Part shown: positions 1 through 56,094 of the stretch, in pieces | How positions within the stretch are numbered: the stretch's first letter is position 1 | How the letters are laid out: every line of letters starts with the position of its first letter | DNA from: Pseudomonadota bacterium | GTDB taxonomy: Bacteria; Pseudomonadota; Alphaproteobacteria; Rickettsiales; UBA3002 | Assembly (NCBI GenBank): GCA_963205305.1 | Contig: CAUJIC010000071.1 | Coordinates: 1 to 56,094, forward strand | Direction of reading: 5' to 3' | Length of the DNA stretch: 56,094 nt | The notes under the pieces: generated by a model | Told to the model about the DNA's origin: nothing | What the model saw: the letters and a program-made list of their open reading frames with translations, nothing else | The model's database searches: none | Made by a program: the position numbers and the translations under genes

Positions 1-1050
1 GATGCGCTGGGCAAGGAGATGCTACGCTTCAATGACCGTGCGGAGCGCGAGCTGTTGTTTTCGCCCACCAACGAGGAAATGATTTGCGACATTTTCCGTA
101 GTTACGTGAAAAGCTACAAGCAACTGCCGGTGAATCTCTACCAAATCCAATGGAAATTCCGCGATGAAGTGCGCCCGCGTTTTGGTGTTATGCGCGGCCG
201 CGAATTCCTGATGAAGGATGCGTATTCCTTCCATGTGGATGTGGAAGATGCCAAACGCGAATACGCAAAAATGTATGATGCGTACGACCGCATCTTCACC
301 CGCATGGGTCTCACCACCGTGGCCGTGGCGGCGGATACGGGGGCGATTGGTGGCGATCTTAGCCACGAGTTCCATGTGGTGGCGGAAACGGGCGAAAGCG
401 CCATTTATTACGATGCCGCGCTCGATGATGTGCGTAACGGCAAAGTGAAAATGAGTGGCGAAGAAAAGCGCAAGCTGTATGCCGCGGCGGATGAATTCCA
501 CAAGCCAGAAACAGGCCCCAGTCCCGCTGAGCGCCTCCGCACCGCACGCGGCATCGAGGTTGGCCAAGTGTTCTTCCTCGGCAATAAATACACCACTGCT
601 ATGGGCGTTTCCGTTAGCGGGCCAAGTGGCGAAATCACGCCCGAAATGGGCTGCTACGGCATCGGTGTCTCGCGCCTCATCGGCGCCATCATCGAAGCGA
701 GTCATGATGATGCAGGCATCATCTGGCCAGAATCGGTGAGCCCGTTCGATGCGGCCATCATCAACCTGCGCGCAGGCGATGCGGCGTGCGATGGCTTGTG
801 CGAAAGTCTCTATAATGCGCTGAATACAGCAGGGCTCAGCCCGCTTTACGACGACACCGATAAACGCGGTGGCGAAAAATTCGCGGCGATGGATTTGATT
901 GGCCTGCCATGGCAACTCACCGTGGGGCCCAAGGGCGCGGCGGCTGGCACCATCGAGGTGAAATATCGCCGTACGGGTGAAAAGTCCGAGCTATCGCTCG
1001 ATGCCGCAGTGAAATTGGTGACCGAAAATTACAAGGCGAAGGTGGCTTAG
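1..1050 (+). CDS. proS: Proline--tRNA ligase, C-terminal ~350 aa (5' end lies upstream of the window)
   Basis: Frame is open from nt 1. Translation ...FSPTNEEMICDIFRSYVKSYKQLPVNLYQIQWKFRDEVRPRFGVMRGREFLMKDAYSFH... is the ProRS class II core. Stop TAG at 1048-1050. Confidence 0.9.
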   Translation, partial: DALGKEMLRFNDRAERELLFSPTNEEMICDIFRSYVKSYKQLPVNLYQIQWKFRDEVRPRFGVMRGREFLMKDAYSFHVDVEDAKREYAKMYDAYDRIFTRMGLTTVAVAADTGAIGGDLSHEFHVVAETGESAIYYDAALDDVRNGKVKMSGEEKRKLYAAADEFHKPETGPSPAERLRTARGIEVGQVFFLGNKYTTAMGVSVSGPSGEITPEMGCYGIGVSRLIGAIIEASHDDAGIIWPESVSPFDAAIINLRAGDAACDGLCESLYNALNTAGLSPLYDDTDKRGGEKFAAMDLIGLPWQLTVGPKGAAAGTIEVKYRRTGEKSELSLDAAVKLVTENYKAKVA

Positions 1051-2357
1051 TGGCATTGCTCTCCCCAGTCGAACGCATGTTGGCCGCTCGCTATTTGCGG
1101 GCGCGGCGGGGGTTTATTTCCATCACCACATGGTTCGCCATCATCGGCATTGCGCTGGGCGTGGCCACACTCATCCTCGTCACCTCGCTCATGAACGGCA
1201 TCCGCGCGGAAATGACCTCGCGCTTCATTGGGCTAGATGGGCACATCACCATCTACAGCAACGCCCGCGCCTTCAGCGATTATCAGCCCGCGATGAATGT
1301 CATCGGCGCGATGCCCGAGGTGGCGAGCGTGACACCCAAAGTGACAGGGCAGGTGATGGTGACCGCGAACGGCGTGTCCCTTGGCGCGCAGGCCATTGCC
1401 CAGCCATGGGAATCACTCACTAAGCGCGCACTCATCACCAGCAACATCACCGCTGGCAACCTCGATGAAATCCGCGATGAAACGGGTGTGGTGCTGGGTG
1501 AAAGCCTTGCCGAAAATTTGCGGGTGGAGGTGGGTGATTCCGTGAACCTCATCTCGCCGCAAGGGCGTGCCACCATTGCTGGCTTCATCCCGCGCATGAA
1601 GGCCTATCCTGTGGCTGGCACGGTGAAGCTCGGCATGCACGCGATTGATTCGAGCCTCGTGATTATGCCGTTTGCGGAGGCGCAGAATTACTTCCTTCTG
1701 GTGAAGCAATCACCGGATTGTGCTGAGCCAGCGGAGGATTCGGCGCAGCCAGAAAATTGCGAACAACGCGCCGTGAGTAACCTCGAGGTGATGCTAAAAA
1801 ATGTCGATGACGCCTCGCGCATCGCGACAGATTTACGCCTGAAACTTGGCGCAGGTGCGCGGGTCTATGACTGGCAGCAAAGCAACGCAAGTGTGTTTGG
1901 TGCACTGAAAGTTCAGCGTAACGTGATGGTCATCATCCTCGCGCTCATCATTCTCGTTGCGGCGTTCAACATCATCAGCAGCCTTGTGATGCTGGTGAAG
2001 GAAAAGGGGCGCGACATTGCGGTGTTGCGCACCATGGGCGCCAGCCGCGCGAGTGTGATGCGGATTTTTATGGCCGCAGGCACATGGATTGGTGTGGTGG
2101 GCACGGCGGCGGGTGTGGTGCTGGGGCTGCTGTTGGCGGCATATCTGGAGCAGGTACAAAAGCTGATTGAAAAAATCATCGGGCAAGAAATTTTGGTCGA
2201 GAATATTTATTTTCTCTCGACCTTGCCGACTAAAACCGACCCACGCGAAGTGGTGGTAATCATCGCCCTCGCGCTGCTGCTTTCCTTCCTCGCGACGATA
2301 TACCCAGCGCGCCGCGCTGCGCGCCTCGACCCAGCGGAGGCATTGCGTTATGAGTAA
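1050..2357 (+). CDS. lolC: Lipoprotein-releasing ABC transporter permease, LolC/LolE family
   Basis: 435 aa. N-terminal ...VERMLAARYLRARRGFISITTWFAIIGIALGV..., large periplasmic loop and C-terminal FtsX-type TM bundle. GTG start overlaps the proS stop. Followed by lolD. Confidence 0.85.
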   Translation: MALLSPVERMLAARYLRARRGFISITTWFAIIGIALGVATLILVTSLMNGIRAEMTSRFIGLDGHITIYSNARAFSDYQPAMNVIGAMPEVASVTPKVTGQVMVTANGVSLGAQAIAQPWESLTKRALITSNITAGNLDEIRDETGVVLGESLAENLRVEVGDSVNLISPQGRATIAGFIPRMKAYPVAGTVKLGMHAIDSSLVIMPFAEAQNYFLLVKQSPDCAEPAEDSAQPENCEQRAVSNLEVMLKNVDDASRIATDLRLKLGAGARVYDWQQSNASVFGALKVQRNVMVIILALIILVAAFNIISSLVMLVKEKGRDIAVLRTMGASRASVMRIFMAAGTWIGVVGTAAGVVLGLLLAAYLEQVQKLIEKIIGQEILVENIYFLSTLPTKTDPREVVVIIALALLLSFLATIYPARRAARLDPAEALRYE

Positions 2358-3039
2358 TGTCCTAAACTTAAGCGGTATCACCCGCACCTATCAAAGCGCA
2401 TCGGGCGAATTGCCTGTGCTGCGCGGGGTTGACCTAACACTTGGCAGCGGCGAACTTGTCGCACTCATTGGCCCATCAGGTTCGGGTAAATCCACGTTGC
2501 TCCACATCGCTGGCCTGCTCGACCAGCCACAGGCTGGAACGATAAATATTATGGGTACGGATGCAAGCAACGCGAACGATGCGTCGCGCACGCGGCTGCG
2601 TAACACGCATATCGGCTTTATTTATCAGTTCCACAATTTGCTGCCTGAGTTGACAGCGCTCGAAAATGTGATGATGCCGCTGCTGATTGCGGGCGCAACT
2701 AAGGCGCAAGCCAAGAAACGCGCCGAGGCGCTGTTAGCAAGGCTGGGCTTGGCTGAGCGCGCGACACATCTGCCCGCGCAGTTATCGGGCGGTGAGCAGC
2801 AGCGCGTGGCAATTGCCCGTGCATTGGCCAACAAGCCGCAGTTGATTTTGGCGGATGAACCGACAGGCAATCTTGACCCCACTACCAGTGAATCGGTGTT
2901 ACAATTGTTCCTCGATATTGCGCGCGAGGAGGGGGTTGCCGCACTCATTGCCACCCACAACATGGCACTCGCTAAACGCTTGACGCGCGCGGTGACGGTG
3001 CGTGATGGCAAGCTCGATGCCGTGGTGGTTGCTGCATGA
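2350..3039 (+). CDS. lolD: Lipoprotein-releasing system ATP-binding protein
   Basis: Walker A GPSGSGKST, ABC signature LSGGEQQRVAIARAL, Walker B LILADEPTGNLD. Overlaps lolC by 8 nt. Confidence 0.9.
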   Translation: MSNVLNLSGITRTYQSASGELPVLRGVDLTLGSGELVALIGPSGSGKSTLLHIAGLLDQPQAGTINIMGTDASNANDASRTRLRNTHIGFIYQFHNLLPELTALENVMMPLLIAGATKAQAKKRAEALLARLGLAERATHLPAQLSGGEQQRVAIARALANKPQLILADEPTGNLDPTTSESVLQLFLDIAREEGVAALIATHNMALAKRLTRAVTVRDGKLDAVVVAA

Positions 3040-6000
3040 GTGGCTTCGTTCATTTGCGTAGCCACAGCGCCTATTCGCTGCTGAAGGGCGCAATAAAAAT
3101 TCCGAAACTCATTGGTCTCGCTAAAGCGGAGATGATGCCTGCGCTGGGCTTGGTCGATCATGATAATTTGTTCGGCTCGTTGGAGTTTAGCGAATACGCG
3201 GTGAAGGAAGGCGTGCAGCCCATTTTGGGCATTACGCTGTCGGTAGTTCCCTTCGGGCAGGATAATCACGGCGCGGCGAACCAACGTGCAGTGGCAGACC
3301 AATTGCTGGTCTACGCGAAGGATGAAGCGGGCTATGCCAACTTGCTGCAATTGGCGAGCAAGGCCTACACCGCGCCCGCCCTTGGCCAAGCGCCACTGGT
3401 GGATTATGCGATGGTGGCTGAGCACAGCGCGGGGCTGATTGCGCTCACCGGTGGTATCTATGGGGGTGTGGGTAAAATGCTGCTGGCCAACCGTGCGGGC
3501 GAGGCGGCACGGCTGCTCAATCAGCTTCACGAAATGTTCGGCGATCGGCTTTACATCGAGCTGATGCGCCATAATCTGGCGGATGAAAAACAAATCGAGC
3601 GCGCGCAGATTGATTTGGCGATTGAGAAAAATATTCCGCTCGTCGCGACGAATAATATTTACTTCGACAAAGCGAATATGAACGAGGCGCATGATGCGCT
3701 GATATGCATTGCCGATGGGCGATATGTGACGGAGACCAACCGCCCGCGCATGAATAAGGAGCACCGTTTCAAATCTGCTGAGGAAATGAAACTGCTGTTT
3801 CGCGATATACCCGAGGCGATTGAAAACACCGTAAACATTGCCCAGCGCTGTCATGTGTGGGCGCCGAGCAGAAGCCCCATTCTGCCTGGCTTTGCGATGA
3901 CGGATGACGCGGGCAATGTGCTGAGTGAATCCGACGCGCTGGCTGTGAAAGCGCGCGCGGGGCTGCAAGCGCGCCTCGAAAATTTGGTGTTCACGGAAGG
4001 CATGAGCGAAGCCGAAAAAGAGGCCATCGCCAAGCCTTACCGAGAGCGGCTCGAGTTCGAGCTTGATGTCATCATCACCATGAAATTTCCAGGCTACTTC
4101 CTCATCGTTTCGGACTTTATTTCATGGGCGAAAGCGCAAGGCATTCCCGTGGGTCCAGGGCGCGGTTCGGGCGCGGGTTCCATCGTGGCGTGGGTACTGC
4201 TGATTACCGACCTTGATCCCTTGCGCTATGGCTTGCTGTTCGAGCGTTTCTTGAACCCTGAGCGCGTGTCGATGCCCGATTTCGATATCGATTTCTGCCA
4301 AGATGGCCGCGAGCGGGTGATTGATTACGTGCGCCAAAAATATGGCGAGGCGCAGGTCGCACAAATTATCACCTTCGGGAAATTACAGGCGCGCGCGGTG
4401 CTGCGTGATGTGGGGCGCGTATTGCAAATGCCCTACAGCCAAGTCGATAGAATTTGTAAATTGGTGCCCAACAACCCAGCAGCACCTGTAACGCTGAAGG
4501 AAGCGATCGACCAAGAACCGCTGCTGAAACAAGCACTGGATGAGGACGAAAACGCAGCGCATTTGGCGGAGTTATCGATTAAGCTCGAGGGGCTTTATCG
4601 CCATGCCTCTACCCACGCGGCGGGGCTGGTGATTGGCGATAGGCCGCTGGTCGATTTAGTGCCCATGTATCGCGACCTGAAATCCGATATGCTGGTGGTG
4701 CAATATTCCATGAAATGGGCGGAGGCGGCGGGTTTGGTGAAGTTCGACTTCCTTGGCCTGCGTACGCTTTCGATCCTGCGTCAGGCGGTGGAATTTATCG
4801 AGGCGACAGGTATTTCTATCGACCTGTTGAAACTGCCCGAGGGCGACAAAAAAACCTATGCAATGCTCAGTCGTGGCGACACGCTTGGCGTGTTCCAGTT
4901 TGAATCCGCAGGCATGCGCGAGGCGCTGAAGAACCTGAAGCCCGATAGCATCGAAGACCTCATCGCGCTGGGTGCGCTCTATCGCCCTGGTCCAATGGAT
5001 AACATCCCGACCTATATCGATGTGAAGCATGGCCGTTCGCAGCCCGACTATTTGCACCCGCTGCTGGAGCCCGTGCTGAAGGAAACCTACGGCGTGATTA
5101 TTTACCAAGAGCAGGTGCAGAAAATTGCACAGGTGCTTTCGGGCTACACGCTGGGAGGTGCGGATTTGCTGCGCCGCGCGATGGGTAAGAAAATCAAGGC
5201 CGAGATGGACGCGCAACGCGCGCTGTTCGTGGATGGGGCAACCAAAAACAATGTCAACAAAACGCAGGCGAGCAATATCTTCGACCTTGTGGCGAAGTTC
5301 GCGGGCTACGGTTTCAACAAGTCGCACGCGGCGGCTTATGCCGTCATTGCCTACCAAACGGCCTACCTGAAAGCGAACTACCCTGTCGAATTTTTAGCGG
5401 CGTCGATGACGTACGAAGCAGGCAGCACTGATAAACTAGCGCAGTTTGTGGGCGAGGCGAAGAAGTTCGGCTTCGAGGTGTTGCCGCCCGATATCAATAC
5501 ATCGGAAGTGATGTTCTCGGTCGAAAACCGTGCCGATAAAAAACCTGCGATTCGCTACGCACTCGCGGCCATCAAAAACGTAGGCGCGGGCGCCATGGCG
5601 GGCATAGTGGCCGAGCGTAAGGCGAACGGGAAGTTCAAGGACATCCATGATTTCGCGAACCGCGTGGATGCAAGCGTGATGAACCGCCGCCAGTTGGAAT
5701 TCCTGACGATGGCAGGGGTGTTCGATTCGCTGGAGCCAAACCGCAGGCAAGTGCTCGAATCGCTCGATATGCTGATTGCAAGCGCGCAAAATGCAACGGA
5801 GGAACGCACCAGCAGCCAAGTGAGCCTGTTTGGTGGCGAGGCGACCCAAGCCATGAACCGCCGCGCGCTGAAGCCCGTGGAGGAATGGCCGCTACTCGAA
5901 AAGTTGAATCATGAATGTAGCGCGGTGGGGTTCTATCTTTCCACGCACCCGCTGGAGCCCTATGCGCCCGTGTTTAAAAAACTCGGTATCTCATCATCCA

Positions 6001-6509
6001 CACGGCTTGCGGAGCCATTGCCCGATCGGCAAAAGCTGAAGCTTGCGGGTATTCTCACCAGCAGTAAAATGCGCAGTGGCCCACGTGGGCGGTCGGCGTT
6101 TCTCAATTTATCGGATGCGTATGGGCAATATGAAGTGGCAGTGTTCGACGAGCAATTGCTCAATCAGCACCACGCTCTGCTGAAGAATGGCGCGCCGCTG
6201 CTGCTCAGTATCGATGTGCGCCACAGCGATCGTGGTCAGCGATTGCTGGTGAATCGTATTGAACCGCTGGAGGAGGCTGCACAGGGCGTGCGCCCAACGG
6301 CCATTAGCTTGAAGGTGGATGAGCTCGACGAACTGCCGCGCTTGAAGCAGATGCTGGGCAGCCAAGTAGAGCGCGGGGCAAAGGTGGAATTGCTGGTGAC
6401 TATCCCCACGGGGGTGGTGAAATTGGCACTGGCGGGCGCGTATAACGTTGCCTCGGCCGAGATGATGCAAATGCAGTCGTTACGCGGGGTTACGGCCGAA
6501 GCCGCCTAG
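3036..6509 (+). CDS. dnaE: DNA polymerase III alpha subunit
   Basis: 1157 aa. PHP domain start FVHLRSHSAYSLLKGA, polymerase core ...PDFDIDFCQDGRERVIDYVRQKYG..., ...GLVKFDFLGLRTLS... ATGA overlap with lolD. Confidence 0.95.
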   Translation: MSGFVHLRSHSAYSLLKGAIKIPKLIGLAKAEMMPALGLVDHDNLFGSLEFSEYAVKEGVQPILGITLSVVPFGQDNHGAANQRAVADQLLVYAKDEAGYANLLQLASKAYTAPALGQAPLVDYAMVAEHSAGLIALTGGIYGGVGKMLLANRAGEAARLLNQLHEMFGDRLYIELMRHNLADEKQIERAQIDLAIEKNIPLVATNNIYFDKANMNEAHDALICIADGRYVTETNRPRMNKEHRFKSAEEMKLLFRDIPEAIENTVNIAQRCHVWAPSRSPILPGFAMTDDAGNVLSESDALAVKARAGLQARLENLVFTEGMSEAEKEAIAKPYRERLEFELDVIITMKFPGYFLIVSDFISWAKAQGIPVGPGRGSGAGSIVAWVLLITDLDPLRYGLLFERFLNPERVSMPDFDIDFCQDGRERVIDYVRQKYGEAQVAQIITFGKLQARAVLRDVGRVLQMPYSQVDRICKLVPNNPAAPVTLKEAIDQEPLLKQALDEDENAAHLAELSIKLEGLYRHASTHAAGLVIGDRPLVDLVPMYRDLKSDMLVVQYSMKWAEAAGLVKFDFLGLRTLSILRQAVEFIEATGISIDLLKLPEGDKKTYAMLSRGDTLGVFQFESAGMREALKNLKPDSIEDLIALGALYRPGPMDNIPTYIDVKHGRSQPDYLHPLLEPVLKETYGVIIYQEQVQKIAQVLSGYTLGGADLLRRAMGKKIKAEMDAQRALFVDGATKNNVNKTQASNIFDLVAKFAGYGFNKSHAAAYAVIAYQTAYLKANYPVEFLAASMTYEAGSTDKLAQFVGEAKKFGFEVLPPDINTSEVMFSVENRADKKPAIRYALAAIKNVGAGAMAGIVAERKANGKFKDIHDFANRVDASVMNRRQLEFLTMAGVFDSLEPNRRQVLESLDMLIASAQNATEERTSSQVSLFGGEATQAMNRRALKPVEEWPLLEKLNHECSAVGFYLSTHPLEPYAPVFKKLGISSSTRLAEPLPDRQKLKLAGILTSSKMRSGPRGRSAFLNLSDAYGQYEVAVFDEQLLNQHHALLKNGAPLLLSIDVRHSDRGQRLLVNRIEPLEEAAQGVRPTAISLKVDELDELPRLKQMLGSQVERGAKVELLVTIPTGVVKLALAGAYNVASAEMMQMQSLRGVTAEAA

Positions 6510-6545
6510 AAAATGTGCTGTGTTATCAGTGCAATAATGCCCTGA

Positions 6546-6563
6546 CTGTCACAAAAAATTCAT
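6546..6563 (+). promoter_or_regulatory. Pho-box-like direct repeat CTGTCAC-AAAA-AATTCAT
   Basis: 11/14 heptamer positions match CTGTCAT-N4-CTGTCAY, with an A-only spacer. Lies 96 nt upstream of ATG 6660. See findings. Confidence 0.45.
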
Positions 6564-6656
6564 AAATCTCTGCCACCACTATGCGGTGGCCTATGGTAAA
6601 CTTTCTGAGGTTTTGTTTGGATAAGCCAGCAAAACGCATGGAAAGAATTTAGTACA

Positions 6657-8111
6657 TTGATGCCCGATACAGTTGTCAGATACCGCGCGAAATCGCAGCA
6701 AGGATCGTTAGAGACGGTTGATTTTTCGACCGTTGCGGGCAAGCGCTTTGCGTTTTTCCAGCTGCGCGACCCTGCCAAAATGGAGCAACTGAAACGTGCA
6801 CTGGTTGCGTCGCCCATGTCGCAAACGCTGGTAGTCACCACCTATGTTTCGGGCAAGCCCATGCTAGTTACCGAGGGCGATGCCACGACCGAAATGCTGC
6901 TGGAAAAGTTAGCACTGCGTGGCGAGCCGCTTGAAAAAGTAGTGCCAAGCAAGACCATCGACCCATGGAAAATCCGCAGTATATTTGGGTTTGGCGGACA
7001 GACCTTGCAACTTGCCTCGACCTTCATGCGCGCTAAAACGGCATCGCAGGGTGGTAAAGGTTTTTGGAAGCATATTGATTCCAGTATTTTTGTATTTGCC
7101 GCAGCCAACCTGACCGCAAACGTCATTAATTTGGTGTATCACCAAGGCGAGCAGGTAGAAGATGTTCACCAGCAGCGTTATTTGAAGCAGCGCGTGAACC
7201 GCGAACTTGCGCCGCATTTAAAAGATGGCGAGGCGCCGCTTGATATCGACGATAACCGCCAAGCGCTGCGCCCGCAGGAAGAATCGCACGGGCCGCTCGA
7301 TAAGGCGAAGGGTTTTTTGAAACGCCACTCCGTAGAGGTGGGCGAATTGGGTTTGCGCTATTTGGGTGCGGTGGGGTTGGCATTTCCTGTTACAGGTTGG
7401 AAATCGGCACTTACCAATAAGCAAATGCCAGCGACGCACCCCGCCAAGTTGCGTGTGTATGCAGGGGTGAGCAGTATTTTTGGTAAAACAGTAGCGCTGA
7501 CCTCGGCAATACCAGACCCGTATAACCCTAAGCCACCAACGGTGCTAGATCACCTGCGCGAAAAAGGCAGCTTCCTTGCGGGCGGTCTAATTGAAATTAC
7601 CTCGTTCAGCGCGCTCGCCTATGACTCCTTCGCCCACACCAAGGGTACCAAGAACGGGCTGACGATTGGTGGCAAGCAGCACCGAGATTGGCTAGGTGGC
7701 GTCGGTGCCTCAATGTTTGTGATGGGGTATATTGCGCGGTTATGGGCAAAATTCGGTGAGCGCAATGTCAACATGAACGAGATTTACGCACATGTCAGCG
7801 ATACGTTGGCAGAAACCCCACCCGAAAAGGTGCCGCAATTACTGGCCAACACCGCCGCCAGCCTGACCGAACATTTTCAGGATAAGCCAGGGCTCACATT
7901 TGCTACGATTTACACCAATCTGGCGAATGACCTGACGCAATTTCATACGCGAAGCAAAACGCCAAATGCATTGATTTACAAAGCAAATAACGATAAAAAA
8001 CCAACCGCGTTGCCACCCGTAGCAGCAGCAGAAATGCCCGCCAATCGCGTGGTGGCCGGTACGGCAGAAACCGCACCGCTTGCCCCGCGCCACGCACTAG
8101 CAATGCATTAG
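6657..8111 (+). CDS. Hypothetical protein, ~6 hydrophobic/amphipathic segments (orphan)
   Basis: Longest ORF in the region (484 aa). TTG 6657 is immediately followed by ATG 6660, the more likely start. Hydrophobic stretches include SSIFVFAAANLTANVINLVY and WLGGVGASMFVMGYIARLW. No motif I recognise. Confidence 0.6.
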   Translation: MMPDTVVRYRAKSQQGSLETVDFSTVAGKRFAFFQLRDPAKMEQLKRALVASPMSQTLVVTTYVSGKPMLVTEGDATTEMLLEKLALRGEPLEKVVPSKTIDPWKIRSIFGFGGQTLQLASTFMRAKTASQGGKGFWKHIDSSIFVFAAANLTANVINLVYHQGEQVEDVHQQRYLKQRVNRELAPHLKDGEAPLDIDDNRQALRPQEESHGPLDKAKGFLKRHSVEVGELGLRYLGAVGLAFPVTGWKSALTNKQMPATHPAKLRVYAGVSSIFGKTVALTSAIPDPYNPKPPTVLDHLREKGSFLAGGLIEITSFSALAYDSFAHTKGTKNGLTIGGKQHRDWLGGVGASMFVMGYIARLWAKFGERNVNMNEIYAHVSDTLAETPPEKVPQLLANTAASLTEHFQDKPGLTFATIYTNLANDLTQFHTRSKTPNALIYKANNDKKPTALPPVAAAEMPANRVVAGTAETAPLAPRHALAMH

Positions 8112-8135
8112 AAACCAAAGGTTTTCTTAACTAAT

Positions 8136-8153
8136 CTGTCACAAAAGCTTCAC
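8136..8153 (+). promoter_or_regulatory. Pho-box-like direct repeat CTGTCAC-AAAA-GCTTCAC
   Basis: 11/14 heptamer positions match, with an A-only spacer. Lies 55 nt upstream of TTG 8209. The flanking ~45 nt resemble 6546-6590. Confidence 0.45.
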
Positions 8154-8208
8154 ATTTCTCACCCCCTGAATGTGGTACATTTAAGGTGAGAAAAACCATG
8201 AGGTTAGG

Positions 8209-10158
8209 TTGACGGACAAACTTCTAGAGTCAGAGCCCACCCAATTCGCGCCCGACAGTGCGGAGCAAAGCGCGTCTGTACCACAGGCAGCAAAAGGCCA
8301 GCACACGCCCGATAGTTCCTACCAAAGCTACTTGTTTGGTGGCGCCGGTTCGGACGAACACCCTGCATGGAGCGATAGCGCCAAAGGTCGTGCGGCAATT
8401 CGCCTGATTTCACGTGGGATTGTGGGTGCGGCGTTCTTCACCATCGGTGGGCGGATGGCTACGCAACACCTGAAGGGGTATAATCAGAATGCGCATTGGG
8501 GCGAGACTGGTAACGATGGCAAATGGCTGCAATACATCGCGAAGGGGATTGATTCGACACTTGGTCGCGGCATCCAAAAAACGGTTACCAAGTTTGCGGA
8601 AATTAAATATGGCGCAGGTGAGGTAGCTGATAACATTGGCCGCAATGCGGTGACGTTCCGCGATACGCACCACTATGCGGGTTCTGGGTTCGATAAGGGC
8701 CGTTCCTATGGCGCGGATATTGTGGGGTTCACTTTCGACTTTGCGGCGGCATCGGTGGGTGATGCGCTGACGCGGAACGTGATTCAGGCCCTCGACCCTA
8801 ATGTGAAGAAAAGCTGGAGGGTGAATGATGAGGGCAAGCCAGCCGTGCAGGGTGAGAAGTGGCATTTCCTACCCGGTGAATTCCTGAAATGGAGCGGCAA
8901 TACCGTAGCCCGTATTTTTACGAAGAACCAAGGGGAAGACTGGGCTGCGGCAATTCCTTATGCCTTCCAGATGAAGTTCCAACGCCAAGCGTTGAACAAA
9001 GCATTTGGCGGGCGCTGGAAAGGCCACGAAGTGCAATTCGATGAAGGTTGGAATGGTGGAGCTTTTAGAGTAGAAACAAGCAAAATTTCGCCTCAAAGTC
9101 CGCCTCGTGTTATCAGCGATATGCAGCTTGTCGGCGCGATTGACCTACATTTGCGCTTTACGGGCTATAACTGGTACACGCTGATGTATCGCGAAGGCCA
9201 TGATGCGATTGGCAATGCGTGGAACCAGTGGAAGGATAATGGCTTCAAAGTCGATTTGAAGCTACCAGAGCATTTCAACCCCATCACTGCTACGGTTGAT
9301 GGAGTTGGTCACACGGCGCGCTATGTGACGAAGAGCTTTATTAAGGCCAATATGTTCATGAACCCCGCGGTGATTCCCTTCTGGATGATGCGCGTGCCAC
9401 AGAGCAAACGGCGTGATCGGTTTATTGCGGATGGTGCGCATGTGCCTACCCCCGCCAATTTACAAGATAATTTCCAGCCATTCCATGATGCGACCTATGA
9501 TAATTGGAAACCTAATACGCGCTTTGATCGGTTCGAGAGGGGCTTCAGCCAAACGCTTAATCCGCTTGGTAAATTCTCGAATTGGTTAGGTGGCAAAGCA
9601 GCCAATGCTAGCGATAAGCTTGTTGGTAAAGGCATGTGGCCAAAGAATGAGTGGCTGAACAAAATAGTTGAGCAAGGCGATAGACGCCGCAGCTTTATGC
9701 ATAATTATGTTGATGCGTCGCTTTCCTACACGCCGTACATGTGGGCGAAAGCGGAAACCACGTTGCGAGTGGATGATCGTAAAGCCGATGGTTCGCCTGG
9801 GCAGATGGATCTGGCGATTTATAAATTCATGGATGATGTGGCACGCTTTAAGTTCCATCAGGTTTCAGGTGATCTCAAAAAAATGTGGAAGCTGGGCACC
9901 AACTTCGAGCGTACGGTGAAGGCGCGCGAAGGAGCCGAGCCCGACGCACAAGAGATTGTACAGGCACCCATCACCCCAGCGCGCCCAACAACGCTGGTGC
10001 AAGCAAGCAGCATCGAGCAGACGCAGGGGCAGCAGTTGCGTTCCGCGCCAAGCGCCAATGACAGCGATTATCATGAAGATAAGAAGTGGGCGCAAATGGT
10101 ATCGGGCAGTGACATCAATGCCGCGCGTTTCCACTCCGCGAGCCCTACACGGCATTAG
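8209..10158 (+). CDS. Hypothetical protein, Trp/aromatic-rich (orphan)
   Basis: 649-aa ORF with a TTG start preceded by GAGG at 8200-8203. One N-terminal hydrophobic segment (RGIVGAAFFTIGG) and a low-complexity C-terminal tail. No recognisable family. Confidence 0.6.
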   Translation: MTDKLLESEPTQFAPDSAEQSASVPQAAKGQHTPDSSYQSYLFGGAGSDEHPAWSDSAKGRAAIRLISRGIVGAAFFTIGGRMATQHLKGYNQNAHWGETGNDGKWLQYIAKGIDSTLGRGIQKTVTKFAEIKYGAGEVADNIGRNAVTFRDTHHYAGSGFDKGRSYGADIVGFTFDFAAASVGDALTRNVIQALDPNVKKSWRVNDEGKPAVQGEKWHFLPGEFLKWSGNTVARIFTKNQGEDWAAAIPYAFQMKFQRQALNKAFGGRWKGHEVQFDEGWNGGAFRVETSKISPQSPPRVISDMQLVGAIDLHLRFTGYNWYTLMYREGHDAIGNAWNQWKDNGFKVDLKLPEHFNPITATVDGVGHTARYVTKSFIKANMFMNPAVIPFWMMRVPQSKRRDRFIADGAHVPTPANLQDNFQPFHDATYDNWKPNTRFDRFERGFSQTLNPLGKFSNWLGGKAANASDKLVGKGMWPKNEWLNKIVEQGDRRRSFMHNYVDASLSYTPYMWAKAETTLRVDDRKADGSPGQMDLAIYKFMDDVARFKFHQVSGDLKKMWKLGTNFERTVKAREGAEPDAQEIVQAPITPARPTTLVQASSIEQTQGQQLRSAPSANDSDYHEDKKWAQMVSGSDINAARFHSASPTRH

Positions 10159-10228
10159 GAATGCTTCCTTAGTTGAATTTGCGGGGCCGACTGTGCTAGT
10201 GCTGAGGCATCACAGGGGAGTGTCGCTT

Positions 10229-10852
10229 ATGAAATACGCGGTTATCACAAGTCTACTGGTTGCGTTCGCCACGCCAGCATTTGCGCTACCAAGCTGTGCG
10301 CCATCCAACCGTGTGCCTGTCGAGAATTACCCGGGGGCGAAAGCGATTAATACCAGCAACAACCTTGTGCTGCCTGCGGGCAAAGCCATGGCTGCTGAGG
10401 GGCAAAAAATTACGATTACGGGTAAAGTGCTCGACAAAAACTGTGCGCCCGTGATGAACGCTGTGGTGGAATTGTGGCAAAAGAACCCTTATGGCCGCTG
10501 GATCTTAGCCAGCGATGCCGATTTAGCAGGGGCCGAGCCAACTTTTGCGGGCACAGGGCGCACCTATACTGATAACGAGGGCAAGTTTGTCTTTTTTACC
10601 TTGTTTCCCGCCCCTGCGGAGAAACGTGCGCCGTTTGTGAATGTTAAAATCCAAGGGCAGGGCATTTCGGATTTCACGACGGCACTGTTCTTCGCGGCTG
10701 ATAAACGTAACGACGCCGATGCCGTGTTTATGAAGCTAAGTGAAAAAACCCGCAAGGATATAAGCCTTGTGGTGGATGAAAACGAAGCAGGCGAATTGGT
10801 TGGCACGGTGGAGATTGTGCTGCCTGTAGTGACGCCGTATCGGTCGTATTAA
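10229..10852 (+). CDS. Secreted intradiol ring-cleavage dioxygenase-like protein (protocatechuate 3,4-dioxygenase beta-like fold), probably non-catalytic
   Basis: Internal ATG at 10229 gives signal peptide MKYAVITSLLVAFATPAFA. Core ITITGKVLDKNCAPVMNAVVELWQKNPYGRW...TDNEGKFVFFTLFP resembles the dioxygenase_C fold. The upstream extension of ORF 9956 overlaps the previous gene and was rejected. Confidence 0.7.
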   Translation: MKYAVITSLLVAFATPAFALPSCAPSNRVPVENYPGAKAINTSNNLVLPAGKAMAAEGQKITITGKVLDKNCAPVMNAVVELWQKNPYGRWILASDADLAGAEPTFAGTGRTYTDNEGKFVFFTLFPAPAEKRAPFVNVKIQGQGISDFTTALFFAADKRNDADAVFMKLSEKTRKDISLVVDENEAGELVGTVEIVLPVVTPYRSY

Positions 10853-10858
10853 GCGAAG

Positions 10859-12271
10859 CTATTTCGGCGCAATCATATCCTCGGGGCGTACCCATTGGTC
10901 GAACTGCTCGCTGGTGAGTAGGCCTAGCTCCATCGCGGCAGCCTTGAGGGTCGTGCCCTCGTGGTGCGCCTTCTTCGCGGCTTTGGCAGCGTTGTCGTAA
11001 CCGATATGGGGGTTCAATGCTGTCACCAGCATCAGGCTTTCATTCAGCAATTGGGTGATGCGTTTTTCGTTCGCCTCAATCCCCACCACGCAATTATCGG
11101 TGAAGCTGTTGCAGGCATCCGCAATCAAACGGATGGATTGAAGCACGTTGAAGATGATAACAGGCTTGAACACGTTCAACTCGAAATGGCCGTTGCTGCC
11201 AGCGATGGTGACGGCGGTGTGGTTGCCCATCACTTGCGCGGCGACCATGGTCATGGCCTCGGACTGGGTGGGGTTCACCTTACCCGGCATGATGGAGGAG
11301 CCAGGTTCGTTCTCAGGGAGCGCTAACTCACCAAGGCCGCAACGTGGGCCGCTGCCGAGCAGGCGGATATCGTTAGCGATTTTCATGAGGGACACGGCAA
11401 CGGTGTTGAGTGCGCCTGAGATTTCCACCATCGCATCATGCGCGGCCAATGCCTCGAACTTGTTGGGGGCGGTGACGAAGGGAAGCTTGGTGATGCTGGC
11501 CACTTCCGCTGCGAATTTAACATCGAAGCCGATTTTAGTGTTGAGGCCTGTGCCAACGGCAGTGCCGCCTTGCGCGAGTTGATACAGGCGCGGTAGGCAG
11601 GATTTAACACGCGCAATGCCATATTCCACTTGCGTGGTGTAGCCCGAAAATTCCTGACCCAAGGTTAGCGGCGTTGCATCCATCAAGTGCGTGCGGCCAA
11701 TTTTGACGATGCTCTCGAATGCTTTGGCCTTTGCCGCTAGCGCCTTGTGCAAATGCTCCATGGCTGGGATTAGGGCATGGTGCACTTGCTCCACCGCCGC
11801 GATGTGCATGGCGGTTGGGAAGGAATCGTTGCTGGATTGCCCCATGTTCACATGGTCGTTCGGGTGTACTGGCTTTTTGCTGCCCATGGTGCCGCCGAGA
11901 AGCTCAATCGCGCGGTTACTAATCACTTCGTTCGCGTTCATGTTGGTTTGCGTGCCGCTGCCTGTTTGCCAAACCACTAGGGGGAAGTGGTCATCCAGCT
12001 TGCCGTCCATCACCTCGGTGGCGGCGGTGACAATGGCTTCGCCCATTTTTTTATCAAGCCCTGCGATTTGCATGTTCACCTGTGCCGCCGCGCGCTTGAG
12101 CACGCCTAGCGCGCGGATGAGGGGCTTGGGCATCGTCTCGCCGCCGATTTTGAAGTTCATGAGGCTGCGGCTTGTCTGTGCGCCCCAGTATTTATCGGCA
12201 GGGACGGCGATTTCTCCGAAGCTATCGGTTTCCATACGCACTTGGGTATTCAATTTTTCAGCGGCGGACAT
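10859..12271 (-). CDS. fumC: Fumarate hydratase, class II
   Basis: 470 aa with the class II signature [21 protein letters not shown]-terminus ...[24 protein letters not shown]. Confidence 0.95.
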
Positions 12272-12320
12272 GTGGGCTCCTTGTAATGAATATTCTGCGA
12301 CTCAAAGCATTCTTTGTTGC

Positions 12321-13451
12321 TTAGGAAAAGAAGATTTTTCGCGCATCGTTGAACAGCGTGAAGGCCATTAGCATCATGATAATAGTGAAGCCGAGGCGGT
12401 AACTATACTCTGTAAACTTTTCGGGCAGCGGTTTGCCGGTGATAGCCTCCAGCGCATAGAACACCAGATGCCCGCCATCAAGCATGGGTAAGGGGAATAA
12501 ATTGACGAGGCCAATACCCGCAGAAAGTATCGCGATGAACCATAAAAGCGTCATTAGCGTTTCGTGGATAGTATCGCCCTGCTGGGTGATATCACCCGAA
12601 AGTTTGGCAATGCCAAGTGTGCCCGTGAGGGCTTTGGCGCTGCGATCACCCACAATGATTTGCCCCAGCGCATGCAGGTTGGTGACACACATATCATAGG
12701 TTTTTTCGGTGGCGTACCATATGGCTTGCGGCATGGTTACATTTTCGCGCGTTGTTTTCTGGCTACGGATGCCGATGAGAGGGCGCTTCTCGACATTGCC
12801 GGTCATATCTTTTTCGGCATATTCGATGGGCGTGATTTTGAGTTTCATCTCTTTCGTTTTGCGCAGCACCGTGAGCTCCACAGGGGTGTAGAGGTTGGTG
12901 ATGAGTGTTTCGGGGATATCGTTAAAGCGGTGCATCTGCTTGCCATCAATCGCCACAATGCGATCACCAGCCTTAAGGCCAGCGCTCGCGGCAGGGGTGT
13001 TGGGCATGACTTCGCCCACGATTGGCTTAGTGCTGGCGATGCCAACGGTGTAGATGAAGTAGGTCAGCACGCCGATGGTGAGGATGAAATTGGCGGCAGG
13101 GCCAGCCGCAACAATGAGGGATTTTTGCCATAGGGTTTTATGGTGCAGGCTGCCTTTTTTTTCCTCCTCGCTCATGGTGGCGAGGGCTTGGTGGTCGGGT
13201 GTGCTGGCGGCGCTGGCATCGCCTGACATTTTGACGTAGCCGCCAAGGGGAAAGAGGCCAATTTTCCAGCGTGTGCCATGTCTATCAGTACGGCCAAGAA
13301 TCTCGCGGCCAAAGCCAATGGAGAAGGTTTCGATTTTCACTCCAAACCACCGTGCGACAATGAAATGGCCATATTCGTGCACGAACACAATCACGCTGAT
13401 AATGAGCGCGAATGACCATGCGTAATGGAAGATGTTTCCTAGCAATTCCAT
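12321..13451 (-). CDS. rseP: RIP (site-2) zinc metalloprotease
   Basis: HEYGHFIVARWFG (HExxH) in the first TM, a PDZ-like middle region, and C-terminal ...NLFPLPMLDGGHL. Conserved position after dxr. Confidence 0.9.
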   Translation of the reverse strand: MELLGNIFHYAWSFALIISVIVFVHEYGHFIVARWFGVKIETFSIGFGREILGRTDRHGTRWKIGLFPLGGYVKMSGDASAASTPDHQALATMSEEEKKGSLHHKTLWQKSLIVAAGPAANFILTIGVLTYFIYTVGIASTKPIVGEVMPNTPAASAGLKAGDRIVAIDGKQMHRFNDIPETLITNLYTPVELTVLRKTKEMKLKITPIEYAEKDMTGNVEKRPLIGIRSQKTTRENVTMPQAIWYATEKTYDMCVTNLHALGQIIVGDRSAKALTGTLGIAKLSGDITQQGDTIHETLMTLLWFIAILSAGIGLVNLFPLPMLDGGHLVFYALEAITGKPLPEKFTEYSYRLGFTIIMMLMAFTLFNDARKIFFS

Positions 13452-14635
13452 AAAGTTTCCTCGGTGCGGCGGCGGGCTTCTTGATCGGCGGCAAGTACAT
13501 CGTCGATAGTTGCGATGGCCGTATTTTTTGTGGAGTCTAACACCTGCTCGACGGTGGATGCAATGGCGGTGAACGGAATCTCGCGGGCGAGGAATTGGGC
13601 GACGCTAACCTCGTTTGCGGCATTCAGTGCTATGAGGTGGGCAGGCCCAGCGCTCAGCGCGGCACGGGCAAGACCAAGCGCAGGGAAGCGCGCATCTTCC
13701 AGCGGTTCAAAATTCAGGCGGCCAATTTCAGCGAGGTTTAGGCGCGGGGTAGCCACAGCGATGCGATTTGGCCAGCTGAGCGCATAGGCGATGGGGATGG
13801 CCATATCGGGCATCCCGAGCTGGGCGAGCACCGAGCCATCCGCATAATGCACCAGTGAGTGAATGATGGATTCGGGGTGCACCAGCACATCGAGTTTGCT
13901 CGCGGGCATATCGAACAGATAATGCGCCTCAATTAGCTCCAGCCCCTTGTTCATCATGGTTGCGGAATCGACCGAAATTTTGGCGCCCATGCTCCAGCGT
14001 GGGTGGTTGACCGCTTCTTCGGGCGTGACCGTATCCATGGTTTCTAGTGGGCGACGAAGGAGGGGGCCACCCGAGGCGGTGAGGGTTATTTTCTCGACCT
14101 GTTCGCGGTGTTCCAGCGCGAGCACTTGGAAAATGGCGTTATGCTCGGAATCCACCGGCAATAGCTTGGTGCCATGGGTGGCGCAGAGTTTCATCGCCAG
14201 TTCGCCCGCACAGACGAGCGATTCCTTGTTGGCCAGCGCCACGGCGTTGCCTTGCTCCATAGCGCGAAGGGTAGGCAACAGGCCAGCGCTGCCGACAATG
14301 GCGGCGATGGTGATGTCGGTGGGCGCGCAGGCTGCTTCCTCGATGCCACTGGCACCTGCGAGGACGCGGATGTTGAGGGGTTTCAGCGCATCGCGCACCG
14401 CAGTTGCATATGTCTCGTTACCAATGGCCACCACGGATGGGCGGAATTGCTGGGCGAGGGCGATGAGCTTTTCGGCGTTATTTTGGGCGGTGAGGGCAGT
14501 GATGTGAAAGCGATTGGGGTGTTGGCTAATCACCCGCAGGCTGCTCTCGCCGATGGAACCCGTGGCGCCAAGGATGGATACACGGCGGGGCGCGGTGGTA
14601 AGATGAATTGAAGATGCGCGTGCGGTTTGGGGCAT
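13439..14635 (-). CDS. dxr: 1-deoxy-D-xylulose 5-phosphate reductoisomerase
   Basis: 398 aa. ILGATGSIGESSL NADPH-binding start, ...LLPVDSEHNAIFQ..., ...NKGLELIEAHYLF... Confidence 0.95.
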   Translation of the reverse strand: MPQTARASSIHLTTAPRRVSILGATGSIGESSLRVISQHPNRFHITALTAQNNAEKLIALAQQFRPSVVAIGNETYATAVRDALKPLNIRVLAGASGIEEAACAPTDITIAAIVGSAGLLPTLRAMEQGNAVALANKESLVCAGELAMKLCATHGTKLLPVDSEHNAIFQVLALEHREQVEKITLTASGGPLLRRPLETMDTVTPEEAVNHPRWSMGAKISVDSATMMNKGLELIEAHYLFDMPASKLDVLVHPESIIHSLVHYADGSVLAQLGMPDMAIPIAYALSWPNRIAVATPRLNLAEIGRLNFEPLEDARFPALGLARAALSAGPAHLIALNAANEVSVAQFLAREIPFTAIASTVEQVLDSTKNTAIATIDDVLAADQEARRRTEETLWNC

Positions 14636-14644
14636 GGCTGGGCG

Positions 14645-15274
14645 CTATTGCAGGTGAAGGCGCATATAGAGCGCCCCTGCGGCAAAGATAGCGCAGGGCA
14701 GCAGGGCATCGACCCGATCGAACAAGCCGCCATGCCCTGGGATGAGTGTGCCGCTATCCTTCACGCCTGCGCGGCGCTTAAGAGCAGATTCGAACATATC
14801 ACCACCCAACCCGACCACTGCAAAGATAGCGCCGAGGATGGCATGGGGGATGGGCGCCACGTTGCCCAAATAGGCCGACATAGCTGCGCTAGCGATGATG
14901 GAACCTGCAAGCCCCTCCCAGCTTTTGCCTGGGCTGATGGCGGGCGCGATTTTGTGCTTCCCGAATTTTTTGCCAACAAAATAGGCGGCGATGTCGCCTG
15001 TCCACACAATCACCATGAGGGCGATGAGGATATGGATATTCGCTGCCCGAAGAAAAAGGAGGCTGGCGATGGCTGCGGTGATATAGAGGATGCCAAGCGG
15101 CAAAAAGATGCGGTTGCGCTGTTTGGTCAGCCCCCACCATTCCTTGAGCAAAATGACAAAGCCGACCGCACACATGGCTGCAAAGCTGGTGAAACTCCAG
15201 ATGGTAAGGATGATGACCACCGCGCCCAAAAGAATGCCGCTGACGAGTCGTTGGCGCAGTTCACTGATGGCCAT
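14645..15274 (-). CDS. cdsA: Phosphatidate cytidylyltransferase (short form, 209 aa)
   Basis: C-terminal CDS signature SALKRRAGVKDSGTLIPGHGGLFDRVDALL. Multi-TM. Lies directly after uppS. Confidence 0.85.
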   Translation of the reverse strand: MAISELRQRLVSGILLGAVVIILTIWSFTSFAAMCAVGFVILLKEWWGLTKQRNRIFLPLGILYITAAIASLLFLRAANIHILIALMVIVWTGDIAAYFVGKKFGKHKIAPAISPGKSWEGLAGSIIASAAMSAYLGNVAPIPHAILGAIFAVVGLGGDMFESALKRRAGVKDSGTLIPGHGGLFDRVDALLPCAIFAAGALYMRLHLQ

Positions 15275-16024
15275 TTACGCTTCCTTTCGTTTGCCGAAGC
15301 GGCGCTCGCGCTGGCTGTAACATTCAATCGCCGCATCGAGATCGGCAGGCGTGAAATCGGGCCAGAGTTTTTCGGTGAAATAGAACTCAGTGTAGGCCGA
15401 TTGCCAGAGAAGAAAATTGCTCAGGCGTTCGTCGCCGCCGGTGCGGATGAGCAGGTCGGGGTCGGGCGTGTTGGCGGTGTGTAGGTGCGCGGAAATGACA
15501 TCCGCAGTAATGGCATCGGGCACGAGTGCGCCTGCCTCAATTTTTTTACAAATGCGCTTCATGGCGGTCGCCATTTCTTGGCGCGAGCCATAGGAAATAG
15601 CCATGCTGACGGTGAGCCCCGTGTTGTTTTGCGTTAGCGTTCGCACGGATTCAAGGTCGCGCTGGATATCGGGAGCAAGGGTTTCAAGCTCGCCAATGAA
15701 CTGCATGCGGATGTTGTTTTCGTGCAAGGTCGCTGCTTCGCGCCGTAAATAATGGCGCAGCAAGTTCATCAAATCCTCGACCTCATCGGCAGGGCGATTC
15801 CAGTTTTCGAGAGAAAATGCGTAGAGGGTGAGGTAACGAATAAATGGGCGCGCGCGGCAGCTATCGAGCAAGGTGCGCAGCACTTCGCTGCCTTGGCTGT
15901 GGCCGCGCATGCGTGTCACTTTGCGCGTATCGGCCCAACGGCCATTGCCATCCATGATGATAGCAATGTGCTGCGGCAATGCAGGTGCCGAGGATGCGGG
16001 AATTGCCTGTGCGGCGGGGCCCAT
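15275..16024 (-). CDS. uppS: Undecaprenyl diphosphate synthase
   Basis: HIAIIMDGNGRWA motif, ...LTLYAFSLENWNRP..., ...DLLIRTGGDERLSNFLLWQSAYTEF. Confidence 0.95.
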   Translation of the reverse strand: MGPAAQAIPASSAPALPQHIAIIMDGNGRWADTRKVTRMRGHSQGSEVLRTLLDSCRARPFIRYLTLYAFSLENWNRPADEVEDLMNLLRHYLRREAATLHENNIRMQFIGELETLAPDIQRDLESVRTLTQNNTGLTVSMAISYGSRQEMATAMKRICKKIEAGALVPDAITADVISAHLHTANTPDPDLLIRTGGDERLSNFLLWQSAYTEFYFTEKLWPDFTPADLDAAIECYSQRERRFGKRKEA

Positions 16025-16030
16025 GGTGCC

Positions 16031-16576
16031 CTATACGCTCATGATGTCTTTTTCTTTGGCCGCCAAAAGCTCGTCGATTTTTTTGACAAAATCGTCGGTC
16101 AGCTTCTGCACTTTTTCCGATTGGCCGCGCTGTTCGTCTTCGGAAATTTTCTTTTCTTTTTCCTGCTTCTTCAGCTCGTCCATGCCATCGCGGCGCACGT
16201 TACGCACGGCAACTTTGGCGCTCTCGGCATATTTGTGAGCGATTTTCACCATCTCCTTGCGGCGATCTTCCGAAGGGGCAGGGATGGGCACGCGGATAGT
16301 TTGGCCATCGACCGCAGGGTTCAAGCCCATGTCGGATTCGCGGATGGCTTTTTCCACCGCTTTAATCATGGATTTATCCCACACGTTCACCATCAGCATG
16401 CGCGCCTCAGGGGCAGTGACGTTGCCGACTTGGTTCATGGGTAGCATGGAGCCATAGGCTTCGATCTGGATGTTATCGAGTAGGTTGGTGGATGCGCGAC
16501 CCGTACGCAGCGAGCCAAATTCCTTGGAAAGGGTCGCTAGCGCGCCATCCATACGTTTGGTGAGGTCTTGTATCAT
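16031..16576 (-). CDS. frr: Ribosome recycling factor
   Basis: 181 aa with typical RRF sequence ...[21 protein letters not shown]...[15 protein letters not shown]... Confidence 0.95.
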
Positions 16577-16614
16577 AATTAATCTCCTACAATGATTGCT
16601 CGCCGCAAGGCGCG

Positions 16615-17364
16615 TTATTTTTGATCTTGAATGATGGTGTATTTGCCCTCGCCCGCGAGCACTTTGGCGAAATTACCCTGCTCGAGGATGGAGAAGACGA
16701 TAATCGGGATTTTGTTCTCACGCGTCAGCGAAATGGCGGCGGCATCCATCACTTTAAGGTCTTGGCTCAGCACCTCGTGATGGGTGAGGGTGGCGTGGTG
16801 CGTTGCGTTCGGGTCCTTCTTCGGATCGGCGCTGTAGACACCATCGACCGAGGTTGCCTTGAGCAATACATCGCAGCTCATTTCCGAAGCGCGAAGCGCA
16901 GCCGTGGTATCGGTGGTGAAATAAGGGCTGCCTATGCCGCCTGCGAAAATTACCACGCGGCCACGCTCGAGGTGGCGGATGGCGCGGCGGCGGATGTAAG
17001 GCTCGCAGATTTGATCCATCTCGATGGCCGACATTACGCGGGTTTCGATGCCTGTTTGGTCGAGGATGTTTTGGATGGCGAGTGCATTGAGGATGGTGGC
17101 GAGCATGCCCATGTAATCGGCGCTCGAACGCTCCATGCCTTGGGCAGCGCCAGAAATGCCGCGGAAGATATTGCCGCCACCAACGACGACGCACACTTGT
17201 ACGCCCGAATCCGCCACTTCCTTAATATCGACCGCGATGCGTTGGATGGTTTTGAGGTCCTGCCCATAGCCCTTATCGCCCATCAGCGCCTCACCAGAAA
17301 CTTTGATGAGAACGCGGTTATATTTCGGTGCAGTGGCAGTTTTGGCGAGGGGGGATGTGTTCAT
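16615..17364 (-). CDS. pyrH: UMP kinase
   Basis: [15 protein letters not shown]..., [11 protein letters not shown], ...[22 protein letters not shown]. Confidence 0.95.
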
Positions 17365-17439
17365 GGCGGGCTCCGTTAATCGGCCATAGAACTAGCCCGA
17401 TTGGCTGGAATTACAAGGGGAATTTGGGTTGGACTTAGA

Positions 17440-17457
17440 ATGTCATGAAACTGTCAC
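17440..17457 (+). promoter_or_regulatory. Pho-box-like direct repeat ATGTCAT-GAAA-CTGTCAC (best match in window)
   Basis: 13/14 heptamer positions match CTGTCAT-N4-CTGTCAY. Lies 59 nt upstream of ATG 17517, same orientation. Confidence 0.55.
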
Positions 17458-17516
17458 ACCCATTTTGGAAGGAATTTGTTAGTAGGAGGCATTAATTTAA
17501 TAAAAAAGGAGCATTT

Positions 17517-17948
17517 ATGACGCAACAGTACAGATCACACGCAGATAGATTTCAATCGGCAGCCGCAACGCTTCCTGCAAGCGGTACAAAGGATCAAGCC
17601 TTCATCGATGTAACCAAATCTGAAAATTTGGAAAGAGCGCTGGGGCAGTTGTTTCAAGCATGGAAGGGTGCGCCAGAGGAGCAATCTGCTGTGCGATTTA
17701 GCCTAGTGGTTGGTAGCGACAGTAGGCAAGCGATTGCTATTTCGCCAACCAATGAGCATGCCATTGTCTCTGCTACGCAGGCGCAGCAGTTTTTATCGGT
17801 TGTTGCTGGTGCGGTGGGTGATTTTAGGGCCAAGTTTGATGATAGCGGTAGCTTGAAAATCACGGAACCGCTGCAAAAATGGGCGCTTGGAATCCAAAAA
17901 ATGCGCAGTGGGTTGGCTCAGGATAACGACATCGCGGCAGCGCGCTAG
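17517..17948 (+). CDS. Hypothetical protein (orphan, 143 aa)
   Basis: ATG preceded by AAAGGAG at 17506-17512. No recognisable motif. Lies in an AT-richer insertion between pyrH and tsf. Confidence 0.5.
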   Translation: MTQQYRSHADRFQSAAATLPASGTKDQAFIDVTKSENLERALGQLFQAWKGAPEEQSAVRFSLVVGSDSRQAIAISPTNEHAIVSATQAQQFLSVVAGAVGDFRAKFDDSGSLKITEPLQKWALGIQKMRSGLAQDNDIAAAR

Positions 17949-17990
17949 TTTTTGAATTCCAGCATCTTTTTGGATTATTGGGACTTTTAG

Positions 17991-18614
17991 ATGGTTTCCG
18001 CACTTGAATCGTATCGCCGACGCGCCACTCAATTGGCTAAGGCTTTGTCGTCTGGCGCTATTGAAATGGTGTCGCTCGATCACGCGGAACTTAAAAAATT
18101 TAGAGTCTTTATCCATAGTGACGAAAATGCATGGCAGCGATTCCTAGGTTGGCAAGACCGAACGCTTCATGCAAAAACAACGCGCGATCATTTAGACCAA
18201 TGGTACTTTACTCAAGGCAAGCATACATATTCGTTTCTAGCCAAAATCGTAGGAGAGGATCGCTATGTTGGTTGGTTGACAATCAATAGTGCTGAAACAA
18301 GACCTGAGCTTCAAATTGGATATTTTATTCTCCCCTCAGAGCGCAACAAGGGATTGGCTACGCAGATAGTAAATCAGACGATTCTTGCTTGTGAAAACCA
18401 TCCGCACATGCTGCCTTGGAAGAATATTATCGCGGGCGTAGAAGAAGATAATGCGGCATCCATGTCTGTTTTAAAGAAAGCAGGATTTATCGAAAGCAAG
18501 GAAGATAATGTCATTGTGGGAAATCAAGATTTGCAGCTAGTGATGTTTAGGCGCTCCCTTGATAAGGCCGCTGATTTACACAAGAAAGTAGTTAGGGATG
18601 GAGTGGCGCGCTGA
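17991..18614 (+). CDS. GNAT family N-acetyltransferase (RimJ/RimL-like)
   Basis: ...ELQIGYFILPSERNKGLATQIVNQTI...EEDNAASMSVLKKAGF... is a typical acetyl-CoA-binding core of the RimJ/L-type family. It carries a ~40-aa N-terminal extension. Confidence 0.75.
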   Translation: MVSALESYRRRATQLAKALSSGAIEMVSLDHAELKKFRVFIHSDENAWQRFLGWQDRTLHAKTTRDHLDQWYFTQGKHTYSFLAKIVGEDRYVGWLTINSAETRPELQIGYFILPSERNKGLATQIVNQTILACENHPHMLPWKNIIAGVEEDNAASMSVLKKAGFIESKEDNVIVGNQDLQLVMFRRSLDKAADLHKKVVRDGVAR

Positions 18615-18978
18615 ATGGTAGAGATACTGTGTCAGGCTCATACGCATAGCCTGCGCCGGTACCTGCATCGACTACCGCTGGAATACCGCCAAGTGCAAGG
18701 TTGCCATAGGCACGGCCGCGGGTTTTAGGCTCTAGCTTCGCGCTAACGGGCTGATAGCCAGCAAGTGTACACTTAACGGTGAGTGTTTGGAATGCGCGAG
18801 GGATGGCGACGGTGCCAGGGGTTTTCTCGAGCGTCCAGCTTTCTTGGCCATTGGTGAGGATGCATTGCGCGCCCGCAGGGTTGGTGGTGATGGAAATATC
18901 CTGCTCCTTCTCACCCGTAATAGTAGCGCAGGCGCTTAGAGCGAGGAGAAGGGTGATGCTGGTGATGTGCTGTTTCAT
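18592..18978 (-). CDS. Lipoprotein, PEGA-like
   Basis: Internal ATG gives MKQHITSITLLLALSAC (lipobox LSAC). ...TTNPAGAQCILTNGQESWTLEKTPGTV resembles a PEGA repeat. Its 3' end overlaps the convergent GNAT gene by 23 nt. Confidence 0.6.
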   Translation of the reverse strand: MKQHITSITLLLALSACATITGEKEQDISITTNPAGAQCILTNGQESWTLEKTPGTVAIPRAFQTLTVKCTLAGYQPVSAKLEPKTRGRAYGNLALGGIPAVVDAGTGAGYAYEPDTVSLPFSAPLHP

Positions 18979-18993
18979 GCGCCCACTATAGCG

Positions 18994-19026
18994 AAAAAAG
19001 AAAAGGCCAGCAACCACTTGCTGGCC
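18994..19026 (-). terminator. Intrinsic terminator after tsf
   Basis: Stem GGCCAGCAA (19005-19013) / TTGCTGGCC (19018-19026) with a 4-nt loop. On the minus strand it is followed by TTTTCTTTTTT. Confidence 0.7.
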
Positions 19027-19051
19027 TTTTCGATTTAGAATGAGCGTAAGT

Positions 19052-20239
19052 TTATGCTACGCCCGATACTTTTGCCACTTCGGCAGCAAAGTCATCGGCG
19101 GCTTTCTCGATGCCTTCACCCAGCGCGAAGCGGGTGAACGCTTTGAGAGCAACAGGCGCGCCCACATCGGTGCTAGCGTTGCTGAGCACTTCGCTCACTT
19201 TCGATTTGCCATCGATCACGAATACTTGCTCGAACAGTACGGATTCGCGCAGGGTTTCGTTGTAGTAGAGATCAGCCAGCTTGGCTTTGATTGCCGACTC
19301 ATCGCCATACGAACGCATTTTCTTGAGCAGGAATGCGGTTTCGGCGAAGAATACGTTGAGAAGTTTTTGGGTCTTCTCGGCATCTTGCTTGTCTTTGCGG
19401 TCTTCGCTCGCCGATTGACGCACAACATCGTCGAGTAACGCATCGACGTTCACCGCGCGCTGGACGAGTTCTTTCAGCTTAGGCTCGAACTGCTTCTCGG
19501 AGAAGTTTTGCTCTTTCACGAACTTGTCTTTGTGCTTGGCCATGGCGGATTCGAACGCGCAGAATTCGGCAAACAGTTTTTCTGCCTTGTTCTTGCTCAC
19601 ATCTTGCTCGCGCGCTTTGGCATCGGCTGGGATGTTGCTCAGTTCGATGTAGCTTGGGTTGCTGGCTGCAATGTGCATGGCCAGTTGTTTGCCCAACATT
19701 TCAAGTTTTGCGGCATCGCCTGTCGATTCGAGCGCAACGAGCACGCCGATTTTACCCATGCCAGGCTTCACAGCGCCGTGGATATAGGTGGAGACCACGC
19801 CGTTCGCCACGTTGAGAGTAGCCACGCGGCGCAGGTTCATGTTCTCGCCAATGGTGGCCACGGCATCGGTGATGGATTCGGCCACGGTTTTGTTGGTGGC
19901 GCCCATTTTTTGTGCCTTGAGGGCTTCGATGTCGGTGCCCGAGCTGAGTGCTTCGTTCGCGATTTCATGTGCGAGGGCTTGGAATTGGTCGTTACGTGCA
20001 ACGAAATCGGTCTCGGAGTTGAGCTCGATCACGGCAGCGCTGGTACCGTTGCCAGCCACAGCGATGAGGCCTTCGGCAGCCACGCGGCCCGATTTTTTAG
20101 CGGCTTGCGACAAGCCTTTGTTACGCAGCCAGTCGATGGCGGCTTCCATGTTGCCTTTGCTCTCGTCGAGAGCGCGTTTGCAATCCATCATGCCAGCGCC
20201 CGAGCGCTCGCGCAGTTCTTTTACTAATTGTGCGGACAT
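19052..20239 (-). CDS. tsf: Elongation factor Ts (unusually long, 395 aa)
   Basis: N-terminal UBA-like LVKELRERSGAGMMDCKRAL, ...IELNSETDFVARND..., C-terminal ...FTRFALGEGIEKAADDFAAEVA. Contains an extra ~85-aa segment (see findings). Confidence 0.9.
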   Translation of the reverse strand: MSAQLVKELRERSGAGMMDCKRALDESKGNMEAAIDWLRNKGLSQAAKKSGRVAAEGLIAVAGNGTSAAVIELNSETDFVARNDQFQALAHEIANEALSSGTDIEALKAQKMGATNKTVAESITDAVATIGENMNLRRVATLNVANGVVSTYIHGAVKPGMGKIGVLVALESTGDAAKLEMLGKQLAMHIAASNPSYIELSNIPADAKAREQDVSKNKAEKLFAEFCAFESAMAKHKDKFVKEQNFSEKQFEPKLKELVQRAVNVDALLDDVVRQSASEDRKDKQDAEKTQKLLNVFFAETAFLLKKMRSYGDESAIKAKLADLYYNETLRESVLFEQVFVIDGKSKVSEVLSNASTDVGAPVALKAFTRFALGEGIEKAADDFAAEVAKVSGVA

Positions 20240-20266
20240 TAGAGTTCTCCTGATATTTTTTGAAAG

Positions 20267-20294
20267 GTCACCCCAGCGTTGAAGCTGGGGTGAC
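20267..20294 (-). other. Intercistronic hairpin between rpsB and tsf
   Basis: Perfect 11-bp stem GTCACCCCAGC / GCTGGGGTGAC with a 6-nt loop. No U-run follows it in the direction of transcription, so it is a possible attenuator or processing or stability element rather than a full terminator. Confidence 0.45.
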
Positions 20295-20303
20295 TTGCAT
20301 TAA

Positions 20304-21308
20304 TTACGCGCTTTTCTTCGCGGATTTTTTAGCTTTTGGAGCTTCTTCAGCAGATGCTTCAGCGGCTACGGCAGCTTCGAAAGGCACTTCGGTGGCTTTC
20401 TTTTTAGCGGCTTTTTTAGCTTCTTCAGCGAAGGCTTCCTTTTTGGTGGAAGATGCTGGAGCAGCTTTTGGTGCGGATTTAGCGCCTTTGCCACCTTTGC
20501 TGTCTTTACGCGAATCGCGGCTCAGCTTCTCTTGCTGTTGGCGCTCGGTCAGGCCTTCGCCTGCTTCAGCTTCCACGGCATCAATCTGCGCGCCGAAATC
20601 ATCGTTCTTGCCACCGAGGTTCTCTTTGAGACCCGAAAGAGCTGCATCCGAGATTAGTTTGCAGTAGAGTTTGATGGCGCGGGTTGCATCGTCGTTACCC
20701 GGGATTGGGAAATCAATGCCATCGGCCGTGCAGTTGGTATCGATGATGGCAACGATTGGAATCCCCAGCTTTTTGGCTTCTTTAACGGCCAATTCTTCGC
20801 GGTTGGTATCGATGATGAACAGCAAATCAGGTTTGCCGCCCATTTCACGAATCCCGCCGAGCGAGCGCTCGAGCTTATCGCGGTTGCGCGACATGGTGAG
20901 GATTTCTTTTTTGGTCAGACCCGACTCAGGGTTCGCAAGCTGCTCTTCGTATTTACGCAGTTGGCGAATGGAGTTTTGAATCGTGCTCCAGTTGGTGAGC
21001 ATGCCACCCAACCAGCGTTGATCGACATAATACTGGCCGCAACGCTTTGCGGATTCAGCAATCGTCTCTGACGCTTGGCGTTTGGTGCCTACGAACAGGA
21101 TACGACCGTTTTTAGCGACCGTGGCGCGAACAGCGCTCAGCGCGCGGTGCAGCATGGGCACGGTTTGTTGCAGGTCGATGATGTGGATGTCGTTGCGGGT
21201 GCCGTAGATGAACGGCGCCATGCGTGGGTTCCAACGTTTGGTTTTGTGGCCGAAGTGAACGCCTGCTTCAATAAGCTCGCGCATCGAAAAGTCAGGAAGT
21301 GCTGACAT
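20304..21308 (-). CDS. rpsB: 30S ribosomal protein S2 with ~100-aa K/A/E-rich C-terminal tail
   Basis: [22 protein letters not shown]..., ...LFVGTKRQA..., ...IVAIIDTNC... The conserved core ends near residue 230 of 334. Confidence 0.95.
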
Positions 21309-21559
21309 AGTGTAGTCTCCTTTAGTCCGGTTAATCCTCCGTGAACGATGGCCATCTCTGGCACCGGCGGGTGGTTCGGAACTCCCGAATTACCCTGACA
21401 TTCACGTGTGTGTTCCCTCAAACCCAATGTTTGGGGGTGCGGCTTGTTAATCCAAATAGCATAGGGTTGCAAGCCTTTTTTGGCGTGAAAGCGTAATCTG
21501 GCACCCGCTTGTAATTGCTCGCGCGGCGTAATATGTAAGCCATTCACATCGGAGGGGTT

Positions 21560-22342
21560 ATGCTTAAAGGAAAATCAGCGATTGTAACGGGTTCCACGAG
21601 CGGGATTGGCCTTGGGATAGCCGAAGCATTGGCAGAGCAGGGGGTTAATATCCTGTTCAACGGGTTTGGAGACAAGGCCGCGATTGACCAAGTGGTAACG
21701 GGTACGGCATCGAAATTTGGTGTAAAAACAGCCTATTCTGCCGCCGATATGAGCAAGCCCGCCGATATACGCGACATGGTGAAATTGGGCGTCGATACGT
21801 TCGGCGCGGTCGATATTTTGGTGAATAATGCGGGGATTCAGCACACGGCCACCATCGAAGATTTCCCTGAAGAGAAGTGGGATGCGATTATTGCCATCAA
21901 CCTCAGCTCGGCATTTCATGCGACCAAAGCGGTGCTGCCAAGCATGAAAGCGCGCGGTTGGGGGCGGATTATTAACGTGGCATCGGCGCATGGGTTGGTA
22001 GCTTCGGCCACGAAATCGGCCTATGTGGCTGCTAAGCACGGCATTGTTGGGCTAACCAAAGTGACGGCACTGGAGCAGGCGGGCAAAGGCATCACCGCGA
22101 ACGCCATTTGCCCTGGTTGGGTGCTGACACCGCTGGTGCAAAAACAGATCGATGATAACGCAAAAGCCAAGGGCATCAGCGCGCAGCAGGCCAAAGAGGA
22201 GCTGTTGGCGGCGAAGGAGCCAAGCATGCATTTTAGCACCCCTGCGGATATTGGCGCACTGACGGTGTTCTTATGTTCCGACGCGGCGGCGAATATGACA
22301 GGCACCAGCCTTAGCCACGATGGTGGCTGGACGGCGCAATAA
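21560..22342 (+). CDS. bdhA: 3-hydroxybutyrate dehydrogenase (SDR)
   Basis: 260 aa. MLKGKSAIVTGSTSGIGLGIA..., NNAGIQH, SAYVAAKHG (YxxxK). Overall pattern typical of D-beta-hydroxybutyrate dehydrogenases. Confidence 0.8.
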   Translation: MLKGKSAIVTGSTSGIGLGIAEALAEQGVNILFNGFGDKAAIDQVVTGTASKFGVKTAYSAADMSKPADIRDMVKLGVDTFGAVDILVNNAGIQHTATIEDFPEEKWDAIIAINLSSAFHATKAVLPSMKARGWGRIINVASAHGLVASATKSAYVAAKHGIVGLTKVTALEQAGKGITANAICPGWVLTPLVQKQIDDNAKAKGISAQQAKEELLAAKEPSMHFSTPADIGALTVFLCSDAAANMTGTSLSHDGGWTAQ

Positions 22343-22345
22343 CCC

Positions 22346-23410
22346 ATGGTGGCCATCCGCAAGCCTAAAGCCAAAAAACTTCAGCTCGACCTTGCCTTGC
22401 AAGGCGGTGGGGCGCACGGGGCGTTTACGTGGGGCGTACTCGATAGGCTGCTCGAGGAAGAAGATATCGAGATTACAGGCATCAGCGGCACCAGCGCAGG
22501 GGCGATGAATGCGGCGGTGCTGATTGATGGCTATAACGAAGGCGGCCGCAAACGCGCTAAGCAACAGCTGCACGATTTTTGGAGGGAGATAAGCGAGGCT
22601 GCGGCGACCTTCGCGCCGTTTGGCCAAGTGCCGCACACAGGAATTATGCCCGGAATGGAGTGGATGAACGCGTTTAACCCGATGGACATGATGTCGCGGA
22701 TGTTCTCGCCCTATGAATGTAATCCGCTGAATATTAACCCTATGCGTGGGGTGCTAGAGCGCATTCTAGAGCCTAAGCACCTGCAAAACGGTATTAAGCT
22801 GTATGTGACCGCCACCAATGTGGAAACGGGTGAGGCGCGGGTCTTTCAGGGCAACGAAATTACGATCGATGTGCTGCTTGCCTCGGCCTGTTTGCCGTTT
22901 GTTTATCAGGCGGTGGAAATTGACGGCGTGCCCTATTGGGATGGCGGCTATATGGGCAACCCTGCCATTTGGCCGCTGATTTATGGTACAAAATGCCACG
23001 ATGTTTTGCTGGTGCAAATCAACCCGCTCACCCGAAGCGGCACCCCCAAAACCGCGATGGATATTATCAATCGTGTCAACGAAATTAGCTTTAACTCGAG
23101 CCTGATTGCCGAAATGCGCGCGATTAACTTTGTGCGCAAACTGATTAAGAAGGGTAGGCTGAAGAACACGGAATATGCCGATATGCGCATGCACAGGGTG
23201 TTGCCTCCTGCCGATTTGCAGGAAATGAATGCCAGCAGCAAAATGAATGCTAGCTGGGATTTCTTTTTGTTGCTACATGGCATCGGGCGCACGCAAATGG
23301 ATGCGTGGCTTACGAAGAATAAGAAGTATCTTGGCAAGGAAAGCTCGATTGATATTCAAGAACAGTTCCTTGCTAAATCGCACATACGAAAAACGAAACA
23401 GGTGACCTAA
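22346..23410 (+). CDS. Patatin-like phospholipase/esterase family protein
   Basis: Oxyanion GGGAHGAF and nucleophile elbow GTSAGA (GxSxG). The DGG motif of the catalytic Asp is in ...PYWDGGYMGNPA. Confidence 0.85.
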   Translation: MVAIRKPKAKKLQLDLALQGGGAHGAFTWGVLDRLLEEEDIEITGISGTSAGAMNAAVLIDGYNEGGRKRAKQQLHDFWREISEAAATFAPFGQVPHTGIMPGMEWMNAFNPMDMMSRMFSPYECNPLNINPMRGVLERILEPKHLQNGIKLYVTATNVETGEARVFQGNEITIDVLLASACLPFVYQAVEIDGVPYWDGGYMGNPAIWPLIYGTKCHDVLLVQINPLTRSGTPKTAMDIINRVNEISFNSSLIAEMRAINFVRKLIKKGRLKNTEYADMRMHRVLPPADLQEMNASSKMNASWDFFLLLHGIGRTQMDAWLTKNKKYLGKESSIDIQEQFLAKSHIRKTKQVT

Positions 23411-23411
23411 C

Positions 23412-24389
23412 ATGATGGAAATTTTAAGCCTGACATTACTTGGTAAGCCAGTGCTGCTTTGGGCGTCGTTCCTTGCGGTGGTGCTTGTTCTTCTGGCGTT
23501 TGATCTTGGCGTGCTTCACCGCACGGATAAAGAAATATCGGTGAAGCAAAGCCTACGCTTGAGTGCGTTTTATATCAGCATAGGGCTGCTGTTTGGGTTG
23601 TTCATTTATCATGAGCTGGGCGGGCAAGCGGCGCAGGAATATTATACCGGGTTCATTATCGAAAAGACATTGTCGCTCGATAATATCTTCGTGATTTCAT
23701 TGGTGTTCAGCTACTTCTCGATTCCACGTAATTACCAGTATCGTGTGCTTTTCTGGGGAATTCTTGGCGTTATTATTCTACGCGCTATACTTATCGGTGT
23801 GGGCGCAGAGATTGTTCACCAGTTTGAGTGGGCGCTTTATGTTTTTGCGGCATTCCTTGTTTATACTGGCTTCAAAATGCTCAAAAACGACGATGAAGAG
23901 CATGATATTAGTGCCAATCCAGTGGTGAAGTTTGTTCGCAAATATATGCGGGTGACGAACGAACTGCATGGAAACAAATTCTTCGTGCGCTTACCAGATG
24001 CTAACACAGGTAAGAGACAGAATTTTGCCACGCCGCTATTCATGGCGCTGGTGGTGGTGGAATTTGTGGATGTGATTTTTGCTCTCGATTCGGTGCCCGC
24101 TATTTTCGCAGTGACAACGGATGAGTATATTGTCTACACCAGCAACATTTTCGCGATTCTAGGCCTGCGTGCGCTGTATTTCGCGCTGGCAGCGCTGCTG
24201 CATCGGTTCGAATATCTCAAATATTCGCTTTCTGCAGTGCTGATCTTCATTGGTGGCAAGGTGTTTTACCCACTCATTTCGGGCGGAGATAAAGTGCCAT
24301 CCAGCATTTCGCTCACGGTCACGATTTCCATTCTGGCGATGGGGATTGTGTACTCGCTGCACAAAACCAAGCAGGGCAAGGCAGAGTAG
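23412..24389 (+). CDS. TerC family integral membrane protein
   Basis: 325 aa, multi-TM. ...YYTGFIIEKTLSLDNIFVISLVF... and ...VVVEFVDVIFALDSVPAIFAVT... are the paired TerC motifs. Starts 1 nt after the patatin stop. Confidence 0.85.
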   Translation: MMEILSLTLLGKPVLLWASFLAVVLVLLAFDLGVLHRTDKEISVKQSLRLSAFYISIGLLFGLFIYHELGGQAAQEYYTGFIIEKTLSLDNIFVISLVFSYFSIPRNYQYRVLFWGILGVIILRAILIGVGAEIVHQFEWALYVFAAFLVYTGFKMLKNDDEEHDISANPVVKFVRKYMRVTNELHGNKFFVRLPDANTGKRQNFATPLFMALVVVEFVDVIFALDSVPAIFAVTTDEYIVYTSNIFAILGLRALYFALAALLHRFEYLKYSLSAVLIFIGGKVFYPLISGGDKVPSSISLTVTISILAMGIVYSLHKTKQGKAE

Positions 24390-24393
24390 GGCA

Positions 24394-25119
24394 CTACATC
24401 AGCCCGAAGCTTTTGAAGCTGTAATGCCCAGTGTCGCTGATGATGACATGGTCGTGCACGCTGACATTCACCGTTTTGCAGGCATCAATAATTTGGGTGG
24501 TGATGTCGATGTCGGCCTTGCTGGGTGAGGGGTCGCCGCTGGGGTGGTTATGCAACAAGATGATAGATGCAGCGGCTAGTTCCAGCGCGCGTTTCACAAT
24601 CTCGCGCGGGTAGACGGGCGTGTGGTTGATGGTCCCGCGCTGCATCACTTCATCGGCAATCAGCACGTGGCGGTTATTGAGGAATAATACACGGAATTCC
24701 TCGATTTTTTTGTTGCCCATGGCCAGCTTGCAGTAATCCATCAGCGCCGACCACGATTGAATGACTGGCTGGTCACTGATTTCTGATTTAATGAGGCGCT
24801 GGGTAGAAATACGGATGGTTTTGAGGGCGGCCACCACGGCATCCCCCACATCATCGACTGCGCGCAGGGCGGTGTCCTCGGCGTGGATGACCTTTGCAAA
24901 GTTGCCAAAATGCTTGAGAAGTGCCTTGGCGAGGGGTTTGACATCGCCGCGCGGGCGCGCAGAAAACAAAATAAGCTCAAGTAGCTCGTAATCGGGCAGG
25001 GCATCGCCACTGGCACCCAAAAAGCGCTCGCGCAGGCGGGCACGGTGGCCAAGATAGTGGGGAGATGTTTCGTCGCTCATGGGTTCTGGGTAGCGCTTAT
25101 CGCTGCGACTTGCAATCAT
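24394..25119 (-). CDS. radC: RadC-family (JAB/MPN domain) protein
   Basis: ...HYLGHRARLRERF..., C-terminal JAMM-like ...IILLHNHPSGDPSPSKADI... The start may instead be the internal ATG at 25080. Confidence 0.85.
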   Translation of the reverse strand: MIASRSDKRYPEPMSDETSPHYLGHRARLRERFLGASGDALPDYELLELILFSARPRGDVKPLAKALLKHFGNFAKVIHAEDTALRAVDDVGDAVVAALKTIRISTQRLIKSEISDQPVIQSWSALMDYCKLAMGNKKIEEFRVLFLNNRHVLIADEVMQRGTINHTPVYPREIVKRALELAAASIILLHNHPSGDPSPSKADIDITTQIIDACKTVNVSVHDHVIISDTGHYSFKSFGLM

Positions 25120-25194
25120 GCGAAAAACTTATATGGTGCCGCAGTTCAAATGGTTAATAATTGAATCTTAATAACAACAAAACGGATTAGGAAC

Positions 25195-25758
25195 ATGACT
25201 GAAGCATACAATGAAATGAAATCAATCTGCGTATTCTGTGGTGCGCAAAATGCGGTACCCGAAGTGCATAAGGAAATGGCGCGTACGCTTGGGATTGATA
25301 TGGCCAAGGCGGGCAAACAGCTGGTCTATGGCGGCGGCGATTGCGGCCTGATGGGGGCGGTGGCCAACGGTGTGCTTGAAGGCAAAGGCAAAGCAATCGG
25401 CGTATTCCCGCGTTCGCTGGGGCGTATCGAGGTGGAGCACAAAGGCCTCACCCAAATGATCATGGTCGATTCGATGCATGAACGTAAGCAAATTATGTAT
25501 GATAATTCGGATGTGTTTGTGGTGCTACCTGGCGGTTTTGGTACGCTGGATGAGATGTTCGAGGTGATTACGTGGCGCCAGATCAAGATTCACGAGAAAT
25601 TCGTGATTATCTATAACCATAACGGCTATTGGGACCACCTGATTACGCTGATGGATAATATCATTAATGTGGGCTTTGCGCGTGAAAGCAACCGTGAGTT
25701 CTATACCGTCGTGAACACGAAGGAAGAACTTTACACCATGTTAGGCTTAAAAGCGTAA
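25195..25758 (+). CDS. LOG family (TIGR00730) nucleotide 5'-monophosphate nucleosidase
   Basis: ...VYGGGDCGLMGAVA... and PGGFGTLDEMFE motifs. 187 aa. Confidence 0.85.
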   Translation: MTEAYNEMKSICVFCGAQNAVPEVHKEMARTLGIDMAKAGKQLVYGGGDCGLMGAVANGVLEGKGKAIGVFPRSLGRIEVEHKGLTQMIMVDSMHERKQIMYDNSDVFVVLPGGFGTLDEMFEVITWRQIKIHEKFVIIYNHNGYWDHLITLMDNIINVGFARESNREFYTVVNTKEELYTMLGLKA

Positions 25759-25870
25759 TCATTGACGACATGTTATGTGGATTTTTCAAAAATATTCACA
25801 TAAAAAACACAAGCAAATGAGCCAATTTTTTAGCATTTTAAAAAAAAATGAAAAAAGTTGTTTTTTATTG

Positions 25871-25899
25871 TTGACGGGGGGAAGGCTTATCCCTATACC
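25871..25899 (+). promoter_or_regulatory. Sigma70-type rRNA promoter with upstream A/T-rich UP-like element
   Basis: TTGACG (25871-25876), 17 nt, TATACC (25894-25899). Preceded by AAAAAAAATGAAAAAAGTTGTTTTTTATTG. Lies ~340 nt upstream of the mature 16S 5' end. Confidence 0.6.
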
Positions 25900-25999
25900 C
25901 CACATCCCGACGCGGTGACGAGATTCACCAAAAGCGGGGCCAGAAATGGCTGAATGGGTTCCCTGCCTGACTATGCGGAATCGAACCATTCTGTTGAAT

Positions 26000-26034
26000 G
26001 ATAGTGTGAAGAGCGTTTAAGCGCAGGTGGGTGT
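26000..26034 (+). other. 16S precursor processing stem, 5' arm
   Basis: GATAGTGTGAAGAGCGTTTAAGCGCAGGTGGGTGT is complementary, with 3 mismatches or wobbles, to 27790-27824 downstream of the 16S. This is an RNase III-type stem. Confidence 0.75.
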
Positions 26035-26235
26035 GATGGAAAAAAATCCACAGACCATACCTGCGAACACGTAATAAAAAGTAATTTTTAGAACGCAAGT
26101 AAGTATCCAATGAAACAGTAAGTCCTTAACGGCGAGTTTCATTTGGTATGGTTTGTGTGAGTCTATTCAATTTCTGATTAGTGCTTTAAGTACTAATCGA
26201 ACATCATAGGATTTAACGTCCTATGATATGAATCA

Positions 26236-27716
<1,481 letters not shown>

Positions 27717-27789
27717 AAGGATCATTTCAGATCAATCATCGAGAATTATCTCGGTAATTTCTGAATATCATACCTTACATATTCCATTT

Positions 27790-27824
27790 ACACTCATCTG
27801 CGCTTAAACGCTCCTCACACTATC
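27790..27824 (+). other. 16S precursor processing stem, 3' arm
   Basis: ACACTCATCTGCGCTTAAACGCTCCTCACACTATC pairs with 26000-26034. Confidence 0.75.
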
Positions 27825-27933
27825 CGTCAAAACTGATGTGATACGTTAATTGATGTGTTACTTTAAGATTTCAAAGCAACCATCTGACATAAAAGTAAAA
27901 AGAATAACCTAAAAAGGGTTAGCAACCGAAAAA

Positions 27934-27962
27934 GCCCCGTCAGTAATGACGGGGCTTTTTTG
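27934..27962 (+). terminator. Intrinsic terminator ending the 16S transcription unit
   Basis: GCCCCGTCA-GTAA-TGACGGGGC perfect 9-bp stem followed by TTTTTTGTT. Confidence 0.85.
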
Positions 27963-27977
27963 TTGGTTTGATAGCAA

Positions 27978-27995
27978 TCTTCACACGAATGTCAC
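27978..27995 (+). promoter_or_regulatory. Pho-box-like direct repeat TCTTCAC-ACGA-ATGTCAC
   Basis: 10/14 heptamer positions match, the weakest of the five. Lies 52 nt upstream of ATG 28048. Confidence 0.35.
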
Positions 27996-28047
27996 ACAGC
28001 CATTTTTCTTAATCTGCTACCCTTTACTCATTCTAGGAAAGGGATTT

Positions 28048-28521
28048 ATGGCGCAGTTGTTCAGTGTGGATTCGGAAGATTTCTCGAAGGAGAGGCGCAC
28101 CTTTTCCATCGGATTAGAGAATGACGCATTGGTGGTAAGCCATGATCTGGTTATGCCAGCGGATACTTCGACACCCGCAACGACAATGTTGGTTGCGGTG
28201 AAATTCACAAAGGGGCGCATTGAGGTGAATTGCCAAGCGCATGATTCTAATGAAAAATTTGGTGCTGTTTATACGCAATCGCGCAATGGCAGGTATACGT
28301 GCGAAGAAACTGGAAATTCTGACTATCATGATGGAATGAAATCTATGGGCGAAGCCCTTTTTATGGGTGCAATTTACCCTGATATGATTCGCGCCGCACT
28401 CGGGGCTGTAAAAAAATTGAATCCAGAGCAAGCTCAGCAGCTAACGACATCACAACGACAGTTGGCCCGAGAGCCTGACCGTCTATTGCGCCATTTAAAG
28501 CCTTCAATAAATGAAATATAA
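28048..28521 (+). CDS. Hypothetical protein (orphan, 157 aa)
   Basis: ATG 28048 preceded by AGGAAAGGGA. The longer ORF from 27946 would start inside the 16S terminator and was rejected. Shares a motif pattern with the next ORF. Confidence 0.55.
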   Translation: MAQLFSVDSEDFSKERRTFSIGLENDALVVSHDLVMPADTSTPATTMLVAVKFTKGRIEVNCQAHDSNEKFGAVYTQSRNGRYTCEETGNSDYHDGMKSMGEALFMGAIYPDMIRAALGAVKKLNPEQAQQLTTSQRQLAREPDRLLRHLKPSINEI

Positions 28522-28575
28522 ATCAACGACGACTTGCTGAGTTAGGCTATTATTTTGAAACCAAAGGAGCGGCGC

Positions 28576-29040
28576 GTGCCAACGGAAAAAGTGAGAATCG
28601 GCAGGACGGATTATCTTGTGAAACCTGAGGAGGGTTCCCTCACCGTTCAGTCCGAGCACCCCATGTATGCAGTCCATAGTACTGTGATTGTGCACTTCAC
28701 CGCCACGGGTATTGAGGTGATTGAGGATCGCACCAATGCGCCAGAGCCATGGAAAACCATCGTCACCCCGCTGCGCACGGGCGGGTTTAAAGTCGATACC
28801 ACGGGTGCTGTCGAGGAGCTTGGCATGGTTACGGCGGAGTTTCATTCCATGGATAGTGTGGTCGAATATGCCGATGCGGCGGAGCTAAAGAAGGGCGATG
28901 CGCGCGTGTTCAGCGCAATTCGCAATGCCGTGCAAGCCGCCGCGCAGTTGGAGGGAACCAACACACTCTCCATGGCACAGCGCAAAATGATCGAAGCCTA
29001 CAAAACCCACTTCGAAGAGACGAACTTGCGGATTGGTTAG
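28576..29040 (+). CDS. Hypothetical protein (orphan, ~154 aa), possible distant paralogue of 28048-28521
   Basis: GTG 28576 is preceded by AAGGAG at 28565-28570. The ORF track start TTG 28555 is an alternative. Confidence 0.5.
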   Translation: MPTEKVRIGRTDYLVKPEEGSLTVQSEHPMYAVHSTVIVHFTATGIEVIEDRTNAPEPWKTIVTPLRTGGFKVDTTGAVEELGMVTAEFHSMDSVVEYADAAELKKGDARVFSAIRNAVQAAAQLEGTNTLSMAQRKMIEAYKTHFEETNLRIG

Positions 29041-29085
29041 GGCTGAGGCTTAGACCGCGGATGAGTCGAGGGGCTTTTTTGTTGG

Positions 29086-29103
29086 CTGTCATTAAACCGT
29101 AAC
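29086..29103 (+). promoter_or_regulatory. Pho-box-like direct repeat CTGTCAT-TAAA-CCGTAAC
   Basis: 12/14 heptamer positions match, with an A/T-only spacer. Lies 48 nt upstream of ATG 29152. Confidence 0.5.
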
Positions 29104-29151
29104 AATCCTGTGCTATTCTGACCCTGTAAAAGTAAAAAATAACAGGGCAGA

Positions 29152-30402
29152 ATGATGAGTTTCAGCACCACAATGCAGCCTAAAAGACAGCCTAAAGGTT
29201 CGGGGCAGGGAGTGACGCCTAAGGTGGGCGATGAAAACGTCTATGCAGGCGTGGAAGCAGCCGACCAGGGCCAAGTTCAGGCAATCGAGGAACAACTGAA
29301 GGCCATGAATGATCTGGCGGCGCTGATCGAGGAATCGGCGCGTAAACTGGCCGCTGAATCGCACGGGCAAGCCTATCAGGAAGTGTCGCACGCGCGCCAG
29401 CAGGCGGATGTCACCCGCGCCAGCGCCGAGAGCGCCAAAAGCCAAATTCAATCCGCCCGCGCCCACTCGCGCGATGGCAAATGCCACCTTTCCACCCGCG
29501 CCTTGGCCGCGATCACCACGCATATGAGCGTGGCCATACGCATTGCCAACCAAGAGAAAGCCGCGCTTGAGAAAGCGGCCGCTGAGTACCGCTCGACCGA
29601 GTCTGCGGCCGCCCGCAGTGCCGCGGCAGCCGCTCAGGCGGCGCCAAGCATCACCCAATCCATTACCCGCGCCATCAAAGAAGTGACGCATGTGTCGGTG
29701 GCCGCGGTGGTTGGCCCGCCCGTGTTCGGTGCGGCAACGCCCAAATTCAGCATGGATGGCCTGTTGCACGAGGCATCGGAAGCGGCGAGCCATGCCGCGA
29801 GCACGCTTGAGAAAATGGCCGATGCGGTGCTGGAATCATCGCCCGTTGCGCGCGTGCGTGCGCTTGGCCGCGCCACATGGCAAGGCGCCAAGGAAGTGGG
29901 AGCCAGCGTCGCCAGTGGTGTAAGCCAGTTTGTGGCGGCACCCGTGGAAACGACCAAAAAAGTGGCCAAAATAGTGGCGCACAAAGCCGTGGAATTGAAG
30001 GATGGCGCCGTGCGTGTAGCGAATGAATATATCGCCCAACCTGCGATGAAGGCGGCGGATGCAGTGGCAACGGGCGCGAAGCGTGCCTACAGCGCCGCGG
30101 GACAGATGACACAGAAAGCAATGGGCGCCGCCCAAGCGACCTGGCTGGATGCCAAGAAGATGGCCAGCAATTTGTGGCCATTTAGCCAAGAGACACCCGT
30201 CAAAGCGCCGGTGGTGGTGGCAACGAAACAGAAAACATCGCCCGAGGCGATGGCGTGGGCGCTGCACTTAAGCGGTTGGCGCGATGAGCGCTTTGGCTTT
30301 AGCGTACACAATGCAAGCGCTGCGCTGCTGGTTAGCCCTATGGCTAGCATGAAAATGAGGGATTTACCCAGTGTTTTTACGATAATGGGGATGCATAATT
30401 AA
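29152..30402 (+). CDS. Hypothetical Ala-rich, predicted helical protein (orphan, 416 aa)
   Basis: Longest ORF in a very G+C-rich stretch. Several shorter antisense ORFs there look like GC-driven shadows. No TM segment, signal peptide or known motif. Confidence 0.55.
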   Translation: MMSFSTTMQPKRQPKGSGQGVTPKVGDENVYAGVEAADQGQVQAIEEQLKAMNDLAALIEESARKLAAESHGQAYQEVSHARQQADVTRASAESAKSQIQSARAHSRDGKCHLSTRALAAITTHMSVAIRIANQEKAALEKAAAEYRSTESAAARSAAAAAQAAPSITQSITRAIKEVTHVSVAAVVGPPVFGAATPKFSMDGLLHEASEAASHAASTLEKMADAVLESSPVARVRALGRATWQGAKEVGASVASGVSQFVAAPVETTKKVAKIVAHKAVELKDGAVRVANEYIAQPAMKAADAVATGAKRAYSAAGQMTQKAMGAAQATWLDAKKMASNLWPFSQETPVKAPVVVATKQKTSPEAMAWALHLSGWRDERFGFSVHNASAALLVSPMASMKMRDLPSVFTIMGMHN

Positions 30403-30515
30403 TGAAATATTAATGAATTTGTGCCATATTGGATAAAAGTTGAGCTAATTTTGAACATCCCGCCAAGTGGATGAATGCAGAAAAAATGAAATGAGACCAC
30501 CAAAGGATAGATTGA

Positions 30516-32351
30516 ATGGCGAATGAGGCGACAGTATTTAGCGTGTTCGATGGCCAGACGAAACGTCGGGAGCATGAGACGTTTGCTGCGCGCAGCCCCG
30601 AGGAATCCGCCAAGCGCACCGAGCAAGAACAGATCGTTGAGTTGCAACGCTTGCTGGAAGGGCGCATCGCCGAGTTAACGCAGCGCGCCGGCGCGAATAT
30701 GACCCCCGCGATTGCAGCGCAAATCCAGAGTATGCGCTCAGCCGTGGTTGGCGGTAACCTTGCTGCGCTGATGCTCGTATATAACGAAACTGCGAATGCA
30801 AGCAGCGCAATCGCGGCCGAAGCTGCGGCGGAGAATTCGGCATGGCTGAATTTCAACTATGAAAATGCTTATAACGCGCCGCTGAGCAGAGAAGCGCTTG
30901 AGCGGATTGCGGCGGTTGGAAGAGATTATAACATAGATAATGTTAGAGAGCGCGAAGATTTAGCGCGGTTGTTTGTTAATCCTAATGCGCCAGATGCAGC
31001 GCAGGCAGTGCAGGGTGCCGCCAGAGATCCAGAGACTATCGCGTTGCAAAGAGAGTATGTAAGCCACCCCGCAGAAACAAGGCGAAACGCGGAGGAGCAC
31101 ACTCAGCGTTCTGGAAACGGTCTTAGAGCAGCTATAAATGCTGCCCCAGAAGGTTCGGAAGAGCGCGCTATCTTGGAAAGAGCACTTAAAGAGGATCACT
31201 TTAGAAGCCCTGAAGTCCGTACAAAATTGAAAGAGTACATTCGCAACAAGGATGAAAAAGCCTTGAATGAAGCAAAAGAGATGATGGATGCTCGTGACAA
31301 GCATGTGCAGGCCAAGGCGCAAGAAAAAGGTACGAGTGTAACTCAGGAGAAAATAGGGCTTTCGATTCAGGATTCGTTGAGAACGATTGAAGAGCTGGGG
31401 AAAAGTAAGAATCTGGAGCAGCTGCAAACGTATAACCAGATTATTTCAGGAAAGAGTGAAGTTTTTGGCAAATCTGAAAATCTGAGCGAGCAAGAACAGC
31501 TGAACGAAGTTGCTAAGCTTGTAAAACGTCAGGGCATGACTGATGCTCAGGCACAGGAACTTGCAAAAGCAGTGCTATCGAGCTCTGAAATTAAAAAAAT
31601 GCAAGCAGTTGATTTGAAGCAAAACATAGATGATGCCATGATGGCGGGATTTAAAGCGATGCAGAAGGGCGATTCAGGCTTGTCTTTCAAACTTGCTAAA
31701 GACGTTGAGGAATTAATGAAAGAAAGCGGCCTCAGTGACAAAGATGCTGCGAATTGGGGTGCATTTTTAACAGAAGGTGCGAAGCTGGGGGTGGCGAATC
31801 AGTCGGTTATAAGTACATTCTCTGAAGAAACAGCAAAGCTTTCGATAAAACTTACTCTTAAGGAAATGGAGGATGCAGCTTCGCAGAATCGTGCGCCAAG
31901 CATGGCTAATGTCACACTCGCTTTTTCTAAAGAGATGGCAAATGATGCTCTATCCTCGGCAACATCCGCAGTGGGTAATGCCGTTACGGGTGGCGTGAAG
32001 TCTGTGGCTAATTTTTTGGGTTTTGGCGGCGTGGAAATTGATGTTGTGCAGGTACGGGCTGTGGAACGTACAGGTGGTTGGGATAATGTGGTCACCAAGG
32101 ATGGTAAAAAGCTGTTCGATTTGAGTGGCGACAGCAAACAGGATGTGGAAGCGATTAAAGCCGCGTTGGCAAAAGCTGGCGTTGACCTGTCCAATTACGA
32201 TAAAGATGGAAACAAAAATCTGGATGCCAAAGAGCTTAATGCGGCGATGGAAGAGGCAACTGTAAAAACGGGCTCACATCGTGAGCCTGCCCCATCTTCG
32301 ACACCCAATCAGAGCGTTGCTGCAGAGCGTGGTGCCCCCATTCGGCGTTAA
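30516..32351 (+). CDS. Hypothetical coiled-coil-like protein with a C-terminal EF-hand-like loop (orphan, 611 aa)
   Basis: ATG preceded by AAAGGATAG. Long K/E/Q/A-rich helical sequence. DKDGNKNLDAKE lies at residues 562-573. Confidence 0.6.
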   Translation: MANEATVFSVFDGQTKRREHETFAARSPEESAKRTEQEQIVELQRLLEGRIAELTQRAGANMTPAIAAQIQSMRSAVVGGNLAALMLVYNETANASSAIAAEAAAENSAWLNFNYENAYNAPLSREALERIAAVGRDYNIDNVREREDLARLFVNPNAPDAAQAVQGAARDPETIALQREYVSHPAETRRNAEEHTQRSGNGLRAAINAAPEGSEERAILERALKEDHFRSPEVRTKLKEYIRNKDEKALNEAKEMMDARDKHVQAKAQEKGTSVTQEKIGLSIQDSLRTIEELGKSKNLEQLQTYNQIISGKSEVFGKSENLSEQEQLNEVAKLVKRQGMTDAQAQELAKAVLSSSEIKKMQAVDLKQNIDDAMMAGFKAMQKGDSGLSFKLAKDVEELMKESGLSDKDAANWGAFLTEGAKLGVANQSVISTFSEETAKLSIKLTLKEMEDAASQNRAPSMANVTLAFSKEMANDALSSATSAVGNAVTGGVKSVANFLGFGGVEIDVVQVRAVERTGGWDNVVTKDGKKLFDLSGDSKQDVEAIKAALAKAGVDLSNYDKDGNKNLDAKELNAAMEEATVKTGSHREPAPSSTPNQSVAAERGAPIRR

Positions 32352-32386
32352 GTAAGCCGCTTCCCTTTTAGCCGTAAACCTGCTAT

Positions 32387-33073
32387 TTGCCGCCTATGAA
32401 TCAAGCTGAACACGCATCCGATGTTATCAAGCATGTGGATTTAACCTTGCCCGCGAATGGCGGCAAAGTGTTGATGCATAGCTGTTGCGCGCCGTGCGCG
32501 GGCGAGCTGATGGAGCAAATGGTGGCCAACGGAATTGACCTGACCATCTTTTTCTACAACCCGAATATTCACCCGCTGCGGGAATACGAGATTCGCAAGA
32601 ACGAGAATATCCGCTTCGCCGAGAAGATGGGGATTCCGTTTGTGGATGCGGATTACGATGTGCAGGATTGGTTCGCTCGCGCGAAGGGCATGGAGCGCGA
32701 CCCCGAGCGCGGCCGCCGCTGCACCATGTGCTTCGATATGCGCTTCGCCCGCACCGCGCTTTATGCGCATGAGCATGGCTTTCCCATCATCACCAGCAGC
32801 CTTGGCATCAGCCGTTGGAAAAACCTCGACCAGATCAATGATTGCGGCGTGCGCATGGCCGAGCCGTATGATGGCATGACCTATTGGGAATATAACTGGC
32901 GGGTGAAGGGCGGCGGCGCGCGCATGTATGAGATTGCTAAGCGCGAGGAATTCTACGCCCAGCAATATTGTGGCTGCATCTATAGCTTACGCGATAGCAA
33001 CGAATGGCGCGAAAAAAACGGCCGCGAAAAAATCGCGATTGGCGAGACGTGGTATGAAGAAAAACTAGCGTAA
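32387..33073 (+). CDS. queH: Epoxyqueuosine reductase QueH (DUF208)
   Basis: ...[13 protein letters not shown]..., ...[11 protein letters not shown]..., ...[14 protein letters not shown] are the conserved Cys clusters of QueH. The start may be ATG 32396. Confidence 0.85.
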
Positions 33074-33143
33074 TCTGTCTATTTTAAGCGTTTTTTAATC
33101 CTTTTAGGGGTATAACTGTTCAGTATTCATTTCTGGGAGAACG

Positions 33144-33716
33144 ATGATGGCCGATAATCAAGCATACGAAAGATTGCCCGCCGAAGATAAGGTGCGCGTG
33201 AACTCGGTTATTTTGAAGGCGCTGGAAACAGCGGAACCCAAAGGCATTGTGGGGGCGTTTCAAGCTGGCCTCGATGCCGCATCGACTGAATCTCAGACTC
33301 GCAATGCGTCGCGGGTTCTAACCAAAGATGCTATTGAGTCGCGTCGGAGTAAATTCCAAACTATGCTGGATGGTGCGCGCGATGATCTCTCCACGCCGCC
33401 TGTTTTAGCTACATTGAAATCAGCGCCTAGCAGTGGCCTCAGCAAGCAGCTTAATGCCTTCCGAGCCTTGCAAGACAGTATGGGTGAGTCATCAGCGAAC
33501 GCGACGGATGCTCAGTTCACTGCGACGGTTAAACGAGCGATCGCCACCGATGAAGCTCCAGTTTTTGGTGGCAGTATCAATAATACGCCGGCGATTAAAG
33601 GAGCTTTGGTTAACTTTATCGCGCGGGAACAGGTGGCTGCAACTCAGGAAAGTGCTAAAAATGCACCTGAAGTACGCGAGGCACCCAAAGCACCTGCAGT
33701 AGGCAAGGGGCGCTAA
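33144..33716 (+). CDS. Hypothetical protein (orphan, 190 aa)
   Basis: ATG preceded by GGGAGAA. Hydrophilic and Ala/Ser-rich. No recognisable motif. Confidence 0.5.
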   Translation: MMADNQAYERLPAEDKVRVNSVILKALETAEPKGIVGAFQAGLDAASTESQTRNASRVLTKDAIESRRSKFQTMLDGARDDLSTPPVLATLKSAPSSGLSKQLNAFRALQDSMGESSANATDAQFTATVKRAIATDEAPVFGGSINNTPAIKGALVNFIAREQVAATQESAKNAPEVREAPKAPAVGKGR

Positions 33717-33865
33717 ATTTCTTAGCTCAAGCGGCATAGGGCAAACAACCTGCCAATTATGGTGCCCTAGCCGTATTATTGTGCGCTTATGAGGTCAGTA
33801 ACTGAACCGCTTAGTGCAATTTCTTGAGGCTCGCAGAGCATGGGAAAACGCTGGAGTGTGCTTGC

Positions 33866-34276
33866 TTACACCGTGCAGCGTACTAGCGCGCGCAAGAAGA
33901 TGATGAGTATGATCGCATGTGACAGGACAACCGCATAAACAAAGGGTTTTTGTTCGGAGAACCCTAAAGCAGGATCATTGGAGCGCTTGGAAACCAAAAA
34001 ATAATAGGTCAGGCATGCAATGAGTATGGCGGGACTGATATAGCGCCCGTAGAGCCCAAGTTTGCACGACATAAATGAGATGTTATCTTCATAGGTGACA
34101 AAGAGTGTAAACAGCGCGACACCTAGCAAGGCTAATGTGATAAAGAATATGGATTGCATCACCTTGTATGGCTTGGATGGGGCGATTTGGGGACGCGACT
34201 TGGTGAGCTTGAAGGTTGCGAAAGCAACCAGTGCAACCAAGAGCCAGGATGGTAAAACGGCAATTAAAAAAAGCAT
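33866..34276 (-). CDS. Hypothetical membrane protein (4 predicted TM segments, 136 aa)
   Basis: Hydrophobic segments include LFLIAVLPSWLLVALVAFATF and SIFFITLALLGVALFTLFVTY. AT-richer than the neighbouring genes. Confidence 0.5.
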   Translation of the reverse strand: MLFLIAVLPSWLLVALVAFATFKLTKSRPQIAPSKPYKVMQSIFFITLALLGVALFTLFVTYEDNISFMSCKLGLYGRYISPAILIACLTYYFLVSKRSNDPALGFSEQKPFVYAVVLSHAIILIIFLRALVRCTV

Positions 34277-34282
34277 AGAGAT

Positions 34283-34318
34283 GGCCTATGTATGGGTTGA
34301 GTGGTGCCCCCAGCCGGA
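34283..34318. repeat. Duplicate of the tRNA-Leu 3' end plus its downstream flank
   Basis: TGGTGCCCCCAGCCGGA (34302-34318) is identical to 34516-34532, the last 17 nt of tRNA-Leu. The adjacent GCCTAT..GGGTT also matches the tRNA flank at 34502-34515, with a 4-nt indel. Confidence 0.85.
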
Positions 34319-34448
34319 TTTTCTCGCGCGCAGGGCGCTCGTGTTATTTTCTAAATTCGCTACGCTCATTAAGCAAATATTGATGTCGGCCTACTGGCCT
34401 CCACCCTTCGGGCTGCTAACGCAGTCCAAAAAGTTCTTCTGAATTTTT

Positions 34449-34467
34449 GTCGAACCGCCGGTTCGAC
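34449..34467. other. Perfect palindrome GTCGAACCG-C-CGGTTCGAC
   Basis: 9-bp arms. Lies between the tRNA-Leu 3' duplicate and the tRNA. Its arms carry a GGTTCGA T-loop-like string. Confidence 0.5.
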
Positions 34468-34479
34468 AGCGCTAGAATA

Positions 34480-34518
34480 CCATATAACCCATAGGCGTAA
34501 TGCCTATGGGTTATATGG
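34480..34518 (-). terminator. 17-bp perfect hairpin immediately 3' of tRNA-Leu
   Basis: CCATATAACCCATAGGC (34480-34496) / GCCTATGGGTTATATGG (34502-34518) with a 5-nt loop. Overlaps the CCA end by 3 nt. No clear U-run, so it may be a terminator or a processing element. Confidence 0.5.
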
Positions 34519-34602
34519 TGCCCCCAGCCGGAATCGAACCGGCACTCGATTACTCGAAACAGATTTTAAGTCTGCAGCGTCTACCAATTCCGCCATGGGG
34601 AC
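34516..34602 (-). tRNA. tRNA-Leu (anticodon TAA)
   Basis: Reverse complement GTCCCCATGGCGGAATTGGTAGACGCTGCAGACTTAAAATCTGTTTCGAGTAATCGAGTGCCGGTTCGATTCCGGCTGGGGGCACCA folds as a class II cloverleaf. It has a long variable arm, anticodon loop CTTAAAA and an encoded CCA. Confidence 0.95.
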
Positions 34603-34656
34603 ATCCACGTGGCTGTGGTAACGTGTGGCGTTTGGAAATGCAAGAAGTGTGAGCGG

Positions 34657-35409
34657 TTAGGCCGCAGGGACTGCAACGACCAGCCCACCCAGCGATAGGA
34701 TTAGGGCTTCGATTTCGCTGCGGGCGGCCTCGTTGCGCTCAGCATCAGGCGAGCGGAGCACAAGGGTGGTGCGGTAGCCCTGCGCGGATTCATAGGTAGG
34801 GTAGGAGCCGATATCGATATCCATGTAACGGTTCTGGATTTCGGTAAGACCCGCAGCAATCGTGCCTTCAAGCAAGTCGGTGGCGATGTTGGCTGAAAGC
34901 ACCGTAGCGCCGCCCTCTAGGTGCGGGATAATGGCATCCAGCATGGCTTGCATGATGCGTGGAACGCCTGCCATGGTGAACACATTGCCCATGCGAAAAC
35001 CCGGAGCAACACTGATGGCATTAGGGATGAGCGTGGCGCCTTCTGGCACTTCCGCCATTTTGAGGCGGGCTTCGTTAATTTCGGCAGCATAGTGGGCGCG
35101 CAGTGCGGCCTCGGCATCGGGGTGACGGATGACGGCGACGCCAAATGCCTTGGCGATGCAAGCGGTAGTAATATCATCGTGCGTGGGGCCAATGCCGCCT
35201 GTGGTAAAGACATAATCAAATTTGGCGCGTAGGGCGTTCACGGCATCGACAATTTCAGCTTCAATATCGGGCACCACGCGCACTTCGCGTAAGCGGATGC
35301 CCGCCTCGTTCAGCTTGGTGGCCAGATGGGCAAGGTTCTTATCCTGAGTTCTCCCTGAGAGAATCTCGTTGCCGATAATGAGCATGGATGCGGACACAAT
35401 ATTTTTCAT
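34657..35409 (-). CDS. CinA-like molybdopterin-binding (MoCF_biosynth) domain protein
   Basis: MKNIVSASMLIIGNEILSGRTQDKNLAHLA...VFTTGGIGPTHDDIT... is typical of the CinA N-terminal domain family. 250 aa, with no C-terminal deamidase domain. Confidence 0.8.
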   Translation of the reverse strand: MKNIVSASMLIIGNEILSGRTQDKNLAHLATKLNEAGIRLREVRVVPDIEAEIVDAVNALRAKFDYVFTTGGIGPTHDDITTACIAKAFGVAVIRHPDAEAALRAHYAAEINEARLKMAEVPEGATLIPNAISVAPGFRMGNVFTMAGVPRIMQAMLDAIIPHLEGGATVLSANIATDLLEGTIAAGLTEIQNRYMDIDIGSYPTYESAQGYRTTLVLRSPDAERNEAARSEIEALILSLGGLVVAVPAA

Positions 35410-35462
35410 GCAGGTTTAATAGTGTGCATCCGCACCGCTTGCAAGCCTCGCTATGTTCTGCC

Positions 35463-36293
35463 ATGAAGATTGCCATGAACGATGATGATGACAGCGATGC
35501 ATGGGGCGATAGCCGTGAAATTCCACTTCACGGAGCTGCCGAATTTGCAGCCATGCGTAAGGCGGGCACACTTGCCGCCAGTATTCTCGATGATTTAGTG
35601 GATGTGGTGCGCGTTGGCATATCGACCGATGAGATCAACACCATCTGCCACGATAAAATTATTGCCGCAGGCGCCGTGCCCGCACCGCTGGGCTATCGTG
35701 GGTTTCCGAAATCCATCTGCACCAGCGTGAACCATGTGGTGTGCCATGGCATCCCCGACGCGCGTAAGCTGGTGAATGGTGATATTGTGAACATTGACGT
35801 GACGGTGATTGTGGATGGTTGGCATGGCGACACGAGCCGCACCTATTGGGTGGGCGATGTGCCCGTGAAGGCGAAGCGCCTGACGGAAGTGACCTATGCC
35901 GCGATGATGAAGGGGATTGAGGTGGTGCGCCCTGGGGTGAAAACGGGTGATATTGGCCACGCCATTCAAACTTACGCTGAATCATTCGGCTATTCCGTGG
36001 TGCGTGAATATTGCGGCCATGGCTTAGGCAAAATTTTTCACACTGCGCCGAATATCCTCCATTTTGGCAAACCCAACACCGGCGTGACGCTGGAGGAGGG
36101 GATGTTCTTCACCGTCGAACCCATGATTAATGTGGGCAAGGCGGGAACGATATTGAACCAAAAAGATGGGTGGACAGTGACCACGCGCGACAAATCGCTC
36201 AGCGCGCAGTTTGAGCACTCGATTGGCGTGACCGCCAATGGCTTCGAGATTTTTACGGGAAGTTTAAAGGGGCTCCATTGCCCACCGTTTTAA
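35463..36293 (+). CDS. map: Methionine aminopeptidase, type I
   Basis: ...NHVVCHGIP..., DIVNIDVTV, GWHGDTSRTY, GHGLG, FTVEPM, QFEHSIGVT metal-ligand motifs. Start taken at ATG 35463. The ORF track start 35388 overlaps the divergent cinA-like gene. Confidence 0.9.
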   Translation: MKIAMNDDDDSDAWGDSREIPLHGAAEFAAMRKAGTLAASILDDLVDVVRVGISTDEINTICHDKIIAAGAVPAPLGYRGFPKSICTSVNHVVCHGIPDARKLVNGDIVNIDVTVIVDGWHGDTSRTYWVGDVPVKAKRLTEVTYAAMMKGIEVVRPGVKTGDIGHAIQTYAESFGYSVVREYCGHGLGKIFHTAPNILHFGKPNTGVTLEEGMFFTVEPMINVGKAGTILNQKDGWTVTTRDKSLSAQFEHSIGVTANGFEIFTGSLKGLHCPPF

Positions 36294-37039
36294 TTACGGG
36301 CGCATCGAGCGGCATTGGTGCGGAACTGGCTTCGCAATATGCCGCGCCCGACACAACACTTATACTATTAGCACGTAACGAGGAACGCTTGCGCGAGGTG
36401 GCCACCGCGTGCGAAGCCAAAGGTGCGCGTGTGCAGATAGCCAGCATCGATGTACGCGACAAAGCTGGAATGCAGAGCTTTATAAATGAAATCGACACGA
36501 AGTGTCCGATTGATTTGGTGATTGCCAATGCAGGTATTTCGACAGGAAGTTTTGCAGGCAACGAAACGTTGGAAGCTGCCGAGGCAGTGTTTGATATTAA
36601 TGTGAATGGCGTAATTAATACTATTCACCCACTCATCGAGCGCATGAAAGCACGCGGACGCGGGCACATTGCGATTATGTCGTCGCTGGCGGGAATCTGC
36701 GCGCTTCCGACCGCGCCTGCGTATAGCGCCAGCAAGGCCGCGGTGCGTGTGTATGGCGATGCGCTGCGCGGTAAGTTGAAGGCGTATGGTGTGCAGGTAA
36801 GTGTGATTTGCCCAGGGTGGATTACGACGCCACTGACCGACAAAAATAGCTTCGCTATGCCGTTCATTATGCCTGTTGGTCAGGCCGCAAGCACCATTAT
36901 ACGCAACTTGTACATGAAAAAATCGCGCATTGCCTTCCCGCTTCGGCTGTATATTCCGCTACGCATTCTCTCGGTTTTTCCTGTTTCGTGGAGTGATTTT
37001 ATTTTTTCAAAAACCCTCGGTAAGCCGCAGAAAGACTAG
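36278..37039 (+). CDS. Short-chain dehydrogenase/reductase family oxidoreductase
   Basis: TGASSGIG cofactor motif at residues 7-14, NAG, and YSASKAA (YxxxK). TTG start overlaps map by 16 nt. Confidence 0.8.
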   Translation: MPTVLITGASSGIGAELASQYAAPDTTLILLARNEERLREVATACEAKGARVQIASIDVRDKAGMQSFINEIDTKCPIDLVIANAGISTGSFAGNETLEAAEAVFDINVNGVINTIHPLIERMKARGRGHIAIMSSLAGICALPTAPAYSASKAAVRVYGDALRGKLKAYGVQVSVICPGWITTPLTDKNSFAMPFIMPVGQAASTIIRNLYMKKSRIAFPLRLYIPLRILSVFPVSWSDFIFSKTLGKPQKD

Positions 37040-37349
37040 GGTTTCAGGCGCGCGTGAAAAAAATAAATCGAGCGTGAGTGCGGTTTTGCCGAGGTGCAAA
37101 CTAAAATTGCAAGAAAAAAATACATGTGAAAAACTTGAGTTTTCTGCCAGTTTTTTGACTTTTCTTGTTTACAGCAATTTTGAATGGTGCTTAGTTCGCG
37201 TGGCTAGTGACAAGGCAAACCCTTGGATTCAACAAGCGCACTGCAAAATGAAACAGCAATGATGATTTTTGCGAGGCGTTAATAACACAAGGTTTCTGTC
37301 GCTTGGCACGAAGTTGTTTTTAACCTTACCAACATTCAAGGAGTTCCCT

Positions 37350-37637
37350 ATGAACAAGAACGAACTGATCGCTGAGATCGCCGACAAATGCGAACTGACC
37401 AAAGCAAAAGCAGCTGAAGCTGTTGATGCATTCATCGAAACCATCAGCAAGTCGCTCAGCAAAGGCAAAGAAGTACGCCTCGTTGGCTTCGGCACCTTCA
37501 CCTCGGTTAAGCGTAAAGCTACCGAAGGCCGTAACCCACGCACCGGTGCTGTGATCAAAATCGCTGCTTCGATCCAGCCAAAATTCAAACCAGGCAAAGC
37601 CCTGAAAGACACCGTAAACAAGCGCAAATCCGCGTAG
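37350..37637 (+). CDS. hup: HU family DNA-binding protein
   Basis: MNKNELIAEIADKCELTKAKAAEAVDAFIETI...GFGTFTSVKRKATEGRNPRTGAVIKIAAS. AAGGAG RBS at 37338-37343. Confidence 0.92.
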   Translation: MNKNELIAEIADKCELTKAKAAEAVDAFIETISKSLSKGKEVRLVGFGTFTSVKRKATEGRNPRTGAVIKIAASIQPKFKPGKALKDTVNKRKSA

Positions 37638-37683
37638 TTTAGGTAGGTCTTTACGCGGGCAATTGTCCGCGTGAAACGAATAA

Positions 37684-37717
37684 ACGGCGTAGTTCGAGAG
37701 AGCTGCGCCGTTTTTTT
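37684..37717 (+). terminator. Intrinsic terminator after hup
   Basis: ACGGCGTAG...CTGCGCCGT stem with one mismatch, followed by TTTTTTT. Confidence 0.75.
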
Positions 37718-37877
37718 ATGCAGTAGTTGCTCTTAAAAGCCTAGGCAATGACTTGTTTTTTTGTGGGTAGAGCATAACTCGTGAAACATCATTATCTTTG
37801 CCCTTGCAAGCATCAGCAATTCTGGTTATGACACGCACCTCCTTAATGGTTGTTGGTCGTGACACCCGCAACATGAG

Positions 37878-37954
37878 GGGCGATTAGCTCAGTTGGTTAG
37901 AGCATCTCGTTTACACCGAGAGGGTCCGCGGTTCGAGTCCGTGATCGCCCACCA
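37878..37954 (+). tRNA. tRNA-Val (anticodon TAC)
   Basis: GGGCGATTAGCTCAGTTGGTTAGAGCATCTCGTTTACACCGAGAGGGTCCGCGGTTCGAGTCCGTGATCGCCCACCA. Acceptor GGGCGAT/ATCGCCC and anticodon loop TTTACAC. Confidence 0.95.
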
Positions 37955-49315: not shown

Positions 49316-49807
49316 ATGGCCTCAGTTTCGCAGTTTGCGCGTTCGTTTTTGCTCACCGAGCTGGTTTCGGGCTTGGGGCTGACGCTGAAATATTTTTTCC
49401 TCAAAAAAGCGGTAACGATTAACTACCCTTATGAGAAGGGGCCGCTATCGCCTCGTTTCCGTGGTGAGCACGCGTTGCGCCGCTACGCTAATGGCGAGGA
49501 GCGCTGCATTGCGTGTAAGCTGTGCGAGGCGATTTGCCCCGCGCAAGCCATTACCATCGAAGCGGAAACGCGCGACGATGGCTCGCGCCGCACCACGCGC
49601 TACGATATTGATATGACCAAGTGCATTTATTGTGGCTTCTGCCAAGAGGCGTGCCCCGTGGATGCAATTGTGGAGGGGCCCAACTTTGAATACGCCACCG
49701 AAACGCGCGAGGAATTATTCTATAACAAGCAGAAGCTTTTGGATAACGGGGATCGCTGGGAGCCAGCGATTGCCGCGAATTTGAAGGCCGATGCACCTTA
49801 CCGCTAA
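49316..49807 (+). CDS. nuoI: NADH-quinone oxidoreductase subunit I
   Basis: Two 4Fe-4S motifs, [12 protein letters not shown] and [12 protein letters not shown]. Confidence 0.95.
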
Positions 49808-49870
49808 ACTACTTGTGACCCTACCATTCATCCACTAAGGCAACCTAAAAGAAACGAACGCACAGAACTT

Positions 49871-50491
49871 ATGATCACCGATGTAACCAGTGTATTGTTC
49901 TACGTTTTTGCGACCATCCTGATGATGGCGGCGCTGGCAGTGATTACCTCGAAAAACCCTGTTCATTCGGTGTTCTTCCTTATTGTTGCGTTCTTCAATG
50001 CGGCGGGTTTGTTTGTGTTGCTGGGTGCGGAATATATCGCGATGACGCTGGTGATTGTCTATGTCGGTGCGGTGGCGGTGCTGTTCCTGTTCGTGGTGAT
50101 GATGCTCAACATCAATTTCGAAAAATTGCGGACGGGGTTCACCAAAAATTTGCTATTGGGTGTAGGCGTGGCAGTGGTGCTATTCACGGAATTGGCGGCG
50201 CTACTTTATGGTTCCATCCTTAGTCCTGCGCCGCTGGCGGGTGCCTCAAGCCCCATCCCCGATGCGACATTGACCAGCAACGCCCATGCAGTTGGCCGTG
50301 TGCTCTACACCGATTACCTCATTGCCTTCCAGCTTTCGGGCGTCATTTTGCTGGTGGCCATGATTGGCGCCATTGTGCTGACCCATCGCCAGCGCGCTGG
50401 GGTTAAACGCCAAGTGATCAGCGAGCAAATGGCGCGCACACGCGCCGATGCGGTATCGCTCGTTAATGTGAAATCAGGGGAGGGCATCTGA
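49871..50491 (+). CDS. nuoJ: NADH-quinone oxidoreductase subunit J
   Basis: 206 aa. ...[56 protein letters not shown]. Confidence 0.93.
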
Positions 50492-50859
50492 TGGAAGAAG
50501 CAGCGACCAATGTCGTAGTGAATGCCGCCCCAATAGCGCATGCGCTTTATGGCTCCATCACCATTGGCCATTATGTGATGCTGGCGGCATTGCTGTTTGT
50601 GACAGGCATTGCGGGAATATTTCTGAACCGTAAAAATATCATCACCTTGCTGATGAGCATCGAGTTGATGCTGCTTTCGGTGAATATCAATTTTGTCGCG
50701 TTCTCGGTGAAGCTCGGCGATTTGGGTGGCCAGATTTTTACCCTGTTCGTGCTCACCGTTGCCGCGGCTGAAGCGGCGATTGGCCTTGCTATTCTGGTTG
50801 TCTATTACCGCAACCGCGGCACGATTGATGTGGAAGATATTGCGAGCTTGAAAGGCTAA
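50491..50859 (+). CDS. nuoK: NADH-quinone oxidoreductase subunit K
   Basis: ...[30 protein letters not shown]... The N-terminus is ~20 aa longer than usual, so the true start is uncertain. Confidence 0.9.
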
Positions 50860-50860
50860 T

Positions 50861-52819
50861 ATGTTGTCGTTGAACGAAATGATTGTGCTGACTGTTTTCC
50901 TGCCGCTGTTTGGCGCGCTGGTGACGGGGCTGTTCGTTCGTAATATTGGCGATAAGCGCGCGCAACTGCTTACCTGCATCCCCATGGTGCTTTCGGCTGT
51001 GCTGGCATTGGCGGTGTTTTTGAATGTGACAGGGCACGAGGTGGTACGCACCGTGCCTGTGCTGACATGGATTGTTTCGGGCGATTTTGTGACCCATTGG
51101 GCGCTGAAGGTGGACGTGCTGACAGCAATTATGCTGGTGTTGGTGACGTGGGTTTCCGCCATCGTTCATGTGTATTCGGTTGGCTATATGAGCCACGATG
51201 ACCACAAACCCCGCTTTATGGCGTATCTCTCGCTGTTCACGTTCAGCATGCTGATGCTGGTGACGGCGGATAATTTCATTCAGCTCTTCTTCGGATGGGA
51301 GGGGGTTGGCCTATGCTCGTATCTGCTTATTGGGTTCTGGTTCAAAAAGCCAAGCGCCTGTGCGGCGGCCATGAAGGCGTTTATCGTCAACCGCGTGGGT
51401 GATTTTGGCTTTGCGCTGGGCATTGCGGCGGTGTTTCTCACCTTCGGTTCGGTCGATTTTGCGACCGTATTTAAAGCCGCTTCAGATTTCCATGCCACCA
51501 CGCCTGAGGCAAGCTGGAACATTTTGGGTATGAACTTGCCTGTGATGGACACGATTTGCTTGCTGTTGTTCATGGGCGCGATGGGTAAATCGGCGCAATT
51601 CATGCTGCACACCTGGCTACCCGATGCGATGGAAGGCCCCACGCCTGTATCGGCACTCATCCACGCAGCAACCATGGTGACGGCGGGTGTGTTCATGTTG
51701 GCGCGTTGCTCGCCACTGTTCGAGCTTGCGCCCACGGCCCTGATGGTGGTGACGTATATCGGCGCGATCACCGCATTCTTTGCGGCGACGATTGGCTTGG
51801 TGCAGAACGATATTAAGCGCGTGATTGCGTATTCCACCTGTTCGCAACTGGGCTATATGTTCTTCGCGTGCGGTGTTTCGGCCTATAACGCGGCGGTGTT
51901 CCATTTGTTCACGCACGGGTTCTTCAAGGCGCTGCTGTTCCTTGGTGCGGGCTCCGTTATCCATGCCATGAGCGGCGAGCAAGATATGCGGAAAATGGGC
52001 GGTATCTGGCGCAAAATTCCGTATACCTACGCATTCATGTGGATTGGTTCGCTAGCACTGGCGGGGATTCCGCTGTTTGCGGGCTTCTACTCGAAGGATG
52101 GCATTTTGGAAGCTGCCTATGCGGCAGGCACCACACAAGGGTCTGTGGCATTTAGCCTTGGTATCGCCGCCGCGTTGATGACGGCATTCTATAGCTGGCG
52201 GTTGTTGTTCATGACCTTCCACGGCACACCGCGCGCTGACCACCACACCATGGAACATGTGCACGAATCACCGCGCATTATGTTGCTGCCGCTGGTGCCG
52301 CTGGTGCTGGGCGCTATTTTCGCGGGTGCGATTGGCTATTATGGTTGGGAAATTCTCGATCCATCGCTTACCTTCTGGAATGGTGCGATTACAATTCTCG
52401 GCCATGGTGAACATGGCGAGCATCATGCGCCGTTCCTTATCCACCACGCACCGCTGATTGCTGGGGTAAGTGGCATTAGCTTAGCATATCTGTTCTATAT
52501 CCGCCGCCCTGAGCTACCTGTGCTCCTCAAAATGCGCTTTCAGGGGCTCTATAAATTCCTGCTCAATAAATGGTATTTCGACGAGCTGTATGATCGTATC
52601 TTTGTGCGCCCAAGCATCGTTCTTGGCCGCTGGTTCTGGAATGCGGTGGACACCAAGGTGATTGACCGCTTGGGGCCAAACGGCGCAGCGTTCGTCAGCC
52701 GCGCGGTGGCATTGCGTAGCGCGAAATTACAAACTGGATTCCTCTATCACTATGCCTTTTCCATGATCATTGGCCTGTTGGTGCTGATGAGCTGGCTGGC
52801 TTACACGGTAATTCGCTAA
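50861..52819 (+). CDS. nuoL: NADH-quinone oxidoreductase subunit L
   Basis: 652 aa. ...FFGWEGVGLCSYLLIGFW..., ...GKSAQFMLHTWLPDAMEGPTPVSALIHAATMVTAG... Confidence 0.95.
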   Translation: MLSLNEMIVLTVFLPLFGALVTGLFVRNIGDKRAQLLTCIPMVLSAVLALAVFLNVTGHEVVRTVPVLTWIVSGDFVTHWALKVDVLTAIMLVLVTWVSAIVHVYSVGYMSHDDHKPRFMAYLSLFTFSMLMLVTADNFIQLFFGWEGVGLCSYLLIGFWFKKPSACAAAMKAFIVNRVGDFGFALGIAAVFLTFGSVDFATVFKAASDFHATTPEASWNILGMNLPVMDTICLLLFMGAMGKSAQFMLHTWLPDAMEGPTPVSALIHAATMVTAGVFMLARCSPLFELAPTALMVVTYIGAITAFFAATIGLVQNDIKRVIAYSTCSQLGYMFFACGVSAYNAAVFHLFTHGFFKALLFLGAGSVIHAMSGEQDMRKMGGIWRKIPYTYAFMWIGSLALAGIPLFAGFYSKDGILEAAYAAGTTQGSVAFSLGIAAALMTAFYSWRLLFMTFHGTPRADHHTMEHVHESPRIMLLPLVPLVLGAIFAGAIGYYGWEILDPSLTFWNGAITILGHGEHGEHHAPFLIHHAPLIAGVSGISLAYLFYIRRPELPVLLKMRFQGLYKFLLNKWYFDELYDRIFVRPSIVLGRWFWNAVDTKVIDRLGPNGAAFVSRAVALRSAKLQTGFLYHYAFSMIIGLLVLMSWLAYTVIR

Positions 52820-54537
52820 TGTCGCATCTGCTTACATCGCTCATTGTGTTGCCGCTGGTTGCGGCGGTCGTCACCTATTTTTCGGGGCGCAACGAGGCCA
52901 CGGGCGCCAACGCCGCACGCTGGATTGCACTCATTTCCACGGTCATCGTCTTCCTGCTATCGCTGATGTTGCTGGGTGGCTTTGATGGCGCGAGTGCGGA
53001 GTTCCAGTTTGTTGAAAACGCACCATGGTTTGCAGGGTATAACATCAGCTATCACCTTGGGGTGGATGGCATTTCGCTGTGGCTGGTGCTGCTGACCACC
53101 TTCCTGATGCCGATTTGTGTGCTGTGTAGCTGGAAATCCATCACCACCCGTGTGGCGGAATTCATGGCGCTCTTCCTTGTGCTCGAGGCGTTGGTCATCG
53201 GCACCTTTGTGGCGCTCGATTTGCTTCTGTTCTATCTCTTCTTCGAGGCGGTACTGATTCCGATGTACCTCATCATTGGTATTTGGGGCGGCAAAAACCG
53301 CATCTATGCCTCGTACAAATTCTTCCTCTATACGCTCGCGGGTTCGGTGTTGTTCCTGCTTGCGGTGCTGTATCTCTACTTCACCTTCAACACGACGGAC
53401 ATCCCAACCCTTATCGCCCAAGCGCCCAGCATGGGACTTGCCACGCAAAAATGGCTGTGGCTAGCACTGTTCGCGAGCTTCGCCGTGAAGGTGCCGATGT
53501 GGCCTGTGCACACATGGTTGCCCGACGCCCACGTACAAGCGCCCACGGCTGGCTCGGTCATTCTGGCGGGTATTTTGCTCAAACTCGGTGCCTATGGCTT
53601 CCTGCGCTTCTCGTTACCTATGCTCCCCGAGGCGTCGCACTATTTCGCAAATTTTGTGTTCGTGCTCAGCATTGTTGCTGTGGTCTATACCTCGCTAGTG
53701 GCGCTGGTGCAGGAGGATATGAAAAAGCTGATCGCCTATAGCTCGGTGGCGCATATGGGCTTTGTGACACTGGGTATTTTCAGCTTCACCCAACAAGGGG
53801 TGGATGGTGCGGTGTTCCAAATGATCTCGCACGGGGTGGTATCAGGCGCATTGTTCCTCTGCGTGGGCGTGGTCTACGACCAAATGCACACCCGCGAAAT
53901 CAAGGAATATGGCGGCGTGGTGAACGTGATGCCGTATTTCGCGGCGTTCTTCATGCTGTTCACCATGGCCTCGGCAGGGTTGCCTGCGACATCAGGATTT
54001 GTGGGTGAAATTTTGGTGCTGGTGGGCACCTATCAGGCGGCGCCATGGGCAGCTGCGTGGGCGGCTACGGGGCTTATCCTTGGTGCGGCCTACATGCTCT
54101 GGCTCTATCGCCGTGTGGTGTTTGGCGAAGTAGCTAATGCCCATGTGAAAGCGTTAAAAGACATGAACACCGCGCAGTGGTTCTACTTTGTGCCGCTCGC
54201 GATTGCCGTGCTGTGGCTGGGGATTCACCCAACTTCGGTGAGTGGTTCGATTGAGCCGAGCACAAAAAAACTCCTGACACAAGTGTCGCGCCAGACCACT
54301 GAAGCGGCACCTGTGGTGAATGAAGGGGCAGAGGAGGGTGAGGCAAAACCCGCCGCCGATGTGACCCCCGCGAAAGAACCTGCCAAGGCCGAAGTGAAGC
54401 CTGAGGCGAAGATCGAAACGAAACCTGAAGTCAAGACTGAGGTCAAGCCCGTAGCGAAAGCCAAAAAGGCCGCGCCAAAATATAAGAAACGTCGAGTGGT
54501 CGCCCAGCCAGACCCCAACGCAATCGAGGAACACTAA
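52819..54537 (+). CDS. nuoM: NADH-quinone oxidoreductase subunit M with ~80-aa K/E/P/A-rich C-terminal tail
   Basis: ...FAVKVPMWPVHTWLPDAHVQAPTAGSVILAGILLKLG... TAATG overlap with nuoL. 572 aa, about 80 aa longer than the conserved core. Confidence 0.95.
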   Translation: MSHLLTSLIVLPLVAAVVTYFSGRNEATGANAARWIALISTVIVFLLSLMLLGGFDGASAEFQFVENAPWFAGYNISYHLGVDGISLWLVLLTTFLMPICVLCSWKSITTRVAEFMALFLVLEALVIGTFVALDLLLFYLFFEAVLIPMYLIIGIWGGKNRIYASYKFFLYTLAGSVLFLLAVLYLYFTFNTTDIPTLIAQAPSMGLATQKWLWLALFASFAVKVPMWPVHTWLPDAHVQAPTAGSVILAGILLKLGAYGFLRFSLPMLPEASHYFANFVFVLSIVAVVYTSLVALVQEDMKKLIAYSSVAHMGFVTLGIFSFTQQGVDGAVFQMISHGVVSGALFLCVGVVYDQMHTREIKEYGGVVNVMPYFAAFFMLFTMASAGLPATSGFVGEILVLVGTYQAAPWAAAWAATGLILGAAYMLWLYRRVVFGEVANAHVKALKDMNTAQWFYFVPLAIAVLWLGIHPTSVSGSIEPSTKKLLTQVSRQTTEAAPVVNEGAEEGEAKPAADVTPAKEPAKAEVKPEAKIETKPEVKTEVKPVAKAKKAAPKYKKRRVVAQPDPNAIEEH

Positions 54538-54539
54538 GC

Positions 54540-56006
54540 ATGGATAGCAGCTTTGAACTTGCCGAATTTGCACTGATTACGCCGGAACTGATTGTACTGG
54601 CGGGTGCGTTGCTTTTGCTGGCGTTTGGTGCATTCCGCGGTGCGCGCGCCACTGGCGGCATTACGCTGCTTTCCATGGGCGTGATGATCTCAGCGGCTTA
54701 TTATGCGTGGCCAGGCGTTAGCCTTGGCGAGGGCGCGGATGCGTTCAACGATATGATTGCGATTGATAACTTTACCCAGTTTGTGAAGGTGATGGTGCTG
54801 ATTGCCTCGACCTTGGTGGTTGGCATGAGCTTCGACTGGCTGGCCATTGGCCCGCACAAAAAGTTTGAATACCCCATTTTGGTGCTGCTTTCGACCGCGG
54901 GCCTCATGGTTTTGGTCTCGGCGAATGATTTGCTGACGCTGTATCTTGGCCTTGAGTTATCGTCGCTCTCGCTCTATGTGCTCGCCACGTTCGACCGCGA
55001 TAATGCAACCAGCTCCGAAGCAGGCGTGAAGTATTTTGTGCTGGGTGCACTGGCCTCGGGCATGCTGTTGTTTGGGGCGAGCTTGGTCTACGGCTACACG
55101 GGCACCACCAATTTCAGCGCGATGACCGATTTATTCGCCGCCACCGAAGAATCGCAAGCCACGGCGGCCTATGGCGCGGTGGTGGGCATGGTGATGCTGA
55201 TTGTGGCGCTGTGCTTCAAAATCTCGGCGGTGCCATTTCATATGTGGACGCCCGATGTGTACCAAGGTGCGCCAACGCCTGTGACCATGCTGTTTGCCAC
55301 CGCACCTAAAATTGCGGCGATGGCGATTTTCATTCGCCTGCTGATGGATCCGTTTGCGAATCTGCTGCCCGATTGGCAGAATATTTTGGCGATTATCGCC
55401 GTGGGCTCGATGATGGTCGGTGCGTTTGGAGCGCTGACCCAAACCAACATCAAGCGCCTGTTGGCCTATGGCTCTATCGGCCATATTGGCTATATGCTGA
55501 TTGGTTTGGCGGCGGGCACGCCTGAAGGCATTAAAGGCGTGCTGATTTATTTCGCCCTCTATTTGTTCATGAGCGTGGGCACGTTTGGCTTTGTGCTGTT
55601 CATGCGCCGTGCGGGCGAACAGGTGGAGAATATCTCCGACCTTGCAGGATTATCGAAAACCAGCCCACGCGGGGCGCTATTCATGCTGCTGATGATGTTC
55701 TCGATGGCAGGGATTCCGCCATTCGCGGGCTTCTACGGGAAGTTCTTTATTTTCCTCAGCGCCATTCAATCCGAGCTCTATGTGCTGGCGGTGGTGGGCG
55801 TGCTCACCTCGGTGGTGGCGGCGTTCTATTACTTACGGATTATCAAGGTAATGTATTTTGATGAGCCTGTGCTTGGCCTCGAGCGCCATGTGCCGCTATT
55901 CAGCCAAGCGGTGCTGCTTATTTGTGCGCTTGTGACAGCGCTGTTTTTCCTCTACCCTGCGGGCTTGTTGAATGCAGCAAGCGCTGCCGCGGGAGTATTT
56001 AGTTGA
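54540..56006 (+). CDS. nuoN: NADH-quinone oxidoreductase subunit N
   Basis: 488 aa. ...FKISAVPFHMWTPDVYQGAPTPVTMLFATAPK... Confidence 0.95.
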   Translation: MDSSFELAEFALITPELIVLAGALLLLAFGAFRGARATGGITLLSMGVMISAAYYAWPGVSLGEGADAFNDMIAIDNFTQFVKVMVLIASTLVVGMSFDWLAIGPHKKFEYPILVLLSTAGLMVLVSANDLLTLYLGLELSSLSLYVLATFDRDNATSSEAGVKYFVLGALASGMLLFGASLVYGYTGTTNFSAMTDLFAATEESQATAAYGAVVGMVMLIVALCFKISAVPFHMWTPDVYQGAPTPVTMLFATAPKIAAMAIFIRLLMDPFANLLPDWQNILAIIAVGSMMVGAFGALTQTNIKRLLAYGSIGHIGYMLIGLAAGTPEGIKGVLIYFALYLFMSVGTFGFVLFMRRAGEQVENISDLAGLSKTSPRGALFMLLMMFSMAGIPPFAGFYGKFFIFLSAIQSELYVLAVVGVLTSVVAAFYYLRIIKVMYFDEPVLGLERHVPLFSQAVLLICALVTALFFLYPAGLLNAASAAAGVFS

Positions 56007-56094
56007 TGGCCAAGGCTGCCGATAAAACACTGCTGAACGACTACCACCTCCTTTCGTATGACGTGCTGGATAGCACCAATTCGGAAGCCAAACG
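56006..56094 (+). CDS. birA: Biotin--[acetyl-CoA-carboxylase] ligase, first ~29 codons (3' end beyond window)
   Basis: ATGA overlap with the nuoN stop. MAKAADKTLLNDYHLLSYDVLDSTNSEAK contains the BirA N-terminal ...LDSTNSEA motif. birA commonly follows nuoN in Alphaproteobacteria. Confidence 0.6.
   Translation, partial: MAKAADKTLLNDYHLLSYDVLDSTNSEAK

What the first reader, a model, noticed from the sequence alone, without database searches (positions are those of the whole stretch)
6546..29103. Pho-box-like 7-4-7 direct repeats precede five orphan transcription units and none of the housekeeping genes
Seen, all on the + strand and in the orientation of the downstream + strand ORFs:
- 6546 CTGTCAC-AAAA-AATTCAT
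- 8136 CTGTCAC-AAAA-GCTTCAC
- 17440 ATGTCAT-GAAA-CTGTCAC
- 27978 TCTTCAC-ACGA-ATGTCAC
- 29086 CTGTCAT-TAAA-CCGTAAC

Against the classical Pho box CTGTCAT-A(A/T)A(T/A)-CTGTCA(C/T), the two heptamers match 11, 11, 13, 10 and 12 of 14 positions. Three spacers are entirely A/T, one has three of four, and the weakest box (27978) has two of four. The box ends lie 96, 55, 59, 52 and 48 nt before the predicted start codons.

Established knowledge: PhoB (OmpR family) binds 11-bp-phased direct repeats that replace the -35 element. The observed geometry would leave a 20-30 nt 5' UTR.

Inference: the orphan genes at 6.6-10.2 kb, 17.5 kb and 28.0-30.4 kb (possibly to 32.4 kb) belong to one phosphate-starvation regulon, or to that of a related OmpR-family regulator. 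They would then form a co-regulated set of lineage-specific proteins of unknown function.

Caveat: the bare heptamer TGTCACA also occurs by chance inside CDSs here, for example reverse-strand copies in nuoL at 51025 and nuoM at 53763. Significance therefore rests on the tandem phasing, intergenic position, orientation and restriction to orphan genes.
Basis: partly seen in the sequence, partly recalled or inferred. Interest (0 to 1): 0.8.

Follow-up and report, generated by a model that had tools for sequence, protein, structure and literature searches.

The report
Conserved Pho-box-type operators before clade-specific genes
The five 7-4-7 repeats are real, evolutionarily conserved binding sites for a PhoB-type response regulator that drives a set of function-unknown genes in an uncultured group of alphaproteobacteria, but whether the signal is phosphate starvation could not be tested.

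Summary
All five sites exist as written.

They are more than chance:
- Against the classical Pho-box consensus, about 4 kb of intergenic DNA holds 5 sites at or above 11/14, where 0.8 are expected. Coding DNA is at chance.

The same box sits before orthologous genes in 31 of 31 promoters of the 649-aa protein family, with orthologues down to about 28% identity. It also precedes orthologues of the 484-aa and 416-aa genes.

The boxes lie 10, 21-23 or 32-33 nt upstream of a -10 hexamer that often has the extended TGn form. No -35 element is present, so the boxes keep one face of the DNA helix.

Site 5 and the cell-wall hydrolase genes of relatives show the canonical PhoB geometry of 10 nt. The other four window sites sit one or two helical turns further upstream.

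"Orphan" is only partly right. The 484-aa, 649-aa and dioxygenase-like genes are clade-wide, and only the 143-aa ORF is a true orphan.

The regulator's identity is inferred: PhoB itself about 0.55, another OmpR-family member about 0.3. No pst or phoB locus of this clade could be reached. This is a known kind of regulation with unusual regulon content.

The parts
6546..6563 (+). Site 1: CTGTCAC-AAAA-AATTCAT, the operator of the 484-aa membrane-protein gene.
   Evidence: 23.0 bits. Orthologous boxes followed by AAATCTC occur in L081 648, L083 1022, L119 8293 and, with only the second half-site kept, L002.
6594..6602 (+). Predicted extended -10 element TGG-TAAACT, 33 nt after the site 1 box.
   Evidence: Read. 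The same 32-33 nt distance and TATGSTAWWMT are seen in L002 and L119.
6657..8111 (+). CDS of 484 aa with about five hydrophobic helices and no Pfam or NCBIfam hit. It is conserved in the clade.
   Evidence: Identity to relatives ranges from 73% in L081 to 32% in L092.
8125..8131 (+). Weak third half-site TCTTAAC, in 11-nt register upstream of site 2.
   Evidence: A TTAAC or GTAAG sequence recurs at this position in many orthologous promoters.
8136..8153 (+). Site 2: CTGTCAC-AAAA-GCTTCAC, the operator of the 649-aa gene.
   Evidence: 26.1 bits. The box is present in 31 of 31 orthologous promoters. G3, T4, A6, A9, A10, T14, T15 and A17 are invariant.
8173..8181 (+). Extended -10 element TGG-TACATT, 22 nt after the site 2 box.
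   Evidence: A TGnTAnnnT element lies 21-23 nt after the box in most orthologues.
8183..8208 (+). Conserved 5' leader AAGGTGAGAAAAACCATGAGGTT, containing the GAGG Shine-Dalgarno sequence, ahead of the TTG start.
8209..10158 (+). CDS of 649 aa. It is a clade-wide family of unknown function whose model is a bundle of long helices.
   Evidence: 155 hits, all annotated hypothetical. (pTM 0.74). (no PDB match).
10229..10852 (+). CDS of 207 aa: a secreted protein with an intradiol-dioxygenase-like domain, probably in one operon with the 649-aa gene.
   Evidence: It lies downstream of the 649-aa gene, adjacent or within a few kb, in 15 loci.
17440..17457 (+). Site 3: ATGTCAT-GAAA-CTGTCAC, a 13/14 match to the Pho-box consensus.
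   Evidence: 21.0 bits. Boxes at the same pyrH-tsf spacer occur in L002 12269, L003 10290 and L005 11682.
17477..17485 (+). Candidate extended -10 element TGT-TAGTAG, 22 nt after the site 3 box. The last base is imperfect, so the assignment is uncertain.
   Evidence: Read. The scan preferred TAATTT at +35.
17517..17948 (+). CDS of 143 aa, a true orphan.
   Evidence: no homologue among 5.8 billion proteins..
17991..18614 (+). GNAT acetyltransferase CDS, 42 nt downstream of the 143-aa ORF and probably co-transcribed with it.
   Evidence: No terminator lies between the two genes.
27927..27962 (+). Strong intrinsic terminator after the lone 16S rRNA gene. Its tail, TTTTTTGTTGG, runs up to site 4.
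27978..27995 (+). Site 4: TCTTCAC-ACGA-ATGTCAC. It is the weakest site and has the TTCAY-then-TGTCAY arrangement.
   Evidence: 11.3 bits, fifth best in the window. The same arrangement at 21-22 nt from a -10 element occurs in L005 1585, L005 11682, L002 12269, L003 10290 and L120 865.
28015..28023 (+). Extended -10 element TGC-TACCCT, 22 nt after the site 4 box.
   Evidence: Read.
28048..29040 (+). Two small CDSs of 157 aa and 161 aa, which are weak paralogues of each other.
   Evidence: E 0.02. The 157-aa protein has one homologue cluster. The 161-aa protein is 76% identical to a box-preceded gene in L120.
29086..29103 (+). Site 5: CTGTCAT-TAAA-CCGTAAC.
   Evidence: 18.1 bits. Orthologous boxes lie before homologues of the 416-aa gene in L001 186, L120 1440 and L121 1498.
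29111..29119 (+). Extended -10 element TGC-TATTCT, 10 nt after the site 5 box. This is the canonical PhoB geometry.
   Evidence: TGCTAnnnT lies at +10 in L001, L120 and L121.
29152..30402 (+). CDS of 416 aa, Ala/Gln-rich and low in complexity, with only two or three known homologues.
30516..32351 (+). CDS of 611 aa. Membership of the regulon is unproven, because the gene has no box of its own.
   Evidence: No box lies before the gene at the equivalent position in L120.

Best explanation
The five sites are operators for a phosphorylated PhoB-type (OmpR/PhoB winged-helix) response regulator, most likely the PhoB orthologue of this organism.

Proposed mechanism:
- A dimer binds head-to-tail to two 7-nt half-sites, TGTCAY or TTCAY. 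The half-sites are spaced 11 nt apart, with an A-rich 4-nt spacer.
- The target promoters have no -35 hexamer. Most have an extended -10 element (TGnTAnnnT).
- At site 5 the box ends 10 nt before the -10 element and stands in for the -35 element, which is the classical PhoB arrangement.
- At sites 2, 3 and 4 the box ends 22 nt before the -10 element, and at site 1 it ends 33 nt before. These are one and two helical turns further upstream, on the same face of the DNA.
- From there the regulator would recruit RNA polymerase and so switch on the transcription units at 6.6-10.85 kb, 17.5-18.6 kb, 28.0-29.0 kb and 29.15-30.4 kb together.

Shown: the sites, their non-random occurrence, their deep conservation and their phasing relative to the -10 element.

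Inferred: that a response regulator binds them, that it activates rather than represses, that it is PhoB, and that the signal is phosphate limitation.
For: (1) An a-priori consensus is enriched only in intergenic DNA: 5 sites against 0.79 expected, with 0 of 500 shuffles reaching 5.

(2) A PWM built from other genomes picks exactly these five sites as the window's top five.

(3) Phylogenetic footprint. The box is present in 31 of 31 promoters of the 649-aa family, with eight invariant positions, while the flanking positions vary. It is also kept before orthologues of the 484-aa gene and the 416-aa gene.

(4) The box-to--10 distances of 78 sites in the clade cluster at 10 (11 sites), 21-23 (37 sites) and 32-33 (8 sites). 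Control positions give a flat distribution. TGn precedes 44 of the 78 -10 hexamers.

(5) No sigma-70 -35/-10 pair is found at any of the five sites.

(6) Relatives carry 12/14 to 14/14 matches to CTGTCAT-N4-CTGTCAT exactly 10 nt before a -10 hexamer. An example is L090 6765, CTGTCAT-GAAG-CTGTCAT.

(7) The PHO box of rhizobia, which are also Alphaproteobacteria, is described as two CTGTCAT repeats with a 4-nt A/T-rich spacer (PMC3131613; review PMC4415409). A PhoB orthologue would therefore be expected to bind these sequences.

(8) 1.27 Mb of DNA from other alphaproteobacteria has no PWM hit at or above 18 bits and one at or above 15 bits. The 0.59 Mb of clade DNA has 87 hits at or above 15 bits.
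Against: - None of about 25 distinct downstream gene families is a recognisable phosphate-acquisition gene. They are function-unknown membrane or coiled-coil proteins, DUF2610, and M23 or CHAP cell-wall hydrolases.
- Most sites lie 21-23 nt from the -10 element rather than 10 nt. As far as I know, that is not the usual E. coli PhoB arrangement.
- Many second half-sites are TTCAY rather than TGTCAY.
- No phoB, phoR, pstS or phoU gene was seen. Only about 650 kb around two loci could be sampled, so this absence says little.
- Control DNA in (8) is mostly high-GC, which lowers its background for an A/T-rich motif.
Confidence: 0.55

Rival explanations
1. The sites bind an OmpR-family response regulator that is not PhoB. 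It could be a CenR-like envelope regulator or a clade-specific paralogue. It would control a programme of envelope remodelling or prey/host interaction in response to a signal other than phosphate.
For: - The targets are cell-wall hydrolases without signal peptides (M23 in L002, L082, L086, L090 and L092; CHAP in L119), membrane proteins, Gly-zipper proteins and fast-evolving small proteins. None is a phosphate gene.
- Most boxes sit just upstream of where a -35 element would be. That is where 28 of 31 CenR sites lie in Rhodobacter (PMC9275681).
- CenR half-sites include TCAC, and some CenR sites resemble ours, for example TGGCAAAAATGTCAC before a cell-wall hydrolase.
Against: - The CenR motif read in the direction of transcription is TGA-N8-TGA. 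Ours read in that direction is TCA-N8-TCA, and it matches TGA-N8-TGA only on the other strand.
- The best sites are perfect Pho boxes with perfect PhoB spacing to the -10 element.
- A paralogue with PhoB's specificity would cross-talk with PhoB if PhoB is present. This last point is inference.
Confidence: 0.3
2. The repeats are promoter elements read directly by RNA polymerase. Either TTCACA acts as a displaced -35 element, or the repeat is the -35 element of an alternative sigma factor. On this reading they are not a regulator's operator.
For: - The second half-site plus the next base reads TTCACA, which matches TTGACA at 5 of 6 positions.
- The box always has a fixed position relative to the -10 element.
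Against: - The spacer to the -10 element would be 20-21 nt, or 9 nt in the 10-nt class. Neither fits a sigma-70-type promoter, which uses 16-18 nt.
- Three discrete distances one helical turn apart, and a two-part 11-nt direct repeat, fit a DNA-bound dimer and not a sigma factor.
- No known sigma consensus matches. This last point rests on my own knowledge.
Confidence: 0.07
3. The five sites are chance matches to a short, degenerate consensus in A/T-rich spacers.
For: - Matches of 10/14 are common: 49 in the window, 43 of them in coding DNA.
- Site 27978, at 10/14 and 11.3 bits, is not significant on its own.
Against: - Shuffle tests.
- Conservation in 31 of 31 orthologous promoters, and before orthologues of the 484-aa and 416-aa genes.
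- Fixed phasing to the -10 element.
Confidence: 0.03

Closest known systems
[quoted passage not shown]
   Same: - Two 7-nt direct repeats close to CTGTCAT with an A/T-rich 4-nt spacer, giving an 11-nt period.
- Promoters without a -35 element.
- At site 5 and at the hydrolase genes of relatives, the box ends 10 nt before the -10 element.
- Tandem arrays of three or four half-sites occur, for example in L108, as at E. coli pstS.
   Different: - Most boxes lie one or two helical turns further upstream.
- The second half-site is often TTCAY.
- No known phosphate-scavenging gene was found among the targets.
- The link to phosphate is untested.
CenK/CenR cell-envelope regulon of Alphaproteobacteria (Rhodobacter sphaeroides, PMC9275681)
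   Same: - The regulator belongs to the OmpR family.
- The operator is a direct repeat with an 11-nt register.
- The sites lie just upstream of the -35 position and point in the direction of transcription.
- The targets include peptidoglycan hydrolases and envelope proteins.
   Different: The CenR consensus is TGA-N8-TGA on the transcribed orientation. Here it is TCA-N8-TCA with a longer, well-defined TGTCAY core and an invariant AAAA spacer.
PhoP (Salmonella) promoter architectures; PmrA control of Dot/Icm effector genes in Legionella and Coxiella. Both are cited from my own knowledge, not checked here.
   Same: - One OmpR-family regulator uses direct-repeat boxes placed at several discrete, helically phased distances from the -10 element.
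- In the PmrA case the regulator coordinates many lineage-specific genes of unknown function.
   Different: - The half-site sequences differ: TGTTTA-type for PhoP and TTAAT-type for PmrA.
- No secretion system or effector role has been shown for the genes here.

Membership tests
PHO box / PhoB regulon | Two 7-nt direct repeats resembling CTGTCAT, separated by a 4-nt A/T-rich spacer. | tested here: met
   The window sites score 11, 11, 13, 10 and 12 of 14 against CTGTCAY-N4-CTGTCAY. Relatives reach 14/14. The spacer is AAAA in 29 of 31 promoters of the 649-aa family.
PHO box / PhoB regulon | The box ends about 10 nt upstream of the -10 hexamer and takes the place of the -35 element. | tested here: inconclusive
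   Met at site 5 and at 11 sites in the clade. Sites 2, 3 and 4 lie at 22 nt and site 1 at 33 nt. A -35 element is absent at all five sites.
PHO box / PhoB regulon | The pstS, pstSCAB-phoU and phoB promoters of the same genome carry the box. | not testable with these tools
   No pstS, phoU or OmpR-family gene lies in the window or in about 0.6 Mb of clade loci.
PHO box / PhoB regulon | The target genes serve phosphate acquisition or phosphate sparing. | tested here: not met
   The targets have no Pfam or NCBIfam phosphate function. They are unknown proteins, DUF2610, and M23 or CHAP hydrolases. Sampling was limited to two neighbourhoods. One weak box (11/14, GC-rich spacer) lies before ppk in L118.
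PHO box / PhoB regulon | Induction under phosphate limitation that depends on phoB. | not testable with these tools
   This needs an experiment or metatranscriptome data.
CenR regulon | A TGA-N8-TGA direct repeat pointing in the direction of transcription, just upstream of the -35 element. | tested here: not met
   Read in the direction of transcription, the motif is TCA-N8-TCA. TGA-N8-TGA appears only on the opposite strand. The position relative to the -35 element fits for the 21-23 nt class.

The most novel reading that the evidence does not exclude
An uncultured alphaproteobacterial lineage with genomes of about 2.3 Mb, labelled 'Rickettsiales bacterium' or 'Alphaproteobacteria bacterium' in MAG records, has turned a PhoB-type regulator and its Pho box into the master switch of a lineage-specific programme.

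The programme would comprise:
- a 650-aa protein of apparently new fold;
- a partner membrane protein;
- cell-wall hydrolases without signal peptides, made from leaderless mRNAs;
- a turnover-prone set of small orphan proteins, each in its own terminator-box-promoter module.

On this reading it is an effector or attack regulon for interaction with prey or host cells, comparable in logic to PmrA and the Dot/Icm effectors.
Probability: 0.25. Interest if true: 0.75.

Novelty: new member of a known kind. Interest (0 to 1): 0.52.

Why it matters
The box gives a sequence handle on a whole set of function-unknown genes in a lineage that has never been cultured.

- Any gene preceded by YTGTCAY-AAAA-NNTTCAY or YTGTCAY-NAAA-YYGTMAY at 10, 22 or 33 nt from a -10 element can be assigned to one regulon. 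The regulon can then be followed across MAGs and metatranscriptomes.
- If the regulator is PhoB, phosphate limitation would be the cue for expressing cell-wall hydrolases and a deeply conserved 650-aa protein. That would be an unexpected extension of the Pho regulon.
- If the regulator is not PhoB, this would be a second regulator with PhoB-like specificity.

Either outcome is directly testable with one recombinant protein and a handful of promoters.

Tried and rejected
- Searched the window and about 0.6 Mb of clade loci for an OmpR-family regulator and for PstS, PhoU and PstB. The queries were E. coli sequences written from memory, run with tblastn. Only generic ABC ATPases were found.
- An exact look-up of the 143-aa protein found nothing on record.
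- The structure model of the 649-aa protein (pTM 0.74) has no Foldseek match in the PDB at E<0.1 and no profile hit, so no function could be assigned.
- Pfam and NCBIfam scans of all the 'orphans' gave nothing beyond the dioxygenase-like domain.
- The sigma-54-like or Pho-like match at 21498 was rejected, because its TGGCAC is not conserved in L001.
- A mobile repeat or cassette origin of the sites was rejected. Apart from the box, the -10 element and a terminator tail, the flanks of the five sites are unrelated.
- A mini-ORF (MRLG) overlapping the TTG start of the 649-aa gene was judged to be just the conserved Shine-Dalgarno region, because the reading frame is not kept in L082, L086 or L090.
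- The Micavibrio genome paper (PMC3189940) and a Caulobacter phosphate paper (PMC11208175) held nothing on such a motif.
- Yuan et al. 2006 (PMC1464414) is not in the held paper library.


Full report
**The observation**

Against the strict classical box CTGTCAT-N4-CTGTCA(C/T) they match 10, 10, 13, 9 and 12 of 14 positions.

Taken one at a time, 10/14 or 11/14 is not remarkable. The window holds 49 sites at 10/14 and 12 at 11/14. The distribution is what matters:

- In the 3,997 nt that lie outside genes there are 5 sites at or above 11/14. Shuffles give 0.79, and 0 of 500 shuffles reach 5.
- The same DNA holds 2 sites at or above 12/14, against 0.06 expected.
- The 52 kb of coding DNA holds 9 sites at or above 11/14, which is what chance predicts.
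- The hexamer TGTCAC is about three times denser in spacers than in genes.

**The organism**

- The window carries a lone 16S rRNA gene with no 23S gene after it.
- It also carries an rpsB-tsf / pyrH-frr-uppS-cdsA-dxr-rseP-fumC block, dnaE, and a 14-subunit nuo operon.
- Its EF-Ts has an unusual length of 395 aa. The closest matches in the genome collection, at 88-58% identity, are seven uncultured MAGs. They are labelled 'Alphaproteobacteria bacterium', 'Rickettsiales bacterium' or 'uncultured Azospirillum sp.' (L001-L007).
- The window is a complete 56,094-bp contig from a metagenome assembly.

**Conservation of the sites**

The 484-aa, 649-aa and downstream dioxygenase-like genes are present in these relatives. 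The 649-aa protein defines a family of more than 150 clusters, all annotated as hypothetical.

I fetched 38 further loci with an alignment of this family, giving 31 promoters in all.

- All 31 promoters, with proteins down to about 28% identity, carry YTGTCAY-AAAA-SNTTCAY.
- Positions G3, T4, A6, A9, A10, T14, T15 and A17 are invariant, while the flanking positions vary freely.
- In most promoters a TGnTAnnnT element follows 21-23 nt later.

The other four sites fare as follows:

| Site | Evidence of conservation |
|---|---|
| 1 (6546) | Kept, with the following AAATCTC and a -10 element 32-33 nt away, in L081, L083 and L119. In L002 the second half-site and the -10 element are kept. |
| 5 (29086) | Kept before homologues of the 416-aa gene in L001, L120 and L121, as YTGTCAT-WAAA-CYGTAAC plus 10 nt plus TGCTAnnnT. 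|
| 3 (17440) | Precedes a true orphan. The same pyrH-tsf spacer in L002, L003 and L005 holds a box pointing the same way, before a different gene in L003 and L005 (no clear downstream ORF in L002). |
| 4 (27978) | Weakest site. It belongs to a recurrent sub-type, TCTTCAY-NNAA-YTGTCAY plus 21-22 nt plus a -10 element, seen at eight or more other promoters. One of these lies in the syntenic small-gene cluster of L120. |

A weight matrix trained only on sites from other genomes scores the five window sites at 26.1, 23.0, 21.0, 18.1 and 11.3 bits. These are the five best scores on both strands of the window. The sixth best, 10.7 bits, lies inside a gene, and shuffles give 0.04 sites at or above 18 bits.

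As a control I scanned 1.27 Mb of tsf loci from other alphaproteobacteria. They hold one hit at or above 15 bits and none at or above 18 bits. The 0.59 Mb of clade DNA holds 87 hits at or above 15 bits. The control genomes are mostly GC-rich, which weakens this comparison somewhat.

**Anatomy of the promoters**

None of the five sites has a sigma-70 -35/-10 pair.

Across 78 clade sites, the best -10 hexamer lies at one of three distances after the box:

- 10 nt: 11 sites;
- 21-23 nt: 37 sites;
- 32-33 nt: 8 sites.

Control positions give a flat distribution. In 44 of the 78 cases the hexamer is preceded by TGn. In the window the gaps are 33, 22, 22, 22 and 10 nt for sites 1 to 5.

Three half-site arrangements occur:

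- TGTCAY then YGTCAY or CGTAAC, mostly at 10 nt;
- TGTCAY then TTCAY, at 21-22 nt, as in the 649-aa gene promoter;
- TTCAY then TGTCAY, at 21-22 nt.

Some promoters have three or four phased half-sites, for example L108.

In relatives, the 10-nt class precedes cell-wall hydrolase genes that lack a signal peptide. These are M23 peptidases in L002, L082, L086, L090 and L092, and a CHAP-domain protein at the same genomic position in L119. Their ATG lies about 6 nt after the -10 element, which implies leaderless mRNAs.

**Mechanism**

An 11-nt direct repeat with an A-rich spacer, promoters without a -35 element, and discrete helically phased positions are the signature of an OmpR/PhoB-family response regulator that binds head-to-tail and recruits RNA polymerase. 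This inference rests on established knowledge of PhoB, OmpR and PhoP.

Arguments that the regulator is PhoB itself:

- The sequence is that of the PHO box, and PHO boxes of rhizobia are described in the same terms (PMC3131613; PMC4415409).
- Several relatives carry 12/14 to 14/14 matches at exactly the PhoB distance from the -10 element.
- If the clade has a PhoB with the usual specificity, these sites would be bound by it.

Arguments against, or at least unresolved:

- I could not reach any pst or pho locus of the clade.
- None of the roughly 25 target families has a phosphate-related annotation.
- The dominant 21-23 nt placement is unusual for PhoB.

The nearest alternative is a CenR-like envelope regulator.

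- For: its Rhodobacter sites are direct repeats in 11-nt register placed just upstream of the -35 element, and its targets include peptidoglycan enzymes (PMC9275681).
- Against: its motif is TGA-N8-TGA in the direction of transcription, whereas ours is TCA-N8-TCA with a longer core.

My estimates are PhoB about 0.55, another OmpR-family regulator about 0.3, direct recognition by RNA polymerase about 0.07, and chance about 0.03.

**What the genes are**

- The 649-aa protein models confidently (pTM 0.74) as a bundle of long helices. It has no structural or profile match in the PDB.
- The 484-aa protein has about five hydrophobic helices.
- The 207-aa protein is secreted and has an intradiol-dioxygenase-like domain.
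- The 416-aa and 611-aa proteins are Ala/Gln/Glu-rich and low in complexity.
- The 157-aa and 161-aa proteins are weak paralogues of each other.

Conservation falls steeply along the list. It is clade-wide for the first unit, two or three homologues for the 416-aa protein, one homologue cluster for the 157-aa protein, and none for the 143-aa protein. 'Orphan' is therefore accurate only for part of the set. Conversely, several other orphan ORFs of the window have no box.

**Verdict**

The regulatory mechanism is a known kind. What is unusual is the content of the regulon and how deeply the operator is conserved before a family of unknown function.

Noticed in passing
window 26236-27714 and 27927-27962: A complete 16S rRNA gene stands alone. 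No 23S rRNA, 5S rRNA or spacer tRNA follows it. It ends in a strong intrinsic terminator, and protein-coding genes come next. This unlinked rRNA arrangement is known from Rickettsiales and some other lineages.
   Followed up: partly
window 38680-56006: The nuoA-N operon is interrupted by ORFs unrelated to nuo:
- a GNAT acetyltransferase at 40273-40806;
- a 244-aa membrane ORF at 40827-41561;
- ORFs at 42751-43140, about 43.8-44.5 kb (with a signal peptide) and 45820-46149.

None of them is preceded by the box.
   Followed up: no
window 19052-20239 (-) and 20304-21308 (-): EF-Ts is 395 aa, about 100 aa longer than usual, and ribosomal protein S2 is 334 aa. The long EF-Ts is shared by L001-L007 and marks the clade.
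   Followed up: partly
window 17365-17516; L002 about 12269, L003 about 10290, L005 about 11682: The pyrH-tsf spacer holds a different box-driven gene in different genomes. Here it is a 143-aa orphan plus a GNAT gene. In L003 and L005 it is a Gly-zipper membrane protein of 331-333 aa. L001 has nothing detectable there. The spacer looks like a hotspot for regulon gene turnover.
   Followed up: partly
L002 1006-1966, L082 11708-12668, L086 16023-17085, L090 6765-7836, L092 16213-17293, L119 16075-17326: Cell-wall hydrolases (M23, or CHAP in L119) sit between an HhH-GPD glycosylase gene and purB. They lack signal peptides. Each has a high-scoring box 10 nt before a -10 element and an ATG about 6 nt after it, which suggests leaderless mRNAs. 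No such gene lies in the window.
   Followed up: partly
window 27955-27977 and 29066-29085; L001 about 204-225; L120 about 250-275 and 840-865: The boxes of the small-gene cluster are directly abutted by a terminator tail that reads GGGGCTTTTTTGTTGG in the window and a close variant (...GGCTTTTTTGTTGG) in the relatives. Each small gene therefore sits in its own terminator-box-promoter module.
   Followed up: no
window 8183-8211: The leader of the 649-aa gene, AAGGTGAGAAAAACCATGAGGTT, and its TTG start are conserved in many orthologues. In this window an MRLG mini-ORF overlaps the start, but its frame is not conserved elsewhere.
   Followed up: partly
window 21498-21515: CTGGCACCCGCTTGTAAT looks like both a sigma-54 promoter and a Pho box. 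Its TGGCAC is not conserved in L001. The conserved part is CTTGTAATTGCT-N7-CGTAATATGTAA, which is probably an ordinary promoter of the SDR gene.
   Followed up: yes
window 21313-21410 (-): The Rfam rpsB leader (RF01815) lies upstream of rpsB.
   Followed up: no
L118 16827: A weak box (11/14, with the GC-rich spacer CCCG) lies 141 nt before a polyphosphate kinase (ppk1) gene. It is the only phosphate-related gene seen near any box, and the match is too weak to count.
   Followed up: no

Follow-up and report, generated by a model that had tools for sequence, protein, structure and literature searches.

Unlinked 16S rRNA genes occur in Rickettsiales and other slow-growing bacteria. We analyzed one such case in a 56,094 nt stretch of DNA (contig CAUJIC010000071.1, here called the window). 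The window contains a complete, unlinked 16S rRNA gene (26236..27714, + strand; Rfam SSU_rRNA_bacteria, 1556 bits), with no 23S, 5S, or spacer tRNA gene after it in the window. The 16S unit ends in a strong intrinsic terminator (27927..27962, +; 16-bp stem and T-tract; MFE -29.2 kcal/mol, z -7.7). Between this gene on the left and queH on the right (32396..33073, +; Pfam QueH, 9e-63) are four intact coding ORFs, all on the + strand (28048-32351). A preliminary description of this DNA had placed four same-strand ORFs (157, ~154, 416, and 611 aa) in the position of ITS-23S, and this was correct. The 16S gene is like the unlinked 16S genes of Rickettsiales in having its own terminator followed by protein-coding genes. 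Unlike such Rickettsiales, the window has a G+C content of 54% and is neither AT-rich nor from a visibly reduced genome.

We found that the ORFs are not orphans, although they had been described as such: each of the four has homologues among related genomes. The gene layout of the window recurred in at least eight related metagenomic loci: an unlinked 16S gene, a terminator, zero to two small proteins, one protein of the ORF3 family, one large helical protein, and queH. A look at synteny in relatives had been proposed as a check. Partial 16S sequences of the relatives were 94-99.8% identical to that of the window. The 3' end of the 16S gene was directly upstream of the cassette in six loci (L007, L011, L012, L013, L014, and L015), queH was downstream of it in six loci, and homologues of the four ORFs kept their order in L004, L007, L010, L011, L013, L014, and L015. 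In this clade, a small group of uncultured alphaproteobacteria from wastewater and biofilm, the cassette is always located between the stand-alone 16S gene and queH, which is itself outside the cassette. To our knowledge, a conserved hypervariable cassette has not been described immediately after an unlinked 16S gene.

Homologues were confined to this narrow clade. A profile search with the ORF3 family found 26 representative clusters in 1.84 billion proteins, all of 370-440 aa and aligned over their full length, and each protein had one or two matches among 5.8 billion proteins. This bears out the proposed lineage specificity. Disrupted frames or a dN/dS of about 1 had been named as signs against coding; instead, the ORFs were intact in all relatives and dN/dS was well below 1 (values below). 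We have hardly any doubt that this is a real, conserved coding cassette. It consists of three new protein families.

None of the four proteins matched a family at threshold in Pfam, NCBIfam, PHROG, or PADLOC, and PDB gave no match. They have no transmembrane segment (no 19-residue window exceeded a Kyte-Doolittle value of 1.57) and no signal peptide, and their N-termini are polar. Absence of transmembrane segments and signal peptides had been noted before. The accompanying statement that there was no recognisable motif did not hold, because ORF4 contains an EF-hand loop, DKDGNKNLDAKEL (residues 562-574; 32199..32237, +), that matches PROSITE PS00018 exactly. The class-A homologue has an EF-hand loop too (residues 525-537). 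In Pfam, ORF4 scored 12.2 bits for EF-hand_6, where the cut-off is 25.

ORF1 (28048..28521, +; 157 aa) and ORF2 (28576..29040, +; 154 aa; GTG start, AAAGGAG Shine-Dalgarno sequence) belong to a family of small acidic proteins with a beta-meander and then three helices. ORF1 is a diverged member and aligned with an ORF2-like profile at 95.5% probability (hhalign, E 1.4e-8); the two are diverged tandem paralogues. Homologues of ORF2 were 76-77% (P0007/L007) and 36% (L014_160) identical to it. An AF2 model of ORF2, built on only four sequences but confident (pLDDT 81, pTM 0.79), had ten strands and then three C-terminal helices. Foldseek gave no significant match to this model, with all TM-scores 0.3 or lower, and the weak neighbours were up-and-down beta small-ligand binders (avidins, lipocalin, FABP). 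It had been suggested that the small proteins are chaperones or adaptors. Among known secretion chaperones, none has a fold like the one predicted here.

ORF3 (29155..30402, +; 415 aa) is Ala-rich (21%) and helical. Alignment of four orthologous upstream regions points to the second ATG (29155) as its most likely start; from the first ATG (29152) it would be 416 aa. It has amphipathic Ala/Lys-rich stretches and a short Gly/Pro/Val hydrophobic segment, VAAVVGPPVF. In a 17-sequence alignment, the N-terminal coiled-coil region and the C-terminal ~45 aa were conserved and the centre was variable. The spacer between ORF3 and ORF4 (30403..30515, +) contains an element, ATTAA...GATAAAAGTTGAG..AAT, with columns that are invariant in seven loci.

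ORF4 (30516..32351, +; 611 aa) is acidic and belongs to class A of the large helical proteins. These proteins are 490-710 aa or more. Their first ~95 residues, a module common to the classes, and the upstream region are conserved, and their bodies form three or more allele classes that have diverged very far (hhalign probability 73% for A-B and 94% for B-C). A homologue of ORF4, P0006, was 66% identical. The classes do not track the relatedness of the flanking genes: class B is found in L007 and in the more distant L013, and the window has class A. In the large-protein slot, the window and L007 could be aligned over ~65 residues only. ORF4 is a mosaic, in which the core (residues 121-480) had dS of 0.4-1.1 and dN/dS of 0.06-0.29 and both ends had dS above 2. 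GC3 falls from 0.66 to ~0.43 past the first 300 nt. The AF2 model of ORF4 was poor (pLDDT 48) and all-helical.

The cassette diverged much faster than its flanks. Between the window and L007, identity was 96% for queH, 93% for map, 84% for cinA, and 45% for ORF3. Identity of queH across loci was 86-96%, and dN of the cassette was 4-15 times that of queH. We measured dN/dS of 0.07-0.10 for queH (0.08), map, and cinA, compared with 0.19-0.38 for ORF2-ORF4 (0.36 for ORF2 and 0.23 for ORF4); the ORF3 values (0.19-0.38, with dN ~0.5) are unreliable because dS was saturated. ORF2 was not unusually fast (dN 0.13, near the 0.12 of cinA).

The block had been described as a four-gene unit. We found instead a conserved two-gene core (the ORF3 family and the large protein) with a swappable small-gene module in front. 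The small-gene slot contained zero, one, or two members of the family; in L004 and L010 it was occupied by unrelated genes (for DUF6680 and a 146-aa protein, respectively). In the window, an exact 16-nt direct repeat, GGGGCTTTTTTGTTGG, brackets ORF1-ORF2 (100% identity, spacing 1119 nt). The left copy (27951..27966, +) is at the module junction. The right copy (29070..29085, +) is the remnant 3' half of a terminator, and the second terminator proposed after ORF2 comes down to this half and a T-tract, with a weak fold (z 0.2). The same string is upstream of promoters in L004 and L007. Arms of the 16S terminator in L007 differ from those of the window, and the flanking sequence is conserved. The X5 strain had ORF3, ORF4, and queH near-identical to those of the window and no coverage of ORF1-2; the match of the X5 contig (another sample) to the window ends at ~29078. 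Gene content around queH varied among loci.

Pho-box-like repeats had been noted at 27978 and 29086, and both are present. In the Pho box, which PhoB binds in rhizobia as well, two CTGTCAT repeats are separated by 4 nt rich in A/T (PMC3131613). The ORF3 promoter (29086..29119, +) reads CTGTCAT-TAAA-CCGTAAC, then 10 nt and a -10 of TATTCT, and has 12/14 matches to the consensus. The repeat that heads ORF1-ORF2, TCTTCAC-ACGA-ATGTCAC (27978..27995, +; 53 nt before the start codon of ORF1), has only 9/14 matches to CTGTCAT-N4-CTGTCAY; in L007 (two sites), L013, and L014, small genes are preceded by equivalent sites. Overall, the element (consensus CTGTCAT-NAAA-YYGTMAY, two 7-nt repeats 11 bp apart) heads each unit in the relatives, and ORF1 and ORF3 in the window. 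The ORF3 promoter block (~45 nt) was ~85% conserved in four loci in which the proteins were ~40% identical, and its element was also present in L010, L011, L013, L014, and L015. The L014 site is perfect (CTGTCAT-CAAA-CTGTCAT, 14/14, followed by N10 and TATGAT) and the L011 site has 13/14 matches. The distance from repeats to -10 was 10 nt in ORF3-family promoters and ~9-12 nt in small-gene promoters, the spacing that is found in PhoB-dependent promoters (E. coli pho). With repeats conserved and correctly spaced to the -10 in every related locus, the module is very probably regulated, as had been proposed. Of the earlier interpretation as a whole, lineage specificity and, very probably, regulation stand, but the four-gene unit does not. 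Small proteins as chaperones or adaptors, large proteins as secreted effectors, and Pi limitation as the signal are candidate readings only, the last of them drawn from motif similarity.

The same motif was found at other genes. There were four exact matches to TGTCAYNAAANNKTMAY in the window compared with 0.21 expected, all on the + strand and 52-97 nt upstream of Pfam-less genes, and a PWM from the ORF3 promoters had 11 further matches in 124 kb compared with 1.3 in shuffles (9/11 in front of lineage-specific genes and oriented like them); the extended-motif and PWM statistics are partly circular because they were derived from the same loci. Sites include TGTCACAAAAAATTCAT (6547..6563, +), TGTCACAAAAGCTTCAC (8137..8153, +), and TGTCATGAAACTGTCAC (17441..17457, +), upstream of genes of 484, 649, and 143 aa, respectively, none with a Pfam family. 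The last site, as ATGTCAT-GAAA-CTGTCAC, has 13/14 matches to the Pho-box consensus. An E. coli-type Pho-box pattern (up to 3 mismatches) was no commoner in the window than expected by chance. With this element also in front of other lineage-specific genes of the window, the block appears to be part of a wider clade-specific regulon. We consider it likely that this is a direct-repeat regulon of a response regulator.

The promoter architecture is that of genes activated by a PhoB/OmpR-family response regulator, with PhoB under phosphate limitation the leading candidate; whether PhoB is the regulator and Pi the signal is an evenly balanced call. As in PhoB-dependent promoters of E. coli, Sinorhizobium, and Rhizobium, 7-nt CTGTCAT-like repeats with a 4-nt A-rich spacer and an 11-bp period replace the -35 hexamer, a sigma-70 -10 follows after ~10 nt, and several genes carry the element. 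Unlike in the Pho regulon, none of the targets here can be recognised as a gene for phosphate scavenging: the motif-bearing genes (8/8) encode lineage-specific proteins without assigned function, and 0/8 are recognisable phosphate-acquisition genes. In addition, the second half-site at ORF3 promoters was consistently GTAAC, not GTCAT. These differences might indicate that the repeats are bound by another OmpR-family regulator of a clade-specific accessory regulon, with an inducing signal other than phosphate. PmrA and CpxR are response regulators of effector genes in Legionella and Coxiella. Like those effector regulons, the genes here are lineage-restricted and without known domains, partly of atypical G+C, clustered in a variable region, and headed by a common response-regulator direct repeat just upstream of the -10. 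Unlike those, the motif is Pho-box-like, not PmrA-like, eukaryote-like domains are absent, no Dot/Icm or other secretion system was seen in the ~180 kb covered, and a host-associated lifestyle would be putative. Another regulator would also fit with the finding that Legionella effector genes are marked jointly by response-regulator elements, restricted taxonomy, atypical G+C, and hypervariable regions (PMC2701608). However, the first half-site matches that of PhoB perfectly or nearly so (CTGTCAY), an A-rich spacer of 4 nt follows it as in a Pho box, L014 and L011 have full Pho boxes, and the -10 hexamer is at the distance seen in PhoB-dependent promoters. Moreover, the sequence covered was ~180 kb, and the pst and pho genes are outside it. 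We regard a regulator other than PhoB as plausible but rather doubtful.

Based on these results we suggest, with about even confidence, that the block belongs to a clade-specific regulon in which a PhoB-type regulator controls fast-evolving, probably exported interaction proteins. We read the block as one copy of a modular cassette confined to the clade. The ORF1-ORF2 unit and ORF3, like each unit in the relatives, start after the terminator-like GGGGCTTTTTTGTTGG string, followed by a direct-repeat promoter. The products may leave the cell by Sec-independent export and there encounter prey, a host, a phage, or a competitor, and the small proteins may act as dedicated partners. Such an encounter is suggested by how extremely ORF3 and ORF4 have diverged relative to the flanks, the ORF4 mosaic, and the flank-incongruent allele classes. 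Export of interaction proteins is itself a tentative proposal. It is consistent with the lack of signal peptides and transmembrane segments, few or no Cys across the cassette proteins (0 in ORF2 and in ORF4), the acidic EF-hand protein ORF4, the conserved termini and variable centre of ORF3, and Pro-rich tandem repeats in L011_708. Conserved termini around a variable centre are also a property of flagellin-type genes. Like antigen loci between conserved genes, the large-protein gene retains promoter and N-terminus as its body is exchanged, and the highly conserved flanks could drive homologous exchange. Unlike in flagellin and pilin genes, Flagellin, FlgK, and pilin domains were not detected in any member, and surface exposure and polymerisation are putative at most.

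Our results might also indicate that the products are intracellular structural or scaffold proteins of phosphate starvation, with ORF1 and ORF2 binding ligands and, for example, ORF3 and ORF4 coating storage granules or membranes as amphipathic proteins in the manner of phasins or apolipoproteins. The missing signal peptides and transmembrane segments fit this as well, as do the Ala-rich helical composition of ORF3 with its hydrophobic and amphipathic stretches, the ORF3 profile (its only PDB matches were designed helical bundles), the ligand-binding weak neighbours of ORF2, and the wastewater source, where storage polymers are common. However, identities of 25-45% where partial 16S is 94-99.8% and queH 86-96% identical, and allele classes incongruent with the flanks, would be unexpected for housekeeping scaffolds. 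Neither Phasin, Phasin_2, nor any other Pfam family matched any of 17 ORF3-family members, and no Foldseek TM-score exceeded 0.3. We consider intracellular products unlikely.

It is highly improbable that the block is a mobile-element or prophage remnant beside the rRNA gene, or that its ORFs are spurious or decaying: low GC3 in ORF1, most of ORF4, and a 190-aa ORF, the direct repeat around ORF1-ORF2, and the variable gene content near queH would fit, but PHROG, PADLOC, plasmid, and phage searches gave no match, integrase and transposase are absent from the block, GC3 of ORF2 and ORF3 is native, and the fixed position across the clade, the intact frames in every relative, and the dN/dS values largely refute it.

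GC3 of ORF1 was 0.45, compared with 0.60-0.70 in housekeeping genes. Such low GC3, which is also seen in ORF4, speaks against very high expression. The RNA evidence consisted of four short fragments in two rRNA-dominated metatranscriptomes, in which DNA carry-over is possible; one exact fragment, from RNA-seq sample X22, maps to ORF1.

We found that the four genes downstream of the 16S rRNA gene form a conserved, coding, clade-specific and modular cassette at a fixed address. The complete 16S gene (26236-27714) is followed by no 23S, 5S or spacer tRNA gene in the window, and its end is marked by a very stable intrinsic terminator (27927-27962; -29.2 kcal/mol, z -7.7). ORF1 (28048-28521, 157 aa), ORF2 (28576-29040, 154 aa, with a GTG start after AAAGGAG), ORF3 (29152/29155-30402) and ORF4 (30516-32351, 611 aa) come next, all on the same strand and at the coordinates given in the preliminary description. 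The next gene is queH (Pfam 9e-63). The cassette holds three new protein families. It is hypervariable, headed by Pho-box-like elements, and occurs in one clade, where it always follows an unlinked 16S gene.

None of the four proteins belongs to a known family. The preliminary description had recognized no motif, transmembrane segment or signal peptide in them, and database searches bore this out: no protein had a match at threshold in Pfam, NCBIfam, PHROGs or PADLOC, no segment exceeded a Kyte-Doolittle value of 1.57, and no N-terminus resembled a signal peptide. The same four collections gave nothing at or near threshold for the relatives and 17 members of the ORF3 family. Sequence searches of the PDB found no match for any of the four proteins, ORF4 included. 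A profile of ORF3 matched only designed helical bundles and vinculin (E ~0.1) in the PDB, and we treated these matches as compositional. Searches of plasmids and phages with tblastn gave zero matches to the cassette proteins, and there are no paralogues elsewhere in the window.

We found homologues in metagenomes. In a word-indexed search of 5.8 billion proteins, ORF4 had one homologue (P0006, 66% identity), ORF2 had one (P0007, 77%) and ORF1 had zero. A profile built from four ORF3 homologues, compared to 1.84 billion representatives, identified 26 proteins at E < 1e-3 (13 at < 1e-10), all of 370-440 aa and alignable end to end. Among GTDB species genomes, ORF4 peptides matched nothing and the ORF3 alignment matched the already known MAG alone. 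A single relative carries a name, 'MAG: Alphaproteobacteria bacterium UR_AS_maxbin.022'. The window DNA (G+C ~54%) occurs in metagenomes of biofilm, wastewater and activated sludge. Identical proteins are present on independent Logan contigs. Expression evidence is thin: two rRNA-dominated wastewater metatranscriptomes contained one fragment each on ORF1, ORF3, the 3' end of ORF4, and queH.

Contigs carrying homologues yielded eight further loci. These are metagenomic contigs with queH 86-96% identical to that of the window and partial 16S 94-99.8% identical, the 16S comparison covering the 3' 470-1400 nt. Six loci (seven with the window) share one order: 16S 3' end and trailer, terminator, zero to two small genes, an ORF3-family gene, a large helical protein, and queH. 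Locus L008 is the exception, with a GST gene upstream. An hhalign comparison with a 5-sequence profile places ORF1 in the ORF2 family (95.5% probability, E 1.4e-8), so ORF1 and ORF2 are diverged tandem paralogues. There are two such small genes in L007 (154 and 157 aa) and one each in L013 and L014. The small-gene slot is occupied by an unrelated 146-aa protein in L010 and by a DUF6680 membrane protein in L004 (from MAG GCA_035911175.1), which looks like a module replacement. The DUF6680 gene (L004 109-669, 186 aa) encodes an N-terminal hydrophobic helix and has a very low GC3 (0.34).

The Pho-box-like repeats that had been noticed at 27978 and 29086, before ORF1 and ORF3, are real and are the most informative feature of the cassette. 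In E. coli pho promoters, the box stands in for the -35 hexamer, approximately 10 nt upstream of the -10. The Pho box itself consists of two CTGTCAT repeats with a 4-nt A/T-rich spacer between them, and phosphorylated PhoB binds it in both rhizobia and E. coli (PMC3131613; general role, PMC11208175). The site at 29086 matches these two 7-nt repeats at 12/14 positions, its orthologous sites at 11-14/14 and a site at 17440 at 13/14. The site at 27978 matches at only 9/14. In the promoters examined, a predicted -10 hexamer (TATTCT, TATAGT, TACACT, TATGCT, TAAGCT, TACTAT or TATGAT) follows the box, after 10 nt at sites of the ORF3 family and after ~9-12 nt at those of the small genes.

The element is well conserved upstream of ORF3. 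In four loci, a block of ~45 nt shows ~85% conservation, compared to only ~40% identity of the proteins, and it reads (C/T)TGTCAT-(T/A/C)AAA-C(C/T)GTAAC, 10 nt, TAnnnT. The block is also found in L010, L011, L013, L014 and L015. L014 has a perfect box, CTGTCAT-CAAA-CTGTCAT, before N10 and TATGAT, and the L011 promoter is CCGTCAT-CAAA-CTGTCAT, N10, TACTAT. The small-gene sites are weaker versions with an unchanged 11-bp period: TCTTCAC-ACGA-ATGTCAC in the window (27978), TTGTCAT-CAAA-TATTCAC and TCTTCAT-GAAA-TTGTCAC in L007, TTGTCAC-CAAA-GCTTCAC in L013, and ATTTCAT-AAAA-CCGTCAC in L014.

The element also heads other genes. When up to 3 mismatches were allowed, the strict E. coli-type pattern occurred in the window no more often than expected by chance. 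With up to 2 mismatches there were two matches (17440 and 29086) compared to 0.77 expected, both intergenic and directed toward the next gene. A position weight matrix built from nine ORF3 promoters only had 11 further matches in 124 kb, compared to 1.3 in shuffled sequence, and 9/11 were a short distance upstream of lineage-specific genes and oriented like the gene. The derived pattern TGTCAYNAAANNKTMAY had four exact matches in the window (6547, 8137, 17441 and 29087) compared to 0.21 expected, a number that overstates the significance, the pattern having been derived post hoc. Each of the four is on the + strand, 52-97 nt before Pfam-less genes (484 aa, 649 aa, 143 aa and ORF3). These motif statistics are partly circular, and the association with lineage-specific genes is striking. 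Thus, a shared, positionally constrained direct-repeat element precedes ORF1 and ORF3, the corresponding units in relatives, and other lineage-specific genes.

Two of these genes are large. Copies of the motif (CTGTCACAAAA...) at 6547-6563 and 8137-8153 lie 56-97 nt upstream of the starts of genes at 6657/6660-8111 (484 aa, with several hydrophobic segments) and 8209-10158 (649 aa), which probably belong to the same regulon. The best Pho-box match in the window (17441-17457, ATGTCAT-GAAA-CTGTCAC, 13/14) heads the 143-aa gene (17517-17948), located in an insertion between tsf and pyrH. This site is followed by bases (ACCCATTTT) similar to those downstream of the ORF1 site (ACAGCCATTTT). Patatin-like phospholipases are frequent among effectors of host-associated bacteria, and a gene for one (22346-23410, Pfam 2.9e-24) is located ~3 kb upstream of the 16S gene.

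The promoters appear to depend on an activator. Scanning for sigma-70 promoters gave no -35/-10 pair upstream of any of the four genes, as predicted for an activator-dependent promoter that lacks a -35 hexamer. ECF-sigma, CtrA and sigma-54 promoters were rejected by eye: the downstream hexamer TAnnnT appears to be of the sigma-70 -10 type, and the element has no GGAAC-N16-CGTT, TTAA-N7-TTAA or TGGCAC-N5-TTGC pattern. The arrangement of the repeats argues well for binding by an activator of the OmpR/PhoB family, which we consider probable. That this activator would be PhoB itself, responding to phosphate limitation, is an evenly balanced proposition. The window and the related loci contain no pst or pho genes. 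A dedicated regulator other than PhoB, analogous to the control of Legionella effectors by PmrA or CpxR, is conceivable and somewhat unlikely. In Legionella, effectors are marked by a combination of restricted distribution, atypical G+C, response-regulator elements in common, and hypervariable regions (PMC2701608).

ORF4 is preceded by a different sequence. A conserved non-coding element (30403-30452) reads ATTAA..., followed by GATAAAAGTTGAG..AAT, and does not vary among seven loci. It resembles neither the direct-repeat motif nor a promoter of the sigma-70 type. The large helical proteins of the ORF4 slot fall into three allele classes: A (the window and L004), B (L007, L013 and L011) and C (L010 and L015). 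A Pho-box-like site has been added upstream of the large gene in classes B and C and is absent in class A, so ORF4 may be co-transcribed with ORF3 in the window.

We found that ORF3 and ORF4 evolve much faster than the flanks of the cassette. The preliminary description had allowed that the ORFs might prove unconserved, have a dN/dS near 1 or have broken frames; we found none of these, and 0 homologues were disrupted. By the Nei-Gojobori method, dN/dS was 0.36 for ORF2 (window and L007; dS 0.36), 0.23 for ORF4 (window and L004; dS 1.09) and 0.19-0.38 for six ORF3 pairs, the last being rough values because dS is saturated (1.4-2.7). For the flanking genes, dN/dS was 0.07-0.09 (queH), 0.07 (map) and 0.10 (cinA). 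Between the window and L007, the flanking proteins are 96% (QueH), 93% (MAP) and 84% (CinA) identical. ORF2 is 76-77% identical, with a dN of 0.13, near that of cinA. ORF3 is 45% identical, with a dN of 0.50, which is 4-14 times that of the flanking genes, and the proteins of the ORF4 slot can be aligned over only ~65 N-terminal residues.

The divergence of ORF3 and ORF4 is both extreme and mosaic. Profile comparison between classes of the large proteins gave probabilities of 94% (B-C) and 73% (A-B), which suggests one very diverged family. Class and flank relatedness are incongruent: L007 is close to the window yet belongs to class B, as does L013, which is more distant. Within class A, codons 121-480 of ORF4 have a dS of 0.4-1.1 and a dN/dS of 0.06-0.29, and dS is > 2 over the initial ~120 and the final ~130 codons. 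GC3 is native in ORF2 (0.65), in ORF3 (0.67) and at the start of ORF4 (0.66 over its first 300 nt), compared to 0.56-0.70 in housekeeping genes, and low in the remainder of ORF4 (0.40-0.47) and in ORF1 (0.45). This pattern would be explained by recombinational exchange of gene segments between diverged lineages, with the conserved flanks as anchors.

The small-gene module is bounded by a repeat. An exact 16-nt direct repeat, GGGGCTTTTTTGTTGG, flanks the module (27951-27966 and 29070-29085). It comprises the 3' half of the 16S terminator plus the T-tract, and most of the hairpin has been lost from the copy downstream of ORF2. In X5, a wastewater metagenome from another study compared to window positions 26200-34700, ORF3, ORF4, queH and a 190-aa ORF were present at ~99% identity. 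There was zero coverage of ORF1-ORF2, and one contig diverged from the window at ~29078, the junction repeat. Because depth was low (~3x), these data are only suggestive of gain or loss of the small-gene module.

The small proteins have a confidently predicted fold. The AlphaFold2 model of ORF2, made from a 4-sequence alignment (pLDDT 81, pTM 0.79), contains ten antiparallel strands followed by three helices. Foldseek found no matches at E < 0.01 in the PDB or BFVD, and TM was at most 0.43. The best PDB match was p32-like (E 0.047, TM 0.28), other weak neighbours being avidins, a lipocalin and FABP, and the best in BFVD was an uncharacterised phage protein (E 0.017, TM 0.43 over 93 residues). 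The size and charge of the small proteins had suggested chaperones. The family members are acidic (pI 5.4-5.8 for ORF1 and ORF2), and the idea of secretion chaperones (CesT/SycE-type or TPR) found no backing, as no chaperone was among the top 50 PDB matches listed.

Members of the ORF3 family have a common organization. A variable N-terminus (~30 residues) is followed by a conserved helical region (…Q.xxLxxQL…ARxL…GEA…MR…E(I/L)xSAPTDxxTGKK(R/K)xS…EKxAL). Next come a short hydrophobic stretch of Gly, Pro and Val, an Ala-rich centre that varies between members, a linker rich in Pro, Lys and Ala, and a conserved C-terminus of ~45 residues (MAxALxQA…LP…S…LPx(I/L)…) that ends in a hydrophobic or aromatic and one polar residue. 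The 17 family members had no Phasin/Phasin_2 match at E <= 1, and neither they nor the large proteins matched Flagellin_N/C or Flg_bb_rod/FlgK at that level, so phasin and flagellin or axial proteins were rejected.

ORF4 is acidic, Cys-free and 15% Ala, and its AlphaFold2 model is poor (pLDDT 48) and all-helical. Residues 562-574 (DKDGNKNLDAKEL) match the EF-hand loop pattern (PROSITE PS00018) exactly, and the model places helices on both sides with low confidence. The class-A homologue L004_599 has such a loop at residues 525-537 (DVNGDGKLSVEEI), a neighbouring loop position compared to ORF4. The partner loop is degenerate in both proteins, so the loops are not paired. ORF4 scored 12.2 bits for Pfam EF-hand_6 (cut-off 25), and the matches of its homologue P0006 were faint. 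Acidity, lack of Cys and an EF-hand are only suggestive of type I secretion; there was no HemolysinCabind match indicative of the Gly/Asp-rich RTX nonapeptide repeats. Separately, the class-B protein of L011 (L011_708, 2213-4336), whose gene runs off the contig end, contains two near-identical Pro/Ala-rich tandem repeats of ~50 residues (…PAPENVASTLRA(M/I)DNAM…VASVADLRKFENEQAAAAAVPAP…).

We tentatively suggest that the products might be exported without Sec and meet an external partner that drives their diversification, with the small proteins as partners. The 56-kb window encodes no secretion apparatus, and the four proteins could also be imagined as an intracellular scaffold used in starvation, which we consider rather unlikely. 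A mobile-element or non-coding origin is essentially excluded, there being no significant PHROG, phage or plasmid match and a position fixed across the clade. An extension of the export reading strikes us as doubtful when taken as a whole. It holds that, in a genus-level clade of uncultured wastewater alphaproteobacteria, a PhoB-type regulon would consist largely of novel hypervariable families acting as exported interaction proteins, an arsenal not seen before. Its members would be the ORF3 family, the large helical family, whose conserved N-terminus would serve as a delivery or assembly module, and a small partner of new fold. Recombination at the conserved junction, made up of GGGGCTTTTTTGTTGG and the box, would shuffle their terminator-bounded, promoter-headed modules, with 16S and queH as anchors.

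Regulons in which a response regulator controls lineage-specific genes are already known, as are hypervariable loci with conserved flanks, and a new mechanism is not demonstrable from the cassette. The cassette is more structured than the preliminary description could see: four unexplained ORFs have become three defined families with a fixed address, a shared cis-regulatory element, and divergence that is rapid and mosaic inside flanks of high conservation. Should PhoB be the regulator, the phosphate-starvation regulon of this clade would consist largely of fast-evolving proteins without known function, indicating an ecological response (predation, attachment or host contact) rather than the scavenging of phosphate alone. 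Should the proteins be exported, the motif could serve to find more substrates across the genome, an approach already used for Legionella effectors. The small protein, with its predicted fold lacking a PDB or BFVD neighbour, is a candidate for structure determination, and the cassette, always downstream of the unlinked 16S gene, is a convenient marker for strain-resolved metagenomics of the clade.

Variation also extends past the cassette. A 190-aa Ala-rich ORF (33144-33716) downstream of queH has a weak, inverted homologue in L007 (5178-5735, - strand; E 1e-4, or 3e-4 in group comparison), which is preceded by a strong motif at L007 5787 (TCTTCAT-AAAA-CTGTAAC, N10, TATGGT). Unrelated small ORFs occupy this position in L013 and L015; the variable zone therefore reaches beyond queH. 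Within the cassette, a 21-nt repeat (AATAAATGAAATATAAATCAA and AATTAATGAAATATTAATGAA, 86% identity) lies across the stop codons of ORF1 (28506-28526) and ORF3 (30397-30417), and a similar AT-rich ATTAA string follows the stop codon of the ORF3 homologue in other loci.
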